Positions 1-64,000 of a stretch of DNA of 64,000 nucleotides are shown here, piece after piece. This DNA comes from Kiritimatiellia bacterium (GTDB lineage: Bacteria; Verrucomicrobiota; Kiritimatiellia; RFP12; JAAYLN01), in the NCBI GenBank assembly GCA_017962605.1, contig JAGCUY010000007.1:752-64751 (forward strand). Reading direction: 5' to 3'. Both the position numbers and the translations under genes were made by a program. How positions within the stretch are numbered: position 1 is the first letter of the stretch; the number at the start of each line of letters is the position of its first letter. Below the pieces are notes generated by a model. The model searched no databases, had not been told where the DNA came from, and saw nothing but the letters and a program-made list of their open reading frames with translations.

Positions 1-1
1 C

Positions 2-1579
2 GAGGGCGAGGCGATACGGAAGACCATCGAGCGCATCTTCTCGTCAGGCTACCCCGAGGAGAAACTGGAGGTGGTCTGCGTCAACGACGGTTCTAAAGAC
101 GACTCCCTTGTCCACATGCTAGCCGCGCAGACGCGCCACCCGCATCTGGTGGTCGTCAACTTTGAGAAGAACCGCGGGCTATGCCACGGCTGGGGCGTGG
201 GGACCTTCCTCGCGCGCGGCGAGTTCATGGTATGCGTCGATTCCGACACCTTCGTCTTCCCCGGCTCGCTGCACAAGCTCATGCAGGGCTTCGTGGACCC
301 GTCCGTCGGCGGCATTTCAGGGCACTGCGACATCGAGAACGCCGACGTCAACACTCTGACGCGCCTCCAGGATGTCCGCTACTATTTCTCCTACAAGATC
401 ATGAAGGCGGCGGAAAGCGTCTTCGGCGTGGTGAGCTGCCTTCCCGGATGCTTCTCTGCATACAGGCGCACTTGCGTGTTGGCCGTAATGGACAAGTGGA
501 TCAACGCCACGGTCTTTGGCGAGCACGGCAACTTCGCCGACGACCGCTCCCTCACAAACCAGATCCTCCGCGACTATCGGATCATCTACGACGACGAGGC
601 GCTGGCGACGACGATTTGCCCGGAAAACTGGCGGCAGTACATCCGCCAGCAGGCACGCTGGGAGCGCTCCTACCTGCGCGAAATCTGGAAGACCGGCAAG
701 TTCATCTGGCGCAAGCACCCCGTTCCGGCCCTCTCGTGGTATGCCATGATGTGGATGCCTATCATAGAGCCGTTCGTGATGCTCGAGGCCCTCGTCATCC
801 TTCCCGTCCAGGCATTCTTGAAGGCCCCGGATCAATACTCGTCCAACCTCGCCGCATGGACGGCGGGCAAGATGAAGGCCATGACGGCAGGCTTGGACGT
901 GTCGGCGGGCTTCATGGGAAGCGTCGCCTCGAAACTGGGATACTCCCTGATCAAGGCGATTGTCGCACCGGAGTCGCTTTTGGCGCTTGCCCTCGTATTC
1001 GCCACCCTCCACTTTTTCCGCCGCGAAACGGAAAACCCCTCGCGTTCGCGTCTGCCCGGCGTCATTCTCTCCGGGGTGTCCCTGGCCTTCTTCGCCGTCC
1101 AGGCGCTGCCGCTTCTCCAAGACATACCCCTTCTTGCCGCCACGGTAAGCGCCGACTATCTCAAGGGCGTCGTCGGCTCTTCCGCGAGCCTGGCGGTGGC
1201 CGGCATGGTGATTCTCGGCGCGGCCTTCTTCCTTGAATGCACGCATGGCGTGAGGCGCTGGGGAGGGTGGGGCTTCGTTCTGCTGTTCCTGCTCTACCTG
1301 CTGTGGAAGACGGCGGCCGTCATGCCGCCGAACATGGAGCCGGGCAACATCTCCATGCCGATCTTCTACCTCTCCGAGGCGCTTCTCGTCCCGCGCACCT
1401 TCCTTATCGGCGTAATGGCCATCACCGCAGTGTGGTCGCTTCACTTCCTGGCCACGACGGGGCGCCGCTGGTGGAAGGCGGGCTTCGCCTTCACGATGTC
1501 ATACATCCTCTTCTTCAGCTGGCAAATCTACTGGGCGATGTACACCATCCGCGGCAAGGCATGGGGAACACGAGGGTAG
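2..1579 (+). CDS. Family-2 processive glycosyltransferase (PgaC/hyaluronan-synthase/cellulose-synthase-like exopolysaccharide synthase), 5'-partial
   Basis: The frame is open from the window edge and continuous with the 71..1579 ORF. Motifs seen: 'CVNDGSKDDS', DxD-like 'VDSDT', and the QxxRW signature 'QQARWERS' of processive GT2 synthases. Multiple C-terminal hydrophobic segments are present. Confidence 0.8.
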   Translation, partial: EGEAIRKTIERIFSSGYPEEKLEVVCVNDGSKDDSLVHMLAAQTRHPHLVVVNFEKNRGLCHGWGVGTFLARGEFMVCVDSDTFVFPGSLHKLMQGFVDPSVGGISGHCDIENADVNTLTRLQDVRYYFSYKIMKAAESVFGVVSCLPGCFSAYRRTCVLAVMDKWINATVFGEHGNFADDRSLTNQILRDYRIIYDDEALATTICPENWRQYIRQQARWERSYLREIWKTGKFIWRKHPVPALSWYAMMWMPIIEPFVMLEALVILPVQAFLKAPDQYSSNLAAWTAGKMKAMTAGLDVSAGFMGSVASKLGYSLIKAIVAPESLLALALVFATLHFFRRETENPSRSRLPGVILSGVSLAFFAVQALPLLQDIPLLAATVSADYLKGVVGSSASLAVAGMVILGAAFFLECTHGVRRWGGWGFVLLFLLYLLWKTAAVMPPNMEPGNISMPIFYLSEALLVPRTFLIGVMAITAVWSLHFLATTGRRWWKAGFAFTMSYILFFSWQIYWAMYTIRGKAWGTRG

Positions 1580-1600
1580 GACGAGTTTAGCAAATCAGCC

Positions 1601-4600
1601 ATGGACAACAAGAACGACAATCCCGACCGGCAGGGGGCGCCGCAGGAAAACGACGCCTTCAACAAGAACTCCACCTGGGCGCGCCCAATGGCGATGGCCC
1701 GCGACACCAACGTCGCCGCATGGTTCGCGCTTGCTGGTGTGATACTTCTCGTCGTCGCCCTGTGGGCCCCCATCTCCCGCGCCTACTGGAACGTCCGCAA
1801 CGCCAGCGCGAACAAGGAGAAGGACGTTCCGCGCACCGAAAAATGCTTCCTGGCGATCGCCTACGAGGGCGTGTCGCATCTGCCGGACCCATCTGGCAGG
1901 TTCATCTCCGCCGATGCCTTCCGGACGCACATCCAGGCGCTACGCGACGCCGGCTACCACCCAATCGGCCTTGAGGACGTCCGCGCCTTCTTCTACGAAA
2001 ACAAGCTCCTCCCGCCGAAGGCCATCCTCCTCACCTTCGACAATGCCCGCAAGAGCACCTACTTCGAAAGCCGCGAAATCATCGACGAGCTGGGCTGGCA
2101 CGCCGTCATGGGCGTCGTTACCAAGAAGGTCGGCACCAAGGACACCGACGTCATCCTCACCCCCTACCTCAAGGGCATGGTGCTTGACAGTCGCTGGGAT
2201 CTGGCGTGCGAATCCAACCAGGGGCTGGACTTCGTAACAGTCAGCCCGCAGGGGCGCAAGGCGCCGTATCTGTCCGCCCCGCTCTGGCTTGCCGGCGAGA
2301 AGCGATACGAGCGCACCGACGAGTTCAAGGCCCGTATCGAGGAGGACCACCAGTCCGCACTTGAAATCTTCGACTCCAAGCTTGGAACCAAGCCAATCGC
2401 CTTCTTCTTCCCCCTCGGGAACTACGGGCAGTTCGAGCAGTCGAACCGCCTCCTGCGCGACGCCAACCTCAACGCCGTGGCCAGCCACTACCCGCTCGGC
2501 TTCGCCCTCAACAACCAGGCCCTCAACGAGGCCTCGACAGACCGCCGCCGCATCAACCGGGCGCTCATCCCGGCGAACATGACCGCCAAGACACTCCTCG
2601 CCACGCTCGATAGCGCATGGCCCTTCGACTCCAACGGCGAGACCGGCTCCAAGCCGATCGACGTGATACGCTGGGTCGCCGACTGGGGCATCATCGAGAA
2701 GGAGTCGGAGTCCTTCACCCTCCGCGCCATGACGGCGGAGGACCAGCGCTTCTCCGACGCAGGGGCGACCATCGGCGGCCGCGCCTGGCTGTCCGGCAGC
2801 AGCCAGTTCTCCGACGGGACCTTTGAAACCCTCTTCGAGCTTGTGCGCGGGGAATTCCACGTCTATCTGCGCTATCGCTCCGAAGACGAATGGGTCAAGG
2901 TCGCATTGACGGAGGGTGGCCGCGCCACTGTCGGCCAATGCCGGTTCGGCGGAGAGCCCGAAATCGTCGCATCCGATGCCATCCGGTCCGACATCGACTT
3001 CCGCACCGTGCACAACCTCTTCATCACCATGCGCGAAAACCTCGTTTACGTCCGCCTCGACGGCGCGCTCCTCTTCAAAGGGCCGGTGCTGCTCCCAACC
3101 GCCAACGAAGGGCCGGCCGCGCCCGGCCTGATAGGCATCAGCGTGCAGGGACCGGATCCCGGCCTCGCGCAGAGCCGCGTCCGCGAATGTCATGTCAGGC
3201 CGCGCGTCAACGGCGTCATCACCTGGCCGGCATCCCTCAACAGGGAACCATCCTACCTGGTGTCGCAGCTCAACGAGTCCGTCTTCCGCTACACGGTCAT
3301 TTCGCCGCCGTGGCTGGACGTCAACCCCTCAGCGCCGCTCGCGTTCCCGTCGATTGACGCCGCCGCGATGCGCGTCGTCGCCACGGCGAACCGCGCGCGG
3401 GTGTTCCCGTTGATCACGCTCCACGCCCAGGCCCCGCTGCCGGGCATTGAAAGGTCCAGGCTGGCGAACCAGCTTGTCGATGAGGGCGCCGACGGCGTGT
3501 TCATCGACGCCAGCGACTTCCCGGTTGACCGCATCTCGCAGTTCAAGGCATGGCTCGACGAGTTGGACAATCTCCTCTCCGTCCGCAAGCTCGGCCTCGC
3601 CGTGAAATTCCCCTCGTCGGTTTCCCACCTCGCCTCGCTGTCGTCGTCCCTTGGACTGGACTCCAACCACCTTCTCGTGGTCGATGACGCCACCGTCCCT
3701 TCTGGAATCGACGCCAACAACACCCTAACGCGCATCGTCATCCCGCCGCCGGCGGACGAGGACGACATCGCCATCGTCTTCCAGCTCTCCGACTACGAGA
3801 ACGTGGCCGAGGACGAGCTTCCCGAAATCGACATGCTTCGCAGCAAGGGCTTCAAGGCCTATGTAGCAGGCGACTACCATGGTGCGACGAACTTCTTCAC
3901 GCGCTGGCGCTCCCTCGAACCCTCCAACTCCGAGGCGTGGGCCATGCTCGGTAACGCCCTCGCCCGCATACCCGACCCGAAAGGCGCCATCGCCGCCTAC
4001 AATGTCGCCCTGCGCCTCAATCCCGGCCAGGTTGACCTCATGGTCGAGTGCGCCCGCCTTCTGGAGTTCAACGACCAGCCCGAAAAGGCCGCCGAGCTGC
4101 TGGACACCTACGCCCGCGCCTTCCCTGAAGACGCCAAGATCGCGATTGCCCAGGCGAACTGGCTTGAGCGCCACGGCAAGCGCAGCGCCGGGCGCGAGAT
4201 CCTCACCAGCCTCATCGCCCGCCACGACAACGACATCCTGAGCCGCCTCGCCCTGCACAACCTGCTCGAAGCCCCCGCCGACAGATACATGAACATGCAC
4301 GCGCTCCTGAAAATCGGCTCCAGCGGCGGCCCATCGCGCCTGCTTGGCTTTGGCCACGACATCGCCGAGTCGGAAATCCTCACCATGCCGGAGTCGAGCG
4401 TATTCTTCGACTTCATCCGCGACACCGCCTCCTCTGGCGACACCGAGGCCCTGCGCACCCTCTATTCCGAGTTCCTGCCCCCGCTCACGCCGATAACGGA
4501 ACGCTTCGATACAGCCGATCTCTCCGACCACTGGACGGCGCGGGGCACGCCGCGCGCCGCCACCGCCGGCACATACGACATCCAGGCCGCTGCCGACATG

Positions 4601-5764
4601 GCCGAGGCATCCCTGCGCCTCAATCAGTCGGAACTCTTCCGCGACGGCTACATGGAGGTGCATCTCGGCGAGTCCGTAGGCGCCTTCTGGATCTACGCCC
4701 GGCGCTCCGGCCGCGCCATGATCCGCTTCGGCTTCAACGACGACGGCTACATCCGCATCCAGTCGTGGAAGAACGGCGAGATACGCACCGGCGACAGCGC
4801 CTCGTGGATCCGCCCGTCGGGCGACATCGTCCTGCGACTGGAAATCCGCGGCGACGGCGCCATGGGATACGTGGACGGGCATCCGATGTTCCACGCCCCG
4901 CTCATGATCCCGCACGACATCGCCTACGGCTGGTGGAGCGTCGCGCCCTATTCCTCGGACCTCGGCAGCGCCCGCGCCCGCATCAGCCTGATTTCGGCCG
5001 GCCCGCAAAACCCCGCCCTCGTCCTCATGCGCGAATACAAGCCGGAAAAAATCGTCGATGCCCTCGACTCCCTCCGCGCGAAGACGCGCTACATCTCTGC
5101 GCTGGCGCCGGTGATGTTCGAGCAGGCCCCGGATGGGACAGTCCTCTCCACGCCGCTTGCAGACTTCATGCCCTTCCGCATGTTCTGCTCCTACCACCGC
5201 ATACGCCTGATGCCGGCCGTGGCGCTTGACTACTATTCCGACGTCAACTCCGAAACGCTCGTCAAGATCATCCAGGAGCACAACCTGTCCGGCCTCGTCC
5301 TTCTTGTGAGGACCATGCCTGATGAGAAGTGGTACAAGAAGACGACGAGCCTCCTCGAGAACACGTCGGCGAACCTCGTCATCGTGCAGCGCGAGTTCCC
5401 GGTATTCTCTGAAGAACCGCCCAAGCCGGGCGAGGAAGTCGCGACCATCCGCGAAATCCAGCGCGGCTCCACCCTCTTCCAGCCCAACGAGCTCTCGTGG
5501 GGCCTGGCCATCCAGAGTTTCGACGAGTGGTATCCCGCAACGGCGATTCCGTCGGCGTCGCCGCAGGTCGTCCTGCTAGGCGGCCCCAAGGCCCGCGCCG
5601 TTGAGGAGGAACCCGTTTCCGCGCCGGAGGAAAGCCCGGCGAAGCCGGAGGAAGAACCCGCCCCCGCGCCGGAGGAAAGTCCGACGGAGCCGGAAAAGCA
5701 AGAAGACGCCAATCCTCCGGCACCCCGGGATGGTTCCGAGGAAACTGACGAAGACAACGCCTAG
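1601..5764 (+). CDS. Large membrane-anchored multidomain exopolysaccharide-modifying protein (CE4 deacetylase-like + TIM-barrel hydrolase-like + TPR repeats + acidic Pro/Glu-rich tail); PgaB/PgaA-like
   Basis: ATG start; N-terminal cytoplasmic stretch followed by one TM ('VAAWFALAGVILLVVALWAPI'). NodB-like motif 'ILLTFDNARKSTYF'. TPR-like helices ('SNSEAWAMLGNALARIPDPKGAIAAYNVALRLNPGQVDL...'). C-terminal repeats 'PEESPAKPEEEPAPAPEESPTEPE'. It lies directly downstream of the GT2 synthase. Confidence 0.6.
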   Translation: MDNKNDNPDRQGAPQENDAFNKNSTWARPMAMARDTNVAAWFALAGVILLVVALWAPISRAYWNVRNASANKEKDVPRTEKCFLAIAYEGVSHLPDPSGRFISADAFRTHIQALRDAGYHPIGLEDVRAFFYENKLLPPKAILLTFDNARKSTYFESREIIDELGWHAVMGVVTKKVGTKDTDVILTPYLKGMVLDSRWDLACESNQGLDFVTVSPQGRKAPYLSAPLWLAGEKRYERTDEFKARIEEDHQSALEIFDSKLGTKPIAFFFPLGNYGQFEQSNRLLRDANLNAVASHYPLGFALNNQALNEASTDRRRINRALIPANMTAKTLLATLDSAWPFDSNGETGSKPIDVIRWVADWGIIEKESESFTLRAMTAEDQRFSDAGATIGGRAWLSGSSQFSDGTFETLFELVRGEFHVYLRYRSEDEWVKVALTEGGRATVGQCRFGGEPEIVASDAIRSDIDFRTVHNLFITMRENLVYVRLDGALLFKGPVLLPTANEGPAAPGLIGISVQGPDPGLAQSRVRECHVRPRVNGVITWPASLNREPSYLVSQLNESVFRYTVISPPWLDVNPSAPLAFPSIDAAAMRVVATANRARVFPLITLHAQAPLPGIERSRLANQLVDEGADGVFIDASDFPVDRISQFKAWLDELDNLLSVRKLGLAVKFPSSVSHLASLSSSLGLDSNHLLVVDDATVPSGIDANNTLTRIVIPPPADEDDIAIVFQLSDYENVAEDELPEIDMLRSKGFKAYVAGDYHGATNFFTRWRSLEPSNSEAWAMLGNALARIPDPKGAIAAYNVALRLNPGQVDLMVECARLLEFNDQPEKAAELLDTYARAFPEDAKIAIAQANWLERHGKRSAGREILTSLIARHDNDILSRLALHNLLEAPADRYMNMHALLKIGSSGGPSRLLGFGHDIAESEILTMPESSVFFDFIRDTASSGDTEALRTLYSEFLPPLTPITERFDTADLSDHWTARGTPRAATAGTYDIQAAADMAEASLRLNQSELFRDGYMEVHLGESVGAFWIYARRSGRAMIRFGFNDDGYIRIQSWKNGEIRTGDSASWIRPSGDIVLRLEIRGDGAMGYVDGHPMFHAPLMIPHDIAYGWWSVAPYSSDLGSARARISLISAGPQNPALVLMREYKPEKIVDALDSLRAKTRYISALAPVMFEQAPDGTVLSTPLADFMPFRMFCSYHRIRLMPAVALDYYSDVNSETLVKIIQEHNLSGLVLLVRTMPDEKWYKKTTSLLENTSANLVIVQREFPVFSEEPPKPGEEVATIREIQRGSTLFQPNELSWGLAIQSFDEWYPATAIPSASPQVVLLGGPKARAVEEEPVSAPEESPAKPEEEPAPAPEESPTEPEKQEDANPPAPRDGSEETDEDNA

Positions 5765-6963
5765 TTCTGCCCGGCGCGCTCGCGGCGCCATTCGCCGGGA
5801 GAAACGCCAAGGCGCTTCTTGATGAGGTGCGAAAGATAAGGGCCGGAGGAGAAGCCGCATTCTTCGGCGATGGCGCGGATTGAGAGCGGCGTCGTGGCCA
5901 GCAGGGAGCGGACGCGCTCCATCCGCGTATCCTCTATTTGCTGGCGTATAGTCTTGCCCGTGGAGCCGAAGAGGCGTTCTGCCTGACGGCGCCCCGTTCC
6001 CATTGCGGCGGCGACGTCGCGCACCCCCAGCAGCGGGTCGGAATGGTGGTCGGCGATGAAGTCCAGCCCCGCCGCGATGCGCGGGTCGGTTTCCGCCGCG
6101 CCGCCACGCGTGCTGCCACGCCGCGAGATGCCGACGACGCCGAAGCGGACGATTGTCGGCCGTGCGGGCCGCGTGGACTTCCGTCTCGCCATCAGCGCCG
6201 CAAGCCGCTCCACGGCCATTCGCCCCGCGCCCTCGAAGTCCAGGCGGATGCTGGAAAGGGCTGGCGTGGTGGAGAGGCAGAGGGTTCCGTCGTCGTCGGT
6301 CCCCAGGATCGCGGCGTCGCGGGGGACGTCCAGCCCCGCGCTCCGGCAGGCACCGAGCGTGAACTTGGCGAGGAGGTCGTTCCCGGCGAAGATGGCCATC
6401 GGGCGCGGCAGCGACGAAAGCCATCCCCCAAGCGCGTCGCGCTCCTTCGCCCAGCCCCATTCGGTTTGCGGCTCGTAGAGGAAGGCCTCGCGGCCGGCCG
6501 CGAGGATTCTGGCGATAAATGGCTTTGCGCGGTAGTCGGTCCATGTGCGCGGCCTAAGCGCTGGGACGAAGACATGGCATTGCCGCCCGAGGGCCAGCAG
6601 TTCGTCGGCCGCGGCCACCGCCACCGCGTCGTGGTCGCATAGGACGATTCCGCGCGGCGAGTCCGCCGCCTTGCCAGATGGCGCGAAGTCGGTGTCCATC
6701 TGCACCAGCGGGGTGCCGGGGCGCATCATGGGGAGCACGCCCGACACCTTCGGCCCTCCGCGGACGAGCACGCCGTCGGCGGCGGCTATGAGGGGCGCGA
6801 CTGGCGAAAGGTCGAGGCCGGTCTGCGCCGGGTCGATTGTCTCAAGCGCCCAGCCCGCGCGCGTTGCGGCGCGTTCGATTCCGCGGAGTTCGGCGCGGCC
6901 GACCTCGGCGTTCGTCGAAACCACTGCCACGACAAGCCTTGTTTTTCCCTCGCCGCCTTCCAT
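5761..6963 (-). CDS. AraC-family transcriptional regulator with periplasmic-binding-protein-like sugar-sensing domain (XylR-like)
   Basis: The C-terminal AraC HTH is 'IRAIAEECGFSSGPYLSHLIKKRLGVSPGEWRR'. The N-terminal ~280 aa form a LacI/PBP-like fold. ATG start confirmed on the minus strand. It is divergent from the GH gene cluster. Confidence 0.75.
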   Translation of the reverse strand: MEGGEGKTRLVVAVVSTNAEVGRAELRGIERAATRAGWALETIDPAQTGLDLSPVAPLIAAADGVLVRGGPKVSGVLPMMRPGTPLVQMDTDFAPSGKAADSPRGIVLCDHDAVAVAAADELLALGRQCHVFVPALRPRTWTDYRAKPFIARILAAGREAFLYEPQTEWGWAKERDALGGWLSSLPRPMAIFAGNDLLAKFTLGACRSAGLDVPRDAAILGTDDDGTLCLSTTPALSSIRLDFEGAGRMAVERLAALMARRKSTRPARPTIVRFGVVGISRRGSTRGGAAETDPRIAAGLDFIADHHSDPLLGVRDVAAAMGTGRRQAERLFGSTGKTIRQQIEDTRMERVRSLLATTPLSIRAIAEECGFSSGPYLSHLIKKRLGVSPGEWRRERAGQN

Positions 6964-7150
6964 GAATGCTCTCCTATTGAAAATGATAGCCTTTTCCCCG
7001 CATCAAGTCAAATAAGAGGCCCCCTCCCCACTATCATCATTTGCGATTTCCATGTCGCAAAAACGCATAATAAAACATGTCGCAACATTCCGTATTTACA
7101 ATGAAAAGCCCTTTTGGGATAATTGATGCCGTCTTTTTCTGGAGTGCCAA

Positions 7151-9037
7151 ATGAATTCATCCGACAAAACCTCCCATGCGGCTCCCGCCGACGCGATGCT
7201 CGGCCCGGCGCTCCGCGACGTGCGCCTCGAAGGCTGGCTGGGCGCAAAGGTTGACCGCTTCATCGCGCGGCGTCTCGTCGATCCCGTCATGCGCGAGCAA
7301 GTCTTCGACGAGGCGCGGCAGGCGTTCGAGTTCCGCGACGACGACGAGGACCGCGTTGGCGGGCTCTGGCGCGGCGAGTTCTGGGGCAAGGAGATGATGT
7401 CCTCCGCCCGCGTCGCCGACTACCTCCAGAACCCGGAGTTCCTTTCCTTCGTCCGCGACGAGTGCCACCGCCTGATGAAGTGTCAGGACGCCGACGGCTA
7501 CCTCGGCAGCTACGCCGACAAGGACTTCATCAGCATCCGCGACCCCGCCGCATGCAAGGCGAAGTTCAACTGGTTCCCCAACTGGAACCTCTGGAACCGC
7601 AAGTACGCCATCTGGGGCTTCCTCATGGCCTACAAGGCGACCGGCGACAAGGCCATCCTCGCCTCCGCCGAGGCGCAGATGGACAACTGGATCGAAATCG
7701 TGCGCCGTTCGGGCGTGTCGCTCCTCGACGCCGGCAACCCGGCCATCAACGGCCTCGCGCCGATGTCGATCCTGAAGCCGCTCCTGATGCTCCACGAGGA
7801 GACGGGGAAAAAGGCCTATCTGGACTTCGCCTCGGAAATCGTCTCGCTCTGGGACCGCGACGACGGGCGCTGCCCGAACTTCCTCCGCAACGCCGCCTCC
7901 GGCAAGGCGCTCCACACCTGGTATCCCGAGCCGCAGTCGTGGGCGAAGGGATACGAGATGATGAGCTGCCTCGACGGCCTTCTCGAATACTGGCGCGTCA
8001 CGGGCGAGCGCCGCTGCCTCGACGCGGTCGTGCAAATCCGCGACCTCCTCGAACGCTACGAGACGAATCCCCTTGGCGGCATCGGCTTCGTGGACAAGTT
8101 CGCCTGCGCGGCCTCGCGCCCGAACGGCATCTCGGACATCTGCGACGCAATCCACTGGATGCGTCTCAACATAGATCTCTACCTCATCACCGGCGAGGAC
8201 CGCTACCTCGACCCCGTGGAGACATGCTGGTACAACAACTTCCTCGCCGGCGTTGACAGGGACGGCCTCTTCGGCGCCTTCGCCGTCCGCGCCTCGGGGC
8301 GGCACGAGCACAAGGTGGCGTGCGGCTACGCCTACAGCCACTGCTGCCTGAACAACGTCCCGCGCGCCTTCATGGACTTCGCCTCAACGGTCGTCACGCG
8401 CGACCGCGAAGGCGTCTTCCACGTGAACCAGTACCAGGACGCGACCGTGATGCTGGACGGTGTGACCTTCACAATCCGCGGCGGTTATCCCGTGGATGGC
8501 CGGGTGACGGTGGAGGTGTCGGACCCAAGCCGCAAGGTCGTCTTCCGCAAGCCCGCGTGGTGCCCGCGCCTCGACGTGGCGCGGAAGGACGGCGTTTACA
8601 CGCTTGCCTTCGACATGAACCCGCGCCTCATCCCCTCCGCGCAGGTCGCGAACCCGCAGGACGCCGCCACGCTGTCCGCCATGGAAAAGTGGGCGGAAGG
8701 CCGCCACGCCATCGCATGGCAGCCGGATGTGGCCAGGGACGTGCGCCGGCTATACCGCAGAACGCCAGCGCTCGCGCTCTGGAACGGCCCGCTGCTGCTG
8801 GCGAAGTCGCGCCGCCTCGGCATGACGGGCGAACAGCTTGAAGACGCCTCCTCCGTCATCGGCCAGGGCTACCGCCCCGTCCTCACGCGCATCGCCTCTG
8901 ACCGCGTCATGGCGGCATGGGAGGCGCGGCTCGTCAAGGACGGCGCGCCCGACGTCACGGCTAAAGTCTGCGACTACCAGTCCGCCGCAGACGCCCGCCT
9001 CGGCGAAGACTTCATCTGGTTCTCCATCTGGTTCTGA
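7151..9037 (+). CDS. GH127/GH146-family (DUF1680) six-hairpin glycoside hydrolase, putative beta-L-arabinofuranosidase-like
   Basis: 628 aa. The Cys-rich motif 'CGYAYSHCCLNNVPRAF' matches the Zn/catalytic Cys-Cys pair of GH127. The size is typical of DUF1680 proteins. Confidence 0.5.
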   Translation: MNSSDKTSHAAPADAMLGPALRDVRLEGWLGAKVDRFIARRLVDPVMREQVFDEARQAFEFRDDDEDRVGGLWRGEFWGKEMMSSARVADYLQNPEFLSFVRDECHRLMKCQDADGYLGSYADKDFISIRDPAACKAKFNWFPNWNLWNRKYAIWGFLMAYKATGDKAILASAEAQMDNWIEIVRRSGVSLLDAGNPAINGLAPMSILKPLLMLHEETGKKAYLDFASEIVSLWDRDDGRCPNFLRNAASGKALHTWYPEPQSWAKGYEMMSCLDGLLEYWRVTGERRCLDAVVQIRDLLERYETNPLGGIGFVDKFACAASRPNGISDICDAIHWMRLNIDLYLITGEDRYLDPVETCWYNNFLAGVDRDGLFGAFAVRASGRHEHKVACGYAYSHCCLNNVPRAFMDFASTVVTRDREGVFHVNQYQDATVMLDGVTFTIRGGYPVDGRVTVEVSDPSRKVVFRKPAWCPRLDVARKDGVYTLAFDMNPRLIPSAQVANPQDAATLSAMEKWAEGRHAIAWQPDVARDVRRLYRRTPALALWNGPLLLAKSRRLGMTGEQLEDASSVIGQGYRPVLTRIASDRVMAAWEARLVKDGAPDVTAKVCDYQSAADARLGEDFIWFSIWF

Positions 9038-9040
9038 CCA

Positions 9041-9150
9041 ACTACGCACTAACCACTACGCACTTTGAACTTTGAACTCTGCACTACGCCCTCTGCACTA
9101 CGCACTACGCACTTTTCAACCTTTCAACCTTTCAACTTCACTAGAACCCC
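9041..9150. repeat. Intergenic degenerate tandem repeats (ACTACGCAC)n followed by (TTTCAACC/TTTTCAAC)n
   Basis: Direct reading of 'actacgcactaaccactacgcactttgaactttgaactctgcactacgccctctgcactacgcactacgcacttttcaacctttcaacctttcaacttcac'. It belongs to the same family as repeats at 23663, 24901 and 62585. Confidence 0.8.
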
Positions 9151-9157
9151 AACAAGA

Positions 9158-11455
9158 ATGGCACACAAAATGAAACACCGTTTCAATGTCCATTCCAATA
9201 ACGCTAACTCCGCGCGCAAATCCGCCGGAAGCGCAGTCGCGCTGCTCGCTGTAGCGCTCGCAACGGCACCAGGCGCAGCCTATGCCGATGATCCGCTCGT
9301 CATCGAGCCGGGATCGCCAAAGGTGATGACGGCGGCGGAGCCCGCCGCCTACTACACAATTGCCAGAGGACCGGACTGGGTACCGGTAGATTACAGAAGG
9401 GATGTCATCCCAGGTTCGGCGCTCGATTTTTCGCGTTTTTCGAATGACACACCCGCCGGAAGTCACGGCTGGCTTCGCCGCGTCGGCGGGCATTTCGAAT
9501 TCGAGGGTCGCCCAGGCGAAAATGTGCGTTTCTACGGGGCGAACATCTGCTTCGATGCCTGTTTCCCAACACAGGAGGAAGCGGAACTTCTCGTCAGGAG
9601 ACTCAAAGCCACAGGATACAATTCGATCCGCCTCCACCATCACGACGAGGCGTGGGCGAAAGCCCACGCCAGTCGAAAGGTTGAAAAGTCGAATAGTGCG
9701 TTTTACGGCGACGACATCGACCGCTTTGACTATCTTGTAGCCACCGCAATCAAGGCCGGACTCTACGTCACGACCGATCTTTACGTATCACGTAGTGTGA
9801 AGTGGCGCGACATCGAAATCGACCGCGACGGTGAAGTCCCCAAGGCCTGGTTCAAGGCCCTGATCACTTTCCACGAACCGGCATTCCGGAATTGGCTGGC
9901 ATTCGCCACGTCTTTCATGGAACACGTTAACCCCTACACCGGCAGAAGATATGCCGACGAACCGGGAATGCCGCTTGTCTGCCTGGTCAACGAAGGCAAC
10001 TACCGGGTGAATTGGGCGAAAACCGCGCAGTTGCCGTGCGTCCGGGAGGCGTGGAGCCGGTGGGCCGCCGCAAAACTCGCCGAGGATCCGTACTTCGCGG
10101 GCGGCGACGACATCTCCGATCCGGCTCGCCTCAAATGGAACAAGCTGGGCCGCTTCACGCACACGGCGCTTGCGACATTCATGGCCGAAATGGAGGAAAA
10201 AAGCTACGCGCGGGAACTCGCCGCGATGCGCGAAATCGGCGCGAAGGCGCTCTTCACCTCGCTCAACCACCCGCCTTTCCATGCGCCCGACCATGCCGTC
10301 CGGCAGCGCCTCTACGACTACTTCGACGATCACTGCTACGTTGACCAGCCGTTTTGGCCGCAACGCAAGTGGCGGCTTCCCGCCGGGCTGAACAACCTCA
10401 ACCCGCTCCTGGACCCGGAGTTCCGCCTCCCGAAAGATGCCTTCAACCGGCTCTGGGGGCTTCCGACAACGATGAGCGAATGGAATTTCGCGGGGCCGAA
10501 CGCATGGCGCGGCATGGGGGGACTGCTCACGGGCGCGATGGCCGCCGGCCAGGAGTGGAGCGGCGTCTGGCGCTTCGCGTACGCGCACCACCGCGATGTC
10601 CTGAGGGACGGCGCCGGGGGATTTTTCGATATCGCCAAGGATCCGCTGAACATGCTCGCGGAGCGGACGGCCGTGCCGCTCTTCCTGCGGGGCGACTTCG
10701 CCCCTCTCCCTCGCAAGATCGCACTGATGATCGATGAAAAGGCGCAGCGTCCGAAGGGGTCGCAAATGCCTGCGTTCTTCCCCGAATGGCGGGCGGAGGC
10801 GGTTTGGCGCTCGCAGGTCGGCGTGGCGTTTCCCGGAACCGAAGTGTCCGGCGCCGAGGCGTTCGACCTCACGTCGGTGATGGACGACGCCGTGCCGCCG
10901 CTTGATCTCGGGAACCCTCCGCAAATGCGCATCGACCGGGAGGCGGGGACGTTTGCCGTTGAAACGCCGCTCACCTGCGGGGGCTTCGCGACGAATGGCA
11001 CGATTTCGGCGGGCGCGTTGACGGCCACTGTCGTTCGCGGCGGCCCGACGACCATCGCGGCCACGTCCCTCGACGGCAAACCGCTTGGGGAGTCCGGCCA
11101 TGTTCTCGTCACGCACCTCACCGACGCGCAGGCCGAAGGCCGCCAGTTCGGCGATGAAACACGGACGCGGATGCTCGCCTGGGGCCACCAGCCGACATTG
11201 ATCCGCGACGGAGAGGCGGAGATCGCACTGCAAGCACCATTGGTGAACAATCCATTCCAGGTGTGGGCCCTCGGCACCGACGGGAAGCGGGAGGGGATTG
11301 TCGCGTCTCGCTTTGAAGACGGCCGCCTCCTTTTCACTGCCCGCGTCCGGGGACCCAACGGCGCATGCATGGCATACGAAATCGACGGTAACGTCAACGA
11401 CACCGGTTTTCCGATGGCGGCGGGTGCCGCCACGGCTTCAACAACAACAAACTGA
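9158..11455 (+). CDS. Secreted TIM-barrel glycoside hydrolase (clan GH-A, GH5-like)
   Basis: ATG at 9158 gives the signal peptide 'SAVALLAVALATAPGAAYA'. GH-A-like motifs 'RFYGANICFDACFP...GYNSIRLHHHDEAW' and 'LVCLVNEGNY' (NE acid/base) are present. Confidence 0.45.
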   Translation: MAHKMKHRFNVHSNNANSARKSAGSAVALLAVALATAPGAAYADDPLVIEPGSPKVMTAAEPAAYYTIARGPDWVPVDYRRDVIPGSALDFSRFSNDTPAGSHGWLRRVGGHFEFEGRPGENVRFYGANICFDACFPTQEEAELLVRRLKATGYNSIRLHHHDEAWAKAHASRKVEKSNSAFYGDDIDRFDYLVATAIKAGLYVTTDLYVSRSVKWRDIEIDRDGEVPKAWFKALITFHEPAFRNWLAFATSFMEHVNPYTGRRYADEPGMPLVCLVNEGNYRVNWAKTAQLPCVREAWSRWAAAKLAEDPYFAGGDDISDPARLKWNKLGRFTHTALATFMAEMEEKSYARELAAMREIGAKALFTSLNHPPFHAPDHAVRQRLYDYFDDHCYVDQPFWPQRKWRLPAGLNNLNPLLDPEFRLPKDAFNRLWGLPTTMSEWNFAGPNAWRGMGGLLTGAMAAGQEWSGVWRFAYAHHRDVLRDGAGGFFDIAKDPLNMLAERTAVPLFLRGDFAPLPRKIALMIDEKAQRPKGSQMPAFFPEWRAEAVWRSQVGVAFPGTEVSGAEAFDLTSVMDDAVPPLDLGNPPQMRIDREAGTFAVETPLTCGGFATNGTISAGALTATVVRGGPTTIAATSLDGKPLGESGHVLVTHLTDAQAEGRQFGDETRTRMLAWGHQPTLIRDGEAEIALQAPLVNNPFQVWALGTDGKREGIVASRFEDGRLLFTARVRGPNGACMAYEIDGNVNDTGFPMAAGAATASTTTN

Positions 11456-11459
11456 ACAC

Positions 11460-14153
11460 ATGGAGAAAACCATGAACTTCACAAAAACAACATCAAAGGC
11501 GCTTGGCCTTCTCGCAAACACGGCCGTCCTCGCCGCTTCGCTCACTGCGGGTTCCGTCCTTGCGGACAATCCCCGCGTCATGAACGGCACCAATGGCTCC
11601 GGTACAACCGGCGCCGGCGGGACGTCCGCTAGCGCCGGTGCTCTCACCAAGGCCATCGCCTGGACAGCAGCAGACGGCGGCAACGTCGTCACGCCGTGGA
11701 GCGCCAACAGCAACACGTGCGTCTATGTCATCCAGAGTGCCGCGAAACTGTCGTCAAGCTCGTCGTTTCCTGATGTCCCGGTCGAACTGGCGAATTCGAC
11801 AGTCATCGACACGTCCGCCAAGACAATCACATTCCCGCGGATGACCGTGAAAAGCGGAGCGAAGGGAATCAGAATCAACGACAATGGGACGTTGACGCTG
11901 AAAGGCGGCTACACGGTGCCGTCGGGCGTCACGTTCCCCCTCGCCGCCAACACGGCCGGTGGCAACGCCGACTTTCCCCGCAACGTGACGCTGAACGCAA
12001 CTCTGACGGGTGAACCGGATTCGATCGTCAAGTACTCATTTGGCATCTCAAGTACTCCCGCCGTCAATCCCGTGCCGTCAACCTTCACGGTTTCCGGCGA
12101 CGCCTCGGCCTTCAAGGGCAAGTATGTTGTCGCCGACGCGCCGACGAGAACCATTGGCGAAACCAACTATGTCGGACAGGCGCATCTCGTGTTCTCTTCC
12201 ACCACCGCTTTCGGCGACCCCACTTCGGAACTTGCCGACGCCGTGACACTCGGCAATAGCGCGTATCTCTCGCTCGGCGCAGGCGTCGTGCAATACGCGA
12301 CGCGCGGCATCACAATCGCCAACAGCGCGACGGGCGGCGTCGAGGTCGCAAGCGGGGAGTCTTTGACGTTGACTGCGCCTGTCGCGACCGGCACAGGCGC
12401 GACCTTCCAGAAGATCGGCGCGGGTACGGTGACGCTTGACGGCGACTGCACCGGCGTGGGCGCGATGGACGTCACGGAAGGGACGCTCGTCCTCGGCGTG
12501 AACGGCCAGTTTGCGAACGGCCTCGCCGTCACGGTCAAATCTGGCGCGACGCTCGTCCAGAACAAATACGTCGGCAACATCGCCGTCACCTGCGAGGAGG
12601 GCGGAATCTACACGCAGGACATCCAGTATGTCGTCCCCTATTCCGACGCAACCGGCGCTTCGACGCCGCTCGACTTCACCGCAGCAGTGCCGGAACTGCC
12701 GCTTTCGGTCCGTCTCACGGAGTCCGTCGAAATCGCCTCCTTCGCGGACAACGGCTACACAGCCAAGCGCATTACGGTCGCGCGCCTTCCCGTCGCGACA
12801 ACGGCCACGGCGGCTGACTTCGCCGACGCATCGGAGAAATACTGCGGCCTTCCGAAGACCTCGTTCGAGATCGTGAACGGCGACGGGTATAAGGAACTCG
12901 TCCTTGTTGCGAAGCCCGTCGTGTGGTCGGTGAAAGATTTCGACAACCAACCTGCGAATGACATCACGCTGAACGGCCTTGCAGGCTACTGGTCTTACGG
13001 CGCCGCCGCTCAATCCGGCTACGACTATTTCGTCACCAATCTGCTTAGAAGAACGGGTGCCAACTCCCTTAATGCGACACCCGGCTTCGACGGCGACTCG
13101 TTGACCGTCTGCGGAACCAAAATCCTCCTTACGACGCCTGGCGTTGATGTCGGTGACATGGCGTGCCACGGCACTGTGGACATTTGGTACAACAACGGCT
13201 CCGTAAAAGGGGACGGCTACACCGGCATTACAAGTGGAGCAATCGAAATCTCCGATGGCGCCACGGTCAACCTCCAGACGCGGAAAAGCACGAGCGGGGT
13301 CGTGATGACAAACCGCATCGCCGTGGCAGTCTCGGGAAGCGGGACTCTCGCTCCCCAGAGTTATACCGCCATCGAGGGTGGCATGCCGGTGTATATTACG
13401 GGCGACAACTCCGACTTCTCCGGCAAAATGCTCGTGACTTGCACGGAGAACGGTGGAGTTTCGGCGGCGGAAACGACGGGCACGACGCTTCACCTCGGCC
13501 AGGGCGCAAGCTTCGGCGGCGCGATGCCTGCGGCGACGGCGGATGGCGTTCTTCTTGAGAAGTATTCATTCCTCATGCCAGAGCAGACGATGACGCTTTC
13601 AGCGGCGAACCGCGGCATAACGATTACTTCTGGCGGCTTCGACGTGCCGGACGGCGTTGCGCTCACGGTCGCCGTCCCGCTCACTGTGGATGGCACGGCC
13701 ATCAAGCGCGGCGCGGGCGAACTCGCACTCGGCGGCGCGGCGGCGTTCGCAAGCGGCAGCCTTACGGTGAAGGAAGGCTCCGTCCGCGCGCTTTCAGATG
13801 CCGCGGTCGCGGGCGACTTCTCGTTCGCGGACGGCACGACGATTGTCCTCGATCCCGGCGCGGCTCTCGTAAACGGCTTCTGCGGTTCGTTCGCCGTCAC
13901 CGGCGAAGGATCGCCGAAAGTGACCATCGCCGTCGATACGGCGAGCGCGGCGTTCAGCGCCGACGGCGCGGCGACGCTGCCCATCTGCACCGTCCCGGCG
14001 ACCAGCCCAGACCTGACCGGCTCGTTCACGCTCGCGAAAGTTCGCGGCTGCAGCGCCGAAATCGTCAAGGGAAATGTCACCGTCGATGGCGTCGCATGCG
14101 TCCGCTACTCGGAACACTTCTCCAAGGCGGGAACCGTCATCTACATGCGATAA
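11460..14153 (+). CDS. Large secreted protein with autotransporter-associated beta-strand repeats (TIGR02601-like), putative surface/adhesin protein
   Basis: ATG at 11460 followed by the signal peptide 'ALGLLANTAVLAASLTAGSVLA'. The protein is G/T/A/S/V-rich, with repeated 'G.GT(L/V)TL.G.N.YTG.T.V..GTL' units such as 'GAGTVTLDGDCTGVGAMDVTEGTLVLGVNG'. No recognisable C-terminal barrel was seen. Confidence 0.5.
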   Translation: MEKTMNFTKTTSKALGLLANTAVLAASLTAGSVLADNPRVMNGTNGSGTTGAGGTSASAGALTKAIAWTAADGGNVVTPWSANSNTCVYVIQSAAKLSSSSSFPDVPVELANSTVIDTSAKTITFPRMTVKSGAKGIRINDNGTLTLKGGYTVPSGVTFPLAANTAGGNADFPRNVTLNATLTGEPDSIVKYSFGISSTPAVNPVPSTFTVSGDASAFKGKYVVADAPTRTIGETNYVGQAHLVFSSTTAFGDPTSELADAVTLGNSAYLSLGAGVVQYATRGITIANSATGGVEVASGESLTLTAPVATGTGATFQKIGAGTVTLDGDCTGVGAMDVTEGTLVLGVNGQFANGLAVTVKSGATLVQNKYVGNIAVTCEEGGIYTQDIQYVVPYSDATGASTPLDFTAAVPELPLSVRLTESVEIASFADNGYTAKRITVARLPVATTATAADFADASEKYCGLPKTSFEIVNGDGYKELVLVAKPVVWSVKDFDNQPANDITLNGLAGYWSYGAAAQSGYDYFVTNLLRRTGANSLNATPGFDGDSLTVCGTKILLTTPGVDVGDMACHGTVDIWYNNGSVKGDGYTGITSGAIEISDGATVNLQTRKSTSGVVMTNRIAVAVSGSGTLAPQSYTAIEGGMPVYITGDNSDFSGKMLVTCTENGGVSAAETTGTTLHLGQGASFGGAMPAATADGVLLEKYSFLMPEQTMTLSAANRGITITSGGFDVPDGVALTVAVPLTVDGTAIKRGAGELALGGAAAFASGSLTVKEGSVRALSDAAVAGDFSFADGTTIVLDPGAALVNGFCGSFAVTGEGSPKVTIAVDTASAAFSADGAATLPICTVPATSPDLTGSFTLAKVRGCSAEIVKGNVTVDGVACVRYSEHFSKAGTVIYMR

Positions 14154-14247
14154 TGTTCGACCATTTTTCCGCAAAACGGCTCTGTGCCCACAGGGGACTG
14201 AGTGCCGACATTCCCGAAAACCGATGCGCCAGAAAAAAGCCTGCCGC

Positions 14248-16041
14248 ATGAAAGACGCATACCAAGCCGACCTTCTCTGGACGTTCACGGACGGTTCGCG
14301 GAAGCGCGAAACGACCCCGCTTGCCGCTCGCGACGCAGGAACTGTCCACTCCCTCCGCATCCCAGCCCTTCGCCTTCGTGCGTCCAGCGCCGTCTCGCTA
14401 CGAATCACGCCTTCCTTCGGCCATGCGGAAAAGGGGGAAGCTGGATTCTGGTTCTCGCCGTATGGCTACTACGGCGAGTGGGACCGCGAAGAGGGCTTCT
14501 TCAAGCCGTCGGCCGACCGCATGAACATGCCGATGTTCGGCTGGGCGACGCCGCGCGGCGCATGGCTCGCCGTCATCGAGTCGCTGCGACTCTACCCGCG
14601 CATGGTCGTGGAAGCGCACGACGGACACTACGCCGTTTCCTGCGAACTCGACGAGGAACTTTGCCGCGACCCCTACGAGGACTTCGAGATTGTCTTCCTT
14701 CCCTTTCCCATCGGGACTGGCTACGCGACGCTTGCGCGGCGCTACCGCGAACTCCAGCTCGCGCGCGGCATCGTGAAGCCGCTCCGAGAACGCGCGGCGG
14801 AAAATCCCGCGCTCGCCTACGCCGCTACAGCGCCCGAAATCCGCATTCGCCAGGCGTGGAAGCCCGTGCCTAGTCCGGTTTTGCACCAGCAGCCGGAGAA
14901 CGAGCCGCCCATCCACGTGGCCGTGCCTTTTTCGCGCGTCCGTGACATTTCCCGCGCCCTTCATGCTGCGGGCGTAGAAAGGGCGGAATTCTGCCTCGTC
15001 GGCTGGAGCGTCGGAGGCCCCGACGGGCGCTGGCCGCAGTCGTTCCCGGCCGAATCGCTTCTGGGTGGCGATGATGCCCTGCGCAAGGCCATCCGCTCCG
15101 TCCAGCGCGACGGGTACCAGATTGTCCCGCACGGGAACTTCCGCGATGGCTATGAAATAGCCAATGCCTGGGATGCCGAATGGACGGTCAAGACGCCGGA
15201 CGGGCTTCCGTCGTTCGACCACGGACATGCTTGGGGCGGAGGATTGCCCTACTACGTCTGCCCGCAACGCGCCTTCGAGCGCTTTGCGACGAAGGACATT
15301 CCGCGCATGGCGGCTTTCGGCTTCAGGGGACTGGGTTATTTCGACTGCGTGTCCATCGTCGAGGCCCCGCGATGCCACGATTCGCGCCATACGTGCAGCC
15401 GCGCCGATTCGACCCGCTGGTGGGAACGCTGCGCCGAGGTATCGAAGCGCGAACTCGGCGGCTTCGCAAGCGAAGGCGCGATGGATTCCTTTGCCGGATC
15501 GCTCGACTCCGTGCTATACGCCTCGTGGGACACGCCGCCGCAAATCGAGGGAGGCAACGAGGAGGGTGGCGGTCTCGCTTCCCGCCATGTTCCGATTGTC
15601 CAACTCGTTTACGGCGGCATCTGGCTTCAGAACCCTTTCACGCTCACCGTCAACGCATCGCTGCGCGACCGTTACTGGCTGCTGAAACTCCTCGAATACG
15701 GCGGACGGCCCACCTTCTACTTCCATTCCAAGTTCATCACAAACGCGAAAAACTGGACTGCGCAAGGCGATCTCTCCTGCGCCACCGACGCCGACTTGGC
15801 CGCCTCTGTGGAAAAGATCAAGGAGGAGTGCGAAATCTGGCGGCCATTCGCGCACCTACAGTTCGAGTTCATGGACGGCCACGAACGCCTCGCCCAGCAC
15901 GTCTTCCTTACGACCTGGAGCGACGGCACCCGCCTCGTCACCAACTACGGCCCCGAACCATTCACCTTTGAAGGCCGCACCGTCGCGCCGATGGACTTCG
16001 CCTTGCAACCTATCGTGGCGGATGTCATGAATATCAATTGA
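14248..16041 (+). CDS. Hypothetical protein, possible glycoside hydrolase (fold unassigned)
   Basis: Long ORF in a GH cluster with no signal peptide. Start is ATG at 14248 or 14224. No family motif was confidently recognised. Confidence 0.35.
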   Translation: MKDAYQADLLWTFTDGSRKRETTPLAARDAGTVHSLRIPALRLRASSAVSLRITPSFGHAEKGEAGFWFSPYGYYGEWDREEGFFKPSADRMNMPMFGWATPRGAWLAVIESLRLYPRMVVEAHDGHYAVSCELDEELCRDPYEDFEIVFLPFPIGTGYATLARRYRELQLARGIVKPLRERAAENPALAYAATAPEIRIRQAWKPVPSPVLHQQPENEPPIHVAVPFSRVRDISRALHAAGVERAEFCLVGWSVGGPDGRWPQSFPAESLLGGDDALRKAIRSVQRDGYQIVPHGNFRDGYEIANAWDAEWTVKTPDGLPSFDHGHAWGGGLPYYVCPQRAFERFATKDIPRMAAFGFRGLGYFDCVSIVEAPRCHDSRHTCSRADSTRWWERCAEVSKRELGGFASEGAMDSFAGSLDSVLYASWDTPPQIEGGNEEGGGLASRHVPIVQLVYGGIWLQNPFTLTVNASLRDRYWLLKLLEYGGRPTFYFHSKFITNAKNWTAQGDLSCATDADLAASVEKIKEECEIWRPFAHLQFEFMDGHERLAQHVFLTTWSDGTRLVTNYGPEPFTFEGRTVAPMDFALQPIVADVMNIN

Positions 16042-16060
16042 CCATCAATGACACAAATGA

Positions 16061-16140
16061 AAAACTCCGTGCCTCCGTGTCTCCGTGCGAACCCCAACTT
16101 TCGCATTCTCTGCGCAACCCTCTGCGCTCTCTGCGTTGAA
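16061..16140 (+). repeat. Related (ctc[ct]gtg)n element at the 5' end of the SGNH-hydrolase ORF
   Basis: 'ctccgtgcctccgtgtctccgtgcg...tctctgcgcaaccctctgcgctctctgcg' has arms similar to the 54631/55331 elements but in direct orientation. In-frame translation 'ILCATLCALCVE' resembles 'NLCGSVSLCEE'. Confidence 0.4.
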
Positions 16141-17274
16141 ATGAACTCCCTCGCTTCCACCTCGGCCTCTCCTCCTGCGTCGCAGAACGACATCGCAAAG
16201 TGGGATCCGAACATGGCGGCGGACAGCGCCGCCGTTGACGAAAACGGCGTAAGGTGGATCGACGGAACGGACCTGCCACTCGAGGGGCGAGTCTTCGACG
16301 ACGTGGAGCACTACTTCGACCGGCTTCCCGCGAACGTCTCGACGAACGTCAACGCCGGCGTCAGGAACATGAAGCACCACACGGCAGGGATGCAATTCCG
16401 GTTCCTGACTGACTCGAAGAAGCTCCGCTTCAGGTGGACGCCGTGGAACGCCGGGCGCCTCGCGATGGGCCACATGCCTTCGACGGGCGTGAGCGGACTC
16501 GACATCTACCGCTGGAACGCCGGCAATGGACGCTGGGTCCATGTGAAATGCTTCCGTCTGCCCGATGAGGCGAAGGAGGACTTCTCCTTCGACCTCGACT
16601 GGAAATACGGCGGGCCGTGCCTCGTCTATCTGCCGCTCTACAATGGGCTGCGCTCGTTCTCGCTCGGCATCGACATTTCGGCCACTGTGGAGCCGCTACC
16701 GTCGCGCGCGAGCGGCGTTGAAAAGCCGGTGGTCTTCTACGGGACGTCCATAACCCAGGGTGCGTGCGCCTCGCGTCCGGGGATGTCGTTCGTGAACATC
16801 GTCGGACGCGACCTCGACGTCCCCGTCGTGAACCTCGGCTTCGCCGGTTGCGGACGGATGGAACTTGAAATGAGCGAGCATCTGGCGCGCATCGACGCAA
16901 GCTGCTACGTCCTGGACTGCCTTTGGAACATGGGAAGCGCGGCCGGCGGAAGCCGCCCCGGCCGCAACGTCGAGGAGAACTACGAGCCGTTCATCCGCAA
17001 CCTCCGCTCCAAGCGTCCCGGCGTTCCGATAGTCATGGCGGGCCAGTGCAACGTCCGCAACGACGAGCCAAACGCCAAGGAGCGGTTCATCAAGGCGCTT
17101 TATGACCGGCTCGTGGCTGAGGGCTGGGGCGACCTCTTCTTCCTCCCCGGCTCCGGGATGTTCGCCGACGACTCCGAGGGCTCCGTTGATGGGTGCCACC
17201 CGAACGACTACGGCATGATGTCGCTCGCACGGGCCTACGGCACCGCAGTCAAAGCGGCCCTTGGATTGAAGTAA
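16141..17274 (+). CDS. SGNH/GDSL-family hydrolase (carbohydrate esterase-like) with N-terminal accessory domain
   Basis: SGNH block I 'VVFYGTSITQGACAS' and downstream D/H blocks ('DGCHPND') are present. The start is uncertain: ATG at 16141, or upstream in-frame codons that would span a repeat element. Confidence 0.6.
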   Translation: MNSLASTSASPPASQNDIAKWDPNMAADSAAVDENGVRWIDGTDLPLEGRVFDDVEHYFDRLPANVSTNVNAGVRNMKHHTAGMQFRFLTDSKKLRFRWTPWNAGRLAMGHMPSTGVSGLDIYRWNAGNGRWVHVKCFRLPDEAKEDFSFDLDWKYGGPCLVYLPLYNGLRSFSLGIDISATVEPLPSRASGVEKPVVFYGTSITQGACASRPGMSFVNIVGRDLDVPVVNLGFAGCGRMELEMSEHLARIDASCYVLDCLWNMGSAAGGSRPGRNVEENYEPFIRNLRSKRPGVPIVMAGQCNVRNDEPNAKERFIKALYDRLVAEGWGDLFFLPGSGMFADDSEGSVDGCHPNDYGMMSLARAYGTAVKAALGLK

Positions 17275-17299
17275 CCGAAGGTCAGACTTGCGGAAAGGA

Positions 17300-17400
17300 T
17301 AACCGAAAATGAAAACCAAGGCAATCGTATTTGAGGATGGCGGCTGAATCCGCCTCTCCGATGTCGCGCTCCAGCCGTGCAAGCGGCTGCAGTGGCTACT
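17300..17400 (+). pseudogene. 5' remnant of a zinc-type alcohol dehydrogenase gene (MKTKAIVFEDGG*, then degenerate)
   Basis: An RBS 'ggaaagga' plus ATG at 17300 encodes 'MKTKAIVFEDGG' and then a stop. The following ~60 nt remain ~80% identical to 18277..18350 (out of frame). Confidence 0.4.
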
Positions 17401-17995
17401 GCGCGGTGACTATCTGCATCAGGTCGAAGAACATCAGGCGCGTGTGCAACGGCCCGTCGCCAGCGATGTTCCGATATTGCCGCTCCTGCTCCTCGGTGCT
17501 GAACATGAAACTGAACCCATTGCTGAGATAGTATTCGCAAGGCGCAGGTTCGTTATAAGCATCCACGACAAGGTAGCGGCATCCCGTCTTGTTGTCATCG
17601 TCAATGAACCAACTCTTGATGCTGTCCATCAGTTCGGTTCCGACATGCTTGCGCATGAATTTGCTGTTGACGCCAAGTCGTCCAATCAACACCGCAGGAT
17701 AAATCATGTCGCGCTTTTGCTGTGGAACGTCCTTGCCAATGCGCTTCCTCCTCGCGTTTGGGAGGTGGTTTGTGAAGATGCTTGCGTTGGAAACGGTAAA
17801 TGCGCAGACAATCTCCTTGGGATTCGCAATTTCAAGGAAAGCGTAAGTTTTCCCCATCAACTGGCGAGCATAGCCAAGATAGTCAACGGAGAAGAACTCG
17901 TCGAGATCCTTGTTCCCGCAACTGAAGGGTTCACATGCGGAGATGATGCGCTCGGAGAGCGGAACGCGTATGCACTTGTCTTTCAAAAAGGCCAT
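17396..17995 (-). CDS. GNAT-family N-acetyltransferase, toxin-like (TacT/AtaT-type candidate)
   Basis: Acetyl-CoA motif A 'IGRLGVNSKFMRKHVGTELM' is present. ATG at 17995 was confirmed. It overlaps the small upstream ORF by 13 nt and has lower G+C than its surroundings. Confidence 0.55.
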   Translation of the reverse strand: MAFLKDKCIRVPLSERIISACEPFSCGNKDLDEFFSVDYLGYARQLMGKTYAFLEIANPKEIVCAFTVSNASIFTNHLPNARRKRIGKDVPQQKRDMIYPAVLIGRLGVNSKFMRKHVGTELMDSIKSWFIDDDNKTGCRYLVVDAYNEPAPCEYYLSNGFSFMFSTEEQERQYRNIAGDGPLHTRLMFFDLMQIVTAQ

Positions 17996-18177
17996 TTGCC
18001 CGCTTTCTTCAATGCTTCTATGCGGCGGTCGTTGTTGACCTCGAAGTCGCGCCATTCGCGCCGCACGGACGCAAAACCAACGCACCCGCGCCGACGGGCG
18101 TTCTTTTCCGCATCACGGACGAACCGCCGGGCGGCTTCTCCAGACAGGACGGGTATGTTGCTTATTGCGAGTGCCAT
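17983..18177 (-). CDS. Small upstream partner ORF (possible antitoxin of the GNAT module)
   Basis: 64 aa, basic, with ATG confirmed. It overlaps the start of the GNAT gene in the typical antitoxin-toxin arrangement. No recognised family. Confidence 0.3.
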   Translation of the reverse strand: MALAISNIPVLSGEAARRFVRDAEKNARRRGCVGFASVRREWRDFEVNNDRRIEALKKAGKWPF

Positions 18178-18276
18178 TTCTTGTTAGCCTTTCTTCAAGA
18201 TTGCGTCAAGAATTATACATAATCCAGCAGAATGATGCAAGTTCCCTTTGCGCTCAAACGGCAAAAATCACCCATC

Positions 18277-18900
18277 AAAACCAAGGCAATCGTTTTTGAG
18301 GAGGGTGGCGGAGTCCGCCGATCAGATGTCGCACTCCCGCCATGCGGGCCGACGCAGGTCCGCGTGCGGACGCTTTTCTCGTTCGTCTCCCCCGGCACTG
18401 AACTGAGGATGCTGGGCGGCCACTACGGCGCGGAGGGGCGCTTCCCGTTCGTTCCTGGCTACGCAAGCATCGGCCGCGTCGAGGAGGTCGGTGCGGAGGC
18501 GAAGGGCTTCCGCGTGGGCGATCTCATCTCGTGCCGCAACTCGGTCTCGTTCGCCAACTGCACCGCCCTCTACGGCGGACACGCCGGGGCGCACGTCTTC
18601 GAGACAGTCGGCGAGGATGTGCCGGTACTGCTTCCGCCCGTCGCGGACGACGAGGCGCTGCGCTACGCCGTGGCGGAGTTCGCCGCAATCCCGCTGCGTG
18701 GCGTCGATGCCGCCGCGCCACGTCCAGGCGAGAACTGCTGCGTCGTCGGCCAAGGTGCGATCGGGCTTCTCTCGGCGCGTCTCGTTCTGCGCCTCCTGTG
18801 TTTGCGCCGCGCCGCCGAGGCCATCTGCGAAATAGACTCCGAGACGCCCATCATCATGGAGACGAATCTCCTCGACCATTCCGAGGCATATCCGAATACG
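18277..18900 (+). pseudogene. Truncated zinc-type (MDR) alcohol dehydrogenase fragment lacking its start codon and C-terminal half
   Basis: Encodes 'KTKAIVFEEGGGV...PGTELRMLGGHYG...GYASIGRVEEVG' (GroES-like domain) and 'CCVVGQGAIGLLSARL' (GxGxxG). There is no ATG and the Rossmann domain is truncated. Confidence 0.5.
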
Positions 18901-19107
18901 GCTGGGACTGGACCTGCCACGCCTTCCGCGAGTCGATCGTGTGGGATGTCGAAAAAGCGGGAAATGATTGGAAGGGGATTAGCCCATCCGTATCGATTGC
19001 GAGGGCGGCCGGGCCACGCGGGGAGTTATCCGAGAAAAATTAATCCGATTTTTCTCGGATGTTTCTTGCGCGATGAAGTTGATTGTGGTATATTCATTTG
19101 CGAGAAA

Positions 19108-20265
19108 ATGAGCAAATTGAAAAACAACGACTTCCCCTTCCATTTTGGCACTGTGGCATCGGGTGACTTCTTCTATGACCGTTCCGATGACGCCGTGAAA
19201 CTGCACGACCTCGTGGCGGGAGGCCAGAACGTCGTTCTTTACGCGCCGCGACGCTACGGGAAATCGTCACTGGCTTTGAAGGTCGCCGAGTCTTGGAAGA
19301 AGGACGGCTTCATCTGCATATACTTCGACTTGATGCGCGTCGAATCCATGGATGAGTTTATCCGGTCATACGCCAACGCCGCCATTGCCGCAGAGGGACG
19401 GACCGAGCATGGCATTAGGGCAATCCTCGCCGCATTGGCGTCGATTCATCCGAAAATCACAATTGGCGACGATGGCAAGCCTGCAATTGAAATCGACTTT
19501 GGCCGGAAAGGACCAACGGCAAAATCGCTTGAGGAAGTCCTGTCTCTGCCTGAAACTCTTTCTTCGTCCAAGCGGCGAATCATAGTCATTTTCGACGAGT
19601 TCCAGGAAGTGGCAACCCTCTCCCGCCGTCTTCCCGCAGAGCGGATTTTCAGGAGTGTAATCCAGCAGCAAAGGAAAACCCGCTATCTTTTCCTGGGCAG
19701 CAAGACGCACCTGATGAGAAGGATGTTCAACGACAGGGCGCGTCCATTCTACAATTCAGCCTCCACCATACTGCTGCCGAAGCCGCCGGAGGAAGAAAGC
19801 GCGGCCTTTCTCAAGGCACGTTTTCTCTCATCTGGGATGGACATTTCCGACGATGTGGTTGCCGGGATAATCCGCGCTTCGGACAACATCCCCTATTACA
19901 TCCAAGCCATAGCGCTCCAGATTTGGCTCCTGGCGAAAAGGCGCGGGGCGGCCAAGCCTGCCGCGGCCGATGTGCCAGCGGCCATGGACGAGCTAGTCGA
20001 AATACACCGAGATGTCTATGAGGCGATTGCCGAGAGATTGAGCGAGACATCGCGCAGGCTTCTTTCCTCTATAGCCCAAGAGCCGACCATCCGTTTCGAT
20101 GCCGACTACAGGGCGCGCCATTCCCTTCCAGGAACGACGACAATAGGCAGCGCGCTTACCAAACTTGTCAATGACGGACTCGTGGAAAGGGACGCGCAAG
20201 GCTGCCACATCGCAGATCCCCTCCATGCGCGATACCTGCGCACTTCAGCAGCAAGGATTCTATAA
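19108..20265 (+). CDS. AAA-superfamily ATPase (Arch_ATPase/DUF234-like ATP-binding protein)
   Basis: The track fuses it in frame to the ADH fragment upstream. It has its own RBS-less ATG at 19108 after an AT-rich promoter-like stretch 'ttgattgtggtatattcatttgcgagaaaATG'. Walker A 'APRRYGKSSL' and Walker B 'IIVIFDEFQ' are present. Confidence 0.55.
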   Translation: MSKLKNNDFPFHFGTVASGDFFYDRSDDAVKLHDLVAGGQNVVLYAPRRYGKSSLALKVAESWKKDGFICIYFDLMRVESMDEFIRSYANAAIAAEGRTEHGIRAILAALASIHPKITIGDDGKPAIEIDFGRKGPTAKSLEEVLSLPETLSSSKRRIIVIFDEFQEVATLSRRLPAERIFRSVIQQQRKTRYLFLGSKTHLMRRMFNDRARPFYNSASTILLPKPPEEESAAFLKARFLSSGMDISDDVVAGIIRASDNIPYYIQAIALQIWLLAKRRGAAKPAAADVPAAMDELVEIHRDVYEAIAERLSETSRRLLSSIAQEPTIRFDADYRARHSLPGTTTIGSALTKLVNDGLVERDAQGCHIADPLHARYLRTSAARIL

Positions 20266-20267
20266 AA

Positions 20268-21020
20268 ATGATTGAAGATTGTTTCAACTTCTCGGCTAAC
20301 GGCAACCCTTGGCGCGGGAGGCGCGTTGCCTTTTTCGGCGATTCGATTACGGATCCCGCCCATATCGGCTGCTCTGAAAACTACTGGGGCGTGCTTGAAC
20401 GCGCAATCGGCATTGTCCCCCTCGTCTATGGCGTAAATGGCCACCAGTGGTGCGGCATCCCCGGCCAAATAGAGGCCTTCTCCGCCGAAAATGCCGAAGG
20501 CCCTGACGCCATCTTCGTTTTTGCCGGAACCAACGACTTCAATTCCAGCATCCCGCTTGGCGAATGGTTCTCGGTCAGCGATGTCGTCGTCAGGCGCAGC
20601 AAGGGCGACACTCCCGTGCGCCGCCGGGATTTCATTTTCGACGACTCCACCCTGCGCGGCCGCATCAACATCGCGATGCGCATGCTTCAGGACCGCTGGC
20701 CCGGCGCCCCGAAATTCCTGCTCACGCCAATTCACCGCGGCTATGCGGAGTTCTCTTCGGACAACGTCCAGCCCGACGAAACCCATTCCAATGAACTGGG
20801 CCTTTTCATCGGCGACTACGTCGATGTCGTTAAGGAGGCCGGCGGCATCTGGTCGGCGACGGTCATAGACCTCTTCTCGGAATCGGGGCTGTTTCCGCTT
20901 CTGCCATCCCACGCCAAGTTCTTCAACCAGACGGGCACCGACCGCCTCCATCCATCTGACGCGGGGCACAGGCGCATCGCCGCCGCGATTCTCCGCCGCC
21001 TGGGCTTCCCCGCTTTGTAA
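20268..21020 (+). CDS. SGNH/GDSL hydrolase family protein
   Basis: 'VAFFGDSITD' (block I), 'FAGTNDF' (block III) and 'DRLHPSDAGH' (block V) are present. Confidence 0.7.
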   Translation: MIEDCFNFSANGNPWRGRRVAFFGDSITDPAHIGCSENYWGVLERAIGIVPLVYGVNGHQWCGIPGQIEAFSAENAEGPDAIFVFAGTNDFNSSIPLGEWFSVSDVVVRRSKGDTPVRRRDFIFDDSTLRGRINIAMRMLQDRWPGAPKFLLTPIHRGYAEFSSDNVQPDETHSNELGLFIGDYVDVVKEAGGIWSATVIDLFSESGLFPLLPSHAKFFNQTGTDRLHPSDAGHRRIAAAILRRLGFPAL

Positions 21021-21095
21021 AGCGCCAGCGCGGCGTCTGCGTTGCAATTTGCGCGGCAATCCTGTAAACTGGATTGCTGTAAAATTTCCACATCC

Positions 21096-22574
21096 ATGCA
21101 GTTTCCGACCGCCATATTCGCCTGCTTTTTCGCCCTTGTCCTTGGGCTGCACTGGACGCTTCCCGAGCGGGGCGTCACGCGCAAGTGGGCCTTGCTCGCG
21201 GCAAGCGTAGCCTTCTACGCCTGGTGGAGTTGGAAGTTCGCGCTCCTCACGCTGGCCTCCGCGGCGCTCAACCATGGCGCGGCCCTTCTGATAGCCTCCG
21301 TGGAGGACGCGAGGAAGCGCCGCGCGCGCCTCGTCGTGGCCGTCGCCGCCAACCTGCTCCTTCTCGCATTCTTCAAGTATTCCGGATTCCTGTTGACCCA
21401 GGTGTTCCACCCGCTTGCCGTCATCTGCTTCCGGCAGTTCGGCGCAATCGAGAACCTGCTTGACTTCGAGGACAGGATACTCCCCTTTGTCGAAAGCATC
21501 ATCCTGCCAATCGGCATATCGTTCTACACCTTCCAGGCAATCGCGTATGTCGCGGACGTTGCCTCTGGCAAGGCGCGTCCGGCAGCGTCGCTGCTCGACT
21601 TCGCGAACTACCTCGCCTTCTTCCCGAAACTCTGCGCCGGCCCAATCGTGCGCCCCTCCGCGCTCCTGCCGCAAATGGAGTCGCTTCCCGCGCGCTCAAC
21701 CGAAGTCGACACCGGCCGCGCCGCAACGCTTGTCCTTGGTGGGCTCTTCAAGAAGGTCGTCGTGGCGAACTGGATCGCACAGCACCTGGCCGACCCCGTC
21801 TTCACCGACCCCGAGTCATTCGGCGCCGCCGACGCCCTCCTCGGCATCTACGGATACACGATCCAGATCTACTGCGACTTCTCCGCCTATTCCGACATCG
21901 CCACGGGCTGCGCGCTCCTCTTGGGCTTCAAGTTCCCCGACAACTTCCGCGCCCCATACGTGGCGAGCTCGCTCCAGGACTTCTGGCGTCGCTGGCACAT
22001 CACTCTCTCGTCCTGGCTACGCGACTACCTCTACATCCCCATGGGCGGGTCGCGCTGCGCCAAGTGGAAGGTCCACCGGAACCTCATAGTCACCATGCTC
22101 CTCGGCGGGCTGTGGCACGGGGCCGGATGGTCATACATACTCTGGGGCGCCATCCATGGCGTCGGCCAGGTTCTCGAACGTCCCTTCAACAAGAAACGCG
22201 CCGCAGACGCGCCGCCAGCTCCTCGCGCGGTCACGCTGCTTCGCGGCATCGTAACATTCCACGTCGTGGCCTTCGCGTGGATATTTTTCCGCGCGGGCGC
22301 AGTGGACGCCGAGGGGCTGACCACGGTCTCGGGCATCCTCTCCGACCTCGGGCACTGGAGCGAACCGGCCACGCTCCTCACGCCAATGGCCATCGCCATG
22401 CTCCTCATCGGCTTCGCCCTGCAGGCGCTCGACGGCGACACGCCGCGCCGCCTCTGGGCCGCCTTCGGGCGCCTGCACCCCGTGGCGCAGGGGCTCGTGG
22501 CCGCCATACTCCTTACCGTCGTCCTCGGACTCGGCCCCGCCGGGGTCGCGCCATTCATCTACTTCCAATTCTAG
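21096..22574 (+). CDS. MBOAT-family membrane O-acyltransferase (AlgI/DltB/PatA-like)
   Basis: 'WRRWHITLSSWLRDYLYIPMGGSR' matches the AlgI/DltB signature with its conserved His. It is multi-TM. ATG at 21096 was confirmed. Confidence 0.8.
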   Translation: MQFPTAIFACFFALVLGLHWTLPERGVTRKWALLAASVAFYAWWSWKFALLTLASAALNHGAALLIASVEDARKRRARLVVAVAANLLLLAFFKYSGFLLTQVFHPLAVICFRQFGAIENLLDFEDRILPFVESIILPIGISFYTFQAIAYVADVASGKARPAASLLDFANYLAFFPKLCAGPIVRPSALLPQMESLPARSTEVDTGRAATLVLGGLFKKVVVANWIAQHLADPVFTDPESFGAADALLGIYGYTIQIYCDFSAYSDIATGCALLLGFKFPDNFRAPYVASSLQDFWRRWHITLSSWLRDYLYIPMGGSRCAKWKVHRNLIVTMLLGGLWHGAGWSYILWGAIHGVGQVLERPFNKKRAADAPPAPRAVTLLRGIVTFHVVAFAWIFFRAGAVDAEGLTTVSGILSDLGHWSEPATLLTPMAIAMLLIGFALQALDGDTPRRLWAAFGRLHPVAQGLVAAILLTVVLGLGPAGVAPFIYFQF

Positions 22575-22580
22575 AAACCC

Positions 22581-22823
22581 ATGCAGCGGACATCTCAAAA
22601 AAGAATTGCCGGAACGCTCCTGGCCGTGGCCGCATTCTACGCGGCGGCGCTCCTCCTGCGTGCGCCGGCGCTTCTTCGAGATGCCGAAAACCTGCCGCAT
22701 GAATCCCCGCGCCGCGCACTGTGCCTCGCCACCATGAAGCCGATCGCGGCATTTTCCCACACCATCCGCCTCGACGCCATTTGCGTCGCGGTGGAAAAAT
22801 TCGAAAGGAAAAACCTGGAATGA
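22581..22823 (+). CDS. Small membrane protein between MBOAT and SGNH partner (hypothetical)
   Basis: 80 aa with one hydrophobic helix. Its position is analogous to small accessory proteins in polysaccharide acetylation operons. It is not an acyl-carrier protein. Confidence 0.3.
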   Translation: MQRTSQKRIAGTLLAVAAFYAAALLLRAPALLRDAENLPHESPRRALCLATMKPIAAFSHTIRLDAICVAVEKFERKNLE

Positions 22824-23572
22824 ACAAGGCAAAATCCAACACCGCCCTCGCCGCCGCGCTGTTCGCGGCATGCTCACTGGCTGGCGCAACGGCCCTTGCC
22901 GCTCCTGCGGAGCAGGCCGAAGAGGTCAAAATCCCGAAGCCCGACACGCCTGTCCTCATGATTGGCGACTCCATGATGCGCATCCTCGGCCGTCAGATGG
23001 AAAAGGCATTCAAGAAGGCCGACGTCCAGCCCGCCGTCGCCTTTTCGTCGCTCGGCTCTGGTCTCGGGCGGCCCGAGGCCTTTGACTGGACGGCGAAGAT
23101 AAAAGAGCTCCTCGAAACGGAAAAGCCGAAGACCGTGTTCGTCTGCCTCGGCACCAACGACCGCCAGGCGCTCGAACTAGAAAACGCCGTCATCAGGTAC
23201 GAGACCGCCGACGTCTGGCGCGAAACCTACGGGAAGCTTATCGGTGGCTTGATGGATCAGCTGCTCGAAGGAGGCGTGACGCGCGTGATATGGATGCTCC
23301 TCCCCGACATGAAGGACTCCGTGGCGCAGGAACACGCGCAGCTCGTGAACGAAATCGTCGGCGAGCAGGCGCAGGTGGAGAGCCGCAAGGACCGCGTAAC
23401 GCTCCTCGACCTCGCGCCGGTCCTCTCCCGCCACCCCGGCAAGTATTCGCAGTATATGATGTCGCCGACGGGCACCTCCCTCTCCGTGCGCGACCCCGAC
23501 GGCGTACACCTCTCCGTTGACGGCGGCAAGCTCATCGCGGAAACCGTCCTGAAGAAATACTGGCGGAAATAA
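22820..23572 (+). CDS. Periplasmic SGNH-fold O-acetyltransferase/esterase partner of MBOAT (AlgJ/AlgX/PatB-like)
   Basis: ATG at 22820 with RBS 'ggaaaggaaaaa'. Signal peptide 'ALAAALFAACSLAGATALA'. 'VLMIGDSMM' (GDS block) and 'VCLGTNDR' are present. Confidence 0.55.
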   Translation: MNKAKSNTALAAALFAACSLAGATALAAPAEQAEEVKIPKPDTPVLMIGDSMMRILGRQMEKAFKKADVQPAVAFSSLGSGLGRPEAFDWTAKIKELLETEKPKTVFVCLGTNDRQALELENAVIRYETADVWRETYGKLIGGLMDQLLEGGVTRVIWMLLPDMKDSVAQEHAQLVNEIVGEQAQVESRKDRVTLLDLAPVLSRHPGKYSQYMMSPTGTSLSVRDPDGVHLSVDGGKLIAETVLKKYWRK

Positions 23573-23612
23573 CTGGACGCCACCCCCGTCCTTTTCTATT
23601 CTATTCCCATCA

Positions 23613-23640
23613 ATCCGGCGCAAGTGCGCCGGATTTACTT
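23613..23640 (+). terminator. Stem-loop terminator candidate after the acetylation operon
   Basis: 'atccggcgc aagt gcgccggat' forms a 9-bp perfect stem, followed by 'ttactt'. Confidence 0.45.
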
Positions 23641-23662
23641 AAGCATTTCAAGCGCAGCGCCA

Positions 23663-23735
23663 AACTTTTCAACTTTTCAACTCCCCAACTTTTCAACTTC
23701 CCAACCTTTCAACTTCTCAACTTCTCAACTTCTTA
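23663..23735. repeat. (TTTTCAAC)n-type intergenic tandem repeat
   Basis: 'caaacttttcaacttttcaactccccaacttttcaacttcccaacctttcaacttctcaacttctcaacttct'. Confidence 0.8.
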
Positions 23736-23887
23736 TACGCGTGAGCGCCAGACATCCTGTGTCTCCGTGCCTATGTGTGAGATTGTCTGCCGTACGGTAG
23801 CACCATGACGAATCCTGTCTGAAAAGAATAGATCATGTCACAAACAGCCCAACAACATCGTAGTTGTGACCACATTTCATCAAATGC

Positions 23888-23917
23888 TTGCCAAAAATAT
23901 CCCAAAAATGGTATAAT
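23888..23917 (+). promoter_or_regulatory. Sigma70-like promoter with extended -10 (TTGCCA-18-TGgTATAAT) driving a leaderless transcript
   Basis: -35 'ttgcca' at 23888, 'tg' at 23909, 'tataat' at 23912..23917, and ATG at 23924. Confidence 0.5.
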
Positions 23918-23923
23918 TGTGCC

Positions 23924-24466
23924 ATGACTTCTTATCAGATTATTTACGATGACGCCATAGGGAATTATGGATTGTTCCCGACTTACAGGGCCAGAGAGCT
24001 GGGCATTTCCGGTGGAACGCTTGTAAAACTCGCACAGCGCGGACGCCTTGAACGGCTGGCGCATGGACTCTATCGCATTGACAAATTCGTTCCGCGCTCA
24101 GACGGGCTTGACGCATACGCATGTGCCGTCGCCTGTTGTGGGAAGGATGCCTATTTGTGGGGGCCATCTGTGCTGGAAATTTATGAGCTATGCCCAACTG
24201 ACCCTTCGCTAAAATATGTCGCCACGCCGCATCGCTTCAGAGGGAAAGTTTCAGAGGGAATTGTCGTCAAGAATCTAATGAAGCCTGAGGAAACAGAAAT
24301 CTATGAGGGGATACGCATTCAGGGGGCGCGACAGGCAATACTTTCCAGTCAGCATATCATAATGCTAGACAGGCTGCTAGAGGCGGTTGATGCTGCAGAG
24401 GAGCGGGGATTGCTTGATTCCACGCAGAAAACGGCCACAATAAGGGAACTTTACAAAAATGACTAA
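23924..24466 (+). CDS. AbiEi-like antitoxin / wHTH transcriptional regulator (type IV TA)
   Basis: N-terminal wHTH 'YRARELGISGGTLVKLAQRGRLERLAHGLYRI'. It is followed by a short nucleotidyltransferase-like fragment and has lower G+C. Confidence 0.45.
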   Translation: MTSYQIIYDDAIGNYGLFPTYRARELGISGGTLVKLAQRGRLERLAHGLYRIDKFVPRSDGLDAYACAVACCGKDAYLWGPSVLEIYELCPTDPSLKYVATPHRFRGKVSEGIVVKNLMKPEETEIYEGIRIQGARQAILSSQHIIMLDRLLEAVDAAEERGLLDSTQKTATIRELYKND

Positions 24467-24750
24467 ACGTCCCAATTCACGCGTCAATCTCGACAAGGCA
24501 ATCGAGCGCAACTTTGGAAGTTATAGGAGTTCAACTGAAATCCGCAGCATAATGGCTGGTGCCATTGTTGGGCAGTTATTGGAGGGTGGATGCAGACTTG
24601 GCCGCCAAAGGTGCTGTCCGGCATTGATTGGGAACCTGTTTATGAGGCCAGTCGTGGAAAGACGGGCATAACGCGAACCCTTGACGAAGCCATTGCGTGG
24701 GCAAATGACCTAATTGCCCGCATTGATGCGGCAAGGTAGGCTCACCGAGC
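24459..24750 (+). pseudogene. Truncated/frameshifted AbiEii-like nucleotidyltransferase toxin remnant
   Basis: A 70-aa ORF 'MTKRPNSRVNLDKAIERNFGSYRSS...' overlaps the AbiEi stop. Translation continues in another frame ('TRTLDEAIAWANDLIARIDAAR*'), so it is far shorter than intact AbiEii. Confidence 0.3.
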
Positions 24751-24780
24751 CGCATTGCGCATCCTGTGAATCCTGTCAAA

Positions 24781-24900
24781 GAACAATAGCCCACGGTGCG
24801 GAAATCTTGTTAGAACACGGTGCGGAAATCTCTTCAAAAGAACGAGCACACCGTGCGAGCCACTAACGACTAACCTCTAACGACTAGCTGCTAACCACAA
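24781..24900 (-). repeat. Left inverted copy (IR-L) of the island-flanking repeat
   Basis: The reverse complement ('gtggttagcagctagtcgttag...gttagtggctcgcacggtgtgc...tttccgcaccgtg...tttccgcaccgtgg') aligns with 39903..40020. Confidence 0.7.
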
Positions 24901-25025
24901 ACCTCTCAACTTTTCAACTTCTCAACTTTTCAACTCCTTGCCTATAACTAACTCCTACACCTACACCTCTTATCTACACCTAACTCCCAACTTCTCAACT
25001 TTTCAACTTTTCAACTTCAAAACAT
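24901..25025. repeat. (TTTTCAAC)n-type tandem repeat block with interspersed CTACAC units
   Basis: 'acctctcaacttttcaacttctcaacttttcaactcc...cccaacttctcaacttttcaacttttcaacttc'. Confidence 0.8.
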
Positions 25026-25119
25026 CCCCTTGACACCTCCCCTGCCCTTTGGTATTCTATTTTCACAATTTCTGATGTGGCGCGGCGGGTGCCACGCTGC
25101 AACCACCAAGGACTAACCA

Positions 25120-25170
25120 CCAAGGACTTTCGACTTTTGACTTTCGACTTTTGACTTGACTTGACAATTT
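25120..25170. repeat. (TTTCGACTT)n short tandem repeat
   Basis: 'ggactttcgacttttgactttcgacttttgacttgacttgac'. Confidence 0.7.
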
Positions 25171-25435
25171 AATTCTGCTTTCTGCATAGCAGTCGTTTAT
25201 CCCGAATCGTCGGAAACTTTTCGTATGGCGACACGATGCAAGACAGCGCGCGACCGCGCGCCTCTTTCTGTGTTTCATACAAGGCCACTTTCCGACGAGC
25301 CCGAGATAAGGACACGGGGAGAGGCCGCAACTTTTTTGTCAGATTTTCGGATTTTTTACGTATATATAGTGAAAAGGGGAATAGCGCAATGTCCTTGACC
25401 AAAGACTACACAACAATAAAGACTGGGGGAACACG

Positions 25436-26110
25436 ATGCACATAGGCCAATTTATAACGAGCCACAAGTTGCTGGTATTTGGCGGCGCGGCCATTGCCGG
25501 TGCTTGCGTGGCCATCGCAACAACGTTTGTTTTGCGGAGGCTGCGCAGAACACGTAAGCCGTCCATGCCGACCTTGCACTCGAAACGGGCAGCGCCAAAG
25601 CCGCTCGAAGCGACGAAAGGACACAAGCCGCCAGTCGCGTTGCCGGCGTCCAACTCGCACGAGCAGCCGGAGCCACAGACTAAACTGCCAGTTACTCCGC
25701 CGTGGCCGACTGCGCCAGCAGTAGGCGGTGGAATTTCGGACAACTGGGCGGAGTTCGTCCGCGACAGACTTGGTGAGCTCGATCCCACTTCATGCGCGGA
25801 CGAAACCAAGTGGGCGCTGGGCGTCGTTGATTTTCTCGATGAACTTAAAGAGGCGGAAGGTGAGGCGTCGCCTGAGGAGCGCAAAGCGTCAGCCACTCTA
25901 CGCACAGCGCTTCTGTCCAGTCTCGATTTCAGAAATTTCAAGCCTGTGGATTCCGATGAATGGAATCCAGAACGGCAACGCGCAGTCGCCGTGGTGCGCA
26001 AACCAGATGCGACGGGGACAAAGATTTTGGGCAAAGGCTCAACGGGACTTTCCCGCAACGGAAAAATCATCCGCAAGCAGGAAGTCAAAATCTCAACAAA
26101 AGGCAACTGA
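25436..26110 (+). CDS. Membrane-anchored hypothetical protein (N-terminal TM, Pro-rich linker, small C-terminal domain)
   Basis: ATG start. TM 'LLVFGGAAIAGACVAIATTFVL'. No recognised domain. It is the first gene of the island. Confidence 0.4.
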   Translation: MHIGQFITSHKLLVFGGAAIAGACVAIATTFVLRRLRRTRKPSMPTLHSKRAAPKPLEATKGHKPPVALPASNSHEQPEPQTKLPVTPPWPTAPAVGGGISDNWAEFVRDRLGELDPTSCADETKWALGVVDFLDELKEAEGEASPEERKASATLRTALLSSLDFRNFKPVDSDEWNPERQRAVAVVRKPDATGTKILGKGSTGLSRNGKIIRKQEVKISTKGN

Positions 26111-26112
26111 AC

Positions 26113-27042
26113 ATGGACTACGATCAATACGACGCGCCCGACATGGCGTTTGGCGCAAACCTCTACGACGACGCATCGCCGGACATCCTCGGCGTCCCCA
26201 ATGCCCAGGCGGACTTTTGGGACATGCAGGAGTTCGCGGACAACTGCGAACCAACTGCCGAAAGCTTCATCATTCGCCAGTTCGGCTATGACAATATCTC
26301 GACAAACGATTTCGCGTACATCTCGAACGCGAACGGATGGTATCAGCCCGGAGGCGGCACTAGCCCCGACGATATCGGCAACATGATGGATATGTTCGGC
26401 ATCGAAAACCACACTTACAGCAATGCCTCCATTGAAAATCTGGCAAGCGAGCTCATGGAAGGACACGGCGTGATTGTAGGCGTTCGCGCAGACCAGCTTT
26501 GGGAGCAGGGGCCGCTGCAGGAACTGTGGAACTGGCTCGCCGACATTTTCGGTTTCGATAATCCAATTGACCAACCGGCCGACCACGCCGTATGCGTGAC
26601 TGGGATAGACATGTCAGACCCTGACAATCCGATGGTCATTCTCAACGACCCTGGACATCCAAACGGGCAGGGCGCGTCCTATCCGCTCGACCGCTTCATG
26701 GACGCCTGGGAGAACAGCAACTTCGTCATGAACGCAACAAACGACCCGCTACCCGCCTTCACGGCGCAAAACGAGGCAATCCGCGACTCCATCTCGCAGT
26801 ATCTTGCCAACAATGACATCGCGCTTCCTTCACCAAATTATACCGTAGCATCTGAGCCAGCAGACATTGACCTGAATGGAATCGCGAATTCCGTCCACGA
26901 GTTTACCACCCCTGTGACTAACATACTGCAAGACATTGCAGGAATCATTGGAGCAATTGCCGGTGTCGTCGTGGCTGGCAATCTTCTTGACAAAGCCCTT
27001 GACGGTTTTTCAGGCGGTGATGACTTTGCCTACTCCCTCTAA
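26113..27042 (+). CDS. Peptidase_C39-like (papain-fold, BtrH/C39_2-type) domain protein with C-terminal glycine-zipper helix
   Basis: ATG at 26113 was confirmed. Cys motif 'NCEPTAESFIIRQFG' and His/Asp region 'DHAVCVTGID...NPMVILNDPGHPNG' are present. The C-terminus is 'IAGIIGAIAGVVVAGNLL'. Confidence 0.45.
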   Translation: MDYDQYDAPDMAFGANLYDDASPDILGVPNAQADFWDMQEFADNCEPTAESFIIRQFGYDNISTNDFAYISNANGWYQPGGGTSPDDIGNMMDMFGIENHTYSNASIENLASELMEGHGVIVGVRADQLWEQGPLQELWNWLADIFGFDNPIDQPADHAVCVTGIDMSDPDNPMVILNDPGHPNGQGASYPLDRFMDAWENSNFVMNATNDPLPAFTAQNEAIRDSISQYLANNDIALPSPNYTVASEPADIDLNGIANSVHEFTTPVTNILQDIAGIIGAIAGVVVAGNLLDKALDGFSGGDDFAYSL

Positions 27043-27072
27043 TCTCAAACCACTCTCATCCCAGTTTTTAAA

Positions 27073-28941
27073 ATGAACACAAACAGCACCCCGACTCTCG
27101 AACAGTTTACCGATGGCGCCACCGCCGTCCTCGCGTTGGAAGCCGCTCTTACGGGCAAACCCGTCGATCCGGAATTAATCAAGAAAATCGCCATGTGGAA
27201 GATGGGCATCTTCCGCATAGTCGTAATGGGCGAGATCAAAAAGGGAAAGTCTTCCTTCATCAACGCCCTTCTTGGCCACAAGAACCTCGTGCCAGTCTGT
27301 TCGGACGTGGCGACATCGACAATCTTCAAGATTTGCTACGGCGAAAAAGTCGGCTACAAGGTCTATTTCTTCCAGGACAGCGGCAAGGCTCCAGTCGCAA
27401 TCCAGGCGGATGAACTCCCCGCATACGGCACAGAGGACGGCAATCCCGGCAACGAGAAGCAAGTTGATTTCATACAAGTCTTCTGCCCGTCGCCGCTTTT
27501 GAAAGCTGGTCTTGTGATTGTCGATACCCCAGGACTTGGAGGACTCTTCAAGCAGCACAAGCGCATTACCTACCAATACGTTCCCAAAGCCGACGCCGTC
27601 TTCCTTGTCACCGACAGCGTTGAGTCTCCAATCGGACAGGCGGAAATTGATCTCCTTGGCGACCTCAAGAAGGTGACAAAGCACATCTTCTTCGTGCAGA
27701 CGAAATCGCGACTTGTCGATGCGGATGCCCGCGAAGCCCGCAAGGAGAACAATATTCGTACCCTCGCGGAACAGGCAGGGTTCGAGAAGGACAAGATCAG
27801 GTATTTCGTTGTGGATTCGGCGACCAAATTCGCCGCCGACGAGGAACATGACTTGAAGAAGCTAGACCGCAGCGGCTTCGGCGAAGTGGCGCGTTTCGTG
27901 AACGGCTACATTCGCCCGAATGTCCACCGGCTCATCATGGCCCGCGCCATGGCGGAAATGCGTCCGAAAATCGACGCCGTATCGCGCGAACTCGACGCCC
28001 AGGCCGCAATCCTAAAGACAAAAAACGAGGAGGAACGTCAGGCCGCTATCAACGAACTGACGCGGGAACAGGAGCAGCTCAAGGCATGGGACTCTACGGA
28101 AAAGCGGGTCGTCTTGGCCATGCTTGAGGATGGCCTTGTCGAAGTCCGCGAGAAAGCGCTTGATACGATAGGCGCGTATAGGCCCAATGGGGCATTCCAT
28201 CAGGAAGTCTCTGCGACTCTCGCTAATCTTGATTCGGCAACGCAAATCGAGGATGCGCTGACAATTATCCAGCAGAACCTCTCCGATACCCTTTCTCAGG
28301 TTCTCTACGACACCGAGAAGGAAATGTCGCAGGGATGCGTGAAACTGCTTTCAGAAATCAGCCGGAAAATCGGCAAGTCTGTGGAACAAGGCGTCCTTCA
28401 GTCCGACTCGAACATTAGCGTTCCGATTTCGGGAGTTCCCGTGGAGATTAATAAATCGACGATGTTTGAGTCTTTGCGAAACGGATGGTTTGGAGGAACG
28501 TTCGGGGCGGCAATTGGTGGAGCCATCGGTAGTATTGTTCCGGTTGTTGGAACGACTGTTGGCGCATGGGTTGGCGCTTTTGTCGGCGGTGCGCTCAGCG
28601 GACTGTCATCAAACAAGCACGAAATGATTGCCGCTCGCAATCAGGCAGGTGCGGTCTTTGGCGGATGGCTTGCCAACGCATACGCCGAGATGTCGCAGAA
28701 AATCGGCTCGGCGCTAGACCAGATCAAGCGCAACGTCACGCGCGGCGTCACGGAAGCGGTGACTTCCGTCATCAAGGAGAAGGCCGACCATATCGCTGAA
28801 CTCAAGCAGATGGGGCAGAAGAGCAGCGAAGAAATAAAGGCGAAGATGGCGGAACTTCAGAAGCGCCAGCAGCAGTTCAAGCAAGCCGTCAACGACATGC
28901 AGGGCGGCGGTGCGGCAGCTGCAGCCGCCAAGGGAGCGTAG
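27073..28941 (+). CDS. Bacterial dynamin-like protein (BDLP/DynA-family large GTPase), copy 1
   Basis: G1 'GEIKKGKSSFINALLG', G3 'VIVDTPGLG', and long helical C-terminal stalk/paddle regions. Confidence 0.7.
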   Translation: MNTNSTPTLEQFTDGATAVLALEAALTGKPVDPELIKKIAMWKMGIFRIVVMGEIKKGKSSFINALLGHKNLVPVCSDVATSTIFKICYGEKVGYKVYFFQDSGKAPVAIQADELPAYGTEDGNPGNEKQVDFIQVFCPSPLLKAGLVIVDTPGLGGLFKQHKRITYQYVPKADAVFLVTDSVESPIGQAEIDLLGDLKKVTKHIFFVQTKSRLVDADAREARKENNIRTLAEQAGFEKDKIRYFVVDSATKFAADEEHDLKKLDRSGFGEVARFVNGYIRPNVHRLIMARAMAEMRPKIDAVSRELDAQAAILKTKNEEERQAAINELTREQEQLKAWDSTEKRVVLAMLEDGLVEVREKALDTIGAYRPNGAFHQEVSATLANLDSATQIEDALTIIQQNLSDTLSQVLYDTEKEMSQGCVKLLSEISRKIGKSVEQGVLQSDSNISVPISGVPVEINKSTMFESLRNGWFGGTFGAAIGGAIGSIVPVVGTTVGAWVGAFVGGALSGLSSNKHEMIAARNQAGAVFGGWLANAYAEMSQKIGSALDQIKRNVTRGVTEAVTSVIKEKADHIAELKQMGQKSSEEIKAKMAELQKRQQQFKQAVNDMQGGGAAAAAAKGA

Positions 28942-28944
28942 CAA

Positions 28945-30555
28945 ATGGGCGATGCGCCATCGGGAATAGGCCGCAAGTTGCAGGAGTCGTTCCGTGACTT
29001 CCTGCACGAGTCGGCGGAGATGTTCGGGGAATACGGGTTCCTCGGCGACTGCGAACGACAGCTTCGTGAACTGGAAGCTGGCATCGTCCGGCCCTTCAAC
29101 ATCGCGGTATTCGGACGCATGAAGACCGGCAAGAGTTCGCTCATCAACGCCCTGCTTGGTCGCGACCTCGCCATCACCGGCGTTGAGGAGACGACGGCGA
29201 CAGTAAACGTCATCTCGCATTCGGATGACCCCGCTATGCGCGGCAAATTCACCGTCCACTGGAAAGACCGTCCGCCTGAAACGTTCCTGCTTGACCGCCT
29301 CACCGTAGACTGGTCAGGCAAATCGAGGGAGGTCGTTGAGAAGGTCGCGAACACGGCCTATCTTCAACTCTACTCGGACGACCCCGCCCTAGCCCTCCAC
29401 GAAATCATTGACACGCCAGGAACAGGTGCGGCGGTCTCTGACCATGAGAAAGTCGCCCAGGCCTTCCTTGATCCGTCCGTGCAGGAGGGGCGCAAGGCCG
29501 ACGCGCTTGTCTATGTCTTTGGCATAAACGGGCGCGAGACCGACGAGGCGAATCTCAAGACATTCCGCGAGGGATGCCTACCCGGATCAAGGCCATACAA
29601 CAGCGTCGGCGTTCTTCACAAATGGGATGCCACCTATTGGAACTCCGGCGGAGACTGGGCGGAAATCCAATCGAAGGCCGAACGCCTAAAAGGGCAGATG
29701 GCTTCCGTCGTGGCGGATGTCATCCCAGTCAGCGCACCAATCGCCATGGCCGCCGCGCGGGCGACCGACGACGACCTCGCGACGGTCATTGCGCTAATCG
29801 GCAATAAGGGCGGCGAGTCCGTGGAGTCGCTGCTACAGGACGATGAAGACTGGAACGACGATGCGGACTGCCTGGCCTTGCGAAAACGTTTCACAATCCC
29901 TTGGATTTGCTTCCGGGTCTGTGTCCGCGAAGCCATCAAACTTGGCGATGGTGCGATGCCGGAGACACTACGCGCCCGTCTCCGCGAACTAGGCGGCATT
30001 GATCGTCTCCGCTCGTTCCTCGACCGGAACTTCTTCAAATCCGCCGCGCTCATCCGGCAGCGCCAGCAATATGCACGATTCCTCCGCGTCAAGGACGAGG
30101 CATACGCCCGCATACAAGACCGTCAGGAGGAACTGGAAACGGACGCCAAAAACTGGGATGCCCTATTTGAGCGGTCGATTGAACCAAGGTCTATTGCTTC
30201 CTGGGTCGAGCGAAAGCGCTTCCATGCAAAATCGGAACTGGAGACGCTCGTTCGGAAATGGACGGATCAGGACGGCCGATACCTCAACAGCGGCATCCCG
30301 AAGATCCTCGACGACCTCAACGCGCTGGACTGGTGCGCCGCCCATCCCGAACGCATATCCGAGACGGAGCTTGCGGCTCTTAATACGATGGCCGATCGCC
30401 TCGCCGGCGATGAAGCTGCCGCTTTGGACGCGGACATGCTCCGCGCCGTAAAAAAGCGCTTTTCGTCGCTCCGGCTCGGAACGCTGGACGCCGCAGGGCG
30501 CAAACTCGCCGATTATCTTTCACGCCGCATTGACGCCGCACTCCGCCTGAAATAA
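28945..30555 (+). CDS. Bacterial dynamin-like protein, copy 2 (paired with copy 1)
   Basis: G1 'GRMKTGKSSLINALLG' and G3 'IIDTPGTGA'. A 3-nt gap separates it from copy 1, the typical tandem BDLP arrangement. Confidence 0.7.
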   Translation: MGDAPSGIGRKLQESFRDFLHESAEMFGEYGFLGDCERQLRELEAGIVRPFNIAVFGRMKTGKSSLINALLGRDLAITGVEETTATVNVISHSDDPAMRGKFTVHWKDRPPETFLLDRLTVDWSGKSREVVEKVANTAYLQLYSDDPALALHEIIDTPGTGAAVSDHEKVAQAFLDPSVQEGRKADALVYVFGINGRETDEANLKTFREGCLPGSRPYNSVGVLHKWDATYWNSGGDWAEIQSKAERLKGQMASVVADVIPVSAPIAMAAARATDDDLATVIALIGNKGGESVESLLQDDEDWNDDADCLALRKRFTIPWICFRVCVREAIKLGDGAMPETLRARLRELGGIDRLRSFLDRNFFKSAALIRQRQQYARFLRVKDEAYARIQDRQEELETDAKNWDALFERSIEPRSIASWVERKRFHAKSELETLVRKWTDQDGRYLNSGIPKILDDLNALDWCAAHPERISETELAALNTMADRLAGDEAAALDADMLRAVKKRFSSLRLGTLDAAGRKLADYLSRRIDAALRLK

Positions 30556-30567
30556 AGGATCACGACA

Positions 30568-32718
30568 ATGACAAACGCAATTGGAATCGACTTTGGAACA
30601 TCAAGGACTATGGTGTCCTATCTGGATTCATCCACGGGCAGGGTGGAATTAGTGACTTTTGGGTGTGATAGGTTCGTGCCCACGACCGTTCACATTGATG
30701 AAAAAGGGCAATATCTTTTCGGTAAAGATGCGGACGAACTGATTGCCACCGATCCCGAAGGCTACTGCCGAGCCTTCAAATTGCATCTTGCGGAGAGTGA
30801 TCCTATATTGCCTCGCGCGGGGGCTACGGCTGAGGATTTGGCGAAGCGTTTTCTTGGCCATATAAAGGAGGAGTGCGAACAGAACGTTTTCCACGGTGAA
30901 CCAATCGGCATGGCGACCATTACGGTTCCGGTATCGTTCTCTCCCGCTCGCAAGGCGGCCTTGAAGCGGGCTGCGGAGGCGGCGGGATTCGCCAAGGTGT
31001 CGTTTCTGCCGGAACCCGAAGCCGCCGGCATAGCCTTTCTGCGCGACAACCCAACGGACAAGTTCTCTCGCGCGCTCGTTCTTGATTGGGGCGGCGGAAC
31101 GCTTGACATAGCGATTATTTCGCGGGATGAAGACGGAACCATCCATGCTGACAGCCATTGCGCCGAGGGGCGTGATGATGTGGGCGGAGAGGAAATGGAC
31201 AGACGGCTCCTTGAAGACATCTCTGCAAAGTGGAAGACCGCTTTTCGGAAACAGCTTTTAAACGATGAGCTGGATGGTGTCCGTTTTTTGCGCAAGTCGC
31301 AAGAAACAAAGGAGAAATTGTCGCAAAAGAGCACGGCTCCCTTCTGGGGCATTCCGCCACAAAAAATAGATGTCACACGGGAGCGATTCAGTCAGCTCAT
31401 CGACGAAATGCTTGATTCCGCCGTCGATTTGATCAAGTCGGCGCTTGCGAAAAACAAAAAACGAGGGAATCCTGCCCCAGACGCCATCCTCCTAATCGGC
31501 GGCACGAGCCAGGTGCCAGCTGTCCGCGAGGCGATGGAGACGAACTTTCCTCAACTCCGTGTTCTTTCCTGGCATCATTCTCACGAGGCCGTCGCCTTGG
31601 GGGCGACAGTGGTAGATGCGGCGGCGAATCCTCAAAAGAACATGCATTCTACTGAAAAGAACACGAATCGAAATCACAAAACTTCTCCAAGGAAGAATAG
31701 AGGTCATTTTGATGTCGTTTGTCCACATTGCGGAAGCATCGAAGATGTGACTGGCAAAGGCCGTTGGAAGTGTGATAATTGCGGCAAACCCTTTGATGTA
31801 GATTCCCGTTCTCATGTTTCAATACCAAAAGAAGAGGAAGGGCCGCAAGCCGACTATTCTGGCAAATGCTTTGAAGAAGCGTTATCCCGCGCAGGTGAAT
31901 TGGCGGAAAATAATGAGTTGAGAAAACTGAAAAAATGCGACGCCGACATTATTGCGAAAGCCGCAGAGAACGGCAATATTCGTGCTGCTGCCATTCTTGG
32001 CCGCCTCTATTCAGAAGGATCTCGTGGCTACCAGGTGGACAACGGGTTGGCGATAAACTGGATGACAATAGCGGCAAATGCGGGTGATAATGACAGTCAG
32101 GCAATTCTTGCTTTGTGGTCTCTTGGTGGCGAAAACAGCCCTGCGCAGAAGAATCGTTCAAATGCACTTAAATGGTCCGAAATGGCTTATGATGGGAATA
32201 GAAGCCTAAAAAACCAAGCGATTCTATTGATTGTTCTGTCGTCTTTTGAAGATCCGGACAAGACACGCATAAGGCGTATAGGCCAAAACATAGATGGCAA
32301 AGTTGCCGATAAAGCCCCGGAAGAATTTTCAACAGCGGAACAAGTACTTCTCGGCATCGTTTATTCTTCTCGAGCTGTTCTGGCTATGAAGTCTGGTAAC
32401 TATGAAAAGGCTCGCCAATTCCTGCAAAAGGGTGCTGACTTTGGAAATCAAGAATCCGTTGACGCTTTGGCGGAATTGGATAGTGAAGCAAACGAAGAGG
32501 AAAATGCCTCAGAAATAACAGATAAACGTACAAATCTGGAAAAAGAAGTAAATCGAAAACCTAAAAAAAACTCTTATACTGATCCCAATGATGCGGCATT
32601 AAGCGGTGCCGCAATTGGAGCCGTCATCGGGACTATCATCCCAGGCGCTGGAACTCTTGCTGGAGCAGGAATCGGTGCAATAGCCGGAAGGCTCAAGGCA
32701 TGGTGGGACAATTTGTGA
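30568..32718 (+). CDS. Hsp70/DnaK-type nucleotide-binding-domain ATPase fused to zinc ribbon, Sel1/TPR-like repeats and a C-terminal glycine-zipper membrane helix
   Basis: Phosphate-1 'IGIDFGTSRTMVSY', phosphate-2 'LVLDWGGGTLDIAIIS' and adenosine 'ILLIGGTSQVPAVRE' are present. Zinc ribbon is 'CPHCGS...CDNCGKPF'. Sel1-like 'AAILGRLYSEGSRGYQVDNGLAINWM'. C-terminal 'GAAIGAVIGTIIPGAGTLAGAGIGAIAG'. There is no Hsp70 substrate-binding domain. Confidence 0.65.
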   Translation: MTNAIGIDFGTSRTMVSYLDSSTGRVELVTFGCDRFVPTTVHIDEKGQYLFGKDADELIATDPEGYCRAFKLHLAESDPILPRAGATAEDLAKRFLGHIKEECEQNVFHGEPIGMATITVPVSFSPARKAALKRAAEAAGFAKVSFLPEPEAAGIAFLRDNPTDKFSRALVLDWGGGTLDIAIISRDEDGTIHADSHCAEGRDDVGGEEMDRRLLEDISAKWKTAFRKQLLNDELDGVRFLRKSQETKEKLSQKSTAPFWGIPPQKIDVTRERFSQLIDEMLDSAVDLIKSALAKNKKRGNPAPDAILLIGGTSQVPAVREAMETNFPQLRVLSWHHSHEAVALGATVVDAAANPQKNMHSTEKNTNRNHKTSPRKNRGHFDVVCPHCGSIEDVTGKGRWKCDNCGKPFDVDSRSHVSIPKEEEGPQADYSGKCFEEALSRAGELAENNELRKLKKCDADIIAKAAENGNIRAAAILGRLYSEGSRGYQVDNGLAINWMTIAANAGDNDSQAILALWSLGGENSPAQKNRSNALKWSEMAYDGNRSLKNQAILLIVLSSFEDPDKTRIRRIGQNIDGKVADKAPEEFSTAEQVLLGIVYSSRAVLAMKSGNYEKARQFLQKGADFGNQESVDALAELDSEANEEENASEITDKRTNLEKEVNRKPKKNSYTDPNDAALSGAAIGAVIGTIIPGAGTLAGAGIGAIAGRLKAWWDNL

Positions 32719-32754
32719 CATCGCAAGCACATTACGTTCAGGTTGAATAATAAG

Positions 32755-35340
32755 ATGAATAATTCTATCGGCATCGACTTCGGCACCACCAAGACGATGG
32801 TGTCGTATTTGAATCCCGTCACCGGCAGGGCGGAACTCGTCGTTTTGGATAAAAATCGCGACCGGCCTTCCATCCCTACGACTATTCATCAGGATGAAGC
32901 AGGGCAAGTCGTTTTTGGTGAAGAGGCCGATGACCAATTAGCCTATGATCCCGAAGGCTATTGCCGCGCCTTCAAACTTCATCTGGGGGAAAACGACCCC
33001 GTGTTGACTCGGACGGGGGCTACGGCGGAGGCACTGACGGAGCGCTTTCTTGAACATATCAAAGAGGAATGCGAACTGAACGTCTTCCACGGAGAGTCGA
33101 TAGACACGGCGACCATCACGGTGCCGGTGCTGTTCTCTCCTTCGCGAAAGGCGTCGTTGAAGCGTGCCGCGGAGGCGGCCGGATTCTCCTCGGTTTCGTT
33201 TCTGCCCGAGCCGGAAGCCGCTGGAACGGCGTTCCTGCGCGACAATCCGGCAGACAAGTTCTCACGGGCGCTTGTCCTCGACTGGGGTGGCGGCACACTC
33301 GACATCGCCATCATTTCCCGGAACGAAGATGGGGCTATCCATGCGGACCGCCATTGCGCGGAAGGACGCGATGACGTAGGCGGAGAGGAGATGGACAGAC
33401 TATTGCTTGGCGCGGGAAATGAATTGTGGCGCGCTACATTCGGGTTGCCCTTGATTGAGTCCGAGGAAAACGAGCCGAAGCTCTTGCGTGAGGCGGAGAA
33501 AGTAAAGATTGGCCTTTCCCGCAAGGATACGGCTACTTTTAGGCGCGTGACGAGGAAAGTCGATGTCTCACGGGCGCAGTTCAAGCAACTTATTGCGGAA
33601 ATGCTCGATTCTGCAGTCGAACTTGTCCAGTCTTCGCTTGCGAAGAACAAGAATCAGGGCAATCCCGCGCCAGACGCCATCCTTTTGATTGGCGGCACTT
33701 GCCAGATTCCAGCCGTCCGCGAGGCAATGGAGACAAACTTTCCTGAACTCCGTGTCCTGTCATGGCATCATTCGCACGAGGCTGTGGCGCTGGGAGCTAT
33801 AGGAACTACCACGGCAAATATCCATTCTGGCGTCAACTTCAAATTCCAAGCCAAATACGATTGGCTCAAAAGAGAGAGGGTGCCAACTCTAGGAGGCGCA
33901 ATTGAATCCGGCATCTACCAGACTCCAGATGGAGGCTGGCAGTGCAACTACGACGGAGATTGGGGGTATGGTTGCGCGATAACGCTTCGTCCCGGCGAAG
34001 CCGAACCCTATGAAGTCCACGGTGAGATCTGCAAACGGTGGTATTGGGAAGGCGGTGCCTTTGACGAAAACGGCAGACGAGGCTGGTTGGGCTATCCTAT
34101 CTCCGACGAAGAGGCCTTTGAAGGCGACGGCGATCCCGCCGATCGCATTTCGCACTTCGAGAACGGGGACATCGTATGGTCGGAGAAAACGAAAGAGACC
34201 CGCATCGTCAACATCAAGGATCTAGCAAAGTGGCGCAACTTCAAATTCCAAGCCAAATATGATTGGCTCAAGAGAGAGAGGGTGCCAACTCTTGGGAGCG
34301 CAATTGAACCCGGCATCTACCAAACTCCAGATGGAGGCTGGCAGTGCAACTACGACGGAGAATGGGGGTATGGTTGCGCGATAACGCTCCGTCCCGGCGA
34401 CGCCGAACCCCATGAAGTCCACGGTGAGATCTGCAAACGGTGGTATCGGGAAGGCGGTGCCTTTGACGAAACCGGCAGGCGGGGCAGGTTGGGCTATCCT
34501 ATCTCCGACGAGGAGGCCTTTGACGGCGACGGCGATCCCGCCGACCGCATTTCGCACTTTGAGAACGGAGACATCGTATGGTCGGAGAAAACGAAAGAGG
34601 CCCGCGTTGTCAACATCAAGGATCTGGCAAAGTGGCGCAACTTCAAATTCCAAGCCAAATACGATTGGCTCAAGAGAGAGAGGGTGCCAACTCTTGGGGG
34701 CGCAATTGAACCCGGCATCTACCAAACTCCAGATGGAGGCTGGCAGTGCAACTACGACGGAGAATGGGGGTATGGTTGCGCGATAACGCTTCGTCCCGGC
34801 GATGCCGAACCACATGAAGTCCACGGTGAGATCTGCAAACGGTGGTATCGGGAAGGCGGTGCCTTTGACGAAACCGGCAGGCGGGGCTGGTTGGGCTATC
34901 CTATCTCCGACGAGGAGGCCTTTGAAGGCGACGGCGATCCCGCCGACCGCATTGCGCACTTCGAGAACGGAGACATCGTATGGTCGGAGAAAACGAAAGA
35001 GACCCGCATCGTCAACGTGTTGACGGATGAAGCTTTGCGCCTATTTGCCGGATTATCCCAAGTAGATGGCGCCTTAAACCAAACGGAAGTTGATTTCATG
35101 GAGAAATGGTATCCCGGTTCCACTACCAAGTCGGCGTGGAACGAAAAATTGCTGTACTCCGACGAAACAATAGAAGCATTAGCCGACAATGCCGCAACAT
35201 CATACAATTGCAACAAACAAGTATTGTCGGCGTTGATGCAGCATCTATGCGAATTCGTTTTATGCGACGGCCTCATGAATTCAAGCGAGAATGCTGCGCT
35301 CTCGTGGATCAACTATTTCTTCTTTACCAAGTATCAATAA
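32755..35340 (+). CDS. Hsp70/DnaK-type NBD ATPase fused to three tandem LGFP-like repeat modules
   Basis: 'IGIDFGTTKTMVSY', 'LVLDWGGGTLDIAIIS' and 'ILLIGGTCQIPAVRE' are present. Then come 3 x ~134-aa repeats containing 'GWLGYPISDEEAFEGDGDPADRISHFENGDIVWSEKTKE'. Start is ATG at 32755 (TTG at 32743 is also possible). Confidence 0.65.
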   Translation: MNNSIGIDFGTTKTMVSYLNPVTGRAELVVLDKNRDRPSIPTTIHQDEAGQVVFGEEADDQLAYDPEGYCRAFKLHLGENDPVLTRTGATAEALTERFLEHIKEECELNVFHGESIDTATITVPVLFSPSRKASLKRAAEAAGFSSVSFLPEPEAAGTAFLRDNPADKFSRALVLDWGGGTLDIAIISRNEDGAIHADRHCAEGRDDVGGEEMDRLLLGAGNELWRATFGLPLIESEENEPKLLREAEKVKIGLSRKDTATFRRVTRKVDVSRAQFKQLIAEMLDSAVELVQSSLAKNKNQGNPAPDAILLIGGTCQIPAVREAMETNFPELRVLSWHHSHEAVALGAIGTTTANIHSGVNFKFQAKYDWLKRERVPTLGGAIESGIYQTPDGGWQCNYDGDWGYGCAITLRPGEAEPYEVHGEICKRWYWEGGAFDENGRRGWLGYPISDEEAFEGDGDPADRISHFENGDIVWSEKTKETRIVNIKDLAKWRNFKFQAKYDWLKRERVPTLGSAIEPGIYQTPDGGWQCNYDGEWGYGCAITLRPGDAEPHEVHGEICKRWYREGGAFDETGRRGRLGYPISDEEAFDGDGDPADRISHFENGDIVWSEKTKEARVVNIKDLAKWRNFKFQAKYDWLKRERVPTLGGAIEPGIYQTPDGGWQCNYDGEWGYGCAITLRPGDAEPHEVHGEICKRWYREGGAFDETGRRGWLGYPISDEEAFEGDGDPADRIAHFENGDIVWSEKTKETRIVNVLTDEALRLFAGLSQVDGALNQTEVDFMEKWYPGSTTKSAWNEKLLYSDETIEALADNAATSYNCNKQVLSALMQHLCEFVLCDGLMNSSENAALSWINYFFFTKYQ
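33835..35013 (+). repeat. Near-identical 402-bp tandem repeat x ~2.9 inside the Hsp70-NBD gene
   Basis: Units start at 33835, 34237 and 34639 ('aacttcaaattccaagccaaata(c/t)gattggctcaa...'), with only a few substitutions between copies. Confidence 0.85.
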
Positions 35341-35425
35341 TGGCATCTGGATGCAGCCAAAAGCACACCATCTAGGAGGAATAACCATGGCCACAACCAA
35401 GACATCCACCACGGAGGACTAATTC

Positions 35426-36592
35426 ATGGGACACACAACCGAACCAACTGGCGAGAAGCCGCCTGTTGAGCAATGGCTCGCAAACACTGGAAAGCATTCT
35501 GCGGAATGGACTTTCCGATCTGTCAAGAACTTCTTCAAATTTGAACACCCAACCGAAACAGAGGTTTCACGATTCGGAAGTGCCGCAGCCACTTTTGAGT
35601 TTTCCCGATTGTTTCCGCTTGCCGTCGTTTGCCTTGGCTTCGGATGGATTGGATCATGGATATGCTCTGTCTGCGATTTGGATGTAGAATCCGATTCCAG
35701 ATGGGCGATATGGCCAATCGCCTTTCTTGCCCTATATGGTGTTATTAGAGCTCTGAAGCATTTCCTGCGGCCAAAGAGCATCGAATGGTGGCCAAATGCG
35801 CTGATCTGTGCATTTACTGCCACAATAGGGTTGCTAACCCTTTTCCTCTTTCAGAGCCTGGCTGACGTAATGGCGGATATTGACGCAAGGCGCGGTTTTG
35901 TGGCATTGGTAAAAATGATTGGGCAATGCTATCGAGCAGTTGACGATCCCGAAGCTGGTCTTTCTGAGAAGTTCATAGGCTATATTGGAGGAGTCGGTCT
36001 TTGTGAGGAATCCGTGAAGATTCTCCCAGTTTGCCTCCTGATGGTCAACAGGAAAAAACTGCCGTTCAGACTTGAATTGTCTTTCCGGTCATTTTTGACA
36101 TTGGCATTCTTCTCCGGACTTGGTTTTGGCATCGGGGAGGCGCTATATAGCTATGCCATTCCTGAAAATGGCGATTTGGATGCCCAATTGTCACGGTGGT
36201 TCGCCTGCGTCCCCTCGCATGCGATCTATACAATGATCGATGCCGCCTTCCTTTGGCTACTGCAACCGCAAATCCAAAGAGCCGCAGACCCCAGAATAAA
36301 AGTAGGTTGGTTTGTCCTTTGCGTGGCAACAGTCGCTGTCTTGCATGGGATCTACGATGTCCTTTGCGTAATTCCATTTGTGGGCGTGCTCCTTGATGCG
36401 GCTTCGTTGGTGCTACTTTGGTGGGCGGTGCGGTTTTCCATTCGGCGCCGCTCCTCGGTTGACGGTTCGGATTCTTCGGGCCTAGAGGACTTCAACGCCA
36501 TGACTTTCAATACTTTTGGCAAATTTTTTGCCAAGACATATCTCATCATTCTCGTCGGCATTATCCTTTATGCCAAGTTCTGGTGTCTTTGA
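35426..36592 (+). CDS. PrsW-family intramembrane metalloprotease (anti-sigma-factor site-1 protease-like)
   Basis: RBS 'ggagga' plus ATG at 35426. Multi-TM. PrsW signature motifs 'CEESVKIL' (EExxK), 'GFGIGEALYSY' (FGxxE) and 'HGIYDVL' (HxxxD). Confidence 0.6.
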   Translation: MGHTTEPTGEKPPVEQWLANTGKHSAEWTFRSVKNFFKFEHPTETEVSRFGSAAATFEFSRLFPLAVVCLGFGWIGSWICSVCDLDVESDSRWAIWPIAFLALYGVIRALKHFLRPKSIEWWPNALICAFTATIGLLTLFLFQSLADVMADIDARRGFVALVKMIGQCYRAVDDPEAGLSEKFIGYIGGVGLCEESVKILPVCLLMVNRKKLPFRLELSFRSFLTLAFFSGLGFGIGEALYSYAIPENGDLDAQLSRWFACVPSHAIYTMIDAAFLWLLQPQIQRAADPRIKVGWFVLCVATVAVLHGIYDVLCVIPFVGVLLDAASLVLLWWAVRFSIRRRSSVDGSDSSGLEDFNAMTFNTFGKFFAKTYLIILVGIILYAKFWCL

Positions 36593-36604
36593 GGAGTATT
36601 CATC

Positions 36605-37381
36605 ATGAAGTTCATCTGTCCGCATTGCAATCAGCATTTGGAGAGTGAAGAGGATGTTGCAGGAATTGGCGTTGAATGCCCCAACTGCGGCAAAACGTTT
36701 GTCGCGGCATCCTCTGGCGCGGAAACCATGCTGGGGGAAGCTCCACAAGAGCGAACGTCTGAAGGCGAACTCGACGCTGCCAATGACTTTCTTGAACGCG
36801 CGATTGGAAACATTCTGCATGCAATCTGGGGCATAATTAGCAGAATCGGCCATGTGATTAAATGGCTTGCAATGCGCCTGTATGATGTTGTCAACTGGTT
36901 ATTCAGAATGCTAATCGACATTGTGAAGTTCTTCTTCACAATCCGTTTCCTGAAGCTTCTGGTTTTGCTGGTAGTTCTTGCGGTCGTATGCGCCGTCTTT
37001 GCGGGTATAATCGCTGCGCCGTTCTTCCTTTTGATTTGGTTCGCTCAGGGGACGCCTTGGGGCACGATGAAGAGTCTGATGGGCATGCCTTTCGTCGACG
37101 CGACCAGAGTTGTTGGGCGGACGGTGTATGCATGGCTCTGCGGAGAAGGGGTCAAACATGGTCTTTACAATGCGGCATGGATTGTTGAGGGAGTTTGGTT
37201 GGTATTGTTTGCAGGTTGGGGTGCCTGGAAGGGCGTTAAGAGCTACAAGCGCGGTGTGATTGCGCGCTGGCGTGAACGTCGAAGGATTCGTAAGGCTGAA
37301 CGCCGTGCGGAAAAGGAAGCCAGACGGGCAGCAAAAGAAGCAGCAAGGCAGGGCGAGGCCCAGCCACTCGCTATTCGCTAG
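36605..37381 (+). CDS. Zinc-ribbon membrane protein (hypothetical)
   Basis: N-terminal 'CPHCNQ...CPNCGK' ribbon, several TM helices, and a C-terminal Arg/Lys/Glu-rich tail. RBS 'gaggag' is present. Confidence 0.4.
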   Translation: MKFICPHCNQHLESEEDVAGIGVECPNCGKTFVAASSGAETMLGEAPQERTSEGELDAANDFLERAIGNILHAIWGIISRIGHVIKWLAMRLYDVVNWLFRMLIDIVKFFFTIRFLKLLVLLVVLAVVCAVFAGIIAAPFFLLIWFAQGTPWGTMKSLMGMPFVDATRVVGRTVYAWLCGEGVKHGLYNAAWIVEGVWLVLFAGWGAWKGVKSYKRGVIARWRERRRIRKAERRAEKEARRAAKEAARQGEAQPLAIR

Positions 37382-37419
37382 CCAAATCGGCGACACAATC
37401 CAAGAAAGGACGGTAAAAC

Positions 37420-38499
37420 ATGGGCACGATACTTGGAGACATGTTCAAGAAGGTCGGGGGTGGCCTTGGAAAAGGCTTTGCGTCATGGCTTGGGCAAATC
37501 TCGACGTGGATTGCGCTTTTAGTCGCAACAGTACTGGCTGTCGCATCTCTGGTTGGCGGCATCTTCTGGATCCCGACAAAAACGCTGGGCGTCCTGATCG
37601 CTGGCATCGGGTGTTTAGCTTCCGGCATTCTCTTTGCCCTCTGTCTGCGAAAGAGCGGAGTATTTGGCTCAAAGGATGCGGAAACCCGTGCTGCATTGCA
37701 GAAGGAAATCGAAAAACTCCGCTGCGAAAAGGATGCCCGCATCGCCGCGTTGGAGGCCGACAACGAACGTCTAAAGCACCAGCGCATCGACGTCAATTCG
37801 TTCGCGCCCATCCTCAAGCTGGGACTTGCCGAGGCTGACATGTCAGTTCGTGATGTGAAAATCGAATGGATGGACGATTTCAAGCCAGGAAACATGTTGA
37901 CGAATGTGATTGGCTACCCCGCGCGCAGCAAATACGTTGGTGTCATTCAACGGTCGTTCAAGGCCGTTTATGGCGTCGATTTGATGAAACTCAAGATTTG
38001 CGAGGATAACGACTGTCTTCGCATAGCCGGTATCGTGCCGGAGAACATCGGCATCAAGGATGACGAAACGCGCTGGCTTCTGCGTCAGACGCAGACTTTC
38101 CGGTTGAAGGGAACTCCTCTGACGCGCGGCGATGGCATCCCGCAGCAATGCGCCATAGGCGACGGCTGGGGCGATGGCGAGAAATTCTGGCAAATCGACA
38201 AGGAAGCGCCGTTCGAGGGCAGTCTCGATCTCAACAAGACTGCGGAAATGGCGAGTGCGCAGGAGCACGAGCTTGGCGAACGCATCAACCGAAGCCAGGG
38301 CGCCGAGTTTAGGATGATGAATGGCTACATCCAGCAAATGGCGCAAGGGTTTGTCAGACTCCTCCTCGCTCCCGCCCACAAGCCTGTGGTCTTCGTACAG
38401 ACTCCGCTTGCCGAAATCGCCGACTCTCCAGCATGGCTCTCTCTGGAAGACTTCGCTGCCGGATTCAACAATAAGTTGCTGGCGGAAAACAAACCATGA
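37420..38499 (+). CDS. Membrane protein with coiled-coil segment and DUF4230-like C-terminal domain (hypothetical)
   Basis: Two N-terminal TM helices, a coiled coil 'ALQKEIEKLRCEKDARIAALEADNERLK', and a region resembling DUF4230 ('VIQRSFKAVYGVDLMKLKI...'). Confidence 0.35.
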   Translation: MGTILGDMFKKVGGGLGKGFASWLGQISTWIALLVATVLAVASLVGGIFWIPTKTLGVLIAGIGCLASGILFALCLRKSGVFGSKDAETRAALQKEIEKLRCEKDARIAALEADNERLKHQRIDVNSFAPILKLGLAEADMSVRDVKIEWMDDFKPGNMLTNVIGYPARSKYVGVIQRSFKAVYGVDLMKLKICEDNDCLRIAGIVPENIGIKDDETRWLLRQTQTFRLKGTPLTRGDGIPQQCAIGDGWGDGEKFWQIDKEAPFEGSLDLNKTAEMASAQEHELGERINRSQGAEFRMMNGYIQQMAQGFVRLLLAPAHKPVVFVQTPLAEIADSPAWLSLEDFAAGFNNKLLAENKP

Positions 38500-39134
38500 C
38501 CAAAACAAGAACGAAGAAGTCCGCCAAGGGTGGGGCCATGAAGCCTTCCCTGCGAGACCGCATCTACACCTCCTTCGAGCAGATGACGGATGCGTACAAC
38601 GAAGTGCGTGATGACCTGATCGCGCTGGGCATTCTTTGGAGGGGCTCGAAGCTCGACAAGGTGGAGTGCTACTATGAATCCATCGCCCCCATTGCCGCTC
38701 TCAAGGGGGGGATGGGGTATTTCAGTTTCAAGGACCACGACATCCATTTTCCCTCCTTATATCTGCCTTTCGGCTGGCTGACCGGCAGCGTTGGCGAAAA
38801 AGATTCTGCATCAAACGTGATCCGCCACGAGTTCGGCCACGCGCTCGCCGATCAGTACCCAGCGGCGCTGAAAAAGGGCGGGCTTTTCCGCGAGGCGTTT
38901 GGAGGAGTCTATTCCGACAAGCCTGCGCCCGACATCGATCCCGACAACTGGGAGTTCGATTGCGTCTCCCCCTACGCCGCAACCGAAACCCGCGAGGACT
39001 TCGCGGAGACTTTCATGCTTTTCCTGAAGCACAAGGGGAAGTTGCCGAAAAAGTTCGCTAATAAACCAGCCATCGCGAAGAAATGGGCCGCTGTGGCTGA
39101 AATCATAAAGCGCGTTCGTGCATTAGAAAACTGA
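38496..39134 (+). CDS. HExxH zinc metallopeptidase-like protein
   Basis: 'IRHEFGHALAD' (HExxH) with a downstream Glu in 'REDFAETF'. Its start overlaps the previous stop (ATGA). Confidence 0.5.
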   Translation: MTKTRTKKSAKGGAMKPSLRDRIYTSFEQMTDAYNEVRDDLIALGILWRGSKLDKVECYYESIAPIAALKGGMGYFSFKDHDIHFPSLYLPFGWLTGSVGEKDSASNVIRHEFGHALADQYPAALKKGGLFREAFGGVYSDKPAPDIDPDNWEFDCVSPYAATETREDFAETFMLFLKHKGKLPKKFANKPAIAKKWAAVAEIIKRVRALEN

Positions 39135-39161
39135 AAGAATACCTAATCAGGAGACCTCATC

Positions 39162-39872
39162 ATGAATAAAACAACAACGAAGAAAAATGCGCCAAAGGCG
39201 CGTAGGGAAACTGAAACCGTAGTCTGCCCACATTGCGATACGGAGTGCCTTGTGTCGGAAAACGGACGCTATGAGTGTCCAAATTGCACAGGACAGTTCG
39301 ATGTAGACTGGTTTGACACGCCGCATGTCCACCAGCCCGACTTGCAGACATGCGGCTGGGCGACGACAAAGTGGCTTCTGTCCGCATTTGGGTGTGAGAT
39401 GCCATCAAACAAGCAACTCGAACGGGAACTGCATGTCCGCAAAGGTCGCGATGGTCTTTCGGGCGCACTTCTCAAGGCTTACAACTACTTTATCGAAGCT
39501 TTCGGCAAGAAGTGGAACTGGCAAAAGATCGACTCTCAGGACATTTCTGGAACTTTGCCCACCGACCTTGTCGCGACACTCAATCGACATGGACTCAAGC
39601 CTGTATTTCCTGGAATCCGCGAACTGCTCCGCTATTCCGACTATAAGAACTACATGAAAGAAGTGTTCGCCCAGCAAGGCCGTTTTGCGCTCTTCTATGT
39701 TAACACGACCCGCGATGGGTCTTATGCACATTGGATCGGGATTGAGAAGTTCAAGAACAGGGTCCGCGTGATGGATCCCATGGACTATGACTACTCGCCG
39801 TTTTCAAAGCACGAAGCCATCCGCAGCAAGCGAATTCGCGCATGCTGCATGATTGGGTTCGTGAGGGCGTAG
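39162..39872 (+). CDS. Zinc-ribbon + Peptidase_C39-like (papain-fold) domain protein
   Basis: 'CPHCDTEC...CPNC' ribbon. C39-type 'QPDLQTCGWATTKWLLSAFG' (Gln/Cys) and 'SYAHWIGIEKF...VMDPMD' (His/Asp). RBS 'aggaga' is present. Confidence 0.5.
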   Translation: MNKTTTKKNAPKARRETETVVCPHCDTECLVSENGRYECPNCTGQFDVDWFDTPHVHQPDLQTCGWATTKWLLSAFGCEMPSNKQLERELHVRKGRDGLSGALLKAYNYFIEAFGKKWNWQKIDSQDISGTLPTDLVATLNRHGLKPVFPGIRELLRYSDYKNYMKEVFAQQGRFALFYVNTTRDGSYAHWIGIEKFKNRVRVMDPMDYDYSPFSKHEAIRSKRIRACCMIGFVRA

Positions 39873-39902
39873 GGCGCTGTCGCGCCTGAGAGGTTTGTCG
39901 CC

Positions 39903-40265
39903 CGTGGTTAGTGATTAGTCGTTAGTCATTAGTGGCTCGCATGGTGTGCATCCCCTATCGAATATTTTCCCGCACCGTAATCTATCGACTTCTCCGCACC
40001 GTGGTCTAGCGACAATTCCTAACCTTAGTCTAGCGACCTTTCCGACCCGTAGTCTATCGATGTTTCCTCGCCATAGTCTATCGACATTCCCGCATGGTAT
40101 AGCCTATCGACTTTTCCGAAACATGATCCAAAGTTTTTCCGAACCATGGTCAGTTTTTCTTTCCGCACCATGGTCTATTTTTCTTTCCGCACCATGGTCT
40201 ATTTTTCTTTCCGCACCATGGTCTATTTTTCTTTCCGCACCATGGTCTTGTGAAACGAATGCATG
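39903..40265 (+). repeat. Right island-flanking repeat (IR-R): 'gtggttagtgattagtcgttag' head plus ~12 degenerate 24 to 27-bp tandem units ending in 4 perfect 'tttttctttccgcaccatggtcta' copies
   Basis: Direct reading. It matches 42030..42310 in the same orientation and 24781..24900 in inverted orientation. Confidence 0.8.
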
Positions 40266-40369
40266 GCGGCGCCGCATCAGCAGCTTGCGCATAGCGGGAG
40301 TGGTTGTGATACTACTCAATCAGATGACAAAGTGTGTAGATAGCAGAATGCGCCTGAGCAGAATACAGG

Positions 40370-40452
40370 TGGTTGTGAAAATGGAAAATTTGGCATATTT
40401 TGTGGTTGTGAAAATGTGAAAATCTGTATGTTTTATGGTTGTGAAAATGGAG
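40370..40452 (+). promoter_or_regulatory. Three ~31-bp direct repeats 'ggttgtgaaaatg' (iteron/operator-like) plus -10-like 'gatataat' upstream of the AAA ATPase
   Basis: 'ggttgtgaaaatggaaaatttggcatattttgtggttgtgaaaatgtgaaaatctgtatgttttatggttgtgaaaatggagcgaatatgatataat'. Confidence 0.4.
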
Positions 40453-40491
40453 CGAATATGATATAATATCTTGAATTTTGGGAGAATCTGC

Positions 40492-41862
40492 ATGATAAAC
40501 AGAAAAATAATGAAGAGGCTTGAACTCCTGCGTACTTCCAATGGAAAGCACGCGCTTCTCATCGATGGCGCGCGACAGACTGGGAAGACTTACATTGTAA
40601 GGGAATTCGCAAAAAGACATTACGAGTCCTTCATTGAAATCAACTTTATCAGAATGAAGAGGGCTCGGGAAATTTTCGAAAACGTCGAAGACGAGAAGGA
40701 CATCCTTGTAAAACTGTCAGCCCTGTTTAAGAAACCGCTGAAGAAAGGCGCAACGCTTGTGTTCCTTGACGAAGTTCAGGAATGCCCGGAGGCTGTCACT
40801 TACATCAAGTTTTTGGTGGAAGAGGGGTCGTGCCATTATGTGTTGAGCGGGTCCCTGCTGGGTGTCGAACTCAAAAACATTCGTTCGGTGCCTGTCGGGT
40901 ATATGGATGAGGTGAAGATGTATCCGCTGGACTTTGAGGAGTTCGTCGAGGCGAACGGTGAGTCCCCTGAATTGGTAGAGGCCGCAAGACAGTCGTGGAA
41001 CAAGCGCCGCCCGCTTGCCTCCGTCTATCACACGAGGCTGCTGAAACTTTTCCGGCTTTACCTTGTTGTTGGCGGCATGCCCGCCGTTGTCCAGAAATAC
41101 ATCGACACCCACGACATCGCCCAAGTCGTGCGCGAACAAAAAAAGATACTTGCGCTCTACCGCCGGGACATAACGCAATACGACGAGGCGAATTCCCTTC
41201 GAATTCGTGCCGTGTTCGACCGCATTCCGGCGGAGCTAAACGAGAAGAACAAGCGGTTTTTTGCGTCTTCCATAAAACCGGGCGTGAAGTTTGAAAACCT
41301 TGGAGACGAGTTCCTTTGGCTGAAAGAGGCTGGCGTGGCCCTTGCCACGGTTAACGTGGAGGCGCCGAAGTCGCCGCTCAAGCTTGCTGAGAAGCCAAGC
41401 TTGTTCAAGCTGTTTTCAAACGATGTCGGACTTCTGGCGGCCCAGTACATGAATGGAATCCAACTTGAGATCTTGAATGGAGCCGTGGATGTCAACTTTG
41501 GGGCCGTTTACGAGAACGCTGTGGCGCAGGAACTCGCCGCGCATGGGTTTGAGTTGAACTATTACGATTCAAACAGGCACGGGGAGATTGATTTTGTTTT
41601 GGAGCGCGAAGGGGGCGTTCTTCCCGTGGAAGTCAAGAGCGGAAAGCACTACAAGCGGCATCGTGCGTTGAACCATGTAATGGCGGACCGTGAATACGCG
41701 ATAAAGGAGGCGCTTGTCCTTGACGATTCGATGCTTTCCGTTGAAAATGGGATATTCTATGCGCCAATCTACATGGTCATGTTCCTGAAAAGGGACACCA
41801 TGCCTGAGAAGATGATCTACTCTGTAGGCACACCGCTGGAAGTGGCAAAAGCCTTGTCATGA
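40492..41862 (+). CDS. AAA+ ATPase (AAA_14 + DUF4143 family ATP-binding protein)
   Basis: Walker A 'GARQTGKTY' and Walker B 'LVFLDEVQ'. RBS 'gggaga' plus ATG at 40492 (the track start at 40471 is TTG). Lower G+C. Flanked by direct repeats. Confidence 0.6.
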   Translation: MINRKIMKRLELLRTSNGKHALLIDGARQTGKTYIVREFAKRHYESFIEINFIRMKRAREIFENVEDEKDILVKLSALFKKPLKKGATLVFLDEVQECPEAVTYIKFLVEEGSCHYVLSGSLLGVELKNIRSVPVGYMDEVKMYPLDFEEFVEANGESPELVEAARQSWNKRRPLASVYHTRLLKLFRLYLVVGGMPAVVQKYIDTHDIAQVVREQKKILALYRRDITQYDEANSLRIRAVFDRIPAELNEKNKRFFASSIKPGVKFENLGDEFLWLKEAGVALATVNVEAPKSPLKLAEKPSLFKLFSNDVGLLAAQYMNGIQLEILNGAVDVNFGAVYENAVAQELAAHGFELNYYDSNRHGEIDFVLEREGGVLPVEVKSGKHYKRHRALNHVMADREYAIKEALVLDDSMLSVENGIFYAPIYMVMFLKRDTMPEKMIYSVGTPLEVAKALS

Positions 41863-42029
41863 ACTTCCAACATCCTGCAGCCCGAACCGCATCCACCGGC
41901 ACGGCCACGGCGGCAAGTGCATCTGGTGCGGCTCAACCTCCACCGGCAGCGGGTGCCCATACTCCCCTACCCGCCGGCATGAACGGTAGAGGGCAGTGTG
42001 AACTTAGTCGCAATACTGTCTGAAGTTAA

Positions 42030-42310
42030 TCATTAGTCGTTAGCCGTTAGTCACTAGTCGTTAGTGGCTCGCACGGAGTGTATTCCCTATCGAATACTTT
42101 CCCGCACCGTAATCTATCGACTTCTCCGCACCGTGGTCTAGCGACCTTTCTGACCCGTAGTCTATCAATGTTTCCGCACTATAATCTATCGACATTCCCG
42201 CACGGTATAGTCTATCGACTTTTCCGAAACATGATCCAAAGTTTTTCCGAACCATGGTCTAATAATGTTTACGCTCCATGGTCTATTGGCATTTCCGAAC
42301 CATAGTCTTG
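42030..42310 (+). repeat. Second direct copy of the IR-R repeat
   Basis: 'cattagtcgttagccgttagtcactagtcgttagtggctcgcacggagtgtattccctatcgaatactttcccgcaccgtaatctatcgacttctccgcaccgtggtctagcgacc...'. Confidence 0.8.
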
Positions 42311-42314
42311 TGAA

Positions 42315-42410
42315 AGGGTGAGCCCTTCGGGCGAAGTTTGGAGGTTTGGCGCAATAGCGCCTTGGATGGTTGAGCCATTAGGGCGAAGTTTAGGAGTTTG
42401 GCGTGAAATC
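42315..42410 (+). repeat. 'gagcccttcgggcgaagtttggag' small repeat element (2 tandem copies)
   Basis: Further copies at 43116..43185 (same orientation) and 49275..49400 (inverted: 'ccaaacttccaaacttcgcccgaagggctcaaac'). Confidence 0.7.
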
Positions 42411-42423
42411 CTTTTTTTGTTTT

Positions 42424-42510
42424 TTTACCATGCGTTTCGTGGAAGTTTACAATTTTTTAACCATGCATTTCGTGGTAATATGACAATTTATTAACCACGC
42501 ATTTCGTGAT
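42424..42510 (+). repeat. Three ~31-bp direct repeats 'ttaaccatgcatttcgtgg' upstream of the truncated ATPase paralog
   Basis: 'accatgcgtttcgtggaagtttacaattttttaaccatgcatttcgtggtaatatgacaatttattaaccacgcatttcgtg'. Confidence 0.6.
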
Positions 42511-42517
42511 TGCTTGA

Positions 42518-43117
42518 TTGGCAAAAATATCGAAATATGATATTGTATTGGAGAGCAGCGCCCGTTTCCGCGAATACGAAGGTGCCTTCATGTGGCTAAA
42601 GGATGCCATGGTTGCAAATGTCGCCCTAAGCGTAACAGATCCGAACATTGGGTTTGACTTGAGCGCCGACGATGCCAAGATGAAATGCTACTTCCTTGAC
42701 ACGGGGCTTCTTGTCAGCCATGCGTTCAGCGAAAACGCGCTTGTCGCCGCCGACATCCACAAGAGAATTCTGTTTGATGACATCGAATTGAATGAAGGAA
42801 TGCTTGTTGAAAATGTCGTGGCCCAAATGCTATCTGCAGCCGGCCACAAGCTTTACTACTACTCAAATTCATCGCGGACCGATAGAGACTCCCGGATGGA
42901 AATTGACTTTCTCCTTGCCAGAAACACCCTGGGCGAGCGGAACAATGTTATTCCCGTTGAGGTGAAGAGCGGGAAGCGGACAACGCACCGTTCGCTAGAC
43001 AAGTTTCGCGCCAAGTTCGCAAACTACGTCCATACCCCTTGCATTCTTTCGCGGCGAGATTTAGAGATAAAGGACGGGATACTTTACCTCCCGCTCTACA
43101 TGACTCCATGTCTTTGA
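42518..43117 (+). pseudogene. N-terminally truncated paralog of the DUF4143 AAA ATPase (C-terminal ~200 aa only, no ATG)
   Basis: The ORF begins with TTG. It aligns to the C-terminal third of the 40492..41862 product ('FMWLKDAMVA' vs 'FLWLKEAGVA'; 'VIPVEVKSGKRT' vs 'VLPVEVKSGKHY'). Confidence 0.55.
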
Positions 43118-43316
43118 GCGCCGAAGTTTGGCGCTTACGCGCCCTTGATGTTTGAGCCATGCGGGCGAAGTTTGGAAATGGAGGATTGCGTGGCAGCGTG
43201 ATGGCAAAGGCTGGTTGCATTATTGCCGCTGTTTGCCTTTGAAGGGGCTTTTTTGATAAAATGAATATGTTGGAATTGCTTTATTTTTGAGAGTGAAAAA
43301 CAACGAGAACCAGGCA

Positions 43317-46300
43317 ATGAATAATTCATCTTTGCACCGCATCCCGCCAGCGGCCGCGCTGGCGCTGGCAGCGTTAGCCCTTTTTTGTGCCAACGCGGAG
43401 CCGCCGCGCTTCCTGGCCCCCATGCCGGGCAAGGAGGAGGAGAAGACGACTACCGACATCCTCCCCATCCCTCCCGAAGCGACCGAGGAGCAGAAGGAGG
43501 AGTATGAGAAGGTCATCGAAAAGGCCCGCACGGACGACGTGTCGGTGACAGACCAGGCCGCCCTCATGTATCGCGGCCTCGCCTGCCTAGTGGACGAGGA
43601 ATATGAGGAGTCCATCCCGTTCTTCGAGGAGGCCCTGCGTCGCGACCCCTCCCTCCAGGCCGCATGGGAGGGCCTTGGATGGGCCCATATCCGCATTGAT
43701 GACAAGAAGACCGCCAAGGCGATCTGGGATTATTTCCGCCGTTTGATGCCCGAACAGCCCCTTCCTTACGCCCTTCTCGGGCAAATGGCCGTCCTCGAAT
43801 ACGACTGGCCCCTCGCCGACAGGCACTTCAAAAAGTCCCTGGAGCTGAAGCCCGACCAGTTCGACGTGCGCTACTGGTACGCCCAGAACCTCATGCGCCT
43901 CGGCAAGGCCAGCGAGGCCGAGGACATCTTCCGCGCCCTCATAAAGCTTGAGCCGGACCGCCTCGACATCGAAATTGACCTCGCCGGCCTTCTCGTCCAG
44001 CGCCTCGAATACAACGAGGCCGTTGAAATATACCGCCGCGTTAACGACGAGATTCCCGACAACCCCCGCTTCCTGCTTGAAGAGGCCCTTCTGGAACTCA
44101 AGGTGGGCGAAGTGACCCGCGCCGACGAACTCTGCCAGCAAGTGCTGGAGCTTGAGCCGTCGAACCTTGACGCCATGCGCCTCCGCGCAGACATCGCGGA
44201 GATCGTCGGCCTGAACGACATATCCCCTCTCCGCGACCTGATCGACCAGACGGACGACCCACTCCAGAGGGCCGCGCTGCGCATCCGCCTCGCCAACCGC
44301 TGCCTCCTTGAAAACCGCAGCAAGCCGGGGCAGTATGAACAGGACATGATCCTCGGCCTGATCCACGACGCCATCAAGGACAACCCGGCCAGCGTGGAGT
44401 ACCGCATTCTCTACGCCCAGCTGCTTGTGATGGACAACCAGTACGCGAAGGCCCGCGCCGTCGCGAACGCCGTCCTCGAGCGCTTCAACCGCGCCAATTT
44501 CGACGCCAAGCAGGTCCTGCTTGAAGTCGATATGCGCGAATCCAAATACGATGACGCCCTCCAGGTTCTTTCCGACCTTTACAGCGGCCTTTCCGCCGAT
44601 GACCCGATGGCCCACTACTACCGCGCCCGCATCTACACCTTGCAGGGCCGCTACGCCGATGCCAAGCGCGAAATAGACTTCATTGAGGCCGCAGCCAGCC
44701 AGGGCGCGGTCCTCTCGCTCGTTTACACCGCCCTCACGGAGAGCGACTGGACGCCCGCCACATCGGTCCGCCGCCTCCACGAGCACATACTCGCCCTCCA
44801 GCAGGAGGGGTGGATACTCGTTCCGCCGGCGGAAATAGAGAGGCTGCTCCGCCCACCGGAAGGCGAGCGGCGCTCCGGCGGCGTGGCGAAGGAGTCAATA
44901 CCCCTGACGGCAAAGCTCGTCGATTACTTCCGCTGGTGCTTCACCGGTAAGAGGAAATACCCATCGGAGGATTCCTCCTCCGCGATCGCCAAGCCCAAGA
45001 AATACTTCACGGTGTTCTTCGACGGCGACCTTCGCTCCTCCCTCCTTCTCGGCAACGAAGTCGCCGAGGACTTCGGCGTGCCATTCGGCATTTTCGTGCC
45101 TACCGGCCCATCCAAGGAATACGTGCCGTCGCGCGCCGGTTGGGACGAACTCCGCGACTACGCCCAGTCTGGCAACTGGGTGGTTGGCAGCCAGCTTCAC
45201 TACGCCTATGAAAAGAAGCCCGTGGACAAGGACAGCCTAGACTGGCGCCCGCCGCTGCCGAACCGCATCTGGCTCCCCGAGAAGAACCGCATTGAGTCCA
45301 TGGGCGAGTGGGACAAGCGCGTCCGCACCGAGTTCCGCATGAGTCGCAACGTCCTCAGACACGAAATGGGCGCGGACGACTCGGCAGTGCCGATGGTCGC
45401 CTATCCCTTCAACGACGTCGGCCAGGCGGGAGCCTGCAACCTCTACTCCGTCCGCGACCCCATAGGCACCATCGTAGCCGAGGCGGCGCGCTCCTATCGA
45501 CTGGGCTTCGTCCAGAGCCAGAGCGGCTACACGCTCTACGGCGACAACCTCCTCCTCTGCCGCCGCTACGCTCCGAGCTGGACCGACGAGGGCGCGGACG
45601 TCGTCCGCCACGCCTACGAGTACCACCCGCTCTTCATCGCGCGCAAGCTACGTGCCGAAGTGGCGATGCTAATGAACCACCCGAACGAGGCGAACGCCAT
45701 GGCAGACGTCCTGAAGCGCGACGGCTATCCCGACGAACTTTGCCGCCAGCTGGATGCGGCCATCCACTCCCACTTCCAGAACAAGCCCACACGCGAGCGC
45801 CCGCCGCTCGTTGTCGAGGAGGACTACTACGACGACAACACCAACGTCGTCATCGCCTCCTCCGTCAACGAGGGGACCGGCAACCCGCTCATCAGATTTG
45901 ACCACCCGTTCGTTGGCGCGCTTGCAATGCACAGCAAGGCCAATGACCAGATAGAGACCTTCGAATACGGCGCCCGCGCCGGCATAGACCTCTCGCGCAA
46001 CACCACGCTGGCCTTCGAGTTCACCAACGGCCGCATGGAGCAGACGGTCCGGCCGCGCTGGGATGCCGTCATCATCACGAACGTCCCATACTCGAAGAGC
46101 AAGTACAAGTTCAAGATGGAAACCCAGACCATCAAGGGCACGCTCACGCACCGCAATGAGAGCGGCACCATCCTCTCCGCCACCCTTGGCATCGCGAAGA
46201 AGTCCCGGGTCTCCACTTCGGTCTCCCTCACGGACATCAACCTCCAGGACGATCTCAACTCGCACGTGTTCACGCTTGATGACGACGACTCAACCGTTGT

Positions 46301-46976
46301 CGGCGCGCTGGGCGCCCTCTGGAACCCCACTGACAACCTCCGCCTCCACTTCATCTACAGCCACGACTACGTGTCATCGGCGGTGAAGAACATCGACTAC
46401 CACGGCGTGAGCGCGAACATGCTGTGGAAGCCGGAGGACGGCTGGAACGTGAACAGCATGGTGCAGTACAGGACCTACAGCGACGACAACGCCTTCTACA
46501 ACGGCATGGTCGAATCCATGTGGGAGACAAGCCAGGACAGTGGCATCTGGGCCGGCCTGCAGCTCTCTACCGTCTCCACCAGCGAACCGCACGACTTCTA
46601 CTGGACACCGTATTGGGACCAGCGCGCCCTGGGCGTCCTCCGCTACACGCAGAACCGCGAGGGCTACCACCTTTCGCTCAGCCTCCTCGGCGGCCTCCAC
46701 CGGGACGAGGCGCGTTCGGACCGCCTTTACGAGACGGAGGTGACCCACGAGAAGGTCGTCGTGGTGGATGGTGTGGAAAATACCGTCAAGGAGACCGGAA
46801 CCGAATACGTGGTCATGGAGACCGGAGCCGCCGGGTGGCATAAGATCTGGGGCTTCTCCGCCAGCTACGAGAAAGACCTTTCCCCGAACTTCACGCTGAT
46901 CATGGAGGGGCAGGTCATGGCGCTGCGCGACTACATCGACCACATGGCGCTCGTCTATCTGCGCGTGAATTTCTAG
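43317..46976 (+). CDS. Single-polypeptide TPR + CE4 polysaccharide deacetylase + C-terminal outer-membrane beta-barrel (PgaA/PgaB-like fusion) exopolysaccharide export/modification protein
   Basis: ATG at 43317 gives signal peptide 'AAALALAALALFCANA'. About 450 aa of TPR helices follow. NodB-like 'KYFTVFFDGDLRSS'. The C-terminal ~400 aa have alternating beta-strand character, and the terminal 'YLRVNF' aromatic residue is typical of OM barrels. Confidence 0.55.
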   Translation: MNNSSLHRIPPAAALALAALALFCANAEPPRFLAPMPGKEEEKTTTDILPIPPEATEEQKEEYEKVIEKARTDDVSVTDQAALMYRGLACLVDEEYEESIPFFEEALRRDPSLQAAWEGLGWAHIRIDDKKTAKAIWDYFRRLMPEQPLPYALLGQMAVLEYDWPLADRHFKKSLELKPDQFDVRYWYAQNLMRLGKASEAEDIFRALIKLEPDRLDIEIDLAGLLVQRLEYNEAVEIYRRVNDEIPDNPRFLLEEALLELKVGEVTRADELCQQVLELEPSNLDAMRLRADIAEIVGLNDISPLRDLIDQTDDPLQRAALRIRLANRCLLENRSKPGQYEQDMILGLIHDAIKDNPASVEYRILYAQLLVMDNQYAKARAVANAVLERFNRANFDAKQVLLEVDMRESKYDDALQVLSDLYSGLSADDPMAHYYRARIYTLQGRYADAKREIDFIEAAASQGAVLSLVYTALTESDWTPATSVRRLHEHILALQQEGWILVPPAEIERLLRPPEGERRSGGVAKESIPLTAKLVDYFRWCFTGKRKYPSEDSSSAIAKPKKYFTVFFDGDLRSSLLLGNEVAEDFGVPFGIFVPTGPSKEYVPSRAGWDELRDYAQSGNWVVGSQLHYAYEKKPVDKDSLDWRPPLPNRIWLPEKNRIESMGEWDKRVRTEFRMSRNVLRHEMGADDSAVPMVAYPFNDVGQAGACNLYSVRDPIGTIVAEAARSYRLGFVQSQSGYTLYGDNLLLCRRYAPSWTDEGADVVRHAYEYHPLFIARKLRAEVAMLMNHPNEANAMADVLKRDGYPDELCRQLDAAIHSHFQNKPTRERPPLVVEEDYYDDNTNVVIASSVNEGTGNPLIRFDHPFVGALAMHSKANDQIETFEYGARAGIDLSRNTTLAFEFTNGRMEQTVRPRWDAVIITNVPYSKSKYKFKMETQTIKGTLTHRNESGTILSATLGIAKKSRVSTSVSLTDINLQDDLNSHVFTLDDDDSTVVGALGALWNPTDNLRLHFIYSHDYVSSAVKNIDYHGVSANMLWKPEDGWNVNSMVQYRTYSDDNAFYNGMVESMWETSQDSGIWAGLQLSTVSTSEPHDFYWTPYWDQRALGVLRYTQNREGYHLSLSLLGGLHRDEARSDRLYETEVTHEKVVVVDGVENTVKETGTEYVVMETGAAGWHKIWGFSASYEKDLSPNFTLIMEGQVMALRDYIDHMALVYLRVNF

Positions 46977-47030
46977 CCATAACCTGAAGATTTGGTAGCA
47001 TACTTAAGTTTTCTACAAGGAGAAGCAGTC

Positions 47031-49271
47031 ATGATTAAAGAAAAGGCAATTGAGATTTGGAGTTTCTTCCGCGCGGCCGGCGTGCTGCAGGCGGTAGTGG
47101 ACGCAAAGGCGTTCCGCGCGCTCAAGGAGCTGCCCAACGAGAACTGGGCCGTGCTGAGCTGCCCGACTACCGGGCTTGACTTCGATGCCCGCACGCTCTC
47201 CTTCATGGACGGCAACGGCGACGGCCACATCCGCATCGAGGAGGTCCTGGGCGCGCTCGCCTGGATGGAGAAGCGCATCGGCGACATGGCCGAGCTTCTC
47301 GACGAGAAGGACGAGGTCGCGCTGTCTTCGTTGTCCGGCACCGACGAGGGCAAGGCCCTCGCCGCTGCGGCGCGTGCTGTGCTGAAGGCCGTAGGCAAGG
47401 ATGGCGCCGCGTCGCTTTCATTGGCCGACGTGCTGGCCCGCTCCGCTTCGTTCAAGGCGGCCGACTTCAATGGCGACGGCGTCCTGGTTCCGGCGGCGGC
47501 CAAGGAAGCGGGCCTTGACGGGCTTATCGGCGAAATCCTCTCGGCCACCGGCGGCGTTTCCGACAGGAGCGGCGCCAACGGCGTGGACAAGGCGACCCTC
47601 GAGGCCTTCTACTCCGACTGCGCCGCATGGCTGGCCTGGCTGGACGCCGGCCGCGCCGACGCGGCGAAGACGCTTCCTCTCGGCGACGCCACCGAGGGCG
47701 CCGTCGCGGCGTTGGATGCCGTGCGCGCCAAGATCGACGACTTCTTCGGCCGCTGCGACCTGATCGCCTTCGACGGCGCGGCATCCGCGGCCCTCAACTG
47801 CGGGGAAGGGGACTACGCGGCAATCGGCAAGGAAGAGGTCGCCGCAGGCGCCGACGCCATCGCCGCCTTCCCGCTGGCCAAGGCCGCGGCTGGCGCGGCC
47901 CTCGACCTCGGCGGCGCCATCAACCCGCAGTGGCGCGCGAGGATCGACGACTTCATCGCCAAGGCGCTCAAGCCGACGCTCGGCGAAAAGGCATCGCTGA
48001 CGCGCGAGGACTGGGCGAAGGTCAAGGCGAACTTCGCTCCCTTCATCGCCTGGAAGGCGTCGGTCGCCGGCGCCCGCGTGGCGGGGCTTGGCGAGGCGCG
48101 TGTCCGCGAGATCGTCGCCGACGCCAAGGCGAAGGACACCCTCGTCGCCCTAATGGACAAGGACCTGTCCTACTCCGGCGAGATCGACCAGCTCGATGAC
48201 CTTGAGAAGTTCCTGCGCTACCACGCGAACCTCAACCGCTTCCTCAACAACTACGTCAATTTCTCCGACTACTACAACCCGGACCGCCCCGAGATATACC
48301 GCGCCGGACGCCTCTACATCGACGGGCGCGTCTGCCGGGAGTGCGTCTATGTGGCCGACGTCGGCGCGCACTCGACCCTCGCCGCGTCAAGCAAGATGTT
48401 CCTGGCCTACTGCAAGGTCACGCGGCCGCAGACGGGCGAGACGCGCACCATCTGCGCGGCGGTTACGGCGGGCTTCTCCTCGACGCTCTGGGTCGGCCGC
48501 AACGGCATCTTCTACGATGCGCAGGGCAACGATTGGAACGCCGTCATCATAAAGGTGTGCGAATGCCAGATCAGCCTGAAGGAAGCCTTCTGGGCGCCGT
48601 GGCTGAAGATCAGCGAGCTTATCAGCGACCAGATCAAGAAACTGCTCTCGTCCAAGGAGACGGCCATGATGTCGGCCGCGACGACCAAGGTCGGCACGAT
48701 TGGCGAGCAGCCGGCGGCCGCGCCTGCGGCGGAGCCGAAGCGCGACGGCGCCGCGATGGCCTCGTCGGTTGCGGCGATCGGCATTGCGATTGGCATCATC
48801 GGCTCGGCGATTGGCGGGCTGGTCTCCGCGCTGAAGGGCATCTCCTTCTGGTATGGCGTGCTTGGCGTGGCGGCAATCGTGCTTGCCGTGTCCGGTCCGT
48901 CGGTTATCCTGGCCTGGTTCAAGCTGCGGTCGCGTGACTTCGCGCCGGTGCTGAACGCATGCGGCTGGGCCATCAACAAGAAGATGCTCATGCCGATGCG
49001 CCTCTCTCGCGTCTTCACGCACGAGGCGGTCATCCCGGTTGGCTCCAACATCAAGCTCGAAGACCCCTATGTCGAGAAGCACTTCTGGCGCAAGACGCTC
49101 ATCGTGGTCCTTGTTCTGGCGGGGTTGGGATTCTGGGTTTGGAAGTGGCACAACAACTGGCTGCCGGAGTCGCTACAGCGCAAGGCCCCCGTCGCCGAGC
49201 AGGCGGCGGAGGCCGCGCCCTGCGCCGACGAAGCCCCGGCTGAACAGCCGGCAGAGCCTAAGGCTGACTAG
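47031..49271 (+). CDS. Hypothetical membrane protein with EF-hand-like Ca-binding loops and C-terminal TM helices
   Basis: RBS 'aaggag' plus ATG at 47031. 'DGNGDGHIRIEE' and 'DFNGDGVLV' are EF-hand-like loops. The C-terminus has 'IGIAIGIIGSAIGGLVSAL' and two further TM helices, plus an acidic tail. Confidence 0.4.
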   Translation: MIKEKAIEIWSFFRAAGVLQAVVDAKAFRALKELPNENWAVLSCPTTGLDFDARTLSFMDGNGDGHIRIEEVLGALAWMEKRIGDMAELLDEKDEVALSSLSGTDEGKALAAAARAVLKAVGKDGAASLSLADVLARSASFKAADFNGDGVLVPAAAKEAGLDGLIGEILSATGGVSDRSGANGVDKATLEAFYSDCAAWLAWLDAGRADAAKTLPLGDATEGAVAALDAVRAKIDDFFGRCDLIAFDGAASAALNCGEGDYAAIGKEEVAAGADAIAAFPLAKAAAGAALDLGGAINPQWRARIDDFIAKALKPTLGEKASLTREDWAKVKANFAPFIAWKASVAGARVAGLGEARVREIVADAKAKDTLVALMDKDLSYSGEIDQLDDLEKFLRYHANLNRFLNNYVNFSDYYNPDRPEIYRAGRLYIDGRVCRECVYVADVGAHSTLAASSKMFLAYCKVTRPQTGETRTICAAVTAGFSSTLWVGRNGIFYDAQGNDWNAVIIKVCECQISLKEAFWAPWLKISELISDQIKKLLSSKETAMMSAATTKVGTIGEQPAAAPAAEPKRDGAAMASSVAAIGIAIGIIGSAIGGLVSALKGISFWYGVLGVAAIVLAVSGPSVILAWFKLRSRDFAPVLNACGWAINKKMLMPMRLSRVFTHEAVIPVGSNIKLEDPYVEKHFWRKTLIVVLVLAGLGFWVWKWHNNWLPESLQRKAPVAEQAAEAAPCADEAPAEQPAEPKAD

Positions 49272-49274
49272 CCT

Positions 49275-49400
49275 GGCGCCTCCGCGCCAGACATCTAAAC
49301 TTCCCAGGCGCGCCAACGCCAAACTTCCAAACTTCGCCCGAAGGGCTCAAACTTCCAGGGCGCGCTAGCGCACACTTCTCGCCCTTTCGGGCAAGGGAAA
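49275..49400 (-). repeat. Inverted copy of the 'gggcgaagtttgg' repeat element
   Basis: 'ccaacgccaaacttccaaacttcgcccgaagggctcaaacttccagggcgcgc' is the reverse complement of the 42315/43116 copies. Confidence 0.7.
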
Positions 49401-49634
49401 CACCCTTCTGTCTGAAAGATTTTTCCATAATATCGCATTTTGAGGAGCGAGGAGGCGAGGCAATTCGCTACGAAAAGTGTGTCGTAGGCTGGATAATTCG
49501 CTACGAAAAGTGTTGCTGGGTGGATGGACCTTAGAAAGTCTGGCGGCGAACTCTACTATAGGCGTGACTATTCCGCCCACCTGAACGAATACAGCGGAAT
49601 CTTCACCATGATGAATATTTCGGTGCATTGTCCC

Positions 49635-49662
49635 TTGACAGAAGGGCAGAAAATGTGATATT
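49635..49662 (+). promoter_or_regulatory. Sigma70-like promoter (TTGACA-16-tgtGATATT) upstream of hipB-like gene
   Basis: 'ttgaca' at 49635 and 'gatatt' at 49657. ATG at 49673 gives a very short leader. Confidence 0.35.
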
Positions 49663-49672
49663 CTTCAATATA

Positions 49673-49888
49673 ATGAAAATTGATGAGATAGGATCGTTTC
49701 TTGCACAACGGCGCAAGTCGCTGAAAGTCTGCCAGCGGGATTTGGCGGCCTTGAGCGGCGTTTCCGAACACGCGCTTGTCAATCTGGAACGCGGCATCGG
49801 CAACCCCACCCTAAAACTTGTCAATGCGGTGGCCGATGCATTGGGACTTGAACTTAACCTTTCCGTGAAGGACCAGGAGGCGACATGA
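49673..49888 (+). CDS. hipB: XRE-family HTH antitoxin (HipB-like)
   Basis: HTH 'LKVCQRDLAALSGVSEHALVNLERG'. It lies immediately upstream of the HipS/HipT-like genes. Confidence 0.6.
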   Translation: MKIDEIGSFLAQRRKSLKVCQRDLAALSGVSEHALVNLERGIGNPTLKLVNAVADALGLELNLSVKDQEAT

Positions 49889-50202
49889 AATGCGTTACGG
49901 TTTATGTGAAGGGGGTCGAGGCCGGTGTGCTTGCCCGCTTTCGAAACGGCAGCTATGAATTCCGCTATACGCGCCGTTATCAGGAAAGCGCGAGGCCGTC
50001 GGTAGCCTTTTCCCTTCCAAAGCGCAAGGCCGTTCATCGCTCGGCAAAGTTGTTCCCTTTCTTTTTTGGGCTGCTTGCCGAGGGCGAGCAGAAGCGAATG
50101 CAGTGCCGGACATTGCGGATTGACGAAAACGATCATTTTTCCCGCCTTGCGGAGACCTGCAGGGAGGGGACAATAGGAGCCGTGTATGTCCTCCCGCGCT
50201 AA
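49885..50202 (+). CDS. hipS: HipS-like protein (stand-alone HipA N-terminal subdomain)
   Basis: 105 aa; RBS 'caggagg'. It corresponds to the HipA_N region and overlaps the downstream kinase by 17 nt. Confidence 0.6.
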   Translation: MKCVTVYVKGVEAGVLARFRNGSYEFRYTRRYQESARPSVAFSLPKRKAVHRSAKLFPFFFGLLAEGEQKRMQCRTLRIDENDHFSRLAETCREGTIGAVYVLPR

Positions 50203-51097
50203 AGTCCCTGATACACTGCCGTTCACTAAAGCGGACCTGAGGCTTCCGGTTATCGCGCGAAAGGGACGGCGAAACTCAATTTCCGGAGTTCAGCCCAAGG
50301 TTTTGCTTTCGATTGTCAAGGGTGAACTTGCGGTTGTGGAGACCGGTGGTGACTTCATTCTCAAGCCCGCTCCGGAGGATTCCCGCGCCAAGTTTCTGTC
50401 GGACATTCCGGCAAACGAGCACTTGACGATGACAATCGCATCACGGCTGTTTCGAATCCAAACGGCGGAAAACAAATGTGTCCGCTTTGCCGACGGGGAA
50501 CTCGCGTACCTTACTCGCCGTTTTGACCGCAGGGGCGGCGAAACCCTCAGACAAGAGGATCTTTGCCAGATTGCCGGGCGCAGCGAGGAAACCCATGGCG
50601 AGTCCTACAAGTATGACTTCAGCTACGAGGAAATGGCCGACATCATCCGAATGGCCTGCCCAGCCTGTCGCGTGGAACTGCCGAAGGTCTTTCGGCAGAT
50701 TGTATTCGACTACATTTTTGCCAACGGCGATGCCCACTTGAAGAATTTCTCAGTCTATGAAAGCAAACTGGGCGACTATGTGATGACGCCTGCCTACGAT
50801 TTGCTCAACACTTTTTTGCATTATCCGGGCGACCCAACATTCATGGCATTGTCCCTTTTTGGCGATCCTGATTTCATGACGCCGGAGTTTGAGCATCTTG
50901 GCTATTACTCGACACCGGACTTTGTGGCATTGGGGCGGGCCTATGGGCTTGACGATCGGGCCGTTTGCAGGATTCTGGATGAATTCAAGACGAATTCAAA
51001 AAAGGTGGAATTGATGGTCAGGGACTCCCTTTTGTCCGAAGATGCGAAAAAGGAATACCTTTGCATCTTCTACGACCGCCTCGCAATGTTTCGCTGA
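50186..51097 (+). CDS. hipT: HipT-like Ser/Thr kinase toxin (HipA C-terminal kinase core)
   Basis: P-loop-like 'ISGVQPKVLL' and catalytic 'GDAHLKNFSV' (DxHxKN) are present. Confidence 0.7.
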   Translation: MSSRAKVPDTLPFTKADLRLPVIARKGRRNSISGVQPKVLLSIVKGELAVVETGGDFILKPAPEDSRAKFLSDIPANEHLTMTIASRLFRIQTAENKCVRFADGELAYLTRRFDRRGGETLRQEDLCQIAGRSEETHGESYKYDFSYEEMADIIRMACPACRVELPKVFRQIVFDYIFANGDAHLKNFSVYESKLGDYVMTPAYDLLNTFLHYPGDPTFMALSLFGDPDFMTPEFEHLGYYSTPDFVALGRAYGLDDRAVCRILDEFKTNSKKVELMVRDSLLSEDAKKEYLCIFYDRLAMFR

Positions 51098-51175
51098 TAT
51101 GCCGGCGAGATGGCGGCACGGTCATGCGGCTGCAATGAAGTGACTTGAGGCTTCCAAAAATCTGCGGGAAATGCC

Positions 51176-52957
51176 CTATTTCGCCGTGAGGGCGGGGTCG
51201 GCGTAGGCCCCTTCGCCTGTCGGCGGGAAATACCAGGTGATGAATGAAGGCGGCGAGAAGTTGACGCCGTCGTCCGCCACGCATATCACGTCGGCTCGGC
51301 AGGACTCGACTCCGAAGGGGGTGGCGAACGGCGACTCGTGGCGCTTGATGTTGATTTCAACCATGCGGCCATTCGGGGCAAGTTCGCGTATGGCGATTTT
51401 GTCCTGGTCGCCCTGTCCCACGAACCAGTGGAAGACAAGGTCCTTGTTGTTTTCGGGGAAGAGGGCGGAGACGACCATCTTGCGGCTGTCGGGCTTGGCG
51501 CGCCAGACGCGCGCGATGGCGAATGGAGAGTCGAAGATCCGTTCGCCGCGCTTGTCGTCGTAGTCGCGGCCGGGGACGAACGATGCGGACTCGTCGGCGA
51601 GGATCCGCAGGGGCGCGATCGGCGGCAGGGCGTTGGTTTCAATCGAGTGGGCGAGCATGGCCAGACGCAGGGTGTCGATGGCTTTGCCGTTGAATATGAC
51701 CGGGTGCGCAGCGGGCGTGAGGTAGTCGGCGCGGCGAACGACATTGGTCTGCGCCATGCGGAGGAGATACTGGAGGGTAGGGGCTATGTGGCCATGCGCT
51801 GCGAGGGCGTCCTTGGTCTCGGGGCGGAATGCTGCGAGGGCGGTTGCGAGGCAGGCGAGGATCGGTCGGTCGGTCCAGGATGAGCCGGGTGCGATGAAGA
51901 GGTATGGCGTGCGGGAGGGGAAGACGTCGCCGTGGATGGAGGGGAGGTAGTCGTGGTGCTGTGGATAGACGTAGGTGGTGTTGGAGAGGTATTGCTGTAG
52001 GAGTATGTGAGGGAATTCGTTCTGGAGCCTGCGGGCGCACGACCCCCACAGCGGGCCGGAGGTGTTGGCCGTGGAGGAGTTGCCGATTGCGATGCGGCCG
52101 GGGAAGTTGAAGAGCGAGACGCCGGTGTCGGTGCCCGCGTCGCGGGATTCCGCGCAGTGCGTGGTAGGAGTGAGGCCGGTGAATGGAGTGACGTCGAGTT
52201 TGGAGTGGCCCCGGTCGTGGTTGTCGTAGAGGTCGCCGGCGTTGCCGGAGGCGGTGCCTTCGGACAGCCATGCGTTGATGGCGGCGCCGGTCTTGCCGGG
52301 GATGGCGGTGGAGCGCGGTGCGTATAGGACTGATGGGGAGCGCGGCGTGAAGAGAGTTGAGAAGCCGCCCGCTTCCATGTTCCATACGGTGTTTGATGTG
52401 GTGATTGGCGCGGTGAGTTCGACCGCGAGGGGATGCGGGGTGCCGGGAACGGTCTCCGGGTGTTCGTGGTTGGAGCGGATGATGGTGAGCGCCCGCTGGA
52501 AGGCCGGATCCCGGCGGAGGAGCGCGAGGTCGGTGTCGGCTGCGGCGCCGTCGGCATCGGAGAAGCCGAGAATCGCCGCGGCGAGGAGCGCGGTGCGGGC
52601 CTCTGGGATTTGGCCGAGGCGGGTCTTGGCGCAGGCGAGGTTGTAGCGCCAGATGGGGTCGCGCGGGAAGAACGATACGGCGTTGGAGCTGATTGTCTCC
52701 ATGGCCGCGTAGTCTGAAGCGGCCATCGCGCGCTTGAAGTCCGCCAGTAAAGCGTTGTGGGCGGGGAATGCCTCCTGGAGTCCAAAGACGGTGGTGGCGG
52801 GAGGAAGGTAGATTGTGTTTTGCGCCTTTGGCTCCTCGGCGGCCTGAGTCGCCTCTGGCGACGATGCCTGGGCCTCGGCGGCCCCAGGCCCACTCTGGCC
52901 AAACGCAATTTGGCCATTGATACAGGCGATGACGAGGAGAGTGGCTGCGAACTTCAT
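51176..52957 (-). CDS. Secreted hypothetical protein
   Basis: ATG at 52957 gives signal peptide 'MKFAATLLVIACINGQIAFGQ' (the track start at 52984 is GTG). No recognised domain. Confidence 0.4.
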   Translation of the reverse strand: MKFAATLLVIACINGQIAFGQSGPGAAEAQASSPEATQAAEEPKAQNTIYLPPATTVFGLQEAFPAHNALLADFKRAMAASDYAAMETISSNAVSFFPRDPIWRYNLACAKTRLGQIPEARTALLAAAILGFSDADGAAADTDLALLRRDPAFQRALTIIRSNHEHPETVPGTPHPLAVELTAPITTSNTVWNMEAGGFSTLFTPRSPSVLYAPRSTAIPGKTGAAINAWLSEGTASGNAGDLYDNHDRGHSKLDVTPFTGLTPTTHCAESRDAGTDTGVSLFNFPGRIAIGNSSTANTSGPLWGSCARRLQNEFPHILLQQYLSNTTYVYPQHHDYLPSIHGDVFPSRTPYLFIAPGSSWTDRPILACLATALAAFRPETKDALAAHGHIAPTLQYLLRMAQTNVVRRADYLTPAAHPVIFNGKAIDTLRLAMLAHSIETNALPPIAPLRILADESASFVPGRDYDDKRGERIFDSPFAIARVWRAKPDSRKMVVSALFPENNKDLVFHWFVGQGDQDKIAIRELAPNGRMVEINIKRHESPFATPFGVESCRADVICVADDGVNFSPPSFITWYFPPTGEGAYADPALTAK

Positions 52958-52988
52958 CGGATGCTGGATGCAGGATCTTTTCACGCTT

Positions 52989-53933
52989 TTACACTTTCAC
53001 GTTTTCCGCCAGGTTCCTTAGTATGGCGGGTGTGACGTCGGCGATGGACGTGCAGGATGAGAGGAGTGCGTCTGCGCCAGGGCCAGTGGCGATCAATGGC
53101 ACAGGGTTGAGGGTGTGGGTCTTCATCGCGATGGCCTCGATGTTGCCATGATCTGAAGAAAGCGCCGTGGAGATGCCCATTTCCGTGGCGAGGGGAAAGA
53201 GTGCGCCCAGGAAGGCGTCGAGGGTGCGCAGGACTGCGCATGCTGCTTCGTATGATCCAGAGTGGCCGACCTGGTCTGTGAGGAAGTATTCGAAAAGGGT
53301 GTAGTCGTAGCCCAGTGCGAGTTGGACGAGATGGTCAGCGGCTTCCTGAGGCGTGACGGTTGGCCCGTCGTAGCCCTTGGAAGCAAGGGATTCGCGGGTG
53401 ATGTCGTGGAGAAGTGCCTGGTTGTGGAGAAGGTCTGCGCGGAAGGAGAGCGTTTCGGGGACGGTGAGCGCGGCCGTGGTGGTCACGGAGCGGAAGCGGC
53501 GGGCGCGGAGTTCATCGGGGGAGTCGGCGAGGTAGGCGTCGGCAAAGCGTGCGCGGCGGCCATCGGCCTTGAGCATGGTGAAGATGTTTGATTCCTCTAC
53601 GAATGCGCGCAGGGTCGGCCCCGGGAAGCCTGTCACGTGGCGGCCCATGAAGGCCGCGGCGTTGCGGCCGCAGAAGAGCGCGGCCTGTCCGGTGGCGCTC
53701 TGGGGAAGTCCGGGAACGCCGAGGCAGGCGTCGAGCGGAACGCAGTGCGAGGCGAGCAGTTCGCAAATGGCGGGGCAGACCTCCGGGCGGATTGGATTGT
53801 CCGCCGCCGGAGCCCCGAGGCCGAAGCCATCTACGAATATGAAAAGCTGCTTCACGGTTGATGTTGGGTTTCTGCTCTGCGCCTGTTCGCCGCGCCGGGC
53901 GACGCGGCTATGTCGATTACAGAATAGCAACAA
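52989..53933 (-). CDS. Alkaline-phosphatase-superfamily metalloenzyme (iPGM/phosphopentomutase-like)
   Basis: 'LFIFVDGFGLG' and 'SSDHGNIE' are metalloenzyme-domain signatures. The start is uncertain: TTG at 53933, or GTG at 53855 ('VKQLF'). Confidence 0.45.
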   Translation of the reverse strand: MLLFCNRHSRVARRGEQAQSRNPTSTVKQLFIFVDGFGLGAPAADNPIRPEVCPAICELLASHCVPLDACLGVPGLPQSATGQAALFCGRNAAAFMGRHVTGFPGPTLRAFVEESNIFTMLKADGRRARFADAYLADSPDELRARRFRSVTTTAALTVPETLSFRADLLHNQALLHDITRESLASKGYDGPTVTPQEAADHLVQLALGYDYTLFEYFLTDQVGHSGSYEAACAVLRTLDAFLGALFPLATEMGISTALSSDHGNIEAIAMKTHTLNPVPLIATGPGADALLSSCTSIADVTPAILRNLAENVKV

Positions 53934-53954
53934 TCCCTTCTGAAGTCAAGAAGC

Positions 53955-53987
53955 TTGGAAAACCGATGCCATGCGGAATGGTATAAT
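53955..53987 (+). promoter_or_regulatory. Promoter with extended -10 'TGgTATAAT' (TTGGAA -35) giving a leaderless start at 53995
   Basis: The 21-nt stretch 'aatggtataatagatgccatga' is nearly identical to 'aatggtataattgtgccatga' at 23907. Confidence 0.45.
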
Positions 53988-56900
53988 AGATGCCATGAGA
54001 CATACCGCGATTGCCATTCTTTCAGCTCTCTACCTGCTCGCTTTTTTCGCGGCTGGCGCGGCTCCCGAGGCCCGCGTCCTGCCATTTGAACGGGCGGCGT
54101 GGGAGAAATACCATCCGCTGGGTGGCGAGTTCGTGGACGGCCGCTATGTCTCGCTGCATGAGCAGGCGCCATCCTTCGAGGTGTCGCGGCTCGTGCCGCC
54201 GTCGGCCAATTTGGCCGTGGAGGCCACCTTCACGCCGGAGCGAAAGGCCGCCAAGGCCGACGGCACCGCCGCGATATCAATCTTCGAGTCGCCAGGCCAC
54301 TACTGGGATCTGGCGCTTTACGAGTCCAAGCCAGGCAAGCGCTCCATCGCCATGTCGGAGCGCAGCGGAACATCGCAAGTGCACTCCGCGCTGAAGATGG
54401 AGGCCGACATCGGCGCTGGCGCCACCTGGGAGTGGGGCCGCGCCTACAGCCTCCGCCTCGCCATCGACGGCAAAGGCGTCCAGGGCGAAGTGCGCGACGC
54501 GGAGAGCGGCGAGCTTCTCTTCCGCCGGCGCTACGCGCTTGCGCCGGGGCATATCGCCTCCGGCCGCCCCGCATTCAGGTTCAACCGCGTCATCGGCAAC
54601 TTCTCGGGCATAAAGGCGACGGTGAATGAAGCAGATTCACACAGAGCCACAGAGGCACAGAGAAGTTCATTGCCCTCAAATCATGAAACAAATCTCTGTG
54701 GCTCTGTGTCTCTGTGTGAGGAGAATAAAAAATTCTATCGCACAACGTGCGCCGAGGACGGGCGCTGGTGGTTCGTGGATCCCGATGGGAAGCGCTTCTT
54801 CCTCTCCGGCATCGGCGTGGTGTCGCACAACGGCTTCTTCAACTCGGCGCTTGGCTACGCCCCATACGCCCGCACAGTCGCCCGCAAGTATCCGACGCTT
54901 GACGACTGGGCCACCAACTCCCTCGCGCGCATCCGCTCATGGGGCTTCAACTTCCTCTCCTCGCCTTCGGCCATCCTCCTGCGGCGCGGCTTCCCGCACG
55001 CCCACGTCATCAACATCGGCCAGAACTTCGCCTGCTACGGCGACGAGTTCGACATCCTCCCCTGCGATGGCGGCCCGTGCTCTGGTTTTCCGAACGTATT
55101 CCATCCGCTCTTCAAGGAATACTGCCGCTTCCGAGTGCGGTCTTTCTGCACGGCCGACCGCGACGACCCCTGGACTCTAGGCTGGTATATCGACAACGAG
55201 CTATCATGGTGGGGCGACAAGCGCAAGTTCAAGACTCCGCCTGCGCGTGGCCTTTTCGACGCCGCCGCCCGCAAGGCGCCCGACCATCCGGCGCGCAAGG
55301 CCCTGGAGGCGTTTTTGGAAGAGTGGAACAATTCACACAAAGATACAGCGTCACATAGGGGTTCATTGTCCACCAATGCCAGTACAAATCTCTGTGTCTC
55401 TGTGTCTCTGTGTGACATTGAGAACATCCCCGTTGAAGTGACCCGCGAGTTCGTGCGGCTCGTGGCCCGCAAGTATTTCGAGGCCACGACAGCCGCGATA
55501 CGCGAGGTCGATCCCAACCACCTGATCCTCGGCTGCCGCTTCGCCGGCTTCGGCTCCGCAGACCCCGTCGTCTGGGAGGAGTGCGGGCGCTTCTGCGACG
55601 CCATCTCGGTGAACAGCTACCCGATGGTCGATCTCGACCGCGGGATTGCGGTGAGCGGCTTCGAGCGGCACGACCGTCCAATCGCCGACATCATCCGCGA
55701 ACGCGCGCGTCCTGCCGGCAAGCCGGTAATCATGACGGAATGGGGCTTTTCGGCGCTCGACTCCGGACTTCCCTGCACGCACGGCGCTGGGCAGCGCTTC
55801 TTCACGCAGAGGGAGCGGGCGGAGGCGACCTCGATCTTCGCCCGCACGATGTGGGCCTTGCCCGAGTGCGCCGGGTATGTCTATTTCATGTGGTGCGACG
55901 AACCGGCTGTCGGCAAGAACGGCCCAAAGAGCGAAAACACCAACTATGGCCTCGTCAACGCCGACGACGAGCCATACGAGGAGCAGGTGGCCGCGCTGTC
56001 CGCAGTGCAGCTGCATCCCGAAGAGTCGCGCCACGCGCCGCTGCCCGAGGCTCGCGAGGTCGTCCCGCCCAGTGCCGCAGAGATGGCCTCGAGGTTTGGA
56101 CGCGTGGAGTCGCAGGACATCTCCATTGGCGTGGCGAGCTCTCATGGCGCGCAGCGTGGCATCTCCATTGGCGGCGGCACGCTCACGCTGGCTCTTCGTG
56201 GGGATGGGAACGGCGCCTTTGAGGCCGATGTGCGCCTCCACCGCATTGCCGGGAGGTCATTTGTCATGGCCGAACTGCTTGCGGTGCGCAACTGCGGCGT
56301 GGAGCCAATGACTTTCGACGCGGCAACCTTCCAGTTCCTGCCCGCCGACGAGGCCGCAGTCGCGGGCACTGCGCCGGCGCGCGGCGACGACGTCTTTGCG
56401 CCGCCGGCCGATGGCCAGCCAACGCCGATCCCGCCAATGCTGTGGCGGCCGTGGCAGTCCGGCGCGTGGGTGCTGCCCGACGGCAACATCCTCGGCATGC
56501 TCTCGCCGCGCACCGTCGGCGTATCCATCAAGTTCCGCAAGGATGACGCCCTCCACGGCGACGCCGAGTATAAATGCGGAAGCCTCACCCTCGCCCCAGG
56601 CAGGGAGTGGAAGCCGCAGCATGCGCCATTCGTGATTGCCGCGGCCTTGTCGGGCGGCGAGGATGCCTGGCGCGACCTCTGCGCCGAAATCCGCGCAGCC
56701 GCCACCTTTCAAACTCCCGCAACCTTTTCCCTAACCATCGACCCCTCCCGCATCCTTGGCCCGGTGAAGCCGGTGAACGGCGTGGGGCAGCCGCCGATTC
56801 TCGGGCTTCGCAAGTATTCGATGTTCCGCTACCTCAAGGAGGCGGGCGTCCCTTTCTCGCGCCTTCATGACGTGGGTGGAATGTTCGGGCGCGGAATCTT

Positions 56901-59625
56901 CGTGGACATCCCGAATCTCTTCCCCGACTTCGATGCCGACGAGAACGATCCCGCCAACTACGACTTCACCTTCACGGACATCTTGGTGAACGCGCTGGTG
57001 GAGAATGGCGTCGAGCCTTTTTTTCGGCTAGGCGTAACTCTTGAGAACTACGCCACGATTCGCCGATACCGCATCGACCCGCCCAAGGACTACGCCAAGT
57101 GGGCGCGCATCTGCGAGCATGTCATCCGCCACTACACCGAAGGCTGGGCCGAGGGCTTCCACCACACCGTCAAGCACTGGGAAATCTGGAATGAGCCGGA
57201 CAACTGGGACGACCCTGAGCAGAACGAATCGTGGCATGGCACCTTCGAGGACTACTGCCGCCTCTATGAGACGGCCTCCAAGCACCTCAAGGCGAAATTT
57301 CCGCACCTCAAGATCGGCGGCCCCGCGAGCTGCGGCGTCGCATACCTGACGGGCTGGGATGTCCCTCGCGCCAAGCACCACCTCGACTGCTTCCACGCCT
57401 TTCTGCGCTACGTCCGCGAACACGATTGCCCGCTTGACTTCTTCTCCTGGCACAGCTATTCGACTGTGGAGAGCACCATGGCGCAGGCGCGCTATATCCG
57501 CGAGAAGCTTGACGAGGCAGGGTTTGCGGGCGTTCCCTCGGTTCTTGACGAGTGGCTGCCGGAGCCAGACCACGACAAGTTGGGCACGGCGGAGCAGGCG
57601 GCTGAAGTCGCGGCGGGGCTGATTGCGATGCAGAACGGGCCAGTTGACGCCGCCGCCATTTACGACGCCCGCTGCTCAATAGGCAAATACAGCGTGCTCT
57701 TCAACCCGCTCACATACGAGCCGCACAAGGCATACTGGGCCTTCGTGGCCTTCAACGAACTTCGCAAGTGCGGCACGGCGGTGGAGATCCACGAGTGCGG
57801 CGCAGACCAGCCTGCGCACGCCCTCGCGGCAGGACGAAAACAAGGCAGTTCCGCTTCCGTCTTGCCGCAAGGGCAAGCGCATGGCGCCGCACTTGCGGTT
57901 TACGCGGCGGCGAAGGGCGCTGATGGCACGGTCGCAGTGATGCTCGCGAACACCGGCGACGAAGAGGCACCGTTCGCGATAGAGAGCGCGGATGACAACA
58001 AGCGGACAACGGCAAGGAGCTGCCGCATCGTCGATGCTTGGCGCACATGGGAGGAGATTCCGCTTCCTGCGGCGCTGCCGCCTCATTCCTTTGTCCTCAT
58101 CTATTTTTCAACCAACCTCACAGGAAAGGCACAAAAAATGAACACACTGAATCCCAATGTCCGCGCGCTCGTCACGGTTGACCAGGCAACCGTAGTCGGC
58201 CCGGTGAAGCCCATGCACGCCGTTAACAACGGTCCCGCCGTGAAGAAGCCCGGCGGCGACCAGGTTCGCGGCAACTTCGATGAATACAAGGCGGCGCGAA
58301 TCCCATTCGCCCGCACCCACGACTCCATCAACTGCGTCTCAGGCGGCGCACACAATTGCGACATCAACGCCATCTTCCCCGACTTCGACGCCGACGAGAA
58401 CGACCCCGCCAACTACGACTTCGTCTTCACCGACCACTACCTCGACAACATCCGCCGCGCGGGGACGCAGGTCTTCTTCCGCCTTGGCCAGACGATCGAG
58501 CACGGGCCGAAGAAATACGGCGTCCTGCCGCCGAAGGACTTCGCCAAGTGGGCGCGCATTTGCGAGCATGTCATCCGCCACTACAACGAAGGCTGGGGCT
58601 GGGGCGTTGACAAGGGCTGGACGACGAAGAACATCGAATGGTCGAACCAGTTCGGCATCGAATATTGGGAAATCTGGAACGAGCCCGATCTCGATCCGTC
58701 CGATGGTGAACCGCCGCGCAACCCGCGCTGCTGGGGCGGGACGACGGAGGAGTTCTTCCGCTTCTTCGAGACGGCCGCGAAACACCTCAAGGCGAAATTC
58801 CCGCATCTCAAGATCGGCGGCCCCGCCCTTTGCGGACGTCTCGACTGGGGCGAGCGCTTCCTAGCCTACTGCCGCGACCACGAGGTGCCGCTTGACTTCT
58901 TCTCCTGGCATGTCTATGCGACCGAGCCGAAGACCATCGCCGGAAGGTGCGACGCCGTCCGGGCGCTGATGGACAAATACGGCTTCGGCAAGGCCGAGTC
59001 GATCCTCAACGAATGGAACTATGTCAAGGGCTGGACGGACGACTTCGTTTATTCGCTTGAAGTGGAGTCGGGGCGCTTCAACCAGAAGAGCGCGGCATTC
59101 GTCATGTCCGCGATGATCGACTGCCAGTGGAAGCCGCTCGACATGCTGATGTTCTACGATTCAAGAGTCGGCAGCGGCATGAACAACCTCTTCAACGCCA
59201 CGACGCTCTGGCCGATGAAGGGCTACTATCCCTTCTACGCATGGTCGAAGCTTGCGGCGCTTGGCACGCAGGTCGCCTGCGAAGTCACGGACGGGGGCGC
59301 CGGCGGCGGCGCCGCTGGCGATGGCCCGGCGACGGGCGTTGTCCTGGATCGCGCCGCCGTCGCGGAGACGCTTGGCCTCCGCGCCGTGGCGGCAAAAGGG
59401 GCTGACGGCTCCGGCGCCGCAATCGTCGCCCGCTATTCCGAGGACAACAACGTGACGGCCACAATCTGCGTGGCGGTTTCCGTTCCCGGCGCAGACCTTT
59501 CCCGGGCGCGCTGCCATGTCACCGACGCCGTTCGGACATTCACCGAGGTGCCTCTCGACATGCAGGAAGACGGCACGGCGCTTCTGCGCATGCAGCCCAA
59601 CTCCTTCGCAGTCGTCGAATGGTAG
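53971..59625 (+). CDS. Giant multi-module glycoside hydrolase (signal peptide + N-terminal domain + clan GH-A module + two GH39-like TIM-barrel modules)
   Basis: It is a continuous ORF. The probable start is ATG at 53995, giving signal peptide 'AIAILSALYLLAFFAAGAA'. The GH-A module has 'WYIDNEL' (acid/base) and 'IMTEWGFSA' (nucleophile). Two homologous modules carry 'FPDFDADENDPANYDF...KWARICEHVIRHY...WEIWNEPD'. An internal RBS plus ATG at 58138 may mark a separate gene (no stop between). Confidence 0.55.
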   Translation: MRNGIIDAMRHTAIAILSALYLLAFFAAGAAPEARVLPFERAAWEKYHPLGGEFVDGRYVSLHEQAPSFEVSRLVPPSANLAVEATFTPERKAAKADGTAAISIFESPGHYWDLALYESKPGKRSIAMSERSGTSQVHSALKMEADIGAGATWEWGRAYSLRLAIDGKGVQGEVRDAESGELLFRRRYALAPGHIASGRPAFRFNRVIGNFSGIKATVNEADSHRATEAQRSSLPSNHETNLCGSVSLCEENKKFYRTTCAEDGRWWFVDPDGKRFFLSGIGVVSHNGFFNSALGYAPYARTVARKYPTLDDWATNSLARIRSWGFNFLSSPSAILLRRGFPHAHVINIGQNFACYGDEFDILPCDGGPCSGFPNVFHPLFKEYCRFRVRSFCTADRDDPWTLGWYIDNELSWWGDKRKFKTPPARGLFDAAARKAPDHPARKALEAFLEEWNNSHKDTASHRGSLSTNASTNLCVSVSLCDIENIPVEVTREFVRLVARKYFEATTAAIREVDPNHLILGCRFAGFGSADPVVWEECGRFCDAISVNSYPMVDLDRGIAVSGFERHDRPIADIIRERARPAGKPVIMTEWGFSALDSGLPCTHGAGQRFFTQRERAEATSIFARTMWALPECAGYVYFMWCDEPAVGKNGPKSENTNYGLVNADDEPYEEQVAALSAVQLHPEESRHAPLPEAREVVPPSAAEMASRFGRVESQDISIGVASSHGAQRGISIGGGTLTLALRGDGNGAFEADVRLHRIAGRSFVMAELLAVRNCGVEPMTFDAATFQFLPADEAAVAGTAPARGDDVFAPPADGQPTPIPPMLWRPWQSGAWVLPDGNILGMLSPRTVGVSIKFRKDDALHGDAEYKCGSLTLAPGREWKPQHAPFVIAAALSGGEDAWRDLCAEIRAAATFQTPATFSLTIDPSRILGPVKPVNGVGQPPILGLRKYSMFRYLKEAGVPFSRLHDVGGMFGRGIFVDIPNLFPDFDADENDPANYDFTFTDILVNALVENGVEPFFRLGVTLENYATIRRYRIDPPKDYAKWARICEHVIRHYTEGWAEGFHHTVKHWEIWNEPDNWDDPEQNESWHGTFEDYCRLYETASKHLKAKFPHLKIGGPASCGVAYLTGWDVPRAKHHLDCFHAFLRYVREHDCPLDFFSWHSYSTVESTMAQARYIREKLDEAGFAGVPSVLDEWLPEPDHDKLGTAEQAAEVAAGLIAMQNGPVDAAAIYDARCSIGKYSVLFNPLTYEPHKAYWAFVAFNELRKCGTAVEIHECGADQPAHALAAGRKQGSSASVLPQGQAHGAALAVYAAAKGADGTVAVMLANTGDEEAPFAIESADDNKRTTARSCRIVDAWRTWEEIPLPAALPPHSFVLIYFSTNLTGKAQKMNTLNPNVRALVTVDQATVVGPVKPMHAVNNGPAVKKPGGDQVRGNFDEYKAARIPFARTHDSINCVSGGAHNCDINAIFPDFDADENDPANYDFVFTDHYLDNIRRAGTQVFFRLGQTIEHGPKKYGVLPPKDFAKWARICEHVIRHYNEGWGWGVDKGWTTKNIEWSNQFGIEYWEIWNEPDLDPSDGEPPRNPRCWGGTTEEFFRFFETAAKHLKAKFPHLKIGGPALCGRLDWGERFLAYCRDHEVPLDFFSWHVYATEPKTIAGRCDAVRALMDKYGFGKAESILNEWNYVKGWTDDFVYSLEVESGRFNQKSAAFVMSAMIDCQWKPLDMLMFYDSRVGSGMNNLFNATTLWPMKGYYPFYAWSKLAALGTQVACEVTDGGAGGGAAGDGPATGVVLDRAAVAETLGLRAVAAKGADGSGAAIVARYSEDNNVTATICVAVSVPGADLSRARCHVTDAVRTFTEVPLDMQEDGTALLRMQPNSFAVVEW
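54631..54720 (+). mobile_element. Palindromic mini-element inserted in frame in the GH gene (copy 1)
   Basis: 'cacacagagccacagaggcacagag' ... loop ... 'ctctgtggctctgtgtctctgtgtg' (arms are reverse complements). It is 90 bp = 30 codons with no stop, encoding '...SHRATEAQRSSLPSNHETNLCGSVSLCE'. Confidence 0.6.
55331..55415 (+). mobile_element. Palindromic mini-element inserted in frame in the GH gene (copy 2, degenerate left arm)
   Basis: 'attcacacaaagatacagcgtcacataggggttcattgtccaccaatgccagtacaaatctctgtgtctctgtgtctctgtgtga'. It shares the 'ttcattg...caaatctctgtg.ctctgtgtctctgtgtga' core with copy 1 and encodes '...SHKDTASHRGSLSTNASTNLCVSVSLCD'. Confidence 0.6.
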
Positions 59626-59636
59626 TGCGCGCGTAT

Positions 59637-59646
59637 GTGGTATAAT
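59637..59646 (+). promoter_or_regulatory. Extended -10 'TGgTATAAT' promoter element upstream of argG
   Basis: 'gcgtatgtggtataatgg' lies 27 nt upstream of the RBS 'ttaggagc'. Confidence 0.4.
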
Positions 59647-59672
59647 GGATAGCGCACTTTTTAGGAGCAACA

Positions 59673-60908
59673 ATGGCACTTACACTTGAATCACTCAAGG
59701 GCTTGAAGGTCGGCGTCTGCGTTTCGGGCGGCCTCGACAGCAAGACTATCGCAAAGCGTTTCACCGAGGCGGGCATCGACACCGTCGCCTTCACGGCGGA
59801 TGTCGGCCAGCCGGACGAGAAGGACATCAACGATGTCGCAAAGCGCATGGCGCCTTGCGGCGTCGAGACTGTCATCGTCGATCTCAAGCCGGAGATGGCG
59901 GAGGCCTGCTTCGACGTCATCGAGGCCCAGGCCATGTATGACGGCGGCTACTGGAACTCCACCGGCATCGCCCGCGCCGTCACCGTCAAGGGCCTCATCC
60001 CCGAACTCAGGAAGCGCGGCTGCACCGTGCTCTCCCATGGCGCGACCGGGCGCGGCAATGACCAGATGCGCTTCGAGCGCTACACCAACGTCCTCGCGCC
60101 CGACATGAAGGTCTTCGCCCCCTGGCGCGACCCGACCCTGCTCAAGCAGTTCCCCGGCCGCACCCAGATGGTCGAGTACCTCGCGCAGTTCGGCATCATC
60201 GCCTTCGTCGGCGGCAAGAAGAAATACTCCACCGACTGCAACCTGGCCGGCCTCTCCCACGAGGCGGAGGACCTGGAGAGCATGCAGACGCCGATGACGA
60301 TCGTCGAGCCGACGATGGGCGTGTGGCCCTTCCAGGCGCCTGACAAGCCGGAGCGCTTCGAGGTCGAGTTCAAGCACGGCCGCTGCGTCGCCATCAACGG
60401 CGAGGCTGTCACGCCTCTCCAGGCGATGCTGCTCGCCAACAAGATCGGCGGCCGCAACGGCATCGGCATGAAGCACGCGCTTGAGAACCGCATCGTCGGC
60501 ACGAAGTCGCGCGGCGTTTACGAGGCCCCCGGCATGGAGCTTCTCGCATGGTGCCTCCGCTACCTCTACCAGGCCACGATGGACAGGCGCGCCACGCTGC
60601 TCTTCCAGCAGCTCTCCAAGCTGGTCGCCGACCAGATCTACGATGGCCGCTGGTTCGACCCCGCCACCCAGGCGGCCCGCGCCGCCATTGGCGTGTTCTC
60701 AAGCAAGGCCACGGGCAAGGTCGCAGTCTCGCTCTACAAGGGCAACATCCTCTTCGAGTCGCTGGAAGGCTGCGCCGCCACCATCTACAACGAGGCCGAC
60801 TCCTCTATGGAGGCCAGCGCCGGCCTCAACCCGGTGAGCTCGCAGGGCTTCGCGGAAATCCAGTCGGTCGAGGCAATCGCCTTGGCCAAGGCCGGGCAAA
60901 TCGTATAA
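59673..60908 (+). CDS. argG: Argininosuccinate synthase (E. coli-type, type II)
   Basis: PP-loop 'VCVSGGLDS'. Motifs 'TADVGQPDE', 'GRGNDQMRFERY', 'YSTDCNLAGLSHEAEDLE' and 'ANKIGGRNGIGMKHALENRIVGTKSRGVYEAPGM' are closely collinear with E. coli ArgG. Confidence 0.9.
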   Translation: MALTLESLKGLKVGVCVSGGLDSKTIAKRFTEAGIDTVAFTADVGQPDEKDINDVAKRMAPCGVETVIVDLKPEMAEACFDVIEAQAMYDGGYWNSTGIARAVTVKGLIPELRKRGCTVLSHGATGRGNDQMRFERYTNVLAPDMKVFAPWRDPTLLKQFPGRTQMVEYLAQFGIIAFVGGKKKYSTDCNLAGLSHEAEDLESMQTPMTIVEPTMGVWPFQAPDKPERFEVEFKHGRCVAINGEAVTPLQAMLLANKIGGRNGIGMKHALENRIVGTKSRGVYEAPGMELLAWCLRYLYQATMDRRATLLFQQLSKLVADQIYDGRWFDPATQAARAAIGVFSSKATGKVAVSLYKGNILFESLEGCAATIYNEADSSMEASAGLNPVSSQGFAEIQSVEAIALAKAGQIV

Positions 60909-60919
60909 GGACCACAGCC

Positions 60920-61387
60920 ATGTCATACCACGAACTGAACGGAACTCTTGAGGCGAAGGGCGTCTCCTTCGCAATCGCGGTCAGCCGCTTCAACAGCTTC
61001 ATCACCGAGCAGCTGGTGAAAGGCGCCCTTGACTGCATCGCCCGCCACGGCGGATCCGACGAGCAGGTGACAGTCGTCCGCGTCCCCGGCGCCAATGAGC
61101 TGCCGATGGTCGCCGACAAGCTCGCCGCAAGCGGCAAGTTCGACGTCGTCATCGCCCTCGGCGCCGTGATCCGCGGCGCCACGCCCCACGCCGACCTCAT
61201 CAACAGCCAGGTCTCGAAGTCGCTGGCCCAGGTCGCGATAGCGCATGGCGTGCCGGTGATCAACTCCGTCATCTGCGCCGACAGCATCGAGCAGGCCGTT
61301 GAACGCGCTGGAACCAAGGCCGGCAACAAGGGCTGGGATGGCGCGCAGGCCGCCATGGAGATGGCAACGCTCTGGAAGAAGCTCTAG
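60920..61387 (+). CDS. ribH: 6,7-dimethyl-8-ribityllumazine synthase
   Basis: 'FAIAVSRFNSFITEQLVKGALD', 'VVRVPGANELPMVA' and 'FDVVIALGAVIRGATPHADLI' are present. The ribH-nusB synteny is conserved. Confidence 0.9.
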   Translation: MSYHELNGTLEAKGVSFAIAVSRFNSFITEQLVKGALDCIARHGGSDEQVTVVRVPGANELPMVADKLAASGKFDVVIALGAVIRGATPHADLINSQVSKSLAQVAIAHGVPVINSVICADSIEQAVERAGTKAGNKGWDGAQAAMEMATLWKKL

Positions 61388-61470
61388 CCCCTAGCCCCTA
61401 GTCCCTGACCCCTAGCCCCTAGCCCCTAGCTACTACCTAGTCCCTAGCCCCTAGCCCCTAGTCCCTACTC
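61385..61470. repeat. (CCCCTAG)n heptanucleotide microsatellite (~11 units with variants) between ribH and nusB
   Basis: 'tagcccctagcccctagtccctgacccctagcccctagcccctagctactacctagtccctagcccctagcccctagtccctac'. Confidence 0.9.
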
Positions 61471-61477
61471 TTCCTGA

Positions 61478-62044
61478 ATGAACAAGTCTTTCAGCAATCT
61501 CGACAGGACGATTCGCCGCCGCCATTCGCGCGAGTGGGCGGTGCAGATGCTTTTCGCCCTCGACTTTGCCCCCCTGGAAGGCGCGATTGACGACTTCTTC
61601 GTCTCATTCTGGCAGCAGCAGGAGGACCTTTTCGTTTATCTGAGCACCGACAAGGAAGCCGCCTTGCGCACCTTTGAGGGCGAGGCGGCAAAACCCCACC
61701 GCGCCTTTGCCGAGCAGATCGTCATAGGCGTCCGCCAGCATCAGGCGGAGATCGACGCGAAGATTGAGTCTTTCCTCGGCGACTGGACGCTTCAGCGCCT
61801 TGGTGGCGTTGACCGCAATGTCCTGCGCGTCGCCATCTACGAGTTGCTCTTCGAGGGCGACACTCCGCCGGCAATCATCATCAACGAGGCGATTGACATC
61901 GCCAAGTATTTCAGCACCCGCGAGTCTGGGCGTTTTGTGAACGGCGTCCTCGACCGCGCGGCCAAGTCATTGGAGCGTCCGGTGCACTACCAGGCCGATG
62001 CTCCCGATTTCAGCCAGCAGGCCAGCCAGGGCGACGACGCCTAG
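61478..62044 (+). CDS. nusB: Transcription antitermination factor NusB
   Basis: 'REWAVQMLFALDF' and 'RNVLRVAIYELLFEGDTPPAIIINEAIDIAKYFSTRESGRFVNGVLD' are present. Confidence 0.85.
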   Translation: MNKSFSNLDRTIRRRHSREWAVQMLFALDFAPLEGAIDDFFVSFWQQQEDLFVYLSTDKEAALRTFEGEAAKPHRAFAEQIVIGVRQHQAEIDAKIESFLGDWTLQRLGGVDRNVLRVAIYELLFEGDTPPAIIINEAIDIAKYFSTRESGRFVNGVLDRAAKSLERPVHYQADAPDFSQQASQGDDA

Positions 62045-62472
62045 CGCGCGATTTCCAGCACGAGGCCGTTGCGGCCGCGCACCTTCGCGCGGTCGCCCGG
62101 CGCAAGCGCCTCGCTGGCGACGGCGTTCCACTGCACGCCGTTTAGCTCCACTTTACCCGGCTTGCCCGGCTCCAGGGCCTCGACGGCGACCACTTCGCGG
62201 CCTATGAAGTCGTCATCGTAGTCAACTGCGGCGTCGGCGTTCTTCTTTGCGCCGTGGCCTATGGCGTGGCGGCGGAAGATGACAAGCGACACGATGGATA
62301 GCGCAAGGAACAGCAATGCCTGGGCGTTGGCGCCCATCTCGGGGAAGAGAAGCGTCGCGAAGGCCGTCAGCACGGCACCCGCGCCAAAGAAGATGATGAT
62401 GAACCCCGGAACGACGAACTCCAGGGCGCACATAACCAAACCTGCGACAAGCCAACTGTAGAACACGGACAT
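62041..62472 (-). CDS. NfeD-family membrane protein (short form, C-terminal OB-fold)
   Basis: RBS 'ggagg' plus ATG at 62472. Two N-terminal TM helices. C-terminal 'GKVELNGVQWNAVASEALAPGDRAKVRGRNGLVLEI'. Confidence 0.6.
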   Translation of the reverse strand: MSVFYSWLVAGLVMCALEFVVPGFIIIFFGAGAVLTAFATLLFPEMGANAQALLFLALSIVSLVIFRRHAIGHGAKKNADAAVDYDDDFIGREVVAVEALEPGKPGKVELNGVQWNAVASEALAPGDRAKVRGRNGLVLEIAR

Positions 62473-62571
62473 TGCTACCTCCATCAGGCGTTTAAAGAAT
62501 ACAATAAGATTATACCACAACTTGCGGTGTCGTCGTAGGGCACGGTTTGCGGGGAACTTTTCATAAATTTT

Positions 62572-62580
62572 TGGTATAAT
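62572..62580 (+). promoter_or_regulatory. Extended -10 'TGgTATAAT' upstream of the 62611 gene
   Basis: 'aaatttttggtataatgttac' is followed by a (TTTTCAAC)2 leader and the RBS 'aaagga'. Confidence 0.4.
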
Positions 62581-62610
62581 GTTACTTTTCAACTTTTCAA
62601 AAGGACCATT

Positions 62611-64000
62611 ATGGAAAACATACTGAAGGAAGTGGCAGACCGCATACGCGAAACCCGCATGGTCTGCGAAATATCCGAGGAGGAGATGGCCGCATGCACC
62701 GGCGTCACCCTCGAAGCCTACCGCGAACTTGAGGCAGGAAAGGCCGACTTCTCCTTCACCTTCATTTACAAGTGCGCCGCGCGCCTTGGCATTGACACCA
62801 CCGATCTCCTCAAGGGCTCAAGCCCCACGCTGAAGGAATACAGCGTCACCCGCGCCGGCGGCGGCCTTCCCATCGCGCGCCGCAAGGGTTTCCGCTACAA
62901 CAACCTCGCCCCCCTCTTCAAGAACAAGATCGCCGAGCCCTTCATCGTCAAGGCCCGCGTCTCAAAGGAGGAGATGGCCGCGCCCATCAAGCTCGCGCAC
63001 CACGAGGGCCAGGAATACGACTACATCCTCTCCGGCAAGCTCAAGGTATCCGTAGATGGACACGAGGAGATCCTCGGCCCCGGCGACTCCATCTATTACA
63101 ATAGTTCCAATCCCCCCGGCATGATCGCATGGGAGGAGGACTGCGAGTTCCTCGCCGTCGTCATCTCCGTTGGCGGCGCCGCCTACGACTACCCCGACGC
63201 CCAGATTGAGCCGGCCAAGCCCGCCGACGTGGCCGACAGGCTGTCGCCACTCCCGCCCGACCCAGTGGCGGCGCGCTTCATCGAGTGCGTCGAGGAGAAC
63301 GGCCACCTCCGGGAAATCAAGTTCCACAACGCCGACAAGTACAACTTCGCCTACGACACCGTCGATGCCATCGCCGCCAAGACGCCAGACAAGTGCGCCC
63401 TGCTGCACCTCGACCGCGAGAAGAACGAACGGCGTTTCACCTTCCGCGACATCTCCCTCCTCTCCAACCAGGCGGCCAACTACTTCGAGTCGCTCGGCAT
63501 CAGGGAAGGGGACACCGTCATGCTCGTCCTCAAGCGCCACTGGCAGTTCTGGGTGGCCTCGATAGCCCTCCACAAGCTGGGCGCCGTGGCCATCCCCGCC
63601 ACGCACATGCTCGTCGAGCACGACTTCGACTACCGCTACAAGGCGGCGAGCGTCAGGGCAATCGTCTGCACCGCCGACGGCGAGACGGCCATGCACGCCG
63701 AGAACGCCGCGAAGAACGTGGAGCAGGAGATCATCAAGATCGTCGCGAACGGCCACCGTGAGGGCTGGCACAGCTTCGACGACGAATTCGGCGCCTTCCC
63801 CAACACATTCGAGCGCCGCCTGTCCGCGGCCGGCGACGCCACGATGTACATGCTCTTCACGAGCGGCACCACCGGCTACCCGAAGATTGCCGCGCACAGC
63901 TTCAAGTATGCGCTCGGCCACTACATCACGGCCCGCTACTGGCACAACGTCGAGCACGACGGCATCCACTTCACCATCTCCGACACCGGCTGGGGCAAGG
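62611..64000 (+). CDS. XRE-HTH + cupin N-terminal region fused to an AMP-dependent synthetase/ligase (acyl-CoA synthetase-like), 3'-partial
   Basis: My own translation from ATG at 62611 stays open to the window end, which is why it is absent from the ORF track. HTH 'CEISEEEMAACTGVTLEAYRELEAGK'. Cupin-like 'HEGQEYDYILSGKLKVSVDGHEEILGPGDSIYY'. AMP-binding motif 'MYMLFTSGTTGYPKIAAHS'. Confidence 0.6.
   Translation, partial: MENILKEVADRIRETRMVCEISEEEMAACTGVTLEAYRELEAGKADFSFTFIYKCAARLGIDTTDLLKGSSPTLKEYSVTRAGGGLPIARRKGFRYNNLAPLFKNKIAEPFIVKARVSKEEMAAPIKLAHHEGQEYDYILSGKLKVSVDGHEEILGPGDSIYYNSSNPPGMIAWEEDCEFLAVVISVGGAAYDYPDAQIEPAKPADVADRLSPLPPDPVAARFIECVEENGHLREIKFHNADKYNFAYDTVDAIAAKTPDKCALLHLDREKNERRFTFRDISLLSNQAANYFESLGIREGDTVMLVLKRHWQFWVASIALHKLGAVAIPATHMLVEHDFDYRYKAASVRAIVCTADGETAMHAENAAKNVEQEIIKIVANGHREGWHSFDDEFGAFPNTFERRLSAAGDATMYMLFTSGTTGYPKIAAHSFKYALGHYITARYWHNVEHDGIHFTISDTGWGK

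Follow-up and report, generated by a model that had tools for sequence, protein, structure and literature searches.

The window, the 64,000-nucleotide stretch of a Kiritimatiellia genome analyzed here, begins inside a GT2 synthase gene (positions 2–1579, forward strand), which is followed by the gene for a 1387-aa membrane-anchored periplasmic partner, here called GIANT (1601–5764, forward strand). An open reading frame runs in frame 2 from base 2 to the stop codon at 1577–1579, and its 525 codons correspond to residues 180–704, the C-terminal part of a 704-aa protein whose N-terminal part lies outside the window. The first-pass annotation had recommended looking upstream of the window, and the complete 704-aa GT2 is seen on another contig (L001) that is nearly identical to the window (6 mismatches in 15,764 nt). 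The gene fragment upstream of GT2 on that contig matches no family, and a candidate identification of it as a transposase was dropped. GIANT has full-length homologues of comparable length at 28–99% identity and is therefore a real gene, not a chance ORF in high-GC DNA. The open frame, the L001 copy and the full-length homologues together bear out the annotated succession of a GT2 synthase and a 1387-aa protein. The gene after GIANT encodes a convergent AraC-type regulator.

Pfam, NCBIfam and PDB searches assign the synthase to the processive GT2 enzymes of the hyaluronan synthase/chitin synthase/NodC type. All of its hallmark motifs lie on the forward strand: DSD (DxD; aa 259–261, positions 239–247, read directly), ADDR (aa 358–361, 536–547), which is the counterpart of GDDRxLTN in hyaluronan synthases, QQARW (the QxxRW processivity motif by motif alignment; aa 395–399, 647–661) and WGTRG (aa 700–704, 1562–1576), the last residues of the protein. 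Among PDB entries, the synthase matches Chlorella-virus hyaluronan synthase 7sp7 best (6.7e-25); DSD, ADDRSLTN, QQARWxxSxxREIW and the terminal WGTRG all align to that enzyme, the last to its AWGTRG. The top Pfam match is Chitin_synth_2 (7e-24), and the top NCBIfam match of the 525-aa fragment is NodC (1.9e-35, 122.6 against a cut-off of 550), with PgaC at 2.5e-27 (95.9 against 422.3); every curated equivalog cut-off, including these two, is missed widely. Identity to Escherichia coli PgaC is 25%. The annotation had likened the enzyme to PgaC or BcsA; judged by its sequence, it is closer to hyaluronan synthase, chitin synthase and NodC than to either. Class I hyaluronan synthases, chitin synthases and NodC share with it DxD, DDRxLTN, QxxRW, WGTR(G) and several TM helices (about eight are predicted from hydropathy for the full protein), whereas its clade has in addition about 200 aa of TM helices and, at the N terminus, a CxxC...CxxC segment. 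Most relatives are about 490 aa long, compared with 704 aa here. No UDP-glucose dehydrogenase gene is seen beside the GT2 and GIANT genes in the window.

GIANT consists, in order, of an N-terminal TM helix, a PgaB-type CE4 fold, a beta-sandwich with an alpha/beta module, a TPR block, a second sandwich with an alpha/beta module and a disordered tail. Its sole predicted TM helix (aa 38–56, 1712–1768, from hydropathy) agrees with the inner-membrane anchor proposed earlier. The helix is preceded by a 37-aa hydrophilic segment without a lipobox; R28 is nearly invariant, and W41, within the helix, is invariant. The TPR/helical repeat region (aa 740–964, 3818–4492) is recognized by Pfam, by PDB sequence search and in the structure model, so that the TPRs of the annotation are recovered by domain searches, at about aa 740–960. 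The low-complexity Pro/Glu/Ala tail (aa 1311–1387, 5531–5761), delimited by its composition and lying outside the structure model, reads PEESPAKPEEEPAPAPEESPTEPE; these final 77 aa contain 21% P and 21% E and carry a net charge of −15. The acidic Pro/Glu tail is thus present as described but is not a family feature, as its length ranges from 9 to 240 aa among homologues, its composition varies and it is not conserved.

The CE4-like domain (aa 78–345, 1832–2635) is defined by profile, fold and residue alignment. GIANT matches TIGR03938, the PgaB deacetylase domain, at 1.3e-24 (86.5 bits; curated threshold 321.9) and Pfam PF01522 at 0.015 (15.7 bits, under the threshold of 23.1). A PDB sequence search with this region recovers BpsB/PgaB, and a Foldseek comparison of its model with PgaB/PplD structures (4u10, 4f9d, 3vus, 5bu6, 6dq3) gives E values of 6e-19 to 2e-15 and target TM scores of 0.77–0.86. 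The hhalign probability against the PgaB N-terminal domain (residues 41–310) is 99.6, and the modeled fold is a distorted (beta/alpha) barrel of the NodB-homology type. The PgaB GH153 (beta/alpha)8 domain has no relation in GIANT detectable by hhalign.

The catalytic residues of this domain are gone. With PgaB numbering checked on the 3vus alignment, H55, D114, D115, H184 and H189 correspond to E89, D147, N148, E204 and L209 of GIANT. The canonical PgaB set occurs in 0 of 29 aligned family members and is likewise absent from more than 80 GIANT loci, and neither sample contains the Asp-His-His metal triad (D115, H184, H189). Instead, the motifs TF[DE][NQH] and [EQ]S..G are found in the 29 members and in every GIANT ORF of the retrieved loci. 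The position of the catalytic base (D114) is D or E in 27 of the 29, with D147 in the window protein, and that of the first His (H184) is E or Q in the 29-member alignment. The H55 position is variable (E/Y/A/G/S/T/N/D/Q), and the H189 position is L, F, T or S. Because both the metal site and the catalytic His are missing, the domain is a pseudo-deacetylase by canonical criteria and, as far as the residue alignment tells, not an enzymatically functional CE4 deacetylase, although the retained acidic base position and the E/Q at the first-His position could permit a non-canonical activity. The annotated CE4 deacetylase therefore stands as a fold, by TIGR03938, PDB search and Foldseek, but not as an enzyme; in domain searches, TIGR03938 detects CE4, and the Pfam match (0.015) stays below threshold.

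Two mutually homologous units flank the TPR block. The first comprises beta-sandwich 1 (aa 350–556, 2648–3268), a CBM66/GH16/L-type-lectin-like jelly roll by modeling (pLDDT 88) and Foldseek (CBM66 4b1m, 3e-9), and alpha/beta module 1 (aa 557–720, 3269–3760), which shows a beta-alpha-beta pattern repeated five times in the model and by hhalign. The second comprises beta-sandwich 2 (aa 965–1140, 4493–5020) and alpha/beta module 2 (aa 1141–1310, 5021–5530; hhalign and model), each homologous to its counterpart. The two copies align with an hhalign probability of 99.5% (E 4e-23), and the alpha/beta modules alone, which are modeled with a 5-strand/4-helix pattern, align at 97.2 (E 4e-11). This duplicated unit occupies the region for which a TIM barrel had been proposed; neither a barrel nor GH153 is detected there. 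Sandwich 2 has a conserved strand, E1019-V-[T/H]-L-x-E1024, followed by G-x-F-W-L-Y-A-R-R-S, in which G1027, W1030, Y1032, R1034, R1035 and S1036 are invariant; E1019 is conserved in 26 of 29 members and E1024 in 27, and sandwich 1 lacks this E..E pair. For other architectures that contain the unit, a search of a word-indexed database gave only fragments of the GIANT family, and an exhaustive search found single-module relatives of about 640 aa.

Further genes of the system lie elsewhere in the window, all on the forward strand. A DltB/AlgI-like MBOAT O-acyltransferase (21042–22574; DltB model 1.9e-53, below cut-off) is encoded 15 kb away from GIANT, which it directly follows in most relatives. 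Its partner in the canonical cluster, a PatB-like DUF459/SGNH protein, is encoded at 22721–23572 (PatB model 7e-20, below cut-off). As the annotation had stated, positions 2–5764 contain no porin gene; the candidate porin is a 1229-aa protein at 43287–46976, with a signal peptide, TPRs at aa ~70–470, a second PgaB-like CE4-like domain that is likewise degenerate (FFDG, SQLHYAY) and a C-terminal part of about 440 aa ending in ...LVYLRVNF. Its signal peptide, its place in the cluster and an aromatic beta-signal at the C terminus suggest an outer-membrane export protein with a beta-barrel; its C-terminal 380–440 aa have no detected similarity to PDB entries or to the PgaA barrel. The cluster is spread over 47 kb in this genome, and none of the GHL10 and ATPase genes that lie upstream in most relatives was detected in the window; partial decay of the system in this genome is therefore possible.

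Relatives of GIANT occur in 212 species-level genomes, nearly all of Kiritimatiellia, from rumen, digesters, sediments and lakes. Of 56 informative loci, 54 have a GT2 gene immediately before GIANT on the same strand, and in L003, L005 and L007 the start and stop codons of the two genes overlap. The ~640-aa single-module relative directly follows such a GT2 in three loci (L089, L092, L093) and is separated from it by IS elements in a fourth (L094). The canonical cluster continues downstream of GIANT with MBOAT, an 85-aa protein, SGNH and a TPR-CE4-barrel protein whose barrel is putative. Upstream, most relatives have a GHL10 gene as well as genes for KaiC-like and AAA22 ATPases; hhalign relates GHL10 to the GH153 domain of PgaB (probability 82, E 1e-5). 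The neighbors in sister systems are an intact GH18 (DGIDIDFE), a Pfam-strong CE4, or a UDP-sugar dehydrogenase with GlmS, the last pair in the distant locus L092, and all point to a hexosamine polymer. Sister lineages also carry an intact HDDHH CE4 in another protein of the same system.

GIANT combines features of several known partner proteins. It shares with the PgaB/BpsB N-terminal domain the fold and subfamily, including a long RYE-containing insertion, and like these proteins it is periplasmic and encoded beside a GT2 synthase. However, PgaB/BpsB has the metal triad and catalytic His that GIANT lacks; PgaB continues into a C-terminal GH153 domain, whereas about 1000 other residues follow the CE4-like domain of GIANT, and PgaB is an outer-membrane lipoprotein, whereas GIANT is anchored by an inner-membrane helix. 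In BcsB, which BcsA requires, jelly rolls alternate with flavodoxin-like modules (PMC8892547). GIANT resembles BcsB in layout, not sequence, as a membrane-anchored periplasmic partner encoded directly after the synthase gene and built on two repeats of a jelly roll and an alpha/beta module. The hhalign probability against E. coli BcsB is below 1%, without sequence similarity, and BcsB is absent among the structural matches listed for GIANT modules. The anchor is N-terminal in GIANT and C-terminal in BcsB, and GIANT adds the CE4-like domain and the TPR block. This block, of a kind that binds polymer and partner enzymes, recalls PgaA, BcsC and PelB; the TPR domain of PgaA is reported to bind polymer and to modulate PgaB (PMC9384988). 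Those proteins join TPRs and barrel in one chain, whereas the C-terminal part of GIANT is a sandwich, an alpha/beta module and a disordered tail, without a barrel. The 1229-aa putative porin does join TPRs and a putative barrel, but with a CE4-like domain between them. The MBOAT and SGNH/DUF459 pair, which in the canonical cluster comes after GT2 and GIANT, recalls AlgI/J/X, WssH/I and PatA/PatB, but the matches are weak and at family level, and here the pair lies 15 kb from the synthase. The fusion of periplasmic functions claimed in the first-pass annotation thus holds, with PgaB-like, BcsB-like and PgaA/BcsC-like TPR elements on one anchor.

Set on the observed gene structure, domain folds, loss of catalytic residues, internal duplication and conserved gene order, our preferred reading, which we rate slightly better than even, is that GT2 and GIANT form the inner-membrane core of a synthase-dependent exopolysaccharide secretion system characteristic of Kiritimatiellia, with GIANT as a non-catalytic guide or scaffold; the annotation of a synthase-dependent exopolysaccharide locus is supported. 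GT2 would polymerize a beta-linked, probably GlcNAc-containing glycan from UDP-sugars and thread it through the inner membrane in the manner of hyaluronan and chitin synthases; the product may be chitin-like, PNAG-like or hyaluronan-like. GIANT, presumably made from the same transcript and held beside the synthase by its N-terminal helix, would receive the emerging chain in the periplasm. Because its PgaB-like domain has kept the fold and lost the metal site, this domain most likely binds the polymer instead of deacetylating it. The two jelly-roll and alpha/beta modules may guide the chain like the D1–D4 domains of BcsB, and the TPRs may dock the MBOAT/SGNH O-acylation pair and the TPR-CE4-like-beta-barrel export protein.

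GIANT could instead be an active PgaB-like enzyme that uses non-canonical residues for partial de-N-acetylation, and perhaps cleavage, of a PNAG-like polymer. Conservation of the PgaB-type fold and of the PgaB-specific RYE...D region speaks for this, as do the D/E kept at the D114 position and the E/Q at the H184 position, and metal-independent CE4-fold enzymes are known. We nevertheless consider this unlikely: D115, H184, H189 and H55 are replaced in all members compared, and the substitutes themselves vary at positions 55 and 189, which argues against a conserved alternative active site; moreover, the Pfam CE4 match is below threshold and sister lineages place the intact HDDHH CE4 in a different protein. 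It is quite unlikely that GIANT is a polymer-processing hydrolase, lyase or transglycosylase centered on sandwich 2 (GH16/PL7-like) or on alpha/beta modules packed as a barrel. The sandwich has GH16 and PL7 enzymes among its top structural neighbors, but non-catalytic CBM66 and lectins score equally and Pfam gives no GH16, PL7 or GH18 match. The E1019/E1024 strand could be catalytic, as it presumably resembles ExDxxE, the GH16 motif, but the pair is missing from sandwich 1. A 'DGVFIDAS' segment is weakly similar in motif to strand 4 of GH18/GHL10 barrels, but has Ser at the GH18-like catalytic Glu position, the barrel similarities are all non-significant (probability 2–14%), and related clusters have a dedicated GHL10 or GH18 gene.

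Very unlikely, in our estimate, is that the pair makes a cell-envelope component or, in the manner of NodC/NodB, short chito-oligosaccharide signals rather than a secreted matrix polymer. NodC is the best NCBIfam match, but at a score of 123 against the cut-off of 550; a GT2 with a CE4-like neighbor recalls nodBC, but the CE4-like domain is periplasmic and PgaB-type. Occurrence in 212 species genomes of one class is as expected of a core envelope function; however, the ~8 TM helices and WGTRG end resemble channel-forming synthases, and the cluster includes a TPR-barrel export protein (barrel putative) and periplasmic acylation genes.

Four synthase-dependent exopolysaccharide systems are well studied, those for cellulose, PNAG, alginate and Pel, and to our knowledge all four come from Proteobacteria or Firmicutes. 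An operon survey (PMC7112194) contains no PVC entries, our literature search found no paper linking Kiritimatiellia to this cluster, and the Pontiella paper proposes a different, Wzy-type cluster. Hexosamine-rich, glycosaminoglycan-like exopolymers have been reported for cultured Kiritimatiellia (PMC7356697). Exopolymers of this kind have also been reported for anaerobic sludge granules. We tentatively propose, as a possibility more doubtful than not, a new family of secretion systems in which a GT2 of the hyaluronan/chitin synthase type is obligatorily paired with a pseudo-deacetylase 'reader', anchored in the membrane and laid out in BcsB-like repeats, complemented by periplasmic O-acylation and a TPR-CE4-barrel exporter, and which would make the glycosaminoglycan-like exopolymers of Kiritimatiellia and sludge granules. 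On this reading, both CE4 domains would have turned non-catalytic in the rumen clade, and the polymer would leave those cells fully N-acetylated.

Conservation of the system extends over an entire class of the PVC superphylum, and its synthase belongs to a different subfamily. In it, familiar periplasmic parts are rearranged: a PgaB-type fold survives without its chemistry, one inner-membrane protein unites a BcsB-like repeat with a TPR block, and the candidate active deacetylase, where present, is fused into the putative outer-membrane exporter. GIANT may thereby offer a natural example of a carbohydrate esterase turned into a binding module. The genes of the system are candidates for making the glycosaminoglycan-like polymers of Kiritimatiellia, which have lacked an explanation, and the presence of the cluster in at least one isolate genome (B1221) makes a test feasible.

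The first two genes of the window lie on the plus strand, where frame 2 reads through from base 2 until the stop codon at 1577-1579 and is followed by an open reading frame of 1387 codons (ATG at 1601, end at 5764). The first-pass annotation proposed looking for the operon start upstream of the window, and the metagenomic contig L001, essentially the same strain by its 6 mismatches in 15,764 nt, carries 751 nt of additional upstream sequence that completes the first gene, a GT2 synthase of 704 aa. A sigma-70-like site (TTGATT-17-TAAAAT) lies 30 nt 5' of the GT2 start. The next gene past the large open reading frame is a convergent regulator with AraC and periplasmic-binding domains (5761-6963, minus strand), and the two stops overlap by 4 nt (5761-5764). 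Because of this promoter-like site and the convergent regulator, the unit is taken to consist of two genes in this genome. Full-length homologues of the 1387-aa protein (1300-1580 aa, 28-99% identity) rule out a chance open reading frame. The L001 contig ends 215 nt upstream of the GT2 start, and its positions 1-215 include the last 39 codons of another gene, for which a family search returned no match. In the close relatives L003 and L008 this position is occupied by a GHL10 gene, so that in the window's strain this upstream part of the cluster is apparently absent or has moved elsewhere.

When one genome per species was scanned, 212 genomes encoded a relative of the large protein. Almost all of these are Kiritimatiellia, frequently under the label Verrucomicrobia, Lentisphaerae or PVC; their sources are rumen, digesters, sediments and lakes, and one of them, B1221 (Kiritimatiellota; locus L080), is an isolate. 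The GT2 gene is directly upstream on the same strand in 54 of the 56 loci with enough upstream sequence, and its stop codon overlaps the start codon of its partner in L003, L005 and L007. The commonest extended cluster has a divergent arm encoding GHL10, an AAA22 ATPase (PEP-CTERM-associated type, 3.6e-33) and a KaiC-like ATPase, and a main arm encoding the GT2, the large protein, a DltB-like MBOAT protein (1.9e-53), an 85-aa protein, a PatB-like DUF459/SGNH protein (7e-20) and a TPR-CE4 protein of roughly 1200 aa. GHL10 alone among these components has detectable similarity to the GH153 domain of PgaB (probability 82%, E 1e-5, 233 columns), which argues that a hydrolase role probably resides there rather than in the large protein. 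One Verrucomicrobia-labelled MAG carries the pair in tandem, as large protein-GT2-large protein-GT2 (L066 9176-19925).

In the window genome and its rumen relatives the cluster is split. The MBOAT (21042-22574) and DUF459/SGNH (22721-23572) genes, within 20268-23572, and the gene for the TPR-CE4-like protein of roughly 1200 aa (43287-46976) are found 15 kb and 37 kb downstream of the synthase-partner pair, with carbohydrate-degradation and other genes in between. The first-pass annotation had noted that no separate porin gene accompanies the pair at 2-5764 and had pointed to another locus; the protein at 43287-46976 supplies such a candidate. It combines a signal peptide with TPRs, a BpsB-like CE4-like domain (1.7e-4) and a C-terminal segment of about 440 aa that terminates in LVYLRVNF, and nearly all of its homologues end with an aromatic residue after alternating hydrophobics, which is the usual outer-membrane beta-signal. 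From this C-terminus, the signal peptide and its place in the cluster, we infer that it may be the exporter.

Several other features of the window were recorded. Two large overlapping open reading frames at 9065-14153 (796 and 951 aa; 765 and 893 aa on L001) match no Pfam family apart from a faint autotransporter PATR repeat. The same-strand run at 25960-39872 is an unusual combination of a C39-like peptidase, two dynamin-family GTPases, a PrsW-like protease, a zinc-ribbon protein, a metallopeptidase-like protein and two Hsp70/MreB-like ATPases, one with Sel1 repeats and one with LGFP repeats. At 50186-51097 lies a gene for a HipA-like kinase (HipA_C 1.2e-41), for which no hipB partner was evident, and an 1884-aa protein encoded at 53971-59625 has a GH39 domain in mid-chain (aa ~990-1170), the remainder being without a Pfam match.

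The top Pfam match of the GT2 is Chitin_synth_2 (7e-24), followed by general GT2 families, and its NCBIfam matches to NodC (1.9e-35) and PgaC (2.5e-27) both fall far under the equivalog cut-offs. The closest solved structure is the Chlorella-virus hyaluronan synthase (6.7e-25), in an alignment spanning DDRxLTN, QQxRWxxSxxREIW and a terminal AWGTRG; with E. coli PgaC it shares 25% identity across 334 aa. By hydropathy, the GT domain is preceded by two predicted TM helices and followed by about six. Relatives are mostly about 490 aa, and the GT2 of the window's rumen clade has extra helices and an extra N-terminal CxxC...CxxC segment. We conclude that the GT2 is a processive and, by prediction, channel-forming member of the hyaluronan/chitin-synthase/NodC group, orthologous to none of PgaC, NodC and BcsA; the original reading of a processive GT2 stands, and the enzyme is nearer to this group than to the PgaC or BcsA of the proposed pairings.

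The large protein begins with a short hydrophilic N-terminus containing conserved residues and a single hydrophobic helix (aa 38-56), in agreement with the proposed inner-membrane anchor. Two AlphaFold models built from 47-48-sequence alignments cover aa 70-560 (pLDDT 88) and aa 556-1315 (pLDDT 86). Residues 78-345 adopt a PgaB-type CE4 fold, with Foldseek matches to PgaB, BpsB, PplD and IcaB (E 6e-19 to 3e-12; target TM 0.77-0.86) and a profile-comparison probability of 99.6% against E. coli PgaB 41-310. Jelly-roll sandwiches at aa 350-556 and 965-1140 are nearest to CBM66, GH16, PL7 and L-type lectins; each precedes a modelled alpha/beta module of alternating strands and helices (aa 557-720 and 1141-1310), and the expected TPR region was located at aa 740-964. 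Blocks 350-720 and 965-1310 are homologous to each other (hhalign probability 99.5%, E 4e-23, 284 columns), which gives the overall order TM, CE4-like, [sandwich + alpha/beta], TPR, [sandwich + alpha/beta], tail. These duplicated blocks occupy the stretches formerly read as a TIM-barrel, a reading that is not supported. The acidic, low-complexity Pro/Glu tail, outside the modelled range, is present as described (aa 1311-1387) but is not a family feature, as neither its length nor its composition is conserved among homologues, and we assign it no particular function.

The CE4 assignment held for the fold but not for the catalytic residues. In phmmer alignments to PgaB (3vus, residue 1 = 42), which also verified the numbering, the PgaB catalytic set H55, D114, D115, H184 and H189 corresponds to E89, D147, N148, E204 and L209. 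Across 29 family members motif 1 reads TF[D/E][N/Q/H] (one exception, TFDD), the His-x4-His motif is [E/Q]-S-x-x-x-G-x and the residue at the H55 position is variable; no large protein from any fetched locus has the canonical set in its aligned CE4-like domain. The fold-stabilising RYE, D249 and PxG are retained from PgaB. By standard criteria the domain is a pseudo-enzyme, although a different chemistry is possible. A non-canonical deacetylase remains a less probable alternative. A catalytic jelly roll also remains one: sandwich 2 contains a strand, E-V-[T/H]-L-x-E, kept in 26-27 of 29 members (aa 1019-1024, window 4655-4672) and followed by a GxFWLYARRS motif. This E1019...E1024 strand, which is lacking in sandwich 1, resembles the GH16 catalytic strand; a GH16 profile search on the large protein gave no match. 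That the product is not an EPS remains a further alternative to the polymer-secretion reading.

The CE4-like domain of the candidate exporter differs between clades. Many relatives outside the rumen clade retain TFDD and the first His, several retain the second His too, and the two most distant (L092, L094) carry H-D-D-H-H in full; the same positions in the rumen clade of the window read FDG/T/A/S and Q/S/E. Neither of the system's two CE4-like domains therefore carries a canonical active site in this organism.

Searching exhaustively with aa 968-1310 as query gave 130 representatives, comprising proteins of 1200-1600 aa and others of about 640 aa in which a TM helix and a degenerate CE4 (TF[D/E]E, His pair absent) are joined to a single sandwich and a single alpha/beta module. 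A chitin-synthase-like GT2 directly precedes the shorter form in three of four loci examined (L089 4808-5890, L092 1560-8082, L093 5257-7488); in L094 IS elements intervene. Among the neighbours in these single-module loci are an intact GH18 (DGIDIDFE; Pfam 1.3e-23), a canonical, Pfam-strong CE4 with TFDD, and a TPR-CE4(intact, HDDHH)-barrel protein together with UDP-sugar dehydrogenase and GlmS. The constant element is the synthase with its pseudo-CE4 partner, and every one of the variable neighbours works on, or provides, hexosamine or uronic-acid sugars.

In the simplest model these genes encode a secretion system of the synthase-dependent type, whose product would be a polymer containing GlcNAc. 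The large protein would then serve as a periplasmic co-subunit without catalytic activity, anchored beside the synthase, its PgaB-derived groove and BcsB-like jelly rolls holding and guiding the chain and its TPRs recruiting the exporter and the enzymes of acylation. A parallel is the TPR of PgaA, which is described as binding polymer and modulating PgaB (PMC9384988).

A literature search found no description of this cluster. Its individual parts are familiar; less so are the way they are combined, the phylum-wide conservation and the fact that the CE4 active site has been lost throughout the family. Cultured Kiritimatiellia are reported to release glycosaminoglycan-like exopolymers that contain hexosamine, and another gene cluster has been proposed to make them (PMC7356697); the system described here is an alternative candidate for making them.

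Follow-up and report, generated by a model that had tools for sequence, protein, structure and literature searches.

A cassette of 881 nt (17393-18273), made up only of two genes and their upstream region, has a diverged copy of the 5' end of a dead dehydrogenase gene on each side, an arrangement which is probably the scar of the way in which selfish cassettes enter genomes without a transposase. The two genes encode a GNAT acetyltransferase, which resembles toxins acting as blockers of protein synthesis, and a small partner protein; they would act as an addiction-type pair, and there is, in our judgment, about an even chance that this addiction-type cassette was inserted by recombination, in a manner akin to that of R-M genes inserted with long target duplication. 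The elements of the locus in the window, i.e., the whole 64-kb stretch of DNA that was analyzed, are as follows.

17168-18909, no strand: difference-free block of 1,742 nt, from the comparison of the window haplotype with the L021/L022 haplotype
17292-17311, plus strand: RBS GGAAAGGA and start codon native to the former dehydrogenase gene, read from the sequence (Shine-Dalgarno 17292-17299, ATG 17309)
17309-17392, plus strand: dehydrogenase 5' remnant, copy A (direct repeat, alignment, shuffle statistics, weak profile match)
17396-17995, minus strand: GNAT acetyltransferase, 199 aa, putative toxin (Pfam, PDB searches, AF2 and Foldseek, family alignment)
17983-18177, minus strand: partner ORF, 64 aa, putative antitoxin (conserved pairing with GNAT homologues)
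18178-18275, no strand: AT-rich promoter region upstream of the cassette genes (limits from BLAST against L017-L019; G+C 0.465)
18274-18795, plus strand: dehydrogenase fragment, copy B, with its repeat part at 18274-18357 (Pfam, NCBIfam, orthologue identity, profile match)
18796-18907, no strand: segment joined to copy B, without dehydrogenase C-terminal similarity and inside the difference-free haplotype block
19027-19061, plus strand: perfect 15-bp hairpin, then GTTTCTT (terminator-like scan, RNA fold -30 kcal/mol, z -4.5)
19108-20265, plus strand: P-loop ATPase, 385 aa, Pfam ATPase_2/AAA_14-like (Pfam PF01637, L017-L019, composition)

The preliminary description of this DNA, made from the letters alone, had placed a GNAT gene of lower G+C on the opposite strand, with its start overlapping a small ORF by 13 nt, and both points hold, the G+C content being 0.49-0.50 in the GNAT gene, 0.62-0.66 in the flanks and 0.70 in dehydrogenase copy B. 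The GNAT stop codon is only 3 nt from the end of copy A. The gene upstream of the locus (16048-17274) encodes a GxDLY/SGNH esterase according to Pfam, and the neighborhood in the window contains SGNH esterases and an MBOAT acyltransferase, with a large low-G+C island 3.3 kb downstream. Neither a transposase nor an integrase was found within several kb of the cassette, and there are no terminal inverted repeats or attC-like structures around it. A sigma-70 promoter scan gave no match, and no Rfam RNA family was found in the window. A phage origin of the cassette was rejected, given that no relative was found in IMG/VR.

The intact RBS and ATG that had been reported to open a short, degenerate frame are indeed present, as is the homologous sequence said to resume some 960 bp downstream at approximately 80% identity. 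The RBS and ATG follow the esterase gene, 34 nt after its stop, and copy A, which the ATG opens, reads MKTKAIVFEDGG, a stop (the in-frame TGA at 17345-17347) and then IRLSDVALQPC... The repeat search identified 17309-17392 and 18274-18357 as direct repeats of 84 nt with a spacing of 965, in agreement with the MAFFT alignment, and 67 of the 84 positions (80%) are identical, while the best of 100 shuffles of the search region reached 44. Identity is 83% over the first 72 nt; past codon 24, the differences fall on the first and second codon positions, and the true homology is therefore probably limited to some 72-75 nt. The secure homology of copy A ends at approximately 17380, and this copy matches positions 3-27 of the dehydrogenase profile, weakly.

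In both repeats, the sequence is that of the first ~25 codons of an MDR dehydrogenase, present in two diverged (homeologous) versions and not as a fresh tandem duplication. Third codon positions account for 8 of the 12 differences within the first 72 nt (P 0.019, with five of the changes synonymous), a bias that hinges on stopping at nt 72, given that P is 0.17 over 84 nt. At position 16, copy A has the consensus hydrophobic residue and copy B has Arg, when the N-termini of the orthologues are read by eye. The third-position pattern appears to be that expected of diverged functional alleles. The longest run of identity between the copies is 17 nt.

Copy B has the Pfam ADH_N domain (E 3.7e-07) and matches TIGR01202 (E 1.5e-20), and it is 53-58% identical to the full-length orthologues in L011, L012 and L023. 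In a profile built from three full-length orthologues, which has 351 positions, the segment 18274-18795 covers positions 3-174 with 216 bits. Its frame runs for 172 codons with neither a stop nor a frameshift, up to the GxGxxG motif, after which it is lost, and this intact frame, together with the 216 bits, makes a long decay impossible. The position of its start codon is occupied by ATC (18274), and an in-frame ATG is present at 18232, in the AT-rich region of the cassette. The dehydrogenase is a truncated pseudogene, of which codons 3-174 of some 350 are left and whose own start codon is gone, rather than a complete GroES-like and Rossmann dehydrogenase of ~350 aa with its own start. Of the earlier characterization of copy B as a start-less, C-terminally truncated MDR dehydrogenase, then, the truncation stands, and the lack of a start applies only in part, given the ATG at 18232.

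A profile search found no C-terminal half of the dehydrogenase anywhere in the 64-kb window, and no neighboring Gfo/Idh/MocA gene is found elsewhere in it. The survival of the adh 3' end in 18796-19107 was considered and rejected, as the Smith-Waterman score was 37, in another frame, and the profile search did not confirm it. The 3' side of adh was broken by a separate, independent event. The existence of a short, intact ADH as a true small gene, which had been named as evidence against a disrupted gene, was likewise rejected, since the short "ADH" proteins that were found are contig ends, except for one, which is on a contig with a nanopore-like assembly name. As for the proposed comparison with the intact adh locus of relatives, no intact adh close to the window copy was found in the GTDB species genomes, the JGI metagenomes or a collection of 5.8 billion proteins, where the best matches are 53-60% identical, and the close relatives all carry the same insertion.

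The ATG at 18232 also opens a spurious ORF of 677 codons (18232-20265), which was described at the outset as a read-through into a separate ATPase gene, and several lines of evidence agree with this. In contigs L017-L019, the upstream region and the start of the ATPase gene are found without any dehydrogenase sequence; the ATPase_2 domain (PF01637, E 3.8e-09) begins 22 aa after the ATG at 19108; and the perfect 15-bp hairpin lies inside the long ORF, 47 nt upstream of that ATG. The ORF is the read-through of a dead dehydrogenase into the ATPase gene, the G+C content of which is 0.52-0.57. As the hairpin is common to L017-L019, it reads as a terminator or operator of the resident DNA on the ATPase side. 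Gene callers fuse the dead dehydrogenase and the ATPase into a protein of 676-677 aa in every assembly, an annotation that is wrong. Exact protein look-ups of the esterase and the ATPase returned no record, and PADLOC found no defense-system match for the GNAT or its partner, and only a weak mad8 match (E 0.0015) for the ATPase.

At least 10 contigs of rumen metagenomes, which stem from different samples and were built with different assemblers, show the arrangement of the window at 98-100% identity, and these independent contigs rule out an assembly artefact. When the window is compared with the L021/L022 haplotype, there are no differences in the 1,742 nt of the block, against 151 in 6,730 nt (2.2%) of the flanking genes. 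The block spans the 3' end of the esterase gene, copy A, the cassette, copy B and the segment 18796-18907, and the first difference beyond it is at 18910. The absence of differences over 1,742 nt between haplotypes approximately 2% apart indicates a recent spread by recombination, and it is the composite block as a whole that appears to have passed between strains in this way.

An alternative allele is found in L017-L019, in which the cassette (99% identical) is joined to the upstream region of the ATPase gene (97%), without the window segment 18276-19017. The last base common to the window and these contigs is 18275 (...TCACCCAT), the cassette end ...CCCAT is here joined to unrelated sequence, and the segment 18276-18907, comprising copy B and the sequence attached to it, has no counterpart in contigs of this type. 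These contigs are no longer than 689 nt, and the left flank of this allele is beyond their reach. Comparison of the 85-nt spacer of L017 with 18906-19017 is suggestive only, given that a score as high was obtained in 9 of 1,000 shuffles and was matched by one control window.

A related cassette, with a GNAT identity of 86%, is found in the different genome represented by L015/L016. Repeats of 165 nt (94%) and others of 163 nt (85%) border it there, and those of 163 nt duplicate the 5' end of the gene downstream, with its RBS, start codon and first 45 codons. The L015 repeats are nested, and a recombinase is lacking there too. Flanking repeats were seen in two of the approximately nine genomic contexts of the cassette family.

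These structures are comparable to those of R-M cassettes, which insert with target duplications of 46-423 bp that are 93-100% identical, mobility genes being absent (PMC2853133, PMC3874152). Insertion with long target duplication (Nobusato et al. 2000; PMC2853133) is recognized by an addiction pair in an insert of less than 20 kb, by repeats of more than 30 bp and by the absence of a mobility gene (Furuta et al. 2010, PMC2853133). Like those insertions, the window cassette carries an addiction-type pair, has no transposase or integrase and has the target duplicated at its borders as direct repeats, tens to hundreds of bp in length, and L015 shows recurrence in a second genome. The insert, which contains both genes and no mobility gene, is 881 nt long, and the repeats are of 72-84 nt here and of 163 and 165 nt in L015. 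On the other hand, the cassette is a toxin-antitoxin-like pair rather than an R-M system, the sequence repeated is the 5' end of a protein-coding gene, and the repeats are only 80-85% identical (in the window, 80% over the full 84 nt and 83% over the first 72), below the published near-identity. No empty site, meaning a single unbroken target copy in a related genome that can be aligned with both repeats, was found in the GTDB species genomes, the JGI metagenomes or the collection of 5.8 billion proteins. Given the absence of an empty site, and a closest intact dehydrogenase that is only 53-60% identical, the direction and number of the events are unprovable.

From the observed anatomy, homologies, population pattern and alternative allele, we infer the following order and mechanism of recombination events, in which neither a transposase nor an integrase would have been involved. 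In one strain, the cassette would have replaced most of the pseudogene, resulting in the allele of the L017 type, where the cassette adjoins the ATPase gene, and in the other allele, the 5' half of the dehydrogenase would have been kept. A homologous crossover at one end and an illegitimate join, between ...CCCAT and C, at the other would have linked the two DNAs, leaving copy A on the native RBS and ATG, and copy B on the rest of the 5' half. The composite block would then have moved among strains by ordinary homologous recombination. The C at 18276 counts against this two-allele model, as neither parental sequence accounts for it, except if the N-terminus of allele B was longer. A possible parallel is homology-facilitated illegitimate recombination, in which foreign DNA enters through one homologous anchor and one illegitimate join, as described for naturally competent bacteria and for conjugation in E. 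coli (PMC3240628). A join inside the anchored gene would yield the recipient 5' end, the cassette and then the donor 5' end with the rest of the gene, and the join in the window has at most 2 nt of microhomology (AT).

The initial proposal, that an intact adh was interrupted by a simple insertion and had its 5' end duplicated in place, proved too simple, given the third-position bias, the L017-type allele without copy B, the block of copy A, cassette and copy B that is identical in haplotypes approximately 2% apart elsewhere, and the independent breakage of the adh 3' side. A fuller version of this proposal, which we consider unlikely, is a single insertion into an intact adh that duplicated nt 3-84, after which the copies diverged to 80-83% as copy A decayed, while selection maintained copy B, translated from the ATG at 18232, up to the loss of its 3' half; a later deletion would have produced the L017-type allele. 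The structure does fit the published pattern (an addiction pair, an insert of less than 20 kb, a repeat of more than 30 bp and no mobility genes), L015 would be a second instance, copy B could have remained translated from the in-frame ATG at 18232, and copy A does contain a stop codon. Nevertheless, the identity of the repeats is well outside the published range of 93-100%, and neither the third-position bias nor a consensus-like copy A is predicted by the neutral decay of that copy. An L017-type deletion would also have to start exactly at the junction between the cassette and copy B, a second coincidence at the same nucleotide, and the inner and outer repeats of L015, at 94% and 85%, imply at least two events there.

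It is more improbable still that a larger element carrying a replacement adh 5' end was integrated site-specifically, in which case copy A would be attL and copy B attR, on either side of a 965-bp remnant that has lost its recombinase. Prophages e14 and 21, for example, carry an alternative 3' end of icd, and homeologous copies with mostly synonymous differences, such as copies A and B, are typical of elements that replace gene ends. The in-frame ATG at 18232, which is brought by the cassette side, would also suit such an element, as would the site-specific integrase beside one homologue of the cassette and the low-G+C island downstream of the locus. Against this, there is no integrase between or beside the repeats, the 17-nt run is not accompanied by any longer identical core, the same cassette end (...CCCAT) meets unrelated sequence in L017-L019, and the repeats of L015 are nested, with the recombinase absent once again.

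The toxin-like nature of the GNAT, which had been proposed from the sequence, is upheld by profile and by fold, as every top PDB match is a tRNA-acetylating toxin of a toxin-antitoxin (TA) system. In the PDB profile search, 15 toxin chains rank before any other GNAT (E 2.4e-10 to 1.7e-3), the top phmmer matches in the PDB are likewise TA toxins only, and in the Foldseek search with the AF2 model (pLDDT 83) the first 38 matches are all AtaT, TacT, KacT or GmvT (E 3e-10 to 2e-7, TM 0.55-0.78). The Pfam GNAT matches of the 199-aa protein fall below the threshold. The protein has an N-terminal F-x-C-G...L..FF motif, GRLGV...G in the CoA-binding region and an invariant Tyr156, which precedes N-G-F and is aligned to the FY of AtaT; of the loop Q/RxxGxG/A only a part is kept, as ..H-[IV]-G-[ST], and there is an extra basic loop at residues ~78-100, predicted with low confidence. 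Taken together, these sequence and model comparisons point to a distant relative of the aminoacyl-tRNA-acetylating toxins TacT, AtaT and KacT, in a family of more than 2,700 clusters at 90% identity.

The 64-aa ORF that precedes the GNAT gene has the same 13-nt overlap in L003-L010, L016, L027, L033 and L038, while in the Bacteroidota pairs the genes are separated by a gap of 5-9 nt instead. The two genes stay paired from 86% down to 46% GNAT identity in PVC-like, Clostridia-labelled and Bacteroidota genomes and on two replicons listed as plasmids, on one of which the pair adjoins a site-specific integrase; the pair also neighbors other TA-like genes (DUF2442/DUF4160), and fused GNAT-partner products, apparently frameshift read-throughs, link both genes. 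Homologues of the partner on Segatella and Parabacteroides replicons have 51-56 aa, and its family comprises 275 clusters at 50% identity, with an invariant N-terminus (MALAISNIPVLSGEAA.RF). No Pfam match was obtained for 16 members at E up to 10, no similarity was found in the PDB, and hhalign gave a probability of 0.2% against the real DUF1778 antitoxin of plasmid CP057940. Nor is the partner a DUF4065 protein, as the ORF and its relatives belong to no Pfam family and are far shorter than such a domain protein. In the AF2 model (pLDDT 68), the invariant N-terminus is disordered and two helices come after it; the fold search with this model returned no significant match, the strand and two helices being RHH-like by eye only. 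No recognizable DNA-binding or antitoxin domain was thus found in the Pfam, PDB, fold and DUF1778 comparisons, and the partner is a member of an undescribed family kept with the GNAT across phyla. The description of the pair as toxin-antitoxin-like was therefore right in that a conserved two-gene module is present, and wrong if taken to imply a small ORF of a known antitoxin type; for this reason, the term toxin-antitoxin is applied here to a presumed function.

The locus has a generic trait of type II TA systems, in that overlapping, co-oriented small genes are kept together across distant genomes with a patchy distribution. Among the known systems, the GNAT/DUF1778 pairs TacAT, AtaRT, KacAT, ItaRT and GmvAT have the nearest relatives of the window GNAT by profile and structure, which share its fold, the F-x-C-G...L..F motif, the GRL(A/G)V strand and the C-terminal Tyr before N-G-F, as well as the gene order, with the small gene first and overlapping the GNAT gene. 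The window GNAT differs from these toxins in being some 30 aa longer, with the basic insertion at ~78-100 and a different CoA-binding loop motif, its sequence identity to them is only 15-19%, and its partner (51-64 aa) has no similarity to DUF1778. The swapping of antitoxin families by GNAT toxins has a precedent in VcaAT (DUF4065-GNAT; Bikmetov et al. 2022, PMC9177977), although the window partner is not DUF4065. The same authors left unvalidated the bicistronic GNAT loci outside the "true TA clade," which have short upstream ORFs without a predictable DNA-binding domain, a description that the window cassette fits, and cautioned that such GNATs may serve other functions (PMC9177977). The "GNAT-XAT" pair of B. 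fragilis in the literature was considered and is a different system.

We infer toxicity and neutralization from these likenesses. With Tyr156 as the general acid, the GNAT would transfer an acetyl group from acetyl-CoA to the amino group of charged tRNA, and the small protein would bind and neutralize the GNAT, and probably repress the operon. A possible but less probable reading is that the GNAT is an ordinary acetyltransferase with an accessory or regulatory protein, involved, for example, in the modification of polysaccharides or the cell surface, and that the adh site is incidental. In Bacteroidales, the pair lies inside capsule-synthesis operons, in the same orientation, between the initiating glycosyl-phosphate transferase and epimerase/dehydrogenase genes, and in Segatella it adjoins glycosyltransferases, just as the window cassette has SGNH esterases and an MBOAT acyltransferase nearby. 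The subthreshold Pfam matches, the partner without an antitoxin domain and the warning in PMC9177977 are also compatible with this reading. However, the closest solved relatives in sequence and fold, including the N-terminal F-x-C-G...L motif, are only tRNA-acetylating toxins, and the 13-nt overlap with a partner of 51-64 aa, the patchy distribution across phyla, the low G+C, and the integrase and DUF2442/DUF4160 neighbors all argue for an addiction-type pair. The capsule loci themselves are variable, exchanged regions, in which one would expect addiction modules.

The movement of chromosomal toxin-antitoxin modules without a transposon, phage or integron is poorly understood and, in the case of the R-M genes, there is a signature, insertion with long target duplication, the mechanism behind which is not understood. 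At the present locus, a signature of this kind accompanies a TA-like cassette, a second, independent example exists in another genome, and the rumen alleles (with copy B, without copy B, and with the recently crossed block) may be used to reconstruct the events. In a broader interpretation, which we regard as rather doubtful, the GNAT/small-protein cassettes would be self-sufficient mobile addiction modules that enter the 5' ends of genes, leave target duplications of 70-170 bp and carry pieces of earlier targets between hosts, with the partner as a new antitoxin family; the transport of such pieces from host to host would explain the nested repeats of L015. The analysis also defines a sizeable, uncharacterized pair, with a toxin-like half related to the tRNA-acetylating toxins and a partner that is new, which is directly testable.

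The GNAT gene and its small partner ORF form a cassette that lies between two 5' remnants, copies A and B, of an MDR dehydrogenase gene (adh), and its two reading frames are arranged as follows.

17396-17995, minus strand: GNAT ORF, 199 aa, between copies A and B
17983-18177, minus strand: 64-aa ORF, overlapping the GNAT ORF by 13 nt

Copy A opens 34 nt past the stop codon of an esterase gene (GxDLY/SGNH; 16048-17274), at an ATG (17309) preceded by the Shine-Dalgarno-like GGAAAGGA (17292-17299), and the frame from this ATG encodes only MKTKAIVFEDGG before a TGA, which bears out the ribosome-binding site and short peptide reported in the preliminary description. The repeat of about 80% over about 75 bp claimed there was likewise recovered by a repeat search, which paired 17309-17392 with 18274-18357 as an 84-nt direct repeat of 80% identity at a spacing of 965 nt; a MAFFT alignment of the two copies gave the same pairing, and the 67 matches in 84 positions compare with a best ungapped match of at most 44 in 100 shuffles of the searched region. 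The true homology would span about 72-75 nt, because beyond codon 24 it is the first and second codon positions that differ, and copy A lacks the C-G-P conserved in the family. Over the first 72 nt the copies are 83% identical, with eight of the 12 differences at third codon positions (P 0.019) and five synonymous, and a consensus hydrophobic residue is kept in copy A at a place where copy B has Arg.

In frame, copy B (18274-18795) encodes the N-terminal half of an MDR dehydrogenase (Pfam ADH_N, E 3.7e-07; TIGR01202, E 1.5e-20), whose closest full-length relatives (345-351 aa, 53-58% identical) come from a Spartobacteria MAG and uncultured bacteria. A profile of three such relatives aligned this segment to positions 3-174 of 351 (216 bits), matched copy A weakly at positions 3-27, and had no further match within 17250-19150; as tblastn found no C-terminal half in the 64 kb, the claimed truncation holds. 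Copy B runs for 172 codons without decay, and the description of it as start-less is right for the start-homologous codon, which is ATC, and wrong for the frame, where an ATG at 18232, within the upstream region of the cassette, lets ORF finders open 677 codons. An intact adh locus for comparison was sought among 185,579 species genomes, JGI metagenomes and a collection of 5.8 billion proteins, which yielded no orthologue closer than the relatives already mentioned. Short ADH-like proteins were rejected as representatives of a genuine short gene, since they are cut by contig ends or, in one case, lie on a contig with a nanopore-like name, and the reading of a disrupted adh survives; judged from its sequence, the dehydrogenase is a pseudogene.

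In every assembly, gene callers merge the dehydrogenase fragment with the next gene into a protein of 676-677 aa (ADH_N plus ATPase_2). We argue, in agreement with the earlier view of 18232-20265 as read-through, that this ORF is an artefact and that the two parts are separate genes, because the ATPase_2 domain begins 22 residues past the ATG at 19108, the G+C shifts at about 18800, a hairpin with a perfect 15-bp stem and a 5-nt loop (19027-19061, then GTTTCTT; -30 kcal/mol, z -4.5) stands 47 nt upstream of that ATG, and the contigs of another allele (L017-L019) have the same ATPase upstream region and start, preceded by no dehydrogenase sequence. Between the dead dehydrogenase and the start of the ATPase gene, 106 codons lie in phase with no stop (chance about 0.004), probably by coincidence. 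This stretch is also open in a second haplotype (L021 and L022), in which the hairpin is substituted at 19027, 19034 and 19041.

Fourteen contigs encode a GNAT protein identical to that of the window, and all among the matches listed have the window's arrangement. Effectively two haplotypes are represented, the second (JGI/NCBI contigs) matching the window at 98% identity along as much as 15.5 kb. Their flanking genes differ at 151 of 6,730 positions (2.2%), rising to 7.6% directly left and 3.5% directly right of a block of 1,742 nt (17168-18909) that holds no difference where about 39 were expected. The block takes in the 3' end of the esterase gene, copy A, the cassette and copy B, and stops about 115 nt past copy B. 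This identity points to a recent passage of the block between lineages by recombination. The esterase gene has strongly divergent alleles: over 16048-17167, 47 of 465 positions (10%) differ from the window in L021 and 41 of 1120 (3.7%) in L022, and the two are unlike left of 17031 and identical from 17089 onwards. The locus is a mosaic of recombination tracts.

On the L017-type allele, found in at least two samples, the sequence is 99% identical to 17808-18275 and 97% to 19018-19153, and 85 unrelated nt replace 18276-19017, so that the cassette adjoins the ATPase gene directly. The shared sequence stops at ...TCACCCAT, the exact start of copy B. On its right side the identical block ends (first difference at 18910) at a GGACCTG that is present both in the window (18908-18914) and where the L017 spacer begins; the similarity of this spacer to 18906-19017 is only suggestive. 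L018 ends (616-635) in the Illumina adapter GACGTGTGCTCTTCCGATCT and shares its end point with L017, and the two probably derive from the same reads through two assembly pipelines.

Given the third-position bias, the consensus residue of copy A and the undecayed state of copy B, the two copies look like diverged functional alleles, and we favour an origin by recombination between two alleles. The cassette would first have replaced most of the pseudogene in one lineage, leaving 84 nt of copy A and placing the cassette beside the ATPase gene, as in the L017 type; recombination with an allele that retained the adh 5' half would then have given the present order, one end being formed by a crossover between homologous sequences and the other by an illegitimate join at ...CCCAT|C. 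Homologous recombination may later have spread the composite. The chief alternative is that the duplication arose in place and subsequently diverged, which is plausible but less likely, as it accounts less well for the low identity of the repeats, the pattern over codon positions and the L017 allele. The earlier interpretation is correct in outline, with an incomplete history. The proposed two-allele origin is formally of the kind called homology-facilitated illegitimate recombination; no transposase, integrase or terminal inverted repeat was found with the window cassette. The outcome of such an event resembles the "insertion with long target duplication" of restriction-modification cassettes (PMC2853133, PMC3874152), and the target duplication seen here, long and diverged, is a variant of the pattern known for those genes.

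A related cassette with 86% GNAT identity is found in a different genome (L015/L016), between a metallophosphoesterase gene and the gene of a protein of 505-526 aa for which an N-terminal signal sequence is predicted. Two pairs of direct repeats, one nested in the other, flank it.

Inner pair, 165 nt, 94% identity: immediately either side of the cassette
Outer pair, 163 nt, 85% identity: duplicates the beginning of the downstream gene, with 27 nt of leader, its start codon (GTG vs ATG) and its first 45 codons

This nesting, which spans 1656-3363 in L015, suggests a successive capture of flanking DNA. A flanking repeat is absent from about seven other cassette contexts. One further contig with the cassette, L005, from another genome, has a perfect 61-nt direct repeat (1260-1320 and 1532-1592) just downstream of the GNAT stop, with both copies on one side of the cassette.

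Regarding the cassette itself, an opposite-strand GNAT of lower G+C with a 13-nt overlap was correctly described: G+C is 0.49-0.50 across the gene, lower than in the flanks (0.62-0.66) and in copy B (0.70), and 3 nt separate its stop codon from where copy A ends. A single-sequence search of the PDB returned toxin-antitoxin (TA) toxins only (TacT3 6g96, AtaT2 7f37, AtaT, KacT; E 3e-4 and weaker), a 20-homologue profile reached E 2.4e-10 with 15 toxin chains before any other acetyltransferase, and the best Foldseek matches of the AlphaFold model (pLDDT 83) were 38 consecutive toxins (AtaT, TacT1-3, KacT, AtaT2, GmvT). Conserved features are the toxin-typical N-terminal F-x-C-G...L..FF, the GRLGV strand and Tyr156, which is invariant and precedes N-G-F. 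The loop that binds pyrophosphate is atypical, and an extra basic loop (residues ~78-100) is predicted with low confidence.

The 64-aa partner is also conserved, with an invariant N-terminus (MALAISNIPVL.GE.A.RF), and in unrelated contexts, too, it lies upstream of the GNAT with the identical 13-nt overlap. When 1.84 billion representatives were searched with a profile, 275 clusters emerged, mostly of 35-95 aa, a few longer members being fused to GNAT sequence, apparently by frameshift; homologues of 51-56 aa occur on replicons of Segatella copri (GNAT 60% identical) and Parabacteroides distasonis (GNAT 46% identical). The partner has no Pfam, PDB or fold match, hhalign gives a probability of 0.2% against a genuine DUF1778 antitoxin, and the model, a disordered N-terminus plus two helices, leaves only an impression of an RHH-like protein.

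GNAT homologues outside the DUF1778 clade, with short upstream ORFs that lack a recognisable DNA-binding domain, were described by Bikmetov et al. (PMC9177977), who left their TA status open, and our pair fits exactly this category. In Bacteroidales the pair stands within capsule loci in operon orientation, which calls for caution; on balance, we lean towards a putative TA pair. On these contigs (L041-L050) a 51-aa ORF and the GNAT lie downstream of a NusG-like (UpxY-type) gene, between Bac_transf and epimerase/UDP-glucose dehydrogenase genes of capsule-polysaccharide loci, and the GNAT protein is identical on at least 24 contigs whose genes further up- and downstream differ. A Piscinibacter plasmid (L052, NZ_CP136337, 977-1758) carries, between IS21 and Tn3 fragments, a more distant GNAT of 27% identity preceded by a 74-aa lysine/alanine-rich ORF unlike both DUF1778 and the partner family; this may be a further GNAT with a different small partner.

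The surroundings of the locus comprise the GxDLY esterase and a DUF5696 protein upstream and, past the ATPase (20268-23572), a GDSL lipase, an ORF called an MBOAT-family acyltransferase in related contigs and a DUF459/SGNH protein, which looks like a polysaccharide (de)acetylation cluster with foreign genes wedged in. Starting 3.3 kb downstream of the locus, a region of ~20 kb with low G+C (23600-44000; 0.46-0.58) encodes an AbiEi-like regulator, a C39-like peptidase, two dynamin-family GTPases, a PrsW protease, two Hsp70/MreB-like ATPases (one with Sel1 and one with LGFP repeats) and an AAA_14/DUF4143 ATPase, and resembles a defence or conflict island that varies among strains; the match of L022 to the window ends at 23819, where a KilA-N gene stands instead.

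The cassette is a novel variant of the GNAT toxin-antitoxin-like modules, and its partner family is new. No current view is overturned by this locus, and the claims of a TA-like module with a new partner and of a target duplication are both directly testable.

Follow-up and report, generated by a model that had tools for sequence, protein, structure and literature searches.

Organization of the operon

Eleven open reading frames, g1 to g11, lie on the plus strand between positions 25436 and 39872 of the window, by which we mean the entire 64,000-nt stretch of DNA analysed here. With the starts of g2 and g6 placed at 26113 and 32755, after the gene calls of a contig of the same strain (L003), intergenic distances range from a 4-nt overlap (-4), found at g9/g10, to 85 nt at g6/g7, and all others measure 38 nt or less. 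The first-pass annotation had the same gene set and strand, whereas its gaps of 3 to 90 nt required this correction. No convincing terminator was found inside 25436-39872, nor any copy of repeat R or of the 8-mer arrays described below. Upstream, a promoter-like site TTGACA-17-TATTCT (25030..25058, +; with TG, 10/12 consensus matches) lies 377 nt before g1 and is a candidate by consensus match only; the g1 leader has no Rfam match and its folding is not unusual (z = -1.41).

The first gene, g1 (25436..26110, +), encodes a membrane-anchored GrpE-like nucleotide-exchange factor, with a transmembrane (TM) segment at 12-30, a basic patch, a proline-rich linker and a GrpE-like domain at ~100-224. 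This assignment, for which the earlier annotation had no counterpart, comes from the AlphaFold model (pLDDT 85.6, above 95 in the C-terminal domain), whose best 12 Foldseek matches in the PDB are all GrpE, the first being 1dkg_B (E 5.8e-6). Pfam GrpE is matched by 21 of 35 g1 homologs (best 8e-6), and a profile search of the PDB gave 1dkg_A as the best, albeit non-significant, match (E 0.56). Because g1 is so diverged, its family profile retrieves no more than 211 clusters from a set of 1.84 billion representatives, with canonical GrpE missing from the best matches. The adjoining g2 (26113..27042, +) encodes a C39_2 papain-like cysteine peptidase (Pfam Peptidase_C39_2, 1.8e-7) that ends in a glycine-rich membrane segment and an acidic tail; Q39, C45 and H158 do not vary among 15 orthologs, and D179 hardly does.

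Two dynamin-like GTPase genes follow. The LeoBC-like g3 (27073..28941, +; Pfam Dynamin_N 7e-19) carries a glycine-zipper paddle at about residues 470-520 (Pfam Gly-zipper 474-508), and its residues 45-610 match the PADLOC LeoBC model at positions 76-596 of 601 (1.7e-26); its best PDB matches are IniA (6j72, 9e-20), then BDLP (2j68) and Cj-DLP. The second, g4 (28945..30555, +; Dynamin_N 1.2e-16), lacks a paddle, has Cj-DLP (5owv_C) as its best PDB match, and matches PADLOC LeoA over residues 36-90 only, that is, 55 residues. Both P-loops (GEIKKGKS in g3, GRMKTGKS in g4) are intact, as is the DTPG motif of each.

Next come two paralogous proteins with an Hsp70 nucleotide-binding domain (NBD). 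In g5 (30568..32718, +), which lacks a canonical substrate-binding domain, the Pfam HSP70 match (8e-34) is confined to positions 109-378 of the 599-position profile and DnaK NBD models match residues 1-348; a zinc ribbon, Sel1 repeats and a C-terminal glycine zipper, each with its own Pfam match (Zn_ribbon, Sel1, Gly-zipper), make up further parts. Across 18 homologs no substitution is seen in the ATPase residues D8, K71, E149 and D173-G-G-G-T-x-D180. In g6 (32755..35340, +; HSP70 7e-33) the NBD is joined to three LGFP-type repeats (3x LGFP, 1.4e-27) of 134 amino acids each, encoded by 402-nt units with 94-95% nucleotide identity, and to a weak TerB-like tail (E 0.019). The NBDs of such proteins are 62-81% identical, yet the C-terminal halves are unrelated in 24 of 45 homologs, Sel1, LGFP, ankyrin, TPR and GYF modules being interchangeable. 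Judged from the invariant catalytic residues and the predicted GrpE fold of g1, the Hsp70 cycle is plausibly complete; against this, no J-domain partner is encoded in the operon.

The remaining genes encode accessory proteins and peptidases. A PrsW-family intramembrane metalloprotease (g7, 35426..36592, +; Pfam PrsW 4.4e-14) has at least five hydrophobic segments and EExxK and HxxxD motifs; in Bacillus, PrsW is an envelope-stress sensor protease. The product of g8 (36605..37381, +) combines an N-terminal zinc ribbon (Zn-ribbon Pfam matches) with a TM segment at 118-136, and that of g9 (37420..38499, +) an N-terminal TM hairpin with a coiled coil and a further domain; g9 has no significant Pfam match and only a weak PADLOC match to the LeoBC paddle region (0.0039). 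A HExxH zincin of the Peptidase_Mx type is encoded by g10 (38496..39134, +; Pfam 2.5e-6, HEFGH motif), and a zinc ribbon fused to a papain-fold cysteine peptidase by g11 (39162..39872, +). In the latter, C22/C25/C39/C42, Q58, C64 and H190 are invariant and D205 nearly so; it has no significant Pfam match, its profile does not resemble that of g2 (hhalign probability 0.6%), and its AlphaFold model (pLDDT 78) has the PCAT1 C39 domain as top Foldseek match (E 1.9e-4), followed by staphopain and a CDI papain toxin. The earlier placement of C39-like or papain-fold proteins second and last is thus borne out, by Pfam for g2 and by the model for g11. Its dynamin, HSP70, PrsW, HExxH and C39_2 calls were likewise recovered by Pfam, whereas DUF4230 was found in none of the proteins, g9 included.

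No catalytic residue of the NTPases or peptidases has been lost. TM or glycine-zipper segments occur in g1, g2, g3 and g5, none of which has a signal peptide, a combination that would place the machine at the cytoplasmic face of the inner membrane. The operon encodes no nuclease, NADase or pore-former of the kind typical for abortive infection, and, the weak match of g9 apart, PADLOC returned no model match in it except to the dynamins.

A variable insertion with internal repeats

In this gut bacterium of the Kiritimatiellae, the operon forms part of the cargo of a variable, defence-type hotspot. In four related genomes (L098, L099, L100 and L101) an ortholog of the TPR gene directly follows an ortholog of the DUF459/SGNH gene (62-72% amino-acid identity), with a gap of 19-75 nt where it could be read. 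Since these flanking genes adjoin each other there, the DNA inserted between them in the window amounts to 19.7 kb (23573..43318, no strand assigned), which coincides with a stretch of low G+C from ~23.6 to 43.3 kb and replaces the ~15-kb island with repeats as its limits that had been proposed earlier. The G+C content is 0.526 in the insertion against 0.625 in its flanks, and 0.540 in the operon against 0.626 and 0.624; GC3 is 0.48-0.71 in the operon and 0.75-0.90 in the flanks, in agreement with the A+T richness noted at first pass. As far as window position 23819, the sequence of a sister strain (L094/L095) has 97.9% identity; beyond it, that strain carries other genes. Together with orthologous clusters on plasmids (Anabaena pANA01, Prescottella pVAPN), the empty site, the other cargo of the sister strain and the deviant composition support the view, already voiced in the first-pass annotation, that the segment was acquired horizontally and is variable.

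A repeat, R, occurs three times in the insertion. Copy 1 (24761..24900, -) consists of 24-nt units with CCACGGTGCGGAAA followed by CTAACGA heptads, after which AACTTTTC 8-mer arrays run to 25036; after copy 2 (39887..40250, +) come triple 33-nt direct repeats (40369-40467), which lie ahead of the next gene; copy 3 (42022..42310, +) is 84% identical to copy 2. The 17-nt unit TTCCGCACCRTGGTCTA of repeat R is present in 18 places, where chance would give 0.21. The inverted and direct copies thought to bracket the island are real, positions 24787-24908 being the inverted complement of 39887-40008 (122 nt, 74%), and copy 1 aligns with the two plus-strand copies of the window and with three copies of its own orientation in L094. 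However, given the third copy and the three further copies that separate other gene cassettes in the sister strain, repeat R is, as judged from these sequences, not a terminal inverted repeat of the island but an internal cassette-boundary repeat of the hotspot. The number of 24-nt units in copy 2 differs from that in same-strain contig L003.

The AbiE and AAA-ATPase neighbours reported earlier were both recovered by PADLOC. An AbiEi antitoxin/regulator gene (23924..24466, +; PADLOC AbiEi 2.2e-38, Pfam AbiEi_4) is left with a ~280-nt remnant of its AbiEii partner (24460-24739), only ~295 nt separating its stop from the next repeat; the cassette is flanked by 22-nt direct repeats GAATCCTGTC..AATAG at 23810 and 24768. 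Downstream of the operon lie an AAA_14 + DUF4143 ATPase gene (40492..41862, +; Pfam AAA_14 and DUF4143), which matches the phage-defence candidate PDC-S01 at 2e-184, and a second PDC-S01 gene (42518..43117, +) reduced to a C-terminal fragment (2.3e-36, model positions 261-433 only).

Conservation of the core

A conserved order of GrpE-like factor, C39_2 peptidase, dynamin, dynamin and then one or two Hsp70-NBD proteins recurs across Kiritimatiellae and Verrucomicrobiota, and, minus the GrpE-like gene, in a Bacteroides MAG and on the Anabaena and Prescottella plasmids. Carriers are PVC bacteria of gut or rumen; neither viral contigs nor most of the sampled PVC genomes contain the system. The genes downstream of Hsp70 are swapped among relatives, patatin, metallo-beta-lactamase, or AAA plus caspase taking their place elsewhere. 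PrsW is confined to this lineage (absent from L001, L004, L005 and L007), relatives of g8 lie downstream of the Hsp70 genes in L001 and L007, and L004 has a relative of g9 (1e-53). Peptidase_Mx genes like g10 also occur in L001, L004, L005 and L023 and in the FtsK-vWA-PP2C system of L087; g11 is found in such systems of both L087 and L088. The eleven genes are a core (g1-g6) with swappable accessories (g7-g9) and a portable pair (g10-g11) rather than one invariant unit.

Defence-type genes also accompany the system in other loci, with a PDC-S01-like gene upstream in L001 and PDC-S27 in L004, and PDC-S22 as alternative cargo in L094. Accessories and neighbours elsewhere include a patatin resembling a CBASS phospholipase effector, an IetA-like AAA with a caspase, and a ZacB/PbeA-like PLD. 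This evidence is correlative, from about 25 loci and without a statistical background.

Discussion

Parts of this operon are already known, whereas the combination, which had not been recognised as a described system at first pass, is described nowhere in the literature we searched. Eleos, formerly "Dynamins", is the LeoBC + LeoA anti-phage system (Millman et al. 2022; ETEC LeoABC); in the validated two-gene dynamin system both P-loops are needed, and defence genes co-localise in 60% of cases (bioRxiv 10.1101/2022.05.11.491447). Our pair shares with it two adjoining GTPase genes, the paddle-bearing one first and the paddle-less one second, an end-to-end fit of g3 to LeoBC, intact P-loops and a defence-island context. 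However, Eleos is a self-sufficient two-gene system, whereas here the pair sits inside a conserved operon with GrpE-like, C39_2 and Hsp70-NBD genes; the LeoA match of g4 is confined to its N-terminal 55 residues, and LeoA (4AUR) is missing from the PDB matches of g3 and g4 at E <= 0.01. Conflict systems combining a GTPase with Hsp70 and GrpE have been predicted with other GTPases, in the DO-GTPase/GAP1 systems of the GAP1-N2 theme (Kaur, Burroughs, Iyer & Aravind 2020, PMC7159879). These likewise have a paralogous GTPase pair, Hsp70, GrpE, an Hsp70 devoid of the peptide-binding domain, zinc ribbons, TM segments, associated peptidases and a core that stays constant while repeat or effector modules vary. 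They differ in using DO-GTPases rather than dynamin-family GTPases and in occurring mainly in actinobacteria and firmicutes rather than in PVC bacteria, Bacteroidota and cyanobacteria; GAP1, tubulin, FNIII and DnaJ components were not detected here.

A dynamin-DnaK gene linkage has also been noted for the cyanobacterial "chaperone clade" BDLPs (Jilly et al. 2018, PMC5827413), and plasmid pANA01 of Anabaena sp. 90 carries clear g2, g3, g4 and NBD orthologs. The published linkage was described only as a gene pair, with no function, and the C39 peptidase, GrpE-like factor and variable C-termini were not noted. Compared with DnaK-DnaJ-GrpE, the Hsp70 NBD retains all catalytic residues and has a GrpE-fold partner; however, SBD-beta and lid are missing, since the Pfam match stops at ~378 of 599, no J protein is present, and the GrpE-like factor is membrane-tethered and strongly diverged.

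We propose, with about even confidence, that the operon is a mobile, membrane-surface, NTP-driven conflict system, most likely anti-phage, in which an Hsp70/GrpE cycle with proteases as partners gates an extended Eleos-type dynamin pair. In its favour are the acquired and variable segment, defence neighbours in independent contexts, the LeoBC match, the validated two-gene precedent, the conserved core with its variable periphery, the plausibly complete Hsp70 cycle, the patchy, mobile distribution and the predicted GTPase + Hsp70 + GrpE conflict systems (PMC7159879). Against it stand the shortness of the g4-LeoA match, which leaves Eleos membership unproven, the housekeeping membrane repair in which bacterial dynamins also take part, the kinship of g3 with the envelope-stress protein IniA, and the role of PrsW in Bacillus, as well as PADLOC matches limited to the dynamins and the lack of abortive-infection effectors and of a J-domain partner.

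The strongest competitor, though on balance unlikely, is an iniBAC/DynA-like module for envelope stress or membrane repair, in which the dynamins would reseal or excise damaged inner membrane, the tethered Hsp70/GrpE would extract or refold damaged membrane-associated proteins, and PrsW and the other peptidases would sense and clear damage; such a module would be mobile because it helps gut bacteria to survive bile, antimicrobial peptides or bacteriocins. The gut and rumen carriers, the membrane anchoring of all parts, the PrsW protease and the ranking of IniA, BDLP and Cj-DLP among the solved relatives of g3 fit this account, as do the proposals of DynA and Cj-DLP1/2 as repair machines (PMC6104087; PMC8844932) and the Sel1-type HcpA-like protein of the cj-dlp operon, which recalls the Sel1 repeats of g5. 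IniA/IniC, DynA and Cj-DLP1/2 are, like our pair, paired or fused dynamins of the cytoplasmic membrane, but they have no known Hsp70, GrpE or peptidase partners and are encoded in the chromosome as members of stress regulons or as housekeeping genes, not as cargo of a hotspot. Moreover, PrsW, g8 and g9 are lineage-only and lie outside the core, the hotspot is shared with AbiE, PDC-S01 and PDC-S22 cargo, and the wholesale swapping of Hsp70 C-termini, with effector-like patatin and caspase + AAA partners, suits an arms race better than housekeeping. The two readings nevertheless overlap, because the phage protection afforded by DynA acts through membrane maintenance.

We consider it improbable that two or three cassettes (g1-g6; g7-g9; g10-g11) were juxtaposed by chance and co-oriented merely by cargo uptake of the hotspot. 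The lineage specificity of g7-g9, the presence of g10-g11 in an unrelated FtsK-vWA-PP2C system, the separation of several hotspot cassettes by R repeats and the position of the widest gap, at g6/g7, would all fit such an origin. However, the operon is free of R repeats, 8-mer arrays and convincing terminators, its other junctions are tight, Peptidase_Mx lies downstream of the Hsp70 genes in four other Kiritimatiellae loci and in L023, and multi-gene conflict systems normally follow the grammar of a conserved core to which differing effectors are joined (PMC7159879). A role in membrane trafficking, vesicles or secretion, be it the release of outer-membrane vesicles or cargo that was originally suggested for LeoABC, or the dynamics of PVC internal membranes, with Hsp70 as an uncoating or sorting ATPase, is the least credible option: LeoA has been tied to toxin and vesicle release (PMC4159319), protein sorting in membrane remodelling was proposed for the "chaperone clade" dynamins and their downstream DnaK-domain protein (PMC5827413) and the g10-g11 pair also lies beside a WXG100/FtsK (EssC-like) cluster, but the operon encodes neither a substrate for secretion nor a signal peptide nor a component of the outer membrane, and its rare, strain-variable distribution, outside viral contigs and most sampled PVC genomes, speaks against a basic cell-biological role.

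Returning to the conflict system, whose function, anti-phage or envelope repair, we only infer, the Hsp70-like proteins would use their variable C-terminal modules to bind a trigger at the membrane, either a phage protein or one derived from damage, and the tethered GrpE-like factor would locally reset their ATP/ADP state. That state may recruit or license a heterotypic g3/g4 dynamin complex, whose GTP hydrolysis would tether, seal or sever the cytoplasmic membrane in the manner of DynA, Cj-DLP1/2 and IniA. Components of the system or its targets would be processed by the C39_2 peptidase of the core and by accessories specific to the lineage (here PrsW, zincin and Zn-ribbon papain peptidase), either as activation steps or as effectors.

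A strain-variable insertion carries the operon

The eleven plus-strand genes at 25436-39872 (g1 to g11, numbered in order) differ in composition from their surroundings, as the first-pass annotation had claimed from the A+T-richness of the stretch: G+C is 0.540 in the operon vs 0.626 to its left and 0.624 to its right, and GC3 is likewise lower, at 0.48-0.71 vs 0.75-0.90 in long flanking genes. The gene number, strand and span given there hold, but the gaps of 3 to 90 nt do not; after the start sites of g2 (26113) and g6 (32755) had been corrected following gene calls on a contig of the same strain, the intergenic distances range from -4 nt (the g9/g10 overlap) to 85 nt (g6/g7). This strain is represented by the metagenome contig L003, which aligns with window 22755-45364 at 99.85% identity; the window itself belongs to a Kiritimatiellae MAG, of the PVC superphylum.

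Metagenomes were queried with the upstream core gene encoding a DUF459/SGNH protein (22820-23572), relatives of which were found at 62-72% protein identity. In four loci (L098, L099, L100 and L101) an ortholog of a TPR gene directly follows the DUF459 gene; L098 has 75 nt between the two and L101 has 19 nt. The TPR gene of the window starts at ~43319, 19.7 kb away from the DUF459 gene, and two genes that adjoin in relatives are thus separated here by an insertion of 23573-43318, which matches the extent of the low-G+C stretch. These borders replace the ~15-kb island bracketed by repeats that had been proposed initially. The empty site was seen only in the more distant relatives and not within the same strain; the island is present on all contigs with an identical DUF459 protein that reach far enough past this gene (four of the five places). 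In the sister strain (L094 and L095), identity is 97.9% across 11 kb of the left flank, and homology ends at window position 23819, beyond which lie a PIN-domain gene, a KilA-N gene matching the PADLOC phage-defence candidate PDC-S22 (1e-125) and other genes, separated by three same-orientation copies of a repeat that we call R. Taken together, the empty site in relatives, the different cargo in the sister strain and the deviant G+C and GC3 bear out the suggestion of horizontal acquisition.

From left to right, the cargo of the insertion consists of AbiEi, an inverted copy of R with 8-mer arrays, the eleven-gene operon, R, a PDC-S01 gene, R again, and a C-terminal fragment of a PDC-S01 gene. 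The intact AAA_14/DUF4143 gene matches PDC-S01 at 2e-184. The neighbouring AAA-ATPase cassette noted earlier is therefore real, but of the AbiE cassette named with it only AbiEi (PADLOC 2e-38) is left. The ~280 nt between AbiEi and R contain no called gene and no intact nucleotidyltransferase; since all that is left of AbiEii, at 24460-24739, are pieces of its N- and C-terminus that lie in different frames, the module has decayed to its antitoxin/regulator.

Repeat R is at least ~130 nt long and comprises two or more 24-nt units with CCACGGTGCGGAAA, a GAGCACACCGTGCGAGCC box and then CTAACGA heptads. The sequence TTCCGCACCRTGGTCTA of the 24-nt units has 18 matches in the window vs 0.21 expected, and the GTTAGTC heptads of R number 12 vs 0.41 expected. 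Three copies lie in the window, at 24761-24900 (minus), 39887-40250 (plus) and 42022-42310 (plus), and three in L094, at 11007-11335, 12170-12471 and 13507-13630. The stretch 24787-24908 aligns with 39887-40008 in inverted orientation (122 nt, 74%), and the third window copy is 84% identical to the second; the count of 24-nt units is not equal between the window and L003. A transposon-like island with R as its terminal inverted repeats can be rejected, given the third copy, the same-orientation copies between the L094 cassettes and borders that lie elsewhere. Because copies of R separate other cassettes in the sister strain, we regard it as the cassette-boundary repeat of a strain-variable hotspot.

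Two further origins were considered and set aside as unlikely. First, as regards an integron-like array, all ORFs of at least 190 aa in the 19.7-kb insertion (23.6-43.3 kb) were assigned, and none of them encodes a recombinase. Second, a phage or satellite origin finds no backing in viral contigs (IMG/VR), in which neither relatives of g1 and g2 nor R were found, and the PHROG matches are only to generic NBD (Hsp70 nucleotide-binding, ATPase domain) and glycine-zipper segments. The 377-nt leader of the operon has a promoter-like site at 25030; that it contains a riboswitch or attenuator was also rejected, there being no Rfam match, a fold z-score of -1.41 and a terminator-like count equal to the shuffled expectation.

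Several other features of the window deserve mention in their own right. Direct repeats of 22 nt (GAATCCTGTC..AATAG, 82% identity) at 23810-23831 and 24768-24789 flank the AbiEi cassette, which is missing from L094 exactly between them; this suggests that the cassette was gained or lost through recombination at the start of R. The 8-nt unit AACTTTTC and its variants (21 matches vs 0.31 expected) form tandem arrays in intergenic DNA at 23655-23750, 24884-25036, 9110-9141, 9675-9698 (minus) and 62583-62598. Directly upstream of each PDC-S01 gene (40369-40467; 42416-42508) are three direct repeats of 33-34 nt, the two sets unlike in sequence, which adjoin promoter-like hexamers and look like putative operator or iteron-type binding sites. 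Outside the island, low-GC3 ORFs at 17444-18187, 18232-20265 and 50186-51097 (GC3 0.54, 0.67 and 0.63) may be other acquired genes; among their products are an ATPase_2 protein whose N-terminus is ADH_N-like and one that matches PADLOC PDC-M03A weakly (1.4e-7). G+C skew reaches +0.24 to +0.26 at 51000-54000, a stretch holding two long minus-strand ORFs (51176-52984 and 52989-53933), and is near zero or negative elsewhere in the window.

Proteins encoded by the operon

Most of the gene assignments made at first sight were confirmed by profile searches. The pair of dynamin-like GTPases is encoded by g3 and g4, which lie 3 nt apart and match Dynamin_N at 7.4e-19 and 1.2e-16, respectively; P-loops and DxxG motifs are intact in both by inspection, and a glycine-zipper paddle is found at 474-508 in g3 and not in g4. 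The paired Hsp70-NBD fusion proteins are g5 and g6, paralogs in which Pfam recognizes the NBD only, followed by other C-terminal modules: a Zn ribbon, Sel1 repeats and a C-terminal glycine zipper in g5, and three LGFP-type repeats with a weak TerB-like tail in g6. The g5 product is 100% identical to the NCBI entry "Hsp70 family protein [Kiritimatiellae bacterium]". The LGFP repeats of g6 (33834-35037) are three 402-nt tandem units of 94-95% nucleotide identity and the NBD-coding parts of g5 and g6 share 74-78% nucleotide identity, both of which we read as signs of recent duplication and possible recombination.

Downstream, g7 is indeed a PrsW intramembrane protease and g10 an HExxH zincin (Peptidase_Mx), while g8 encodes a Zn-ribbon membrane protein and g9 a TM-hairpin protein; the DUF4230 domain proposed earlier has no match in any of the proteins, g9 included at E <= 1. 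The papain-fold proteins stand second and last, as described, g2 being identified by Pfam C39_2 and g11 by its fold and Q/C/H/D set. Among 15 orthologs, Q39, C45 and H158 of g2 are invariant and D179 nearly so, and its C-terminus consists of a Gly-rich hydrophobic segment and a conserved acidic tail. In g11, a Zn ribbon is fused to a papain-fold peptidase (Q58, C64 and H190 invariant, D205 nearly so), the AlphaFold model of which (pLDDT 78, moderate confidence) matched the PCAT1 C39 domain in Foldseek at 1.9e-4. The idea that g2 and g11 are paralogs was rejected, since they share no profile similarity (0.6% probability in hhalign); both have the papain fold, but they were derived independently. 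Membrane segments occur in g1, g2, g3 and g5 and a signal peptide in none of the operon proteins, from which we infer a probable assembly on the cytoplasmic face of the inner membrane.

The first gene, g1, encodes an N-terminal TM helix (12-30) followed by the stretch RRLRRTRK and a Pro-rich linker, which leads to a conserved domain of ~125 residues at the C-terminus; by the positive-inside rule, this domain would face the cytoplasm. The protein itself has no Pfam assignment (GrpE, PF01025, at E 0.12); two database homologs carry a precomputed GrpE match, and 21 of the 35 family members match PF01025, the best at 8e-6. The family profile has E. coli GrpE (1DKG) as its best PDB match, at a non-significant E of 0.56. 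With the AlphaFold model of g1 (pLDDT 85.6, above 95 in the C-terminal domain) as Foldseek query, the top 12 PDB matches were all GrpE, with E down to 5.8e-6 and probability 1.0. At the level of predicted fold g1 is thus classed as a GrpE, with weak to moderate support from sequence. Among 1.84 billion representatives, only 211 clusters belong to the family at E <= 1e-3, and a g1-like gene precedes g2 in 18 of 20 PVC loci, in 14 of them with the TM helix and basic patch. A small and distinct family of membrane-anchored GrpE-like proteins is thereby defined.

A constant core with exchangeable parts

Neighbourhoods collected around Hsp70-NBD homologs in Kiritimatiellae place the same core, g1 to g4 followed by two Hsp70 genes, in L001, L004, L005 and L007, with Peptidase_Mx present in the first three. 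What follows the Hsp70 pair varies: among the Kiritimatiellae loci compared, PrsW, g8 and g9 stand in the window only; L004 has a patatin besides a g9-like gene, L005 a metallo-beta-lactamase, and L001 g11 with a g8-like gene. The proteins themselves vary in a similar manner, since 45 Kiritimatiellae homologs share 62-81% identity with g5/g6 in the NBD and the C-terminal halves of 24 of the 45 have no detectable similarity to either, which shows that modules are swapped on a constant engine.

In a scan of Verrucomicrobiota with one genome per species, a five-gene core of g1 to g4 and a single Hsp70-NBD gene was found in Akkermansia spp., Akkermansiaceae and Verrucomicrobiales MAGs from herbivore guts (L008, L011-L020 and L023); in L021 the core is present with g1 not detectable. 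The Hsp70 C-termini in these loci carry ankyrin, Sel1, or GYF_2 and DUF4190 modules, plus an L7/L12-C-like domain. Farther afield, a Bacteroides MAG (L027) encodes sigma-r4, C39_2, dynamin, NBD-only Hsp70 and dynamin, with a Zn-ribbon protein, an AAA ATPase (IetA-like) and a caspase downstream; plasmid pANA01 of Anabaena sp. 90 clusters a CHAT protein, Hsp70, C39 peptidase and two dynamins; and pVAPN of Prescottella equi has a C39 peptidase near a dynamin-GTPase-Hsp70 operon. The g2 profile detects the plasmid-borne peptidases at 6.6e-64 (pANA01) and 8.8e-29 (pVAPN). Four phyla thus share the quartet of C39_2 peptidase, dynamin pair and Hsp70-NBD, two of them on plasmids, and it seems that the tethered GrpE-like gene was added in PVC bacteria.

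Parts of the operon also occur without its core. The g10 and g11 genes behave as a portable accessory pair, standing together in L087 after a WXG100/FtsK (EssC-like)/vWA/PP2C cluster, with g11 alone after the corresponding cluster in L088. This cluster (L087 1-11500, L088 1-10700; WXG100, FtsK/SpoIIIE of ~1080 aa, vWA, a hypothetical protein, vWA, PP2C) is a T7SS-like/TerY-P-like system with accessory genes common to the dynamin-Hsp70 operon. Three tandem Hsp70-NBD genes with no dynamin in the available flank lie at 4748-12766 of L009 (Akkermansiaceae MAG SUVM01000014.1), so proteins of the NBD-plus-variable-tail kind exist outside the dynamin context, too.

Relation to described systems

The first-pass annotation recognized no described system in this gene combination, and none was found in the literature searched, which covered few subscription journals. 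The nearest match for the GTPases is Eleos (LeoBC and LeoA), an anti-phage system which, like g3-g4, has two adjacent dynamin-family GTPase genes. The g3 protein matches LeoBC at 1.7e-26 (residues 45-610 vs model 76-596 of 601, paddle included); g4, however, matches LeoA at residues 36-90 only (9.5e-11) and not over its full length, and the LeoA structure is not among its PDB matches. We therefore call the pair Eleos-like on a partial match, a candidate rather than an established member.

In concept, the operon comes closest to the DO-GTPase/GAP1-N2 theme (Kaur et al. 2020, PMC7159879), whose set of Hsp70, GrpE and NBD-only Hsp70 is paralleled here by g5/g6 and the GrpE-fold g1. Those systems use DO-GTPases, whereas the GTPases of the operon are dynamins: g3 and g4 match Dynamin_N, MMR_HSR1, AIG1 and IIGP only, although DO-GTPase models were present in the Pfam copy used (DO-GTPase2 matched another protein). 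The GAP1 N/M/C domains had no Pfam match in g1-g11, their models possibly missing from the library. Compared with a canonical Hsp70 chaperone, the g5/g6 NBDs retain the catalytic Asp/Lys/Glu and the phosphate-binding loops (D8, K71, E149 and D173-GGGT-x-D180 invariant in 18 homologs), but the HSP70 match covers profile positions 109-378 of 599, and since it ends at ~378 the substrate-binding domain (SBD-beta and lid) is missing. The GrpE counterpart would be g1, with exchange activity predicted from its fold, and a J-domain co-chaperone is absent in that none of the 11 proteins matches DnaJ. The CoCoNuT/McrBC Hsp70 systems (PMC11090510) differ in GTPases and nucleases and are unrelated. Linkage of dynamin and DnaK genes in cyanobacteria was noted in 2018, without functional follow-up (PMC5827413).

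A model for the dynamin-Hsp70 operon and its alternatives

What we propose for the function of the operon is drawn from sequence, predicted structure and gene neighbourhood. In the model that we favour, and to which we give about an even chance, the operon encodes an Eleos-type dynamin pair, and an Hsp70-like ATPase cycle that runs at the membrane would control its activity. A trigger would be bound by the swappable Hsp70 C-terminal modules, the tethered GrpE-like g1 would reset the NBD, and a g3/g4 complex would remodel the membrane through GTP hydrolysis, with the C39_2 peptidase and lineage-specific accessories perhaps performing processing or effector steps.

A role of the operon in conflict is suggested by several features of its neighbourhood, read across ~25 inspected loci: its location in a hotspot with AbiEi and PDC-S01 adjoining, the presence upstream of the system of a PDC-S01-like gene in L001 and of a PDC-S27 gene in L004, PDC-S22 as alternative cargo in L094, and effector-like accessories in other loci. 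It is also supported by the experimentally validated two-gene dynamin system, for which both P-loops are needed and which lies near defence genes in a reported 60% of cases (bioRxiv 10.1101/2022.05.11.491447).

The main rival is that the operon is an envelope-stress repair module, which we consider possible but rather unlikely. The closest solved relative of g3 is IniA, the operon encodes PrsW, and DynA works through membrane maintenance, all of which speak for repair. In Bacillus, PrsW is an envelope-stress protease. The conflict and repair readings overlap. It is more doubtful that the operon represents separate cassettes juxtaposed by chance, given its short intergenic gaps, the lack of any R or array inside it and the repeated finding of Peptidase_Mx after Hsp70 genes. 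A trafficking or secretion role we judge very improbable.

The coupling of an Eleos-type dynamin pair to an Hsp70-like cycle can be extended to a bolder reading, which we offer tentatively and think unlikely as a whole: a new class of membrane-immunity machine, in which an Hsp70-type ATPase with exchangeable target-binding modules, cycled by a membrane-tethered GrpE of its own, would control both a papain-like peptidase and a heterotypic dynamin pair, much as Hsc70 and dynamin act as partners at eukaryotic membranes, and which would have been spread by plasmids and hotspots over PVC bacteria, Bacteroidota, cyanobacteria and actinobacteria. If true, it could provide a handle on infection sensing by Eleos-type dynamins.

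The locus documents for Kiritimatiellae a cassette hotspot that varies between strains and has a boundary repeat of its own, and the system is found in Akkermansia-related and other gut bacteria, themselves of applied interest. Bacterial dynamin pairs such as Eleos and DynA protect against phages, and the operon and its relatives supply candidate partners for them, namely an Hsp70-like sensor or clamp whose binding domains can be swapped, a dedicated tethered GrpE and a cysteine peptidase, which make an opaque two-gene dynamin system a testable pathway and in which a predicted Hsp70 nucleotide cycle may have been recruited outside protein folding.
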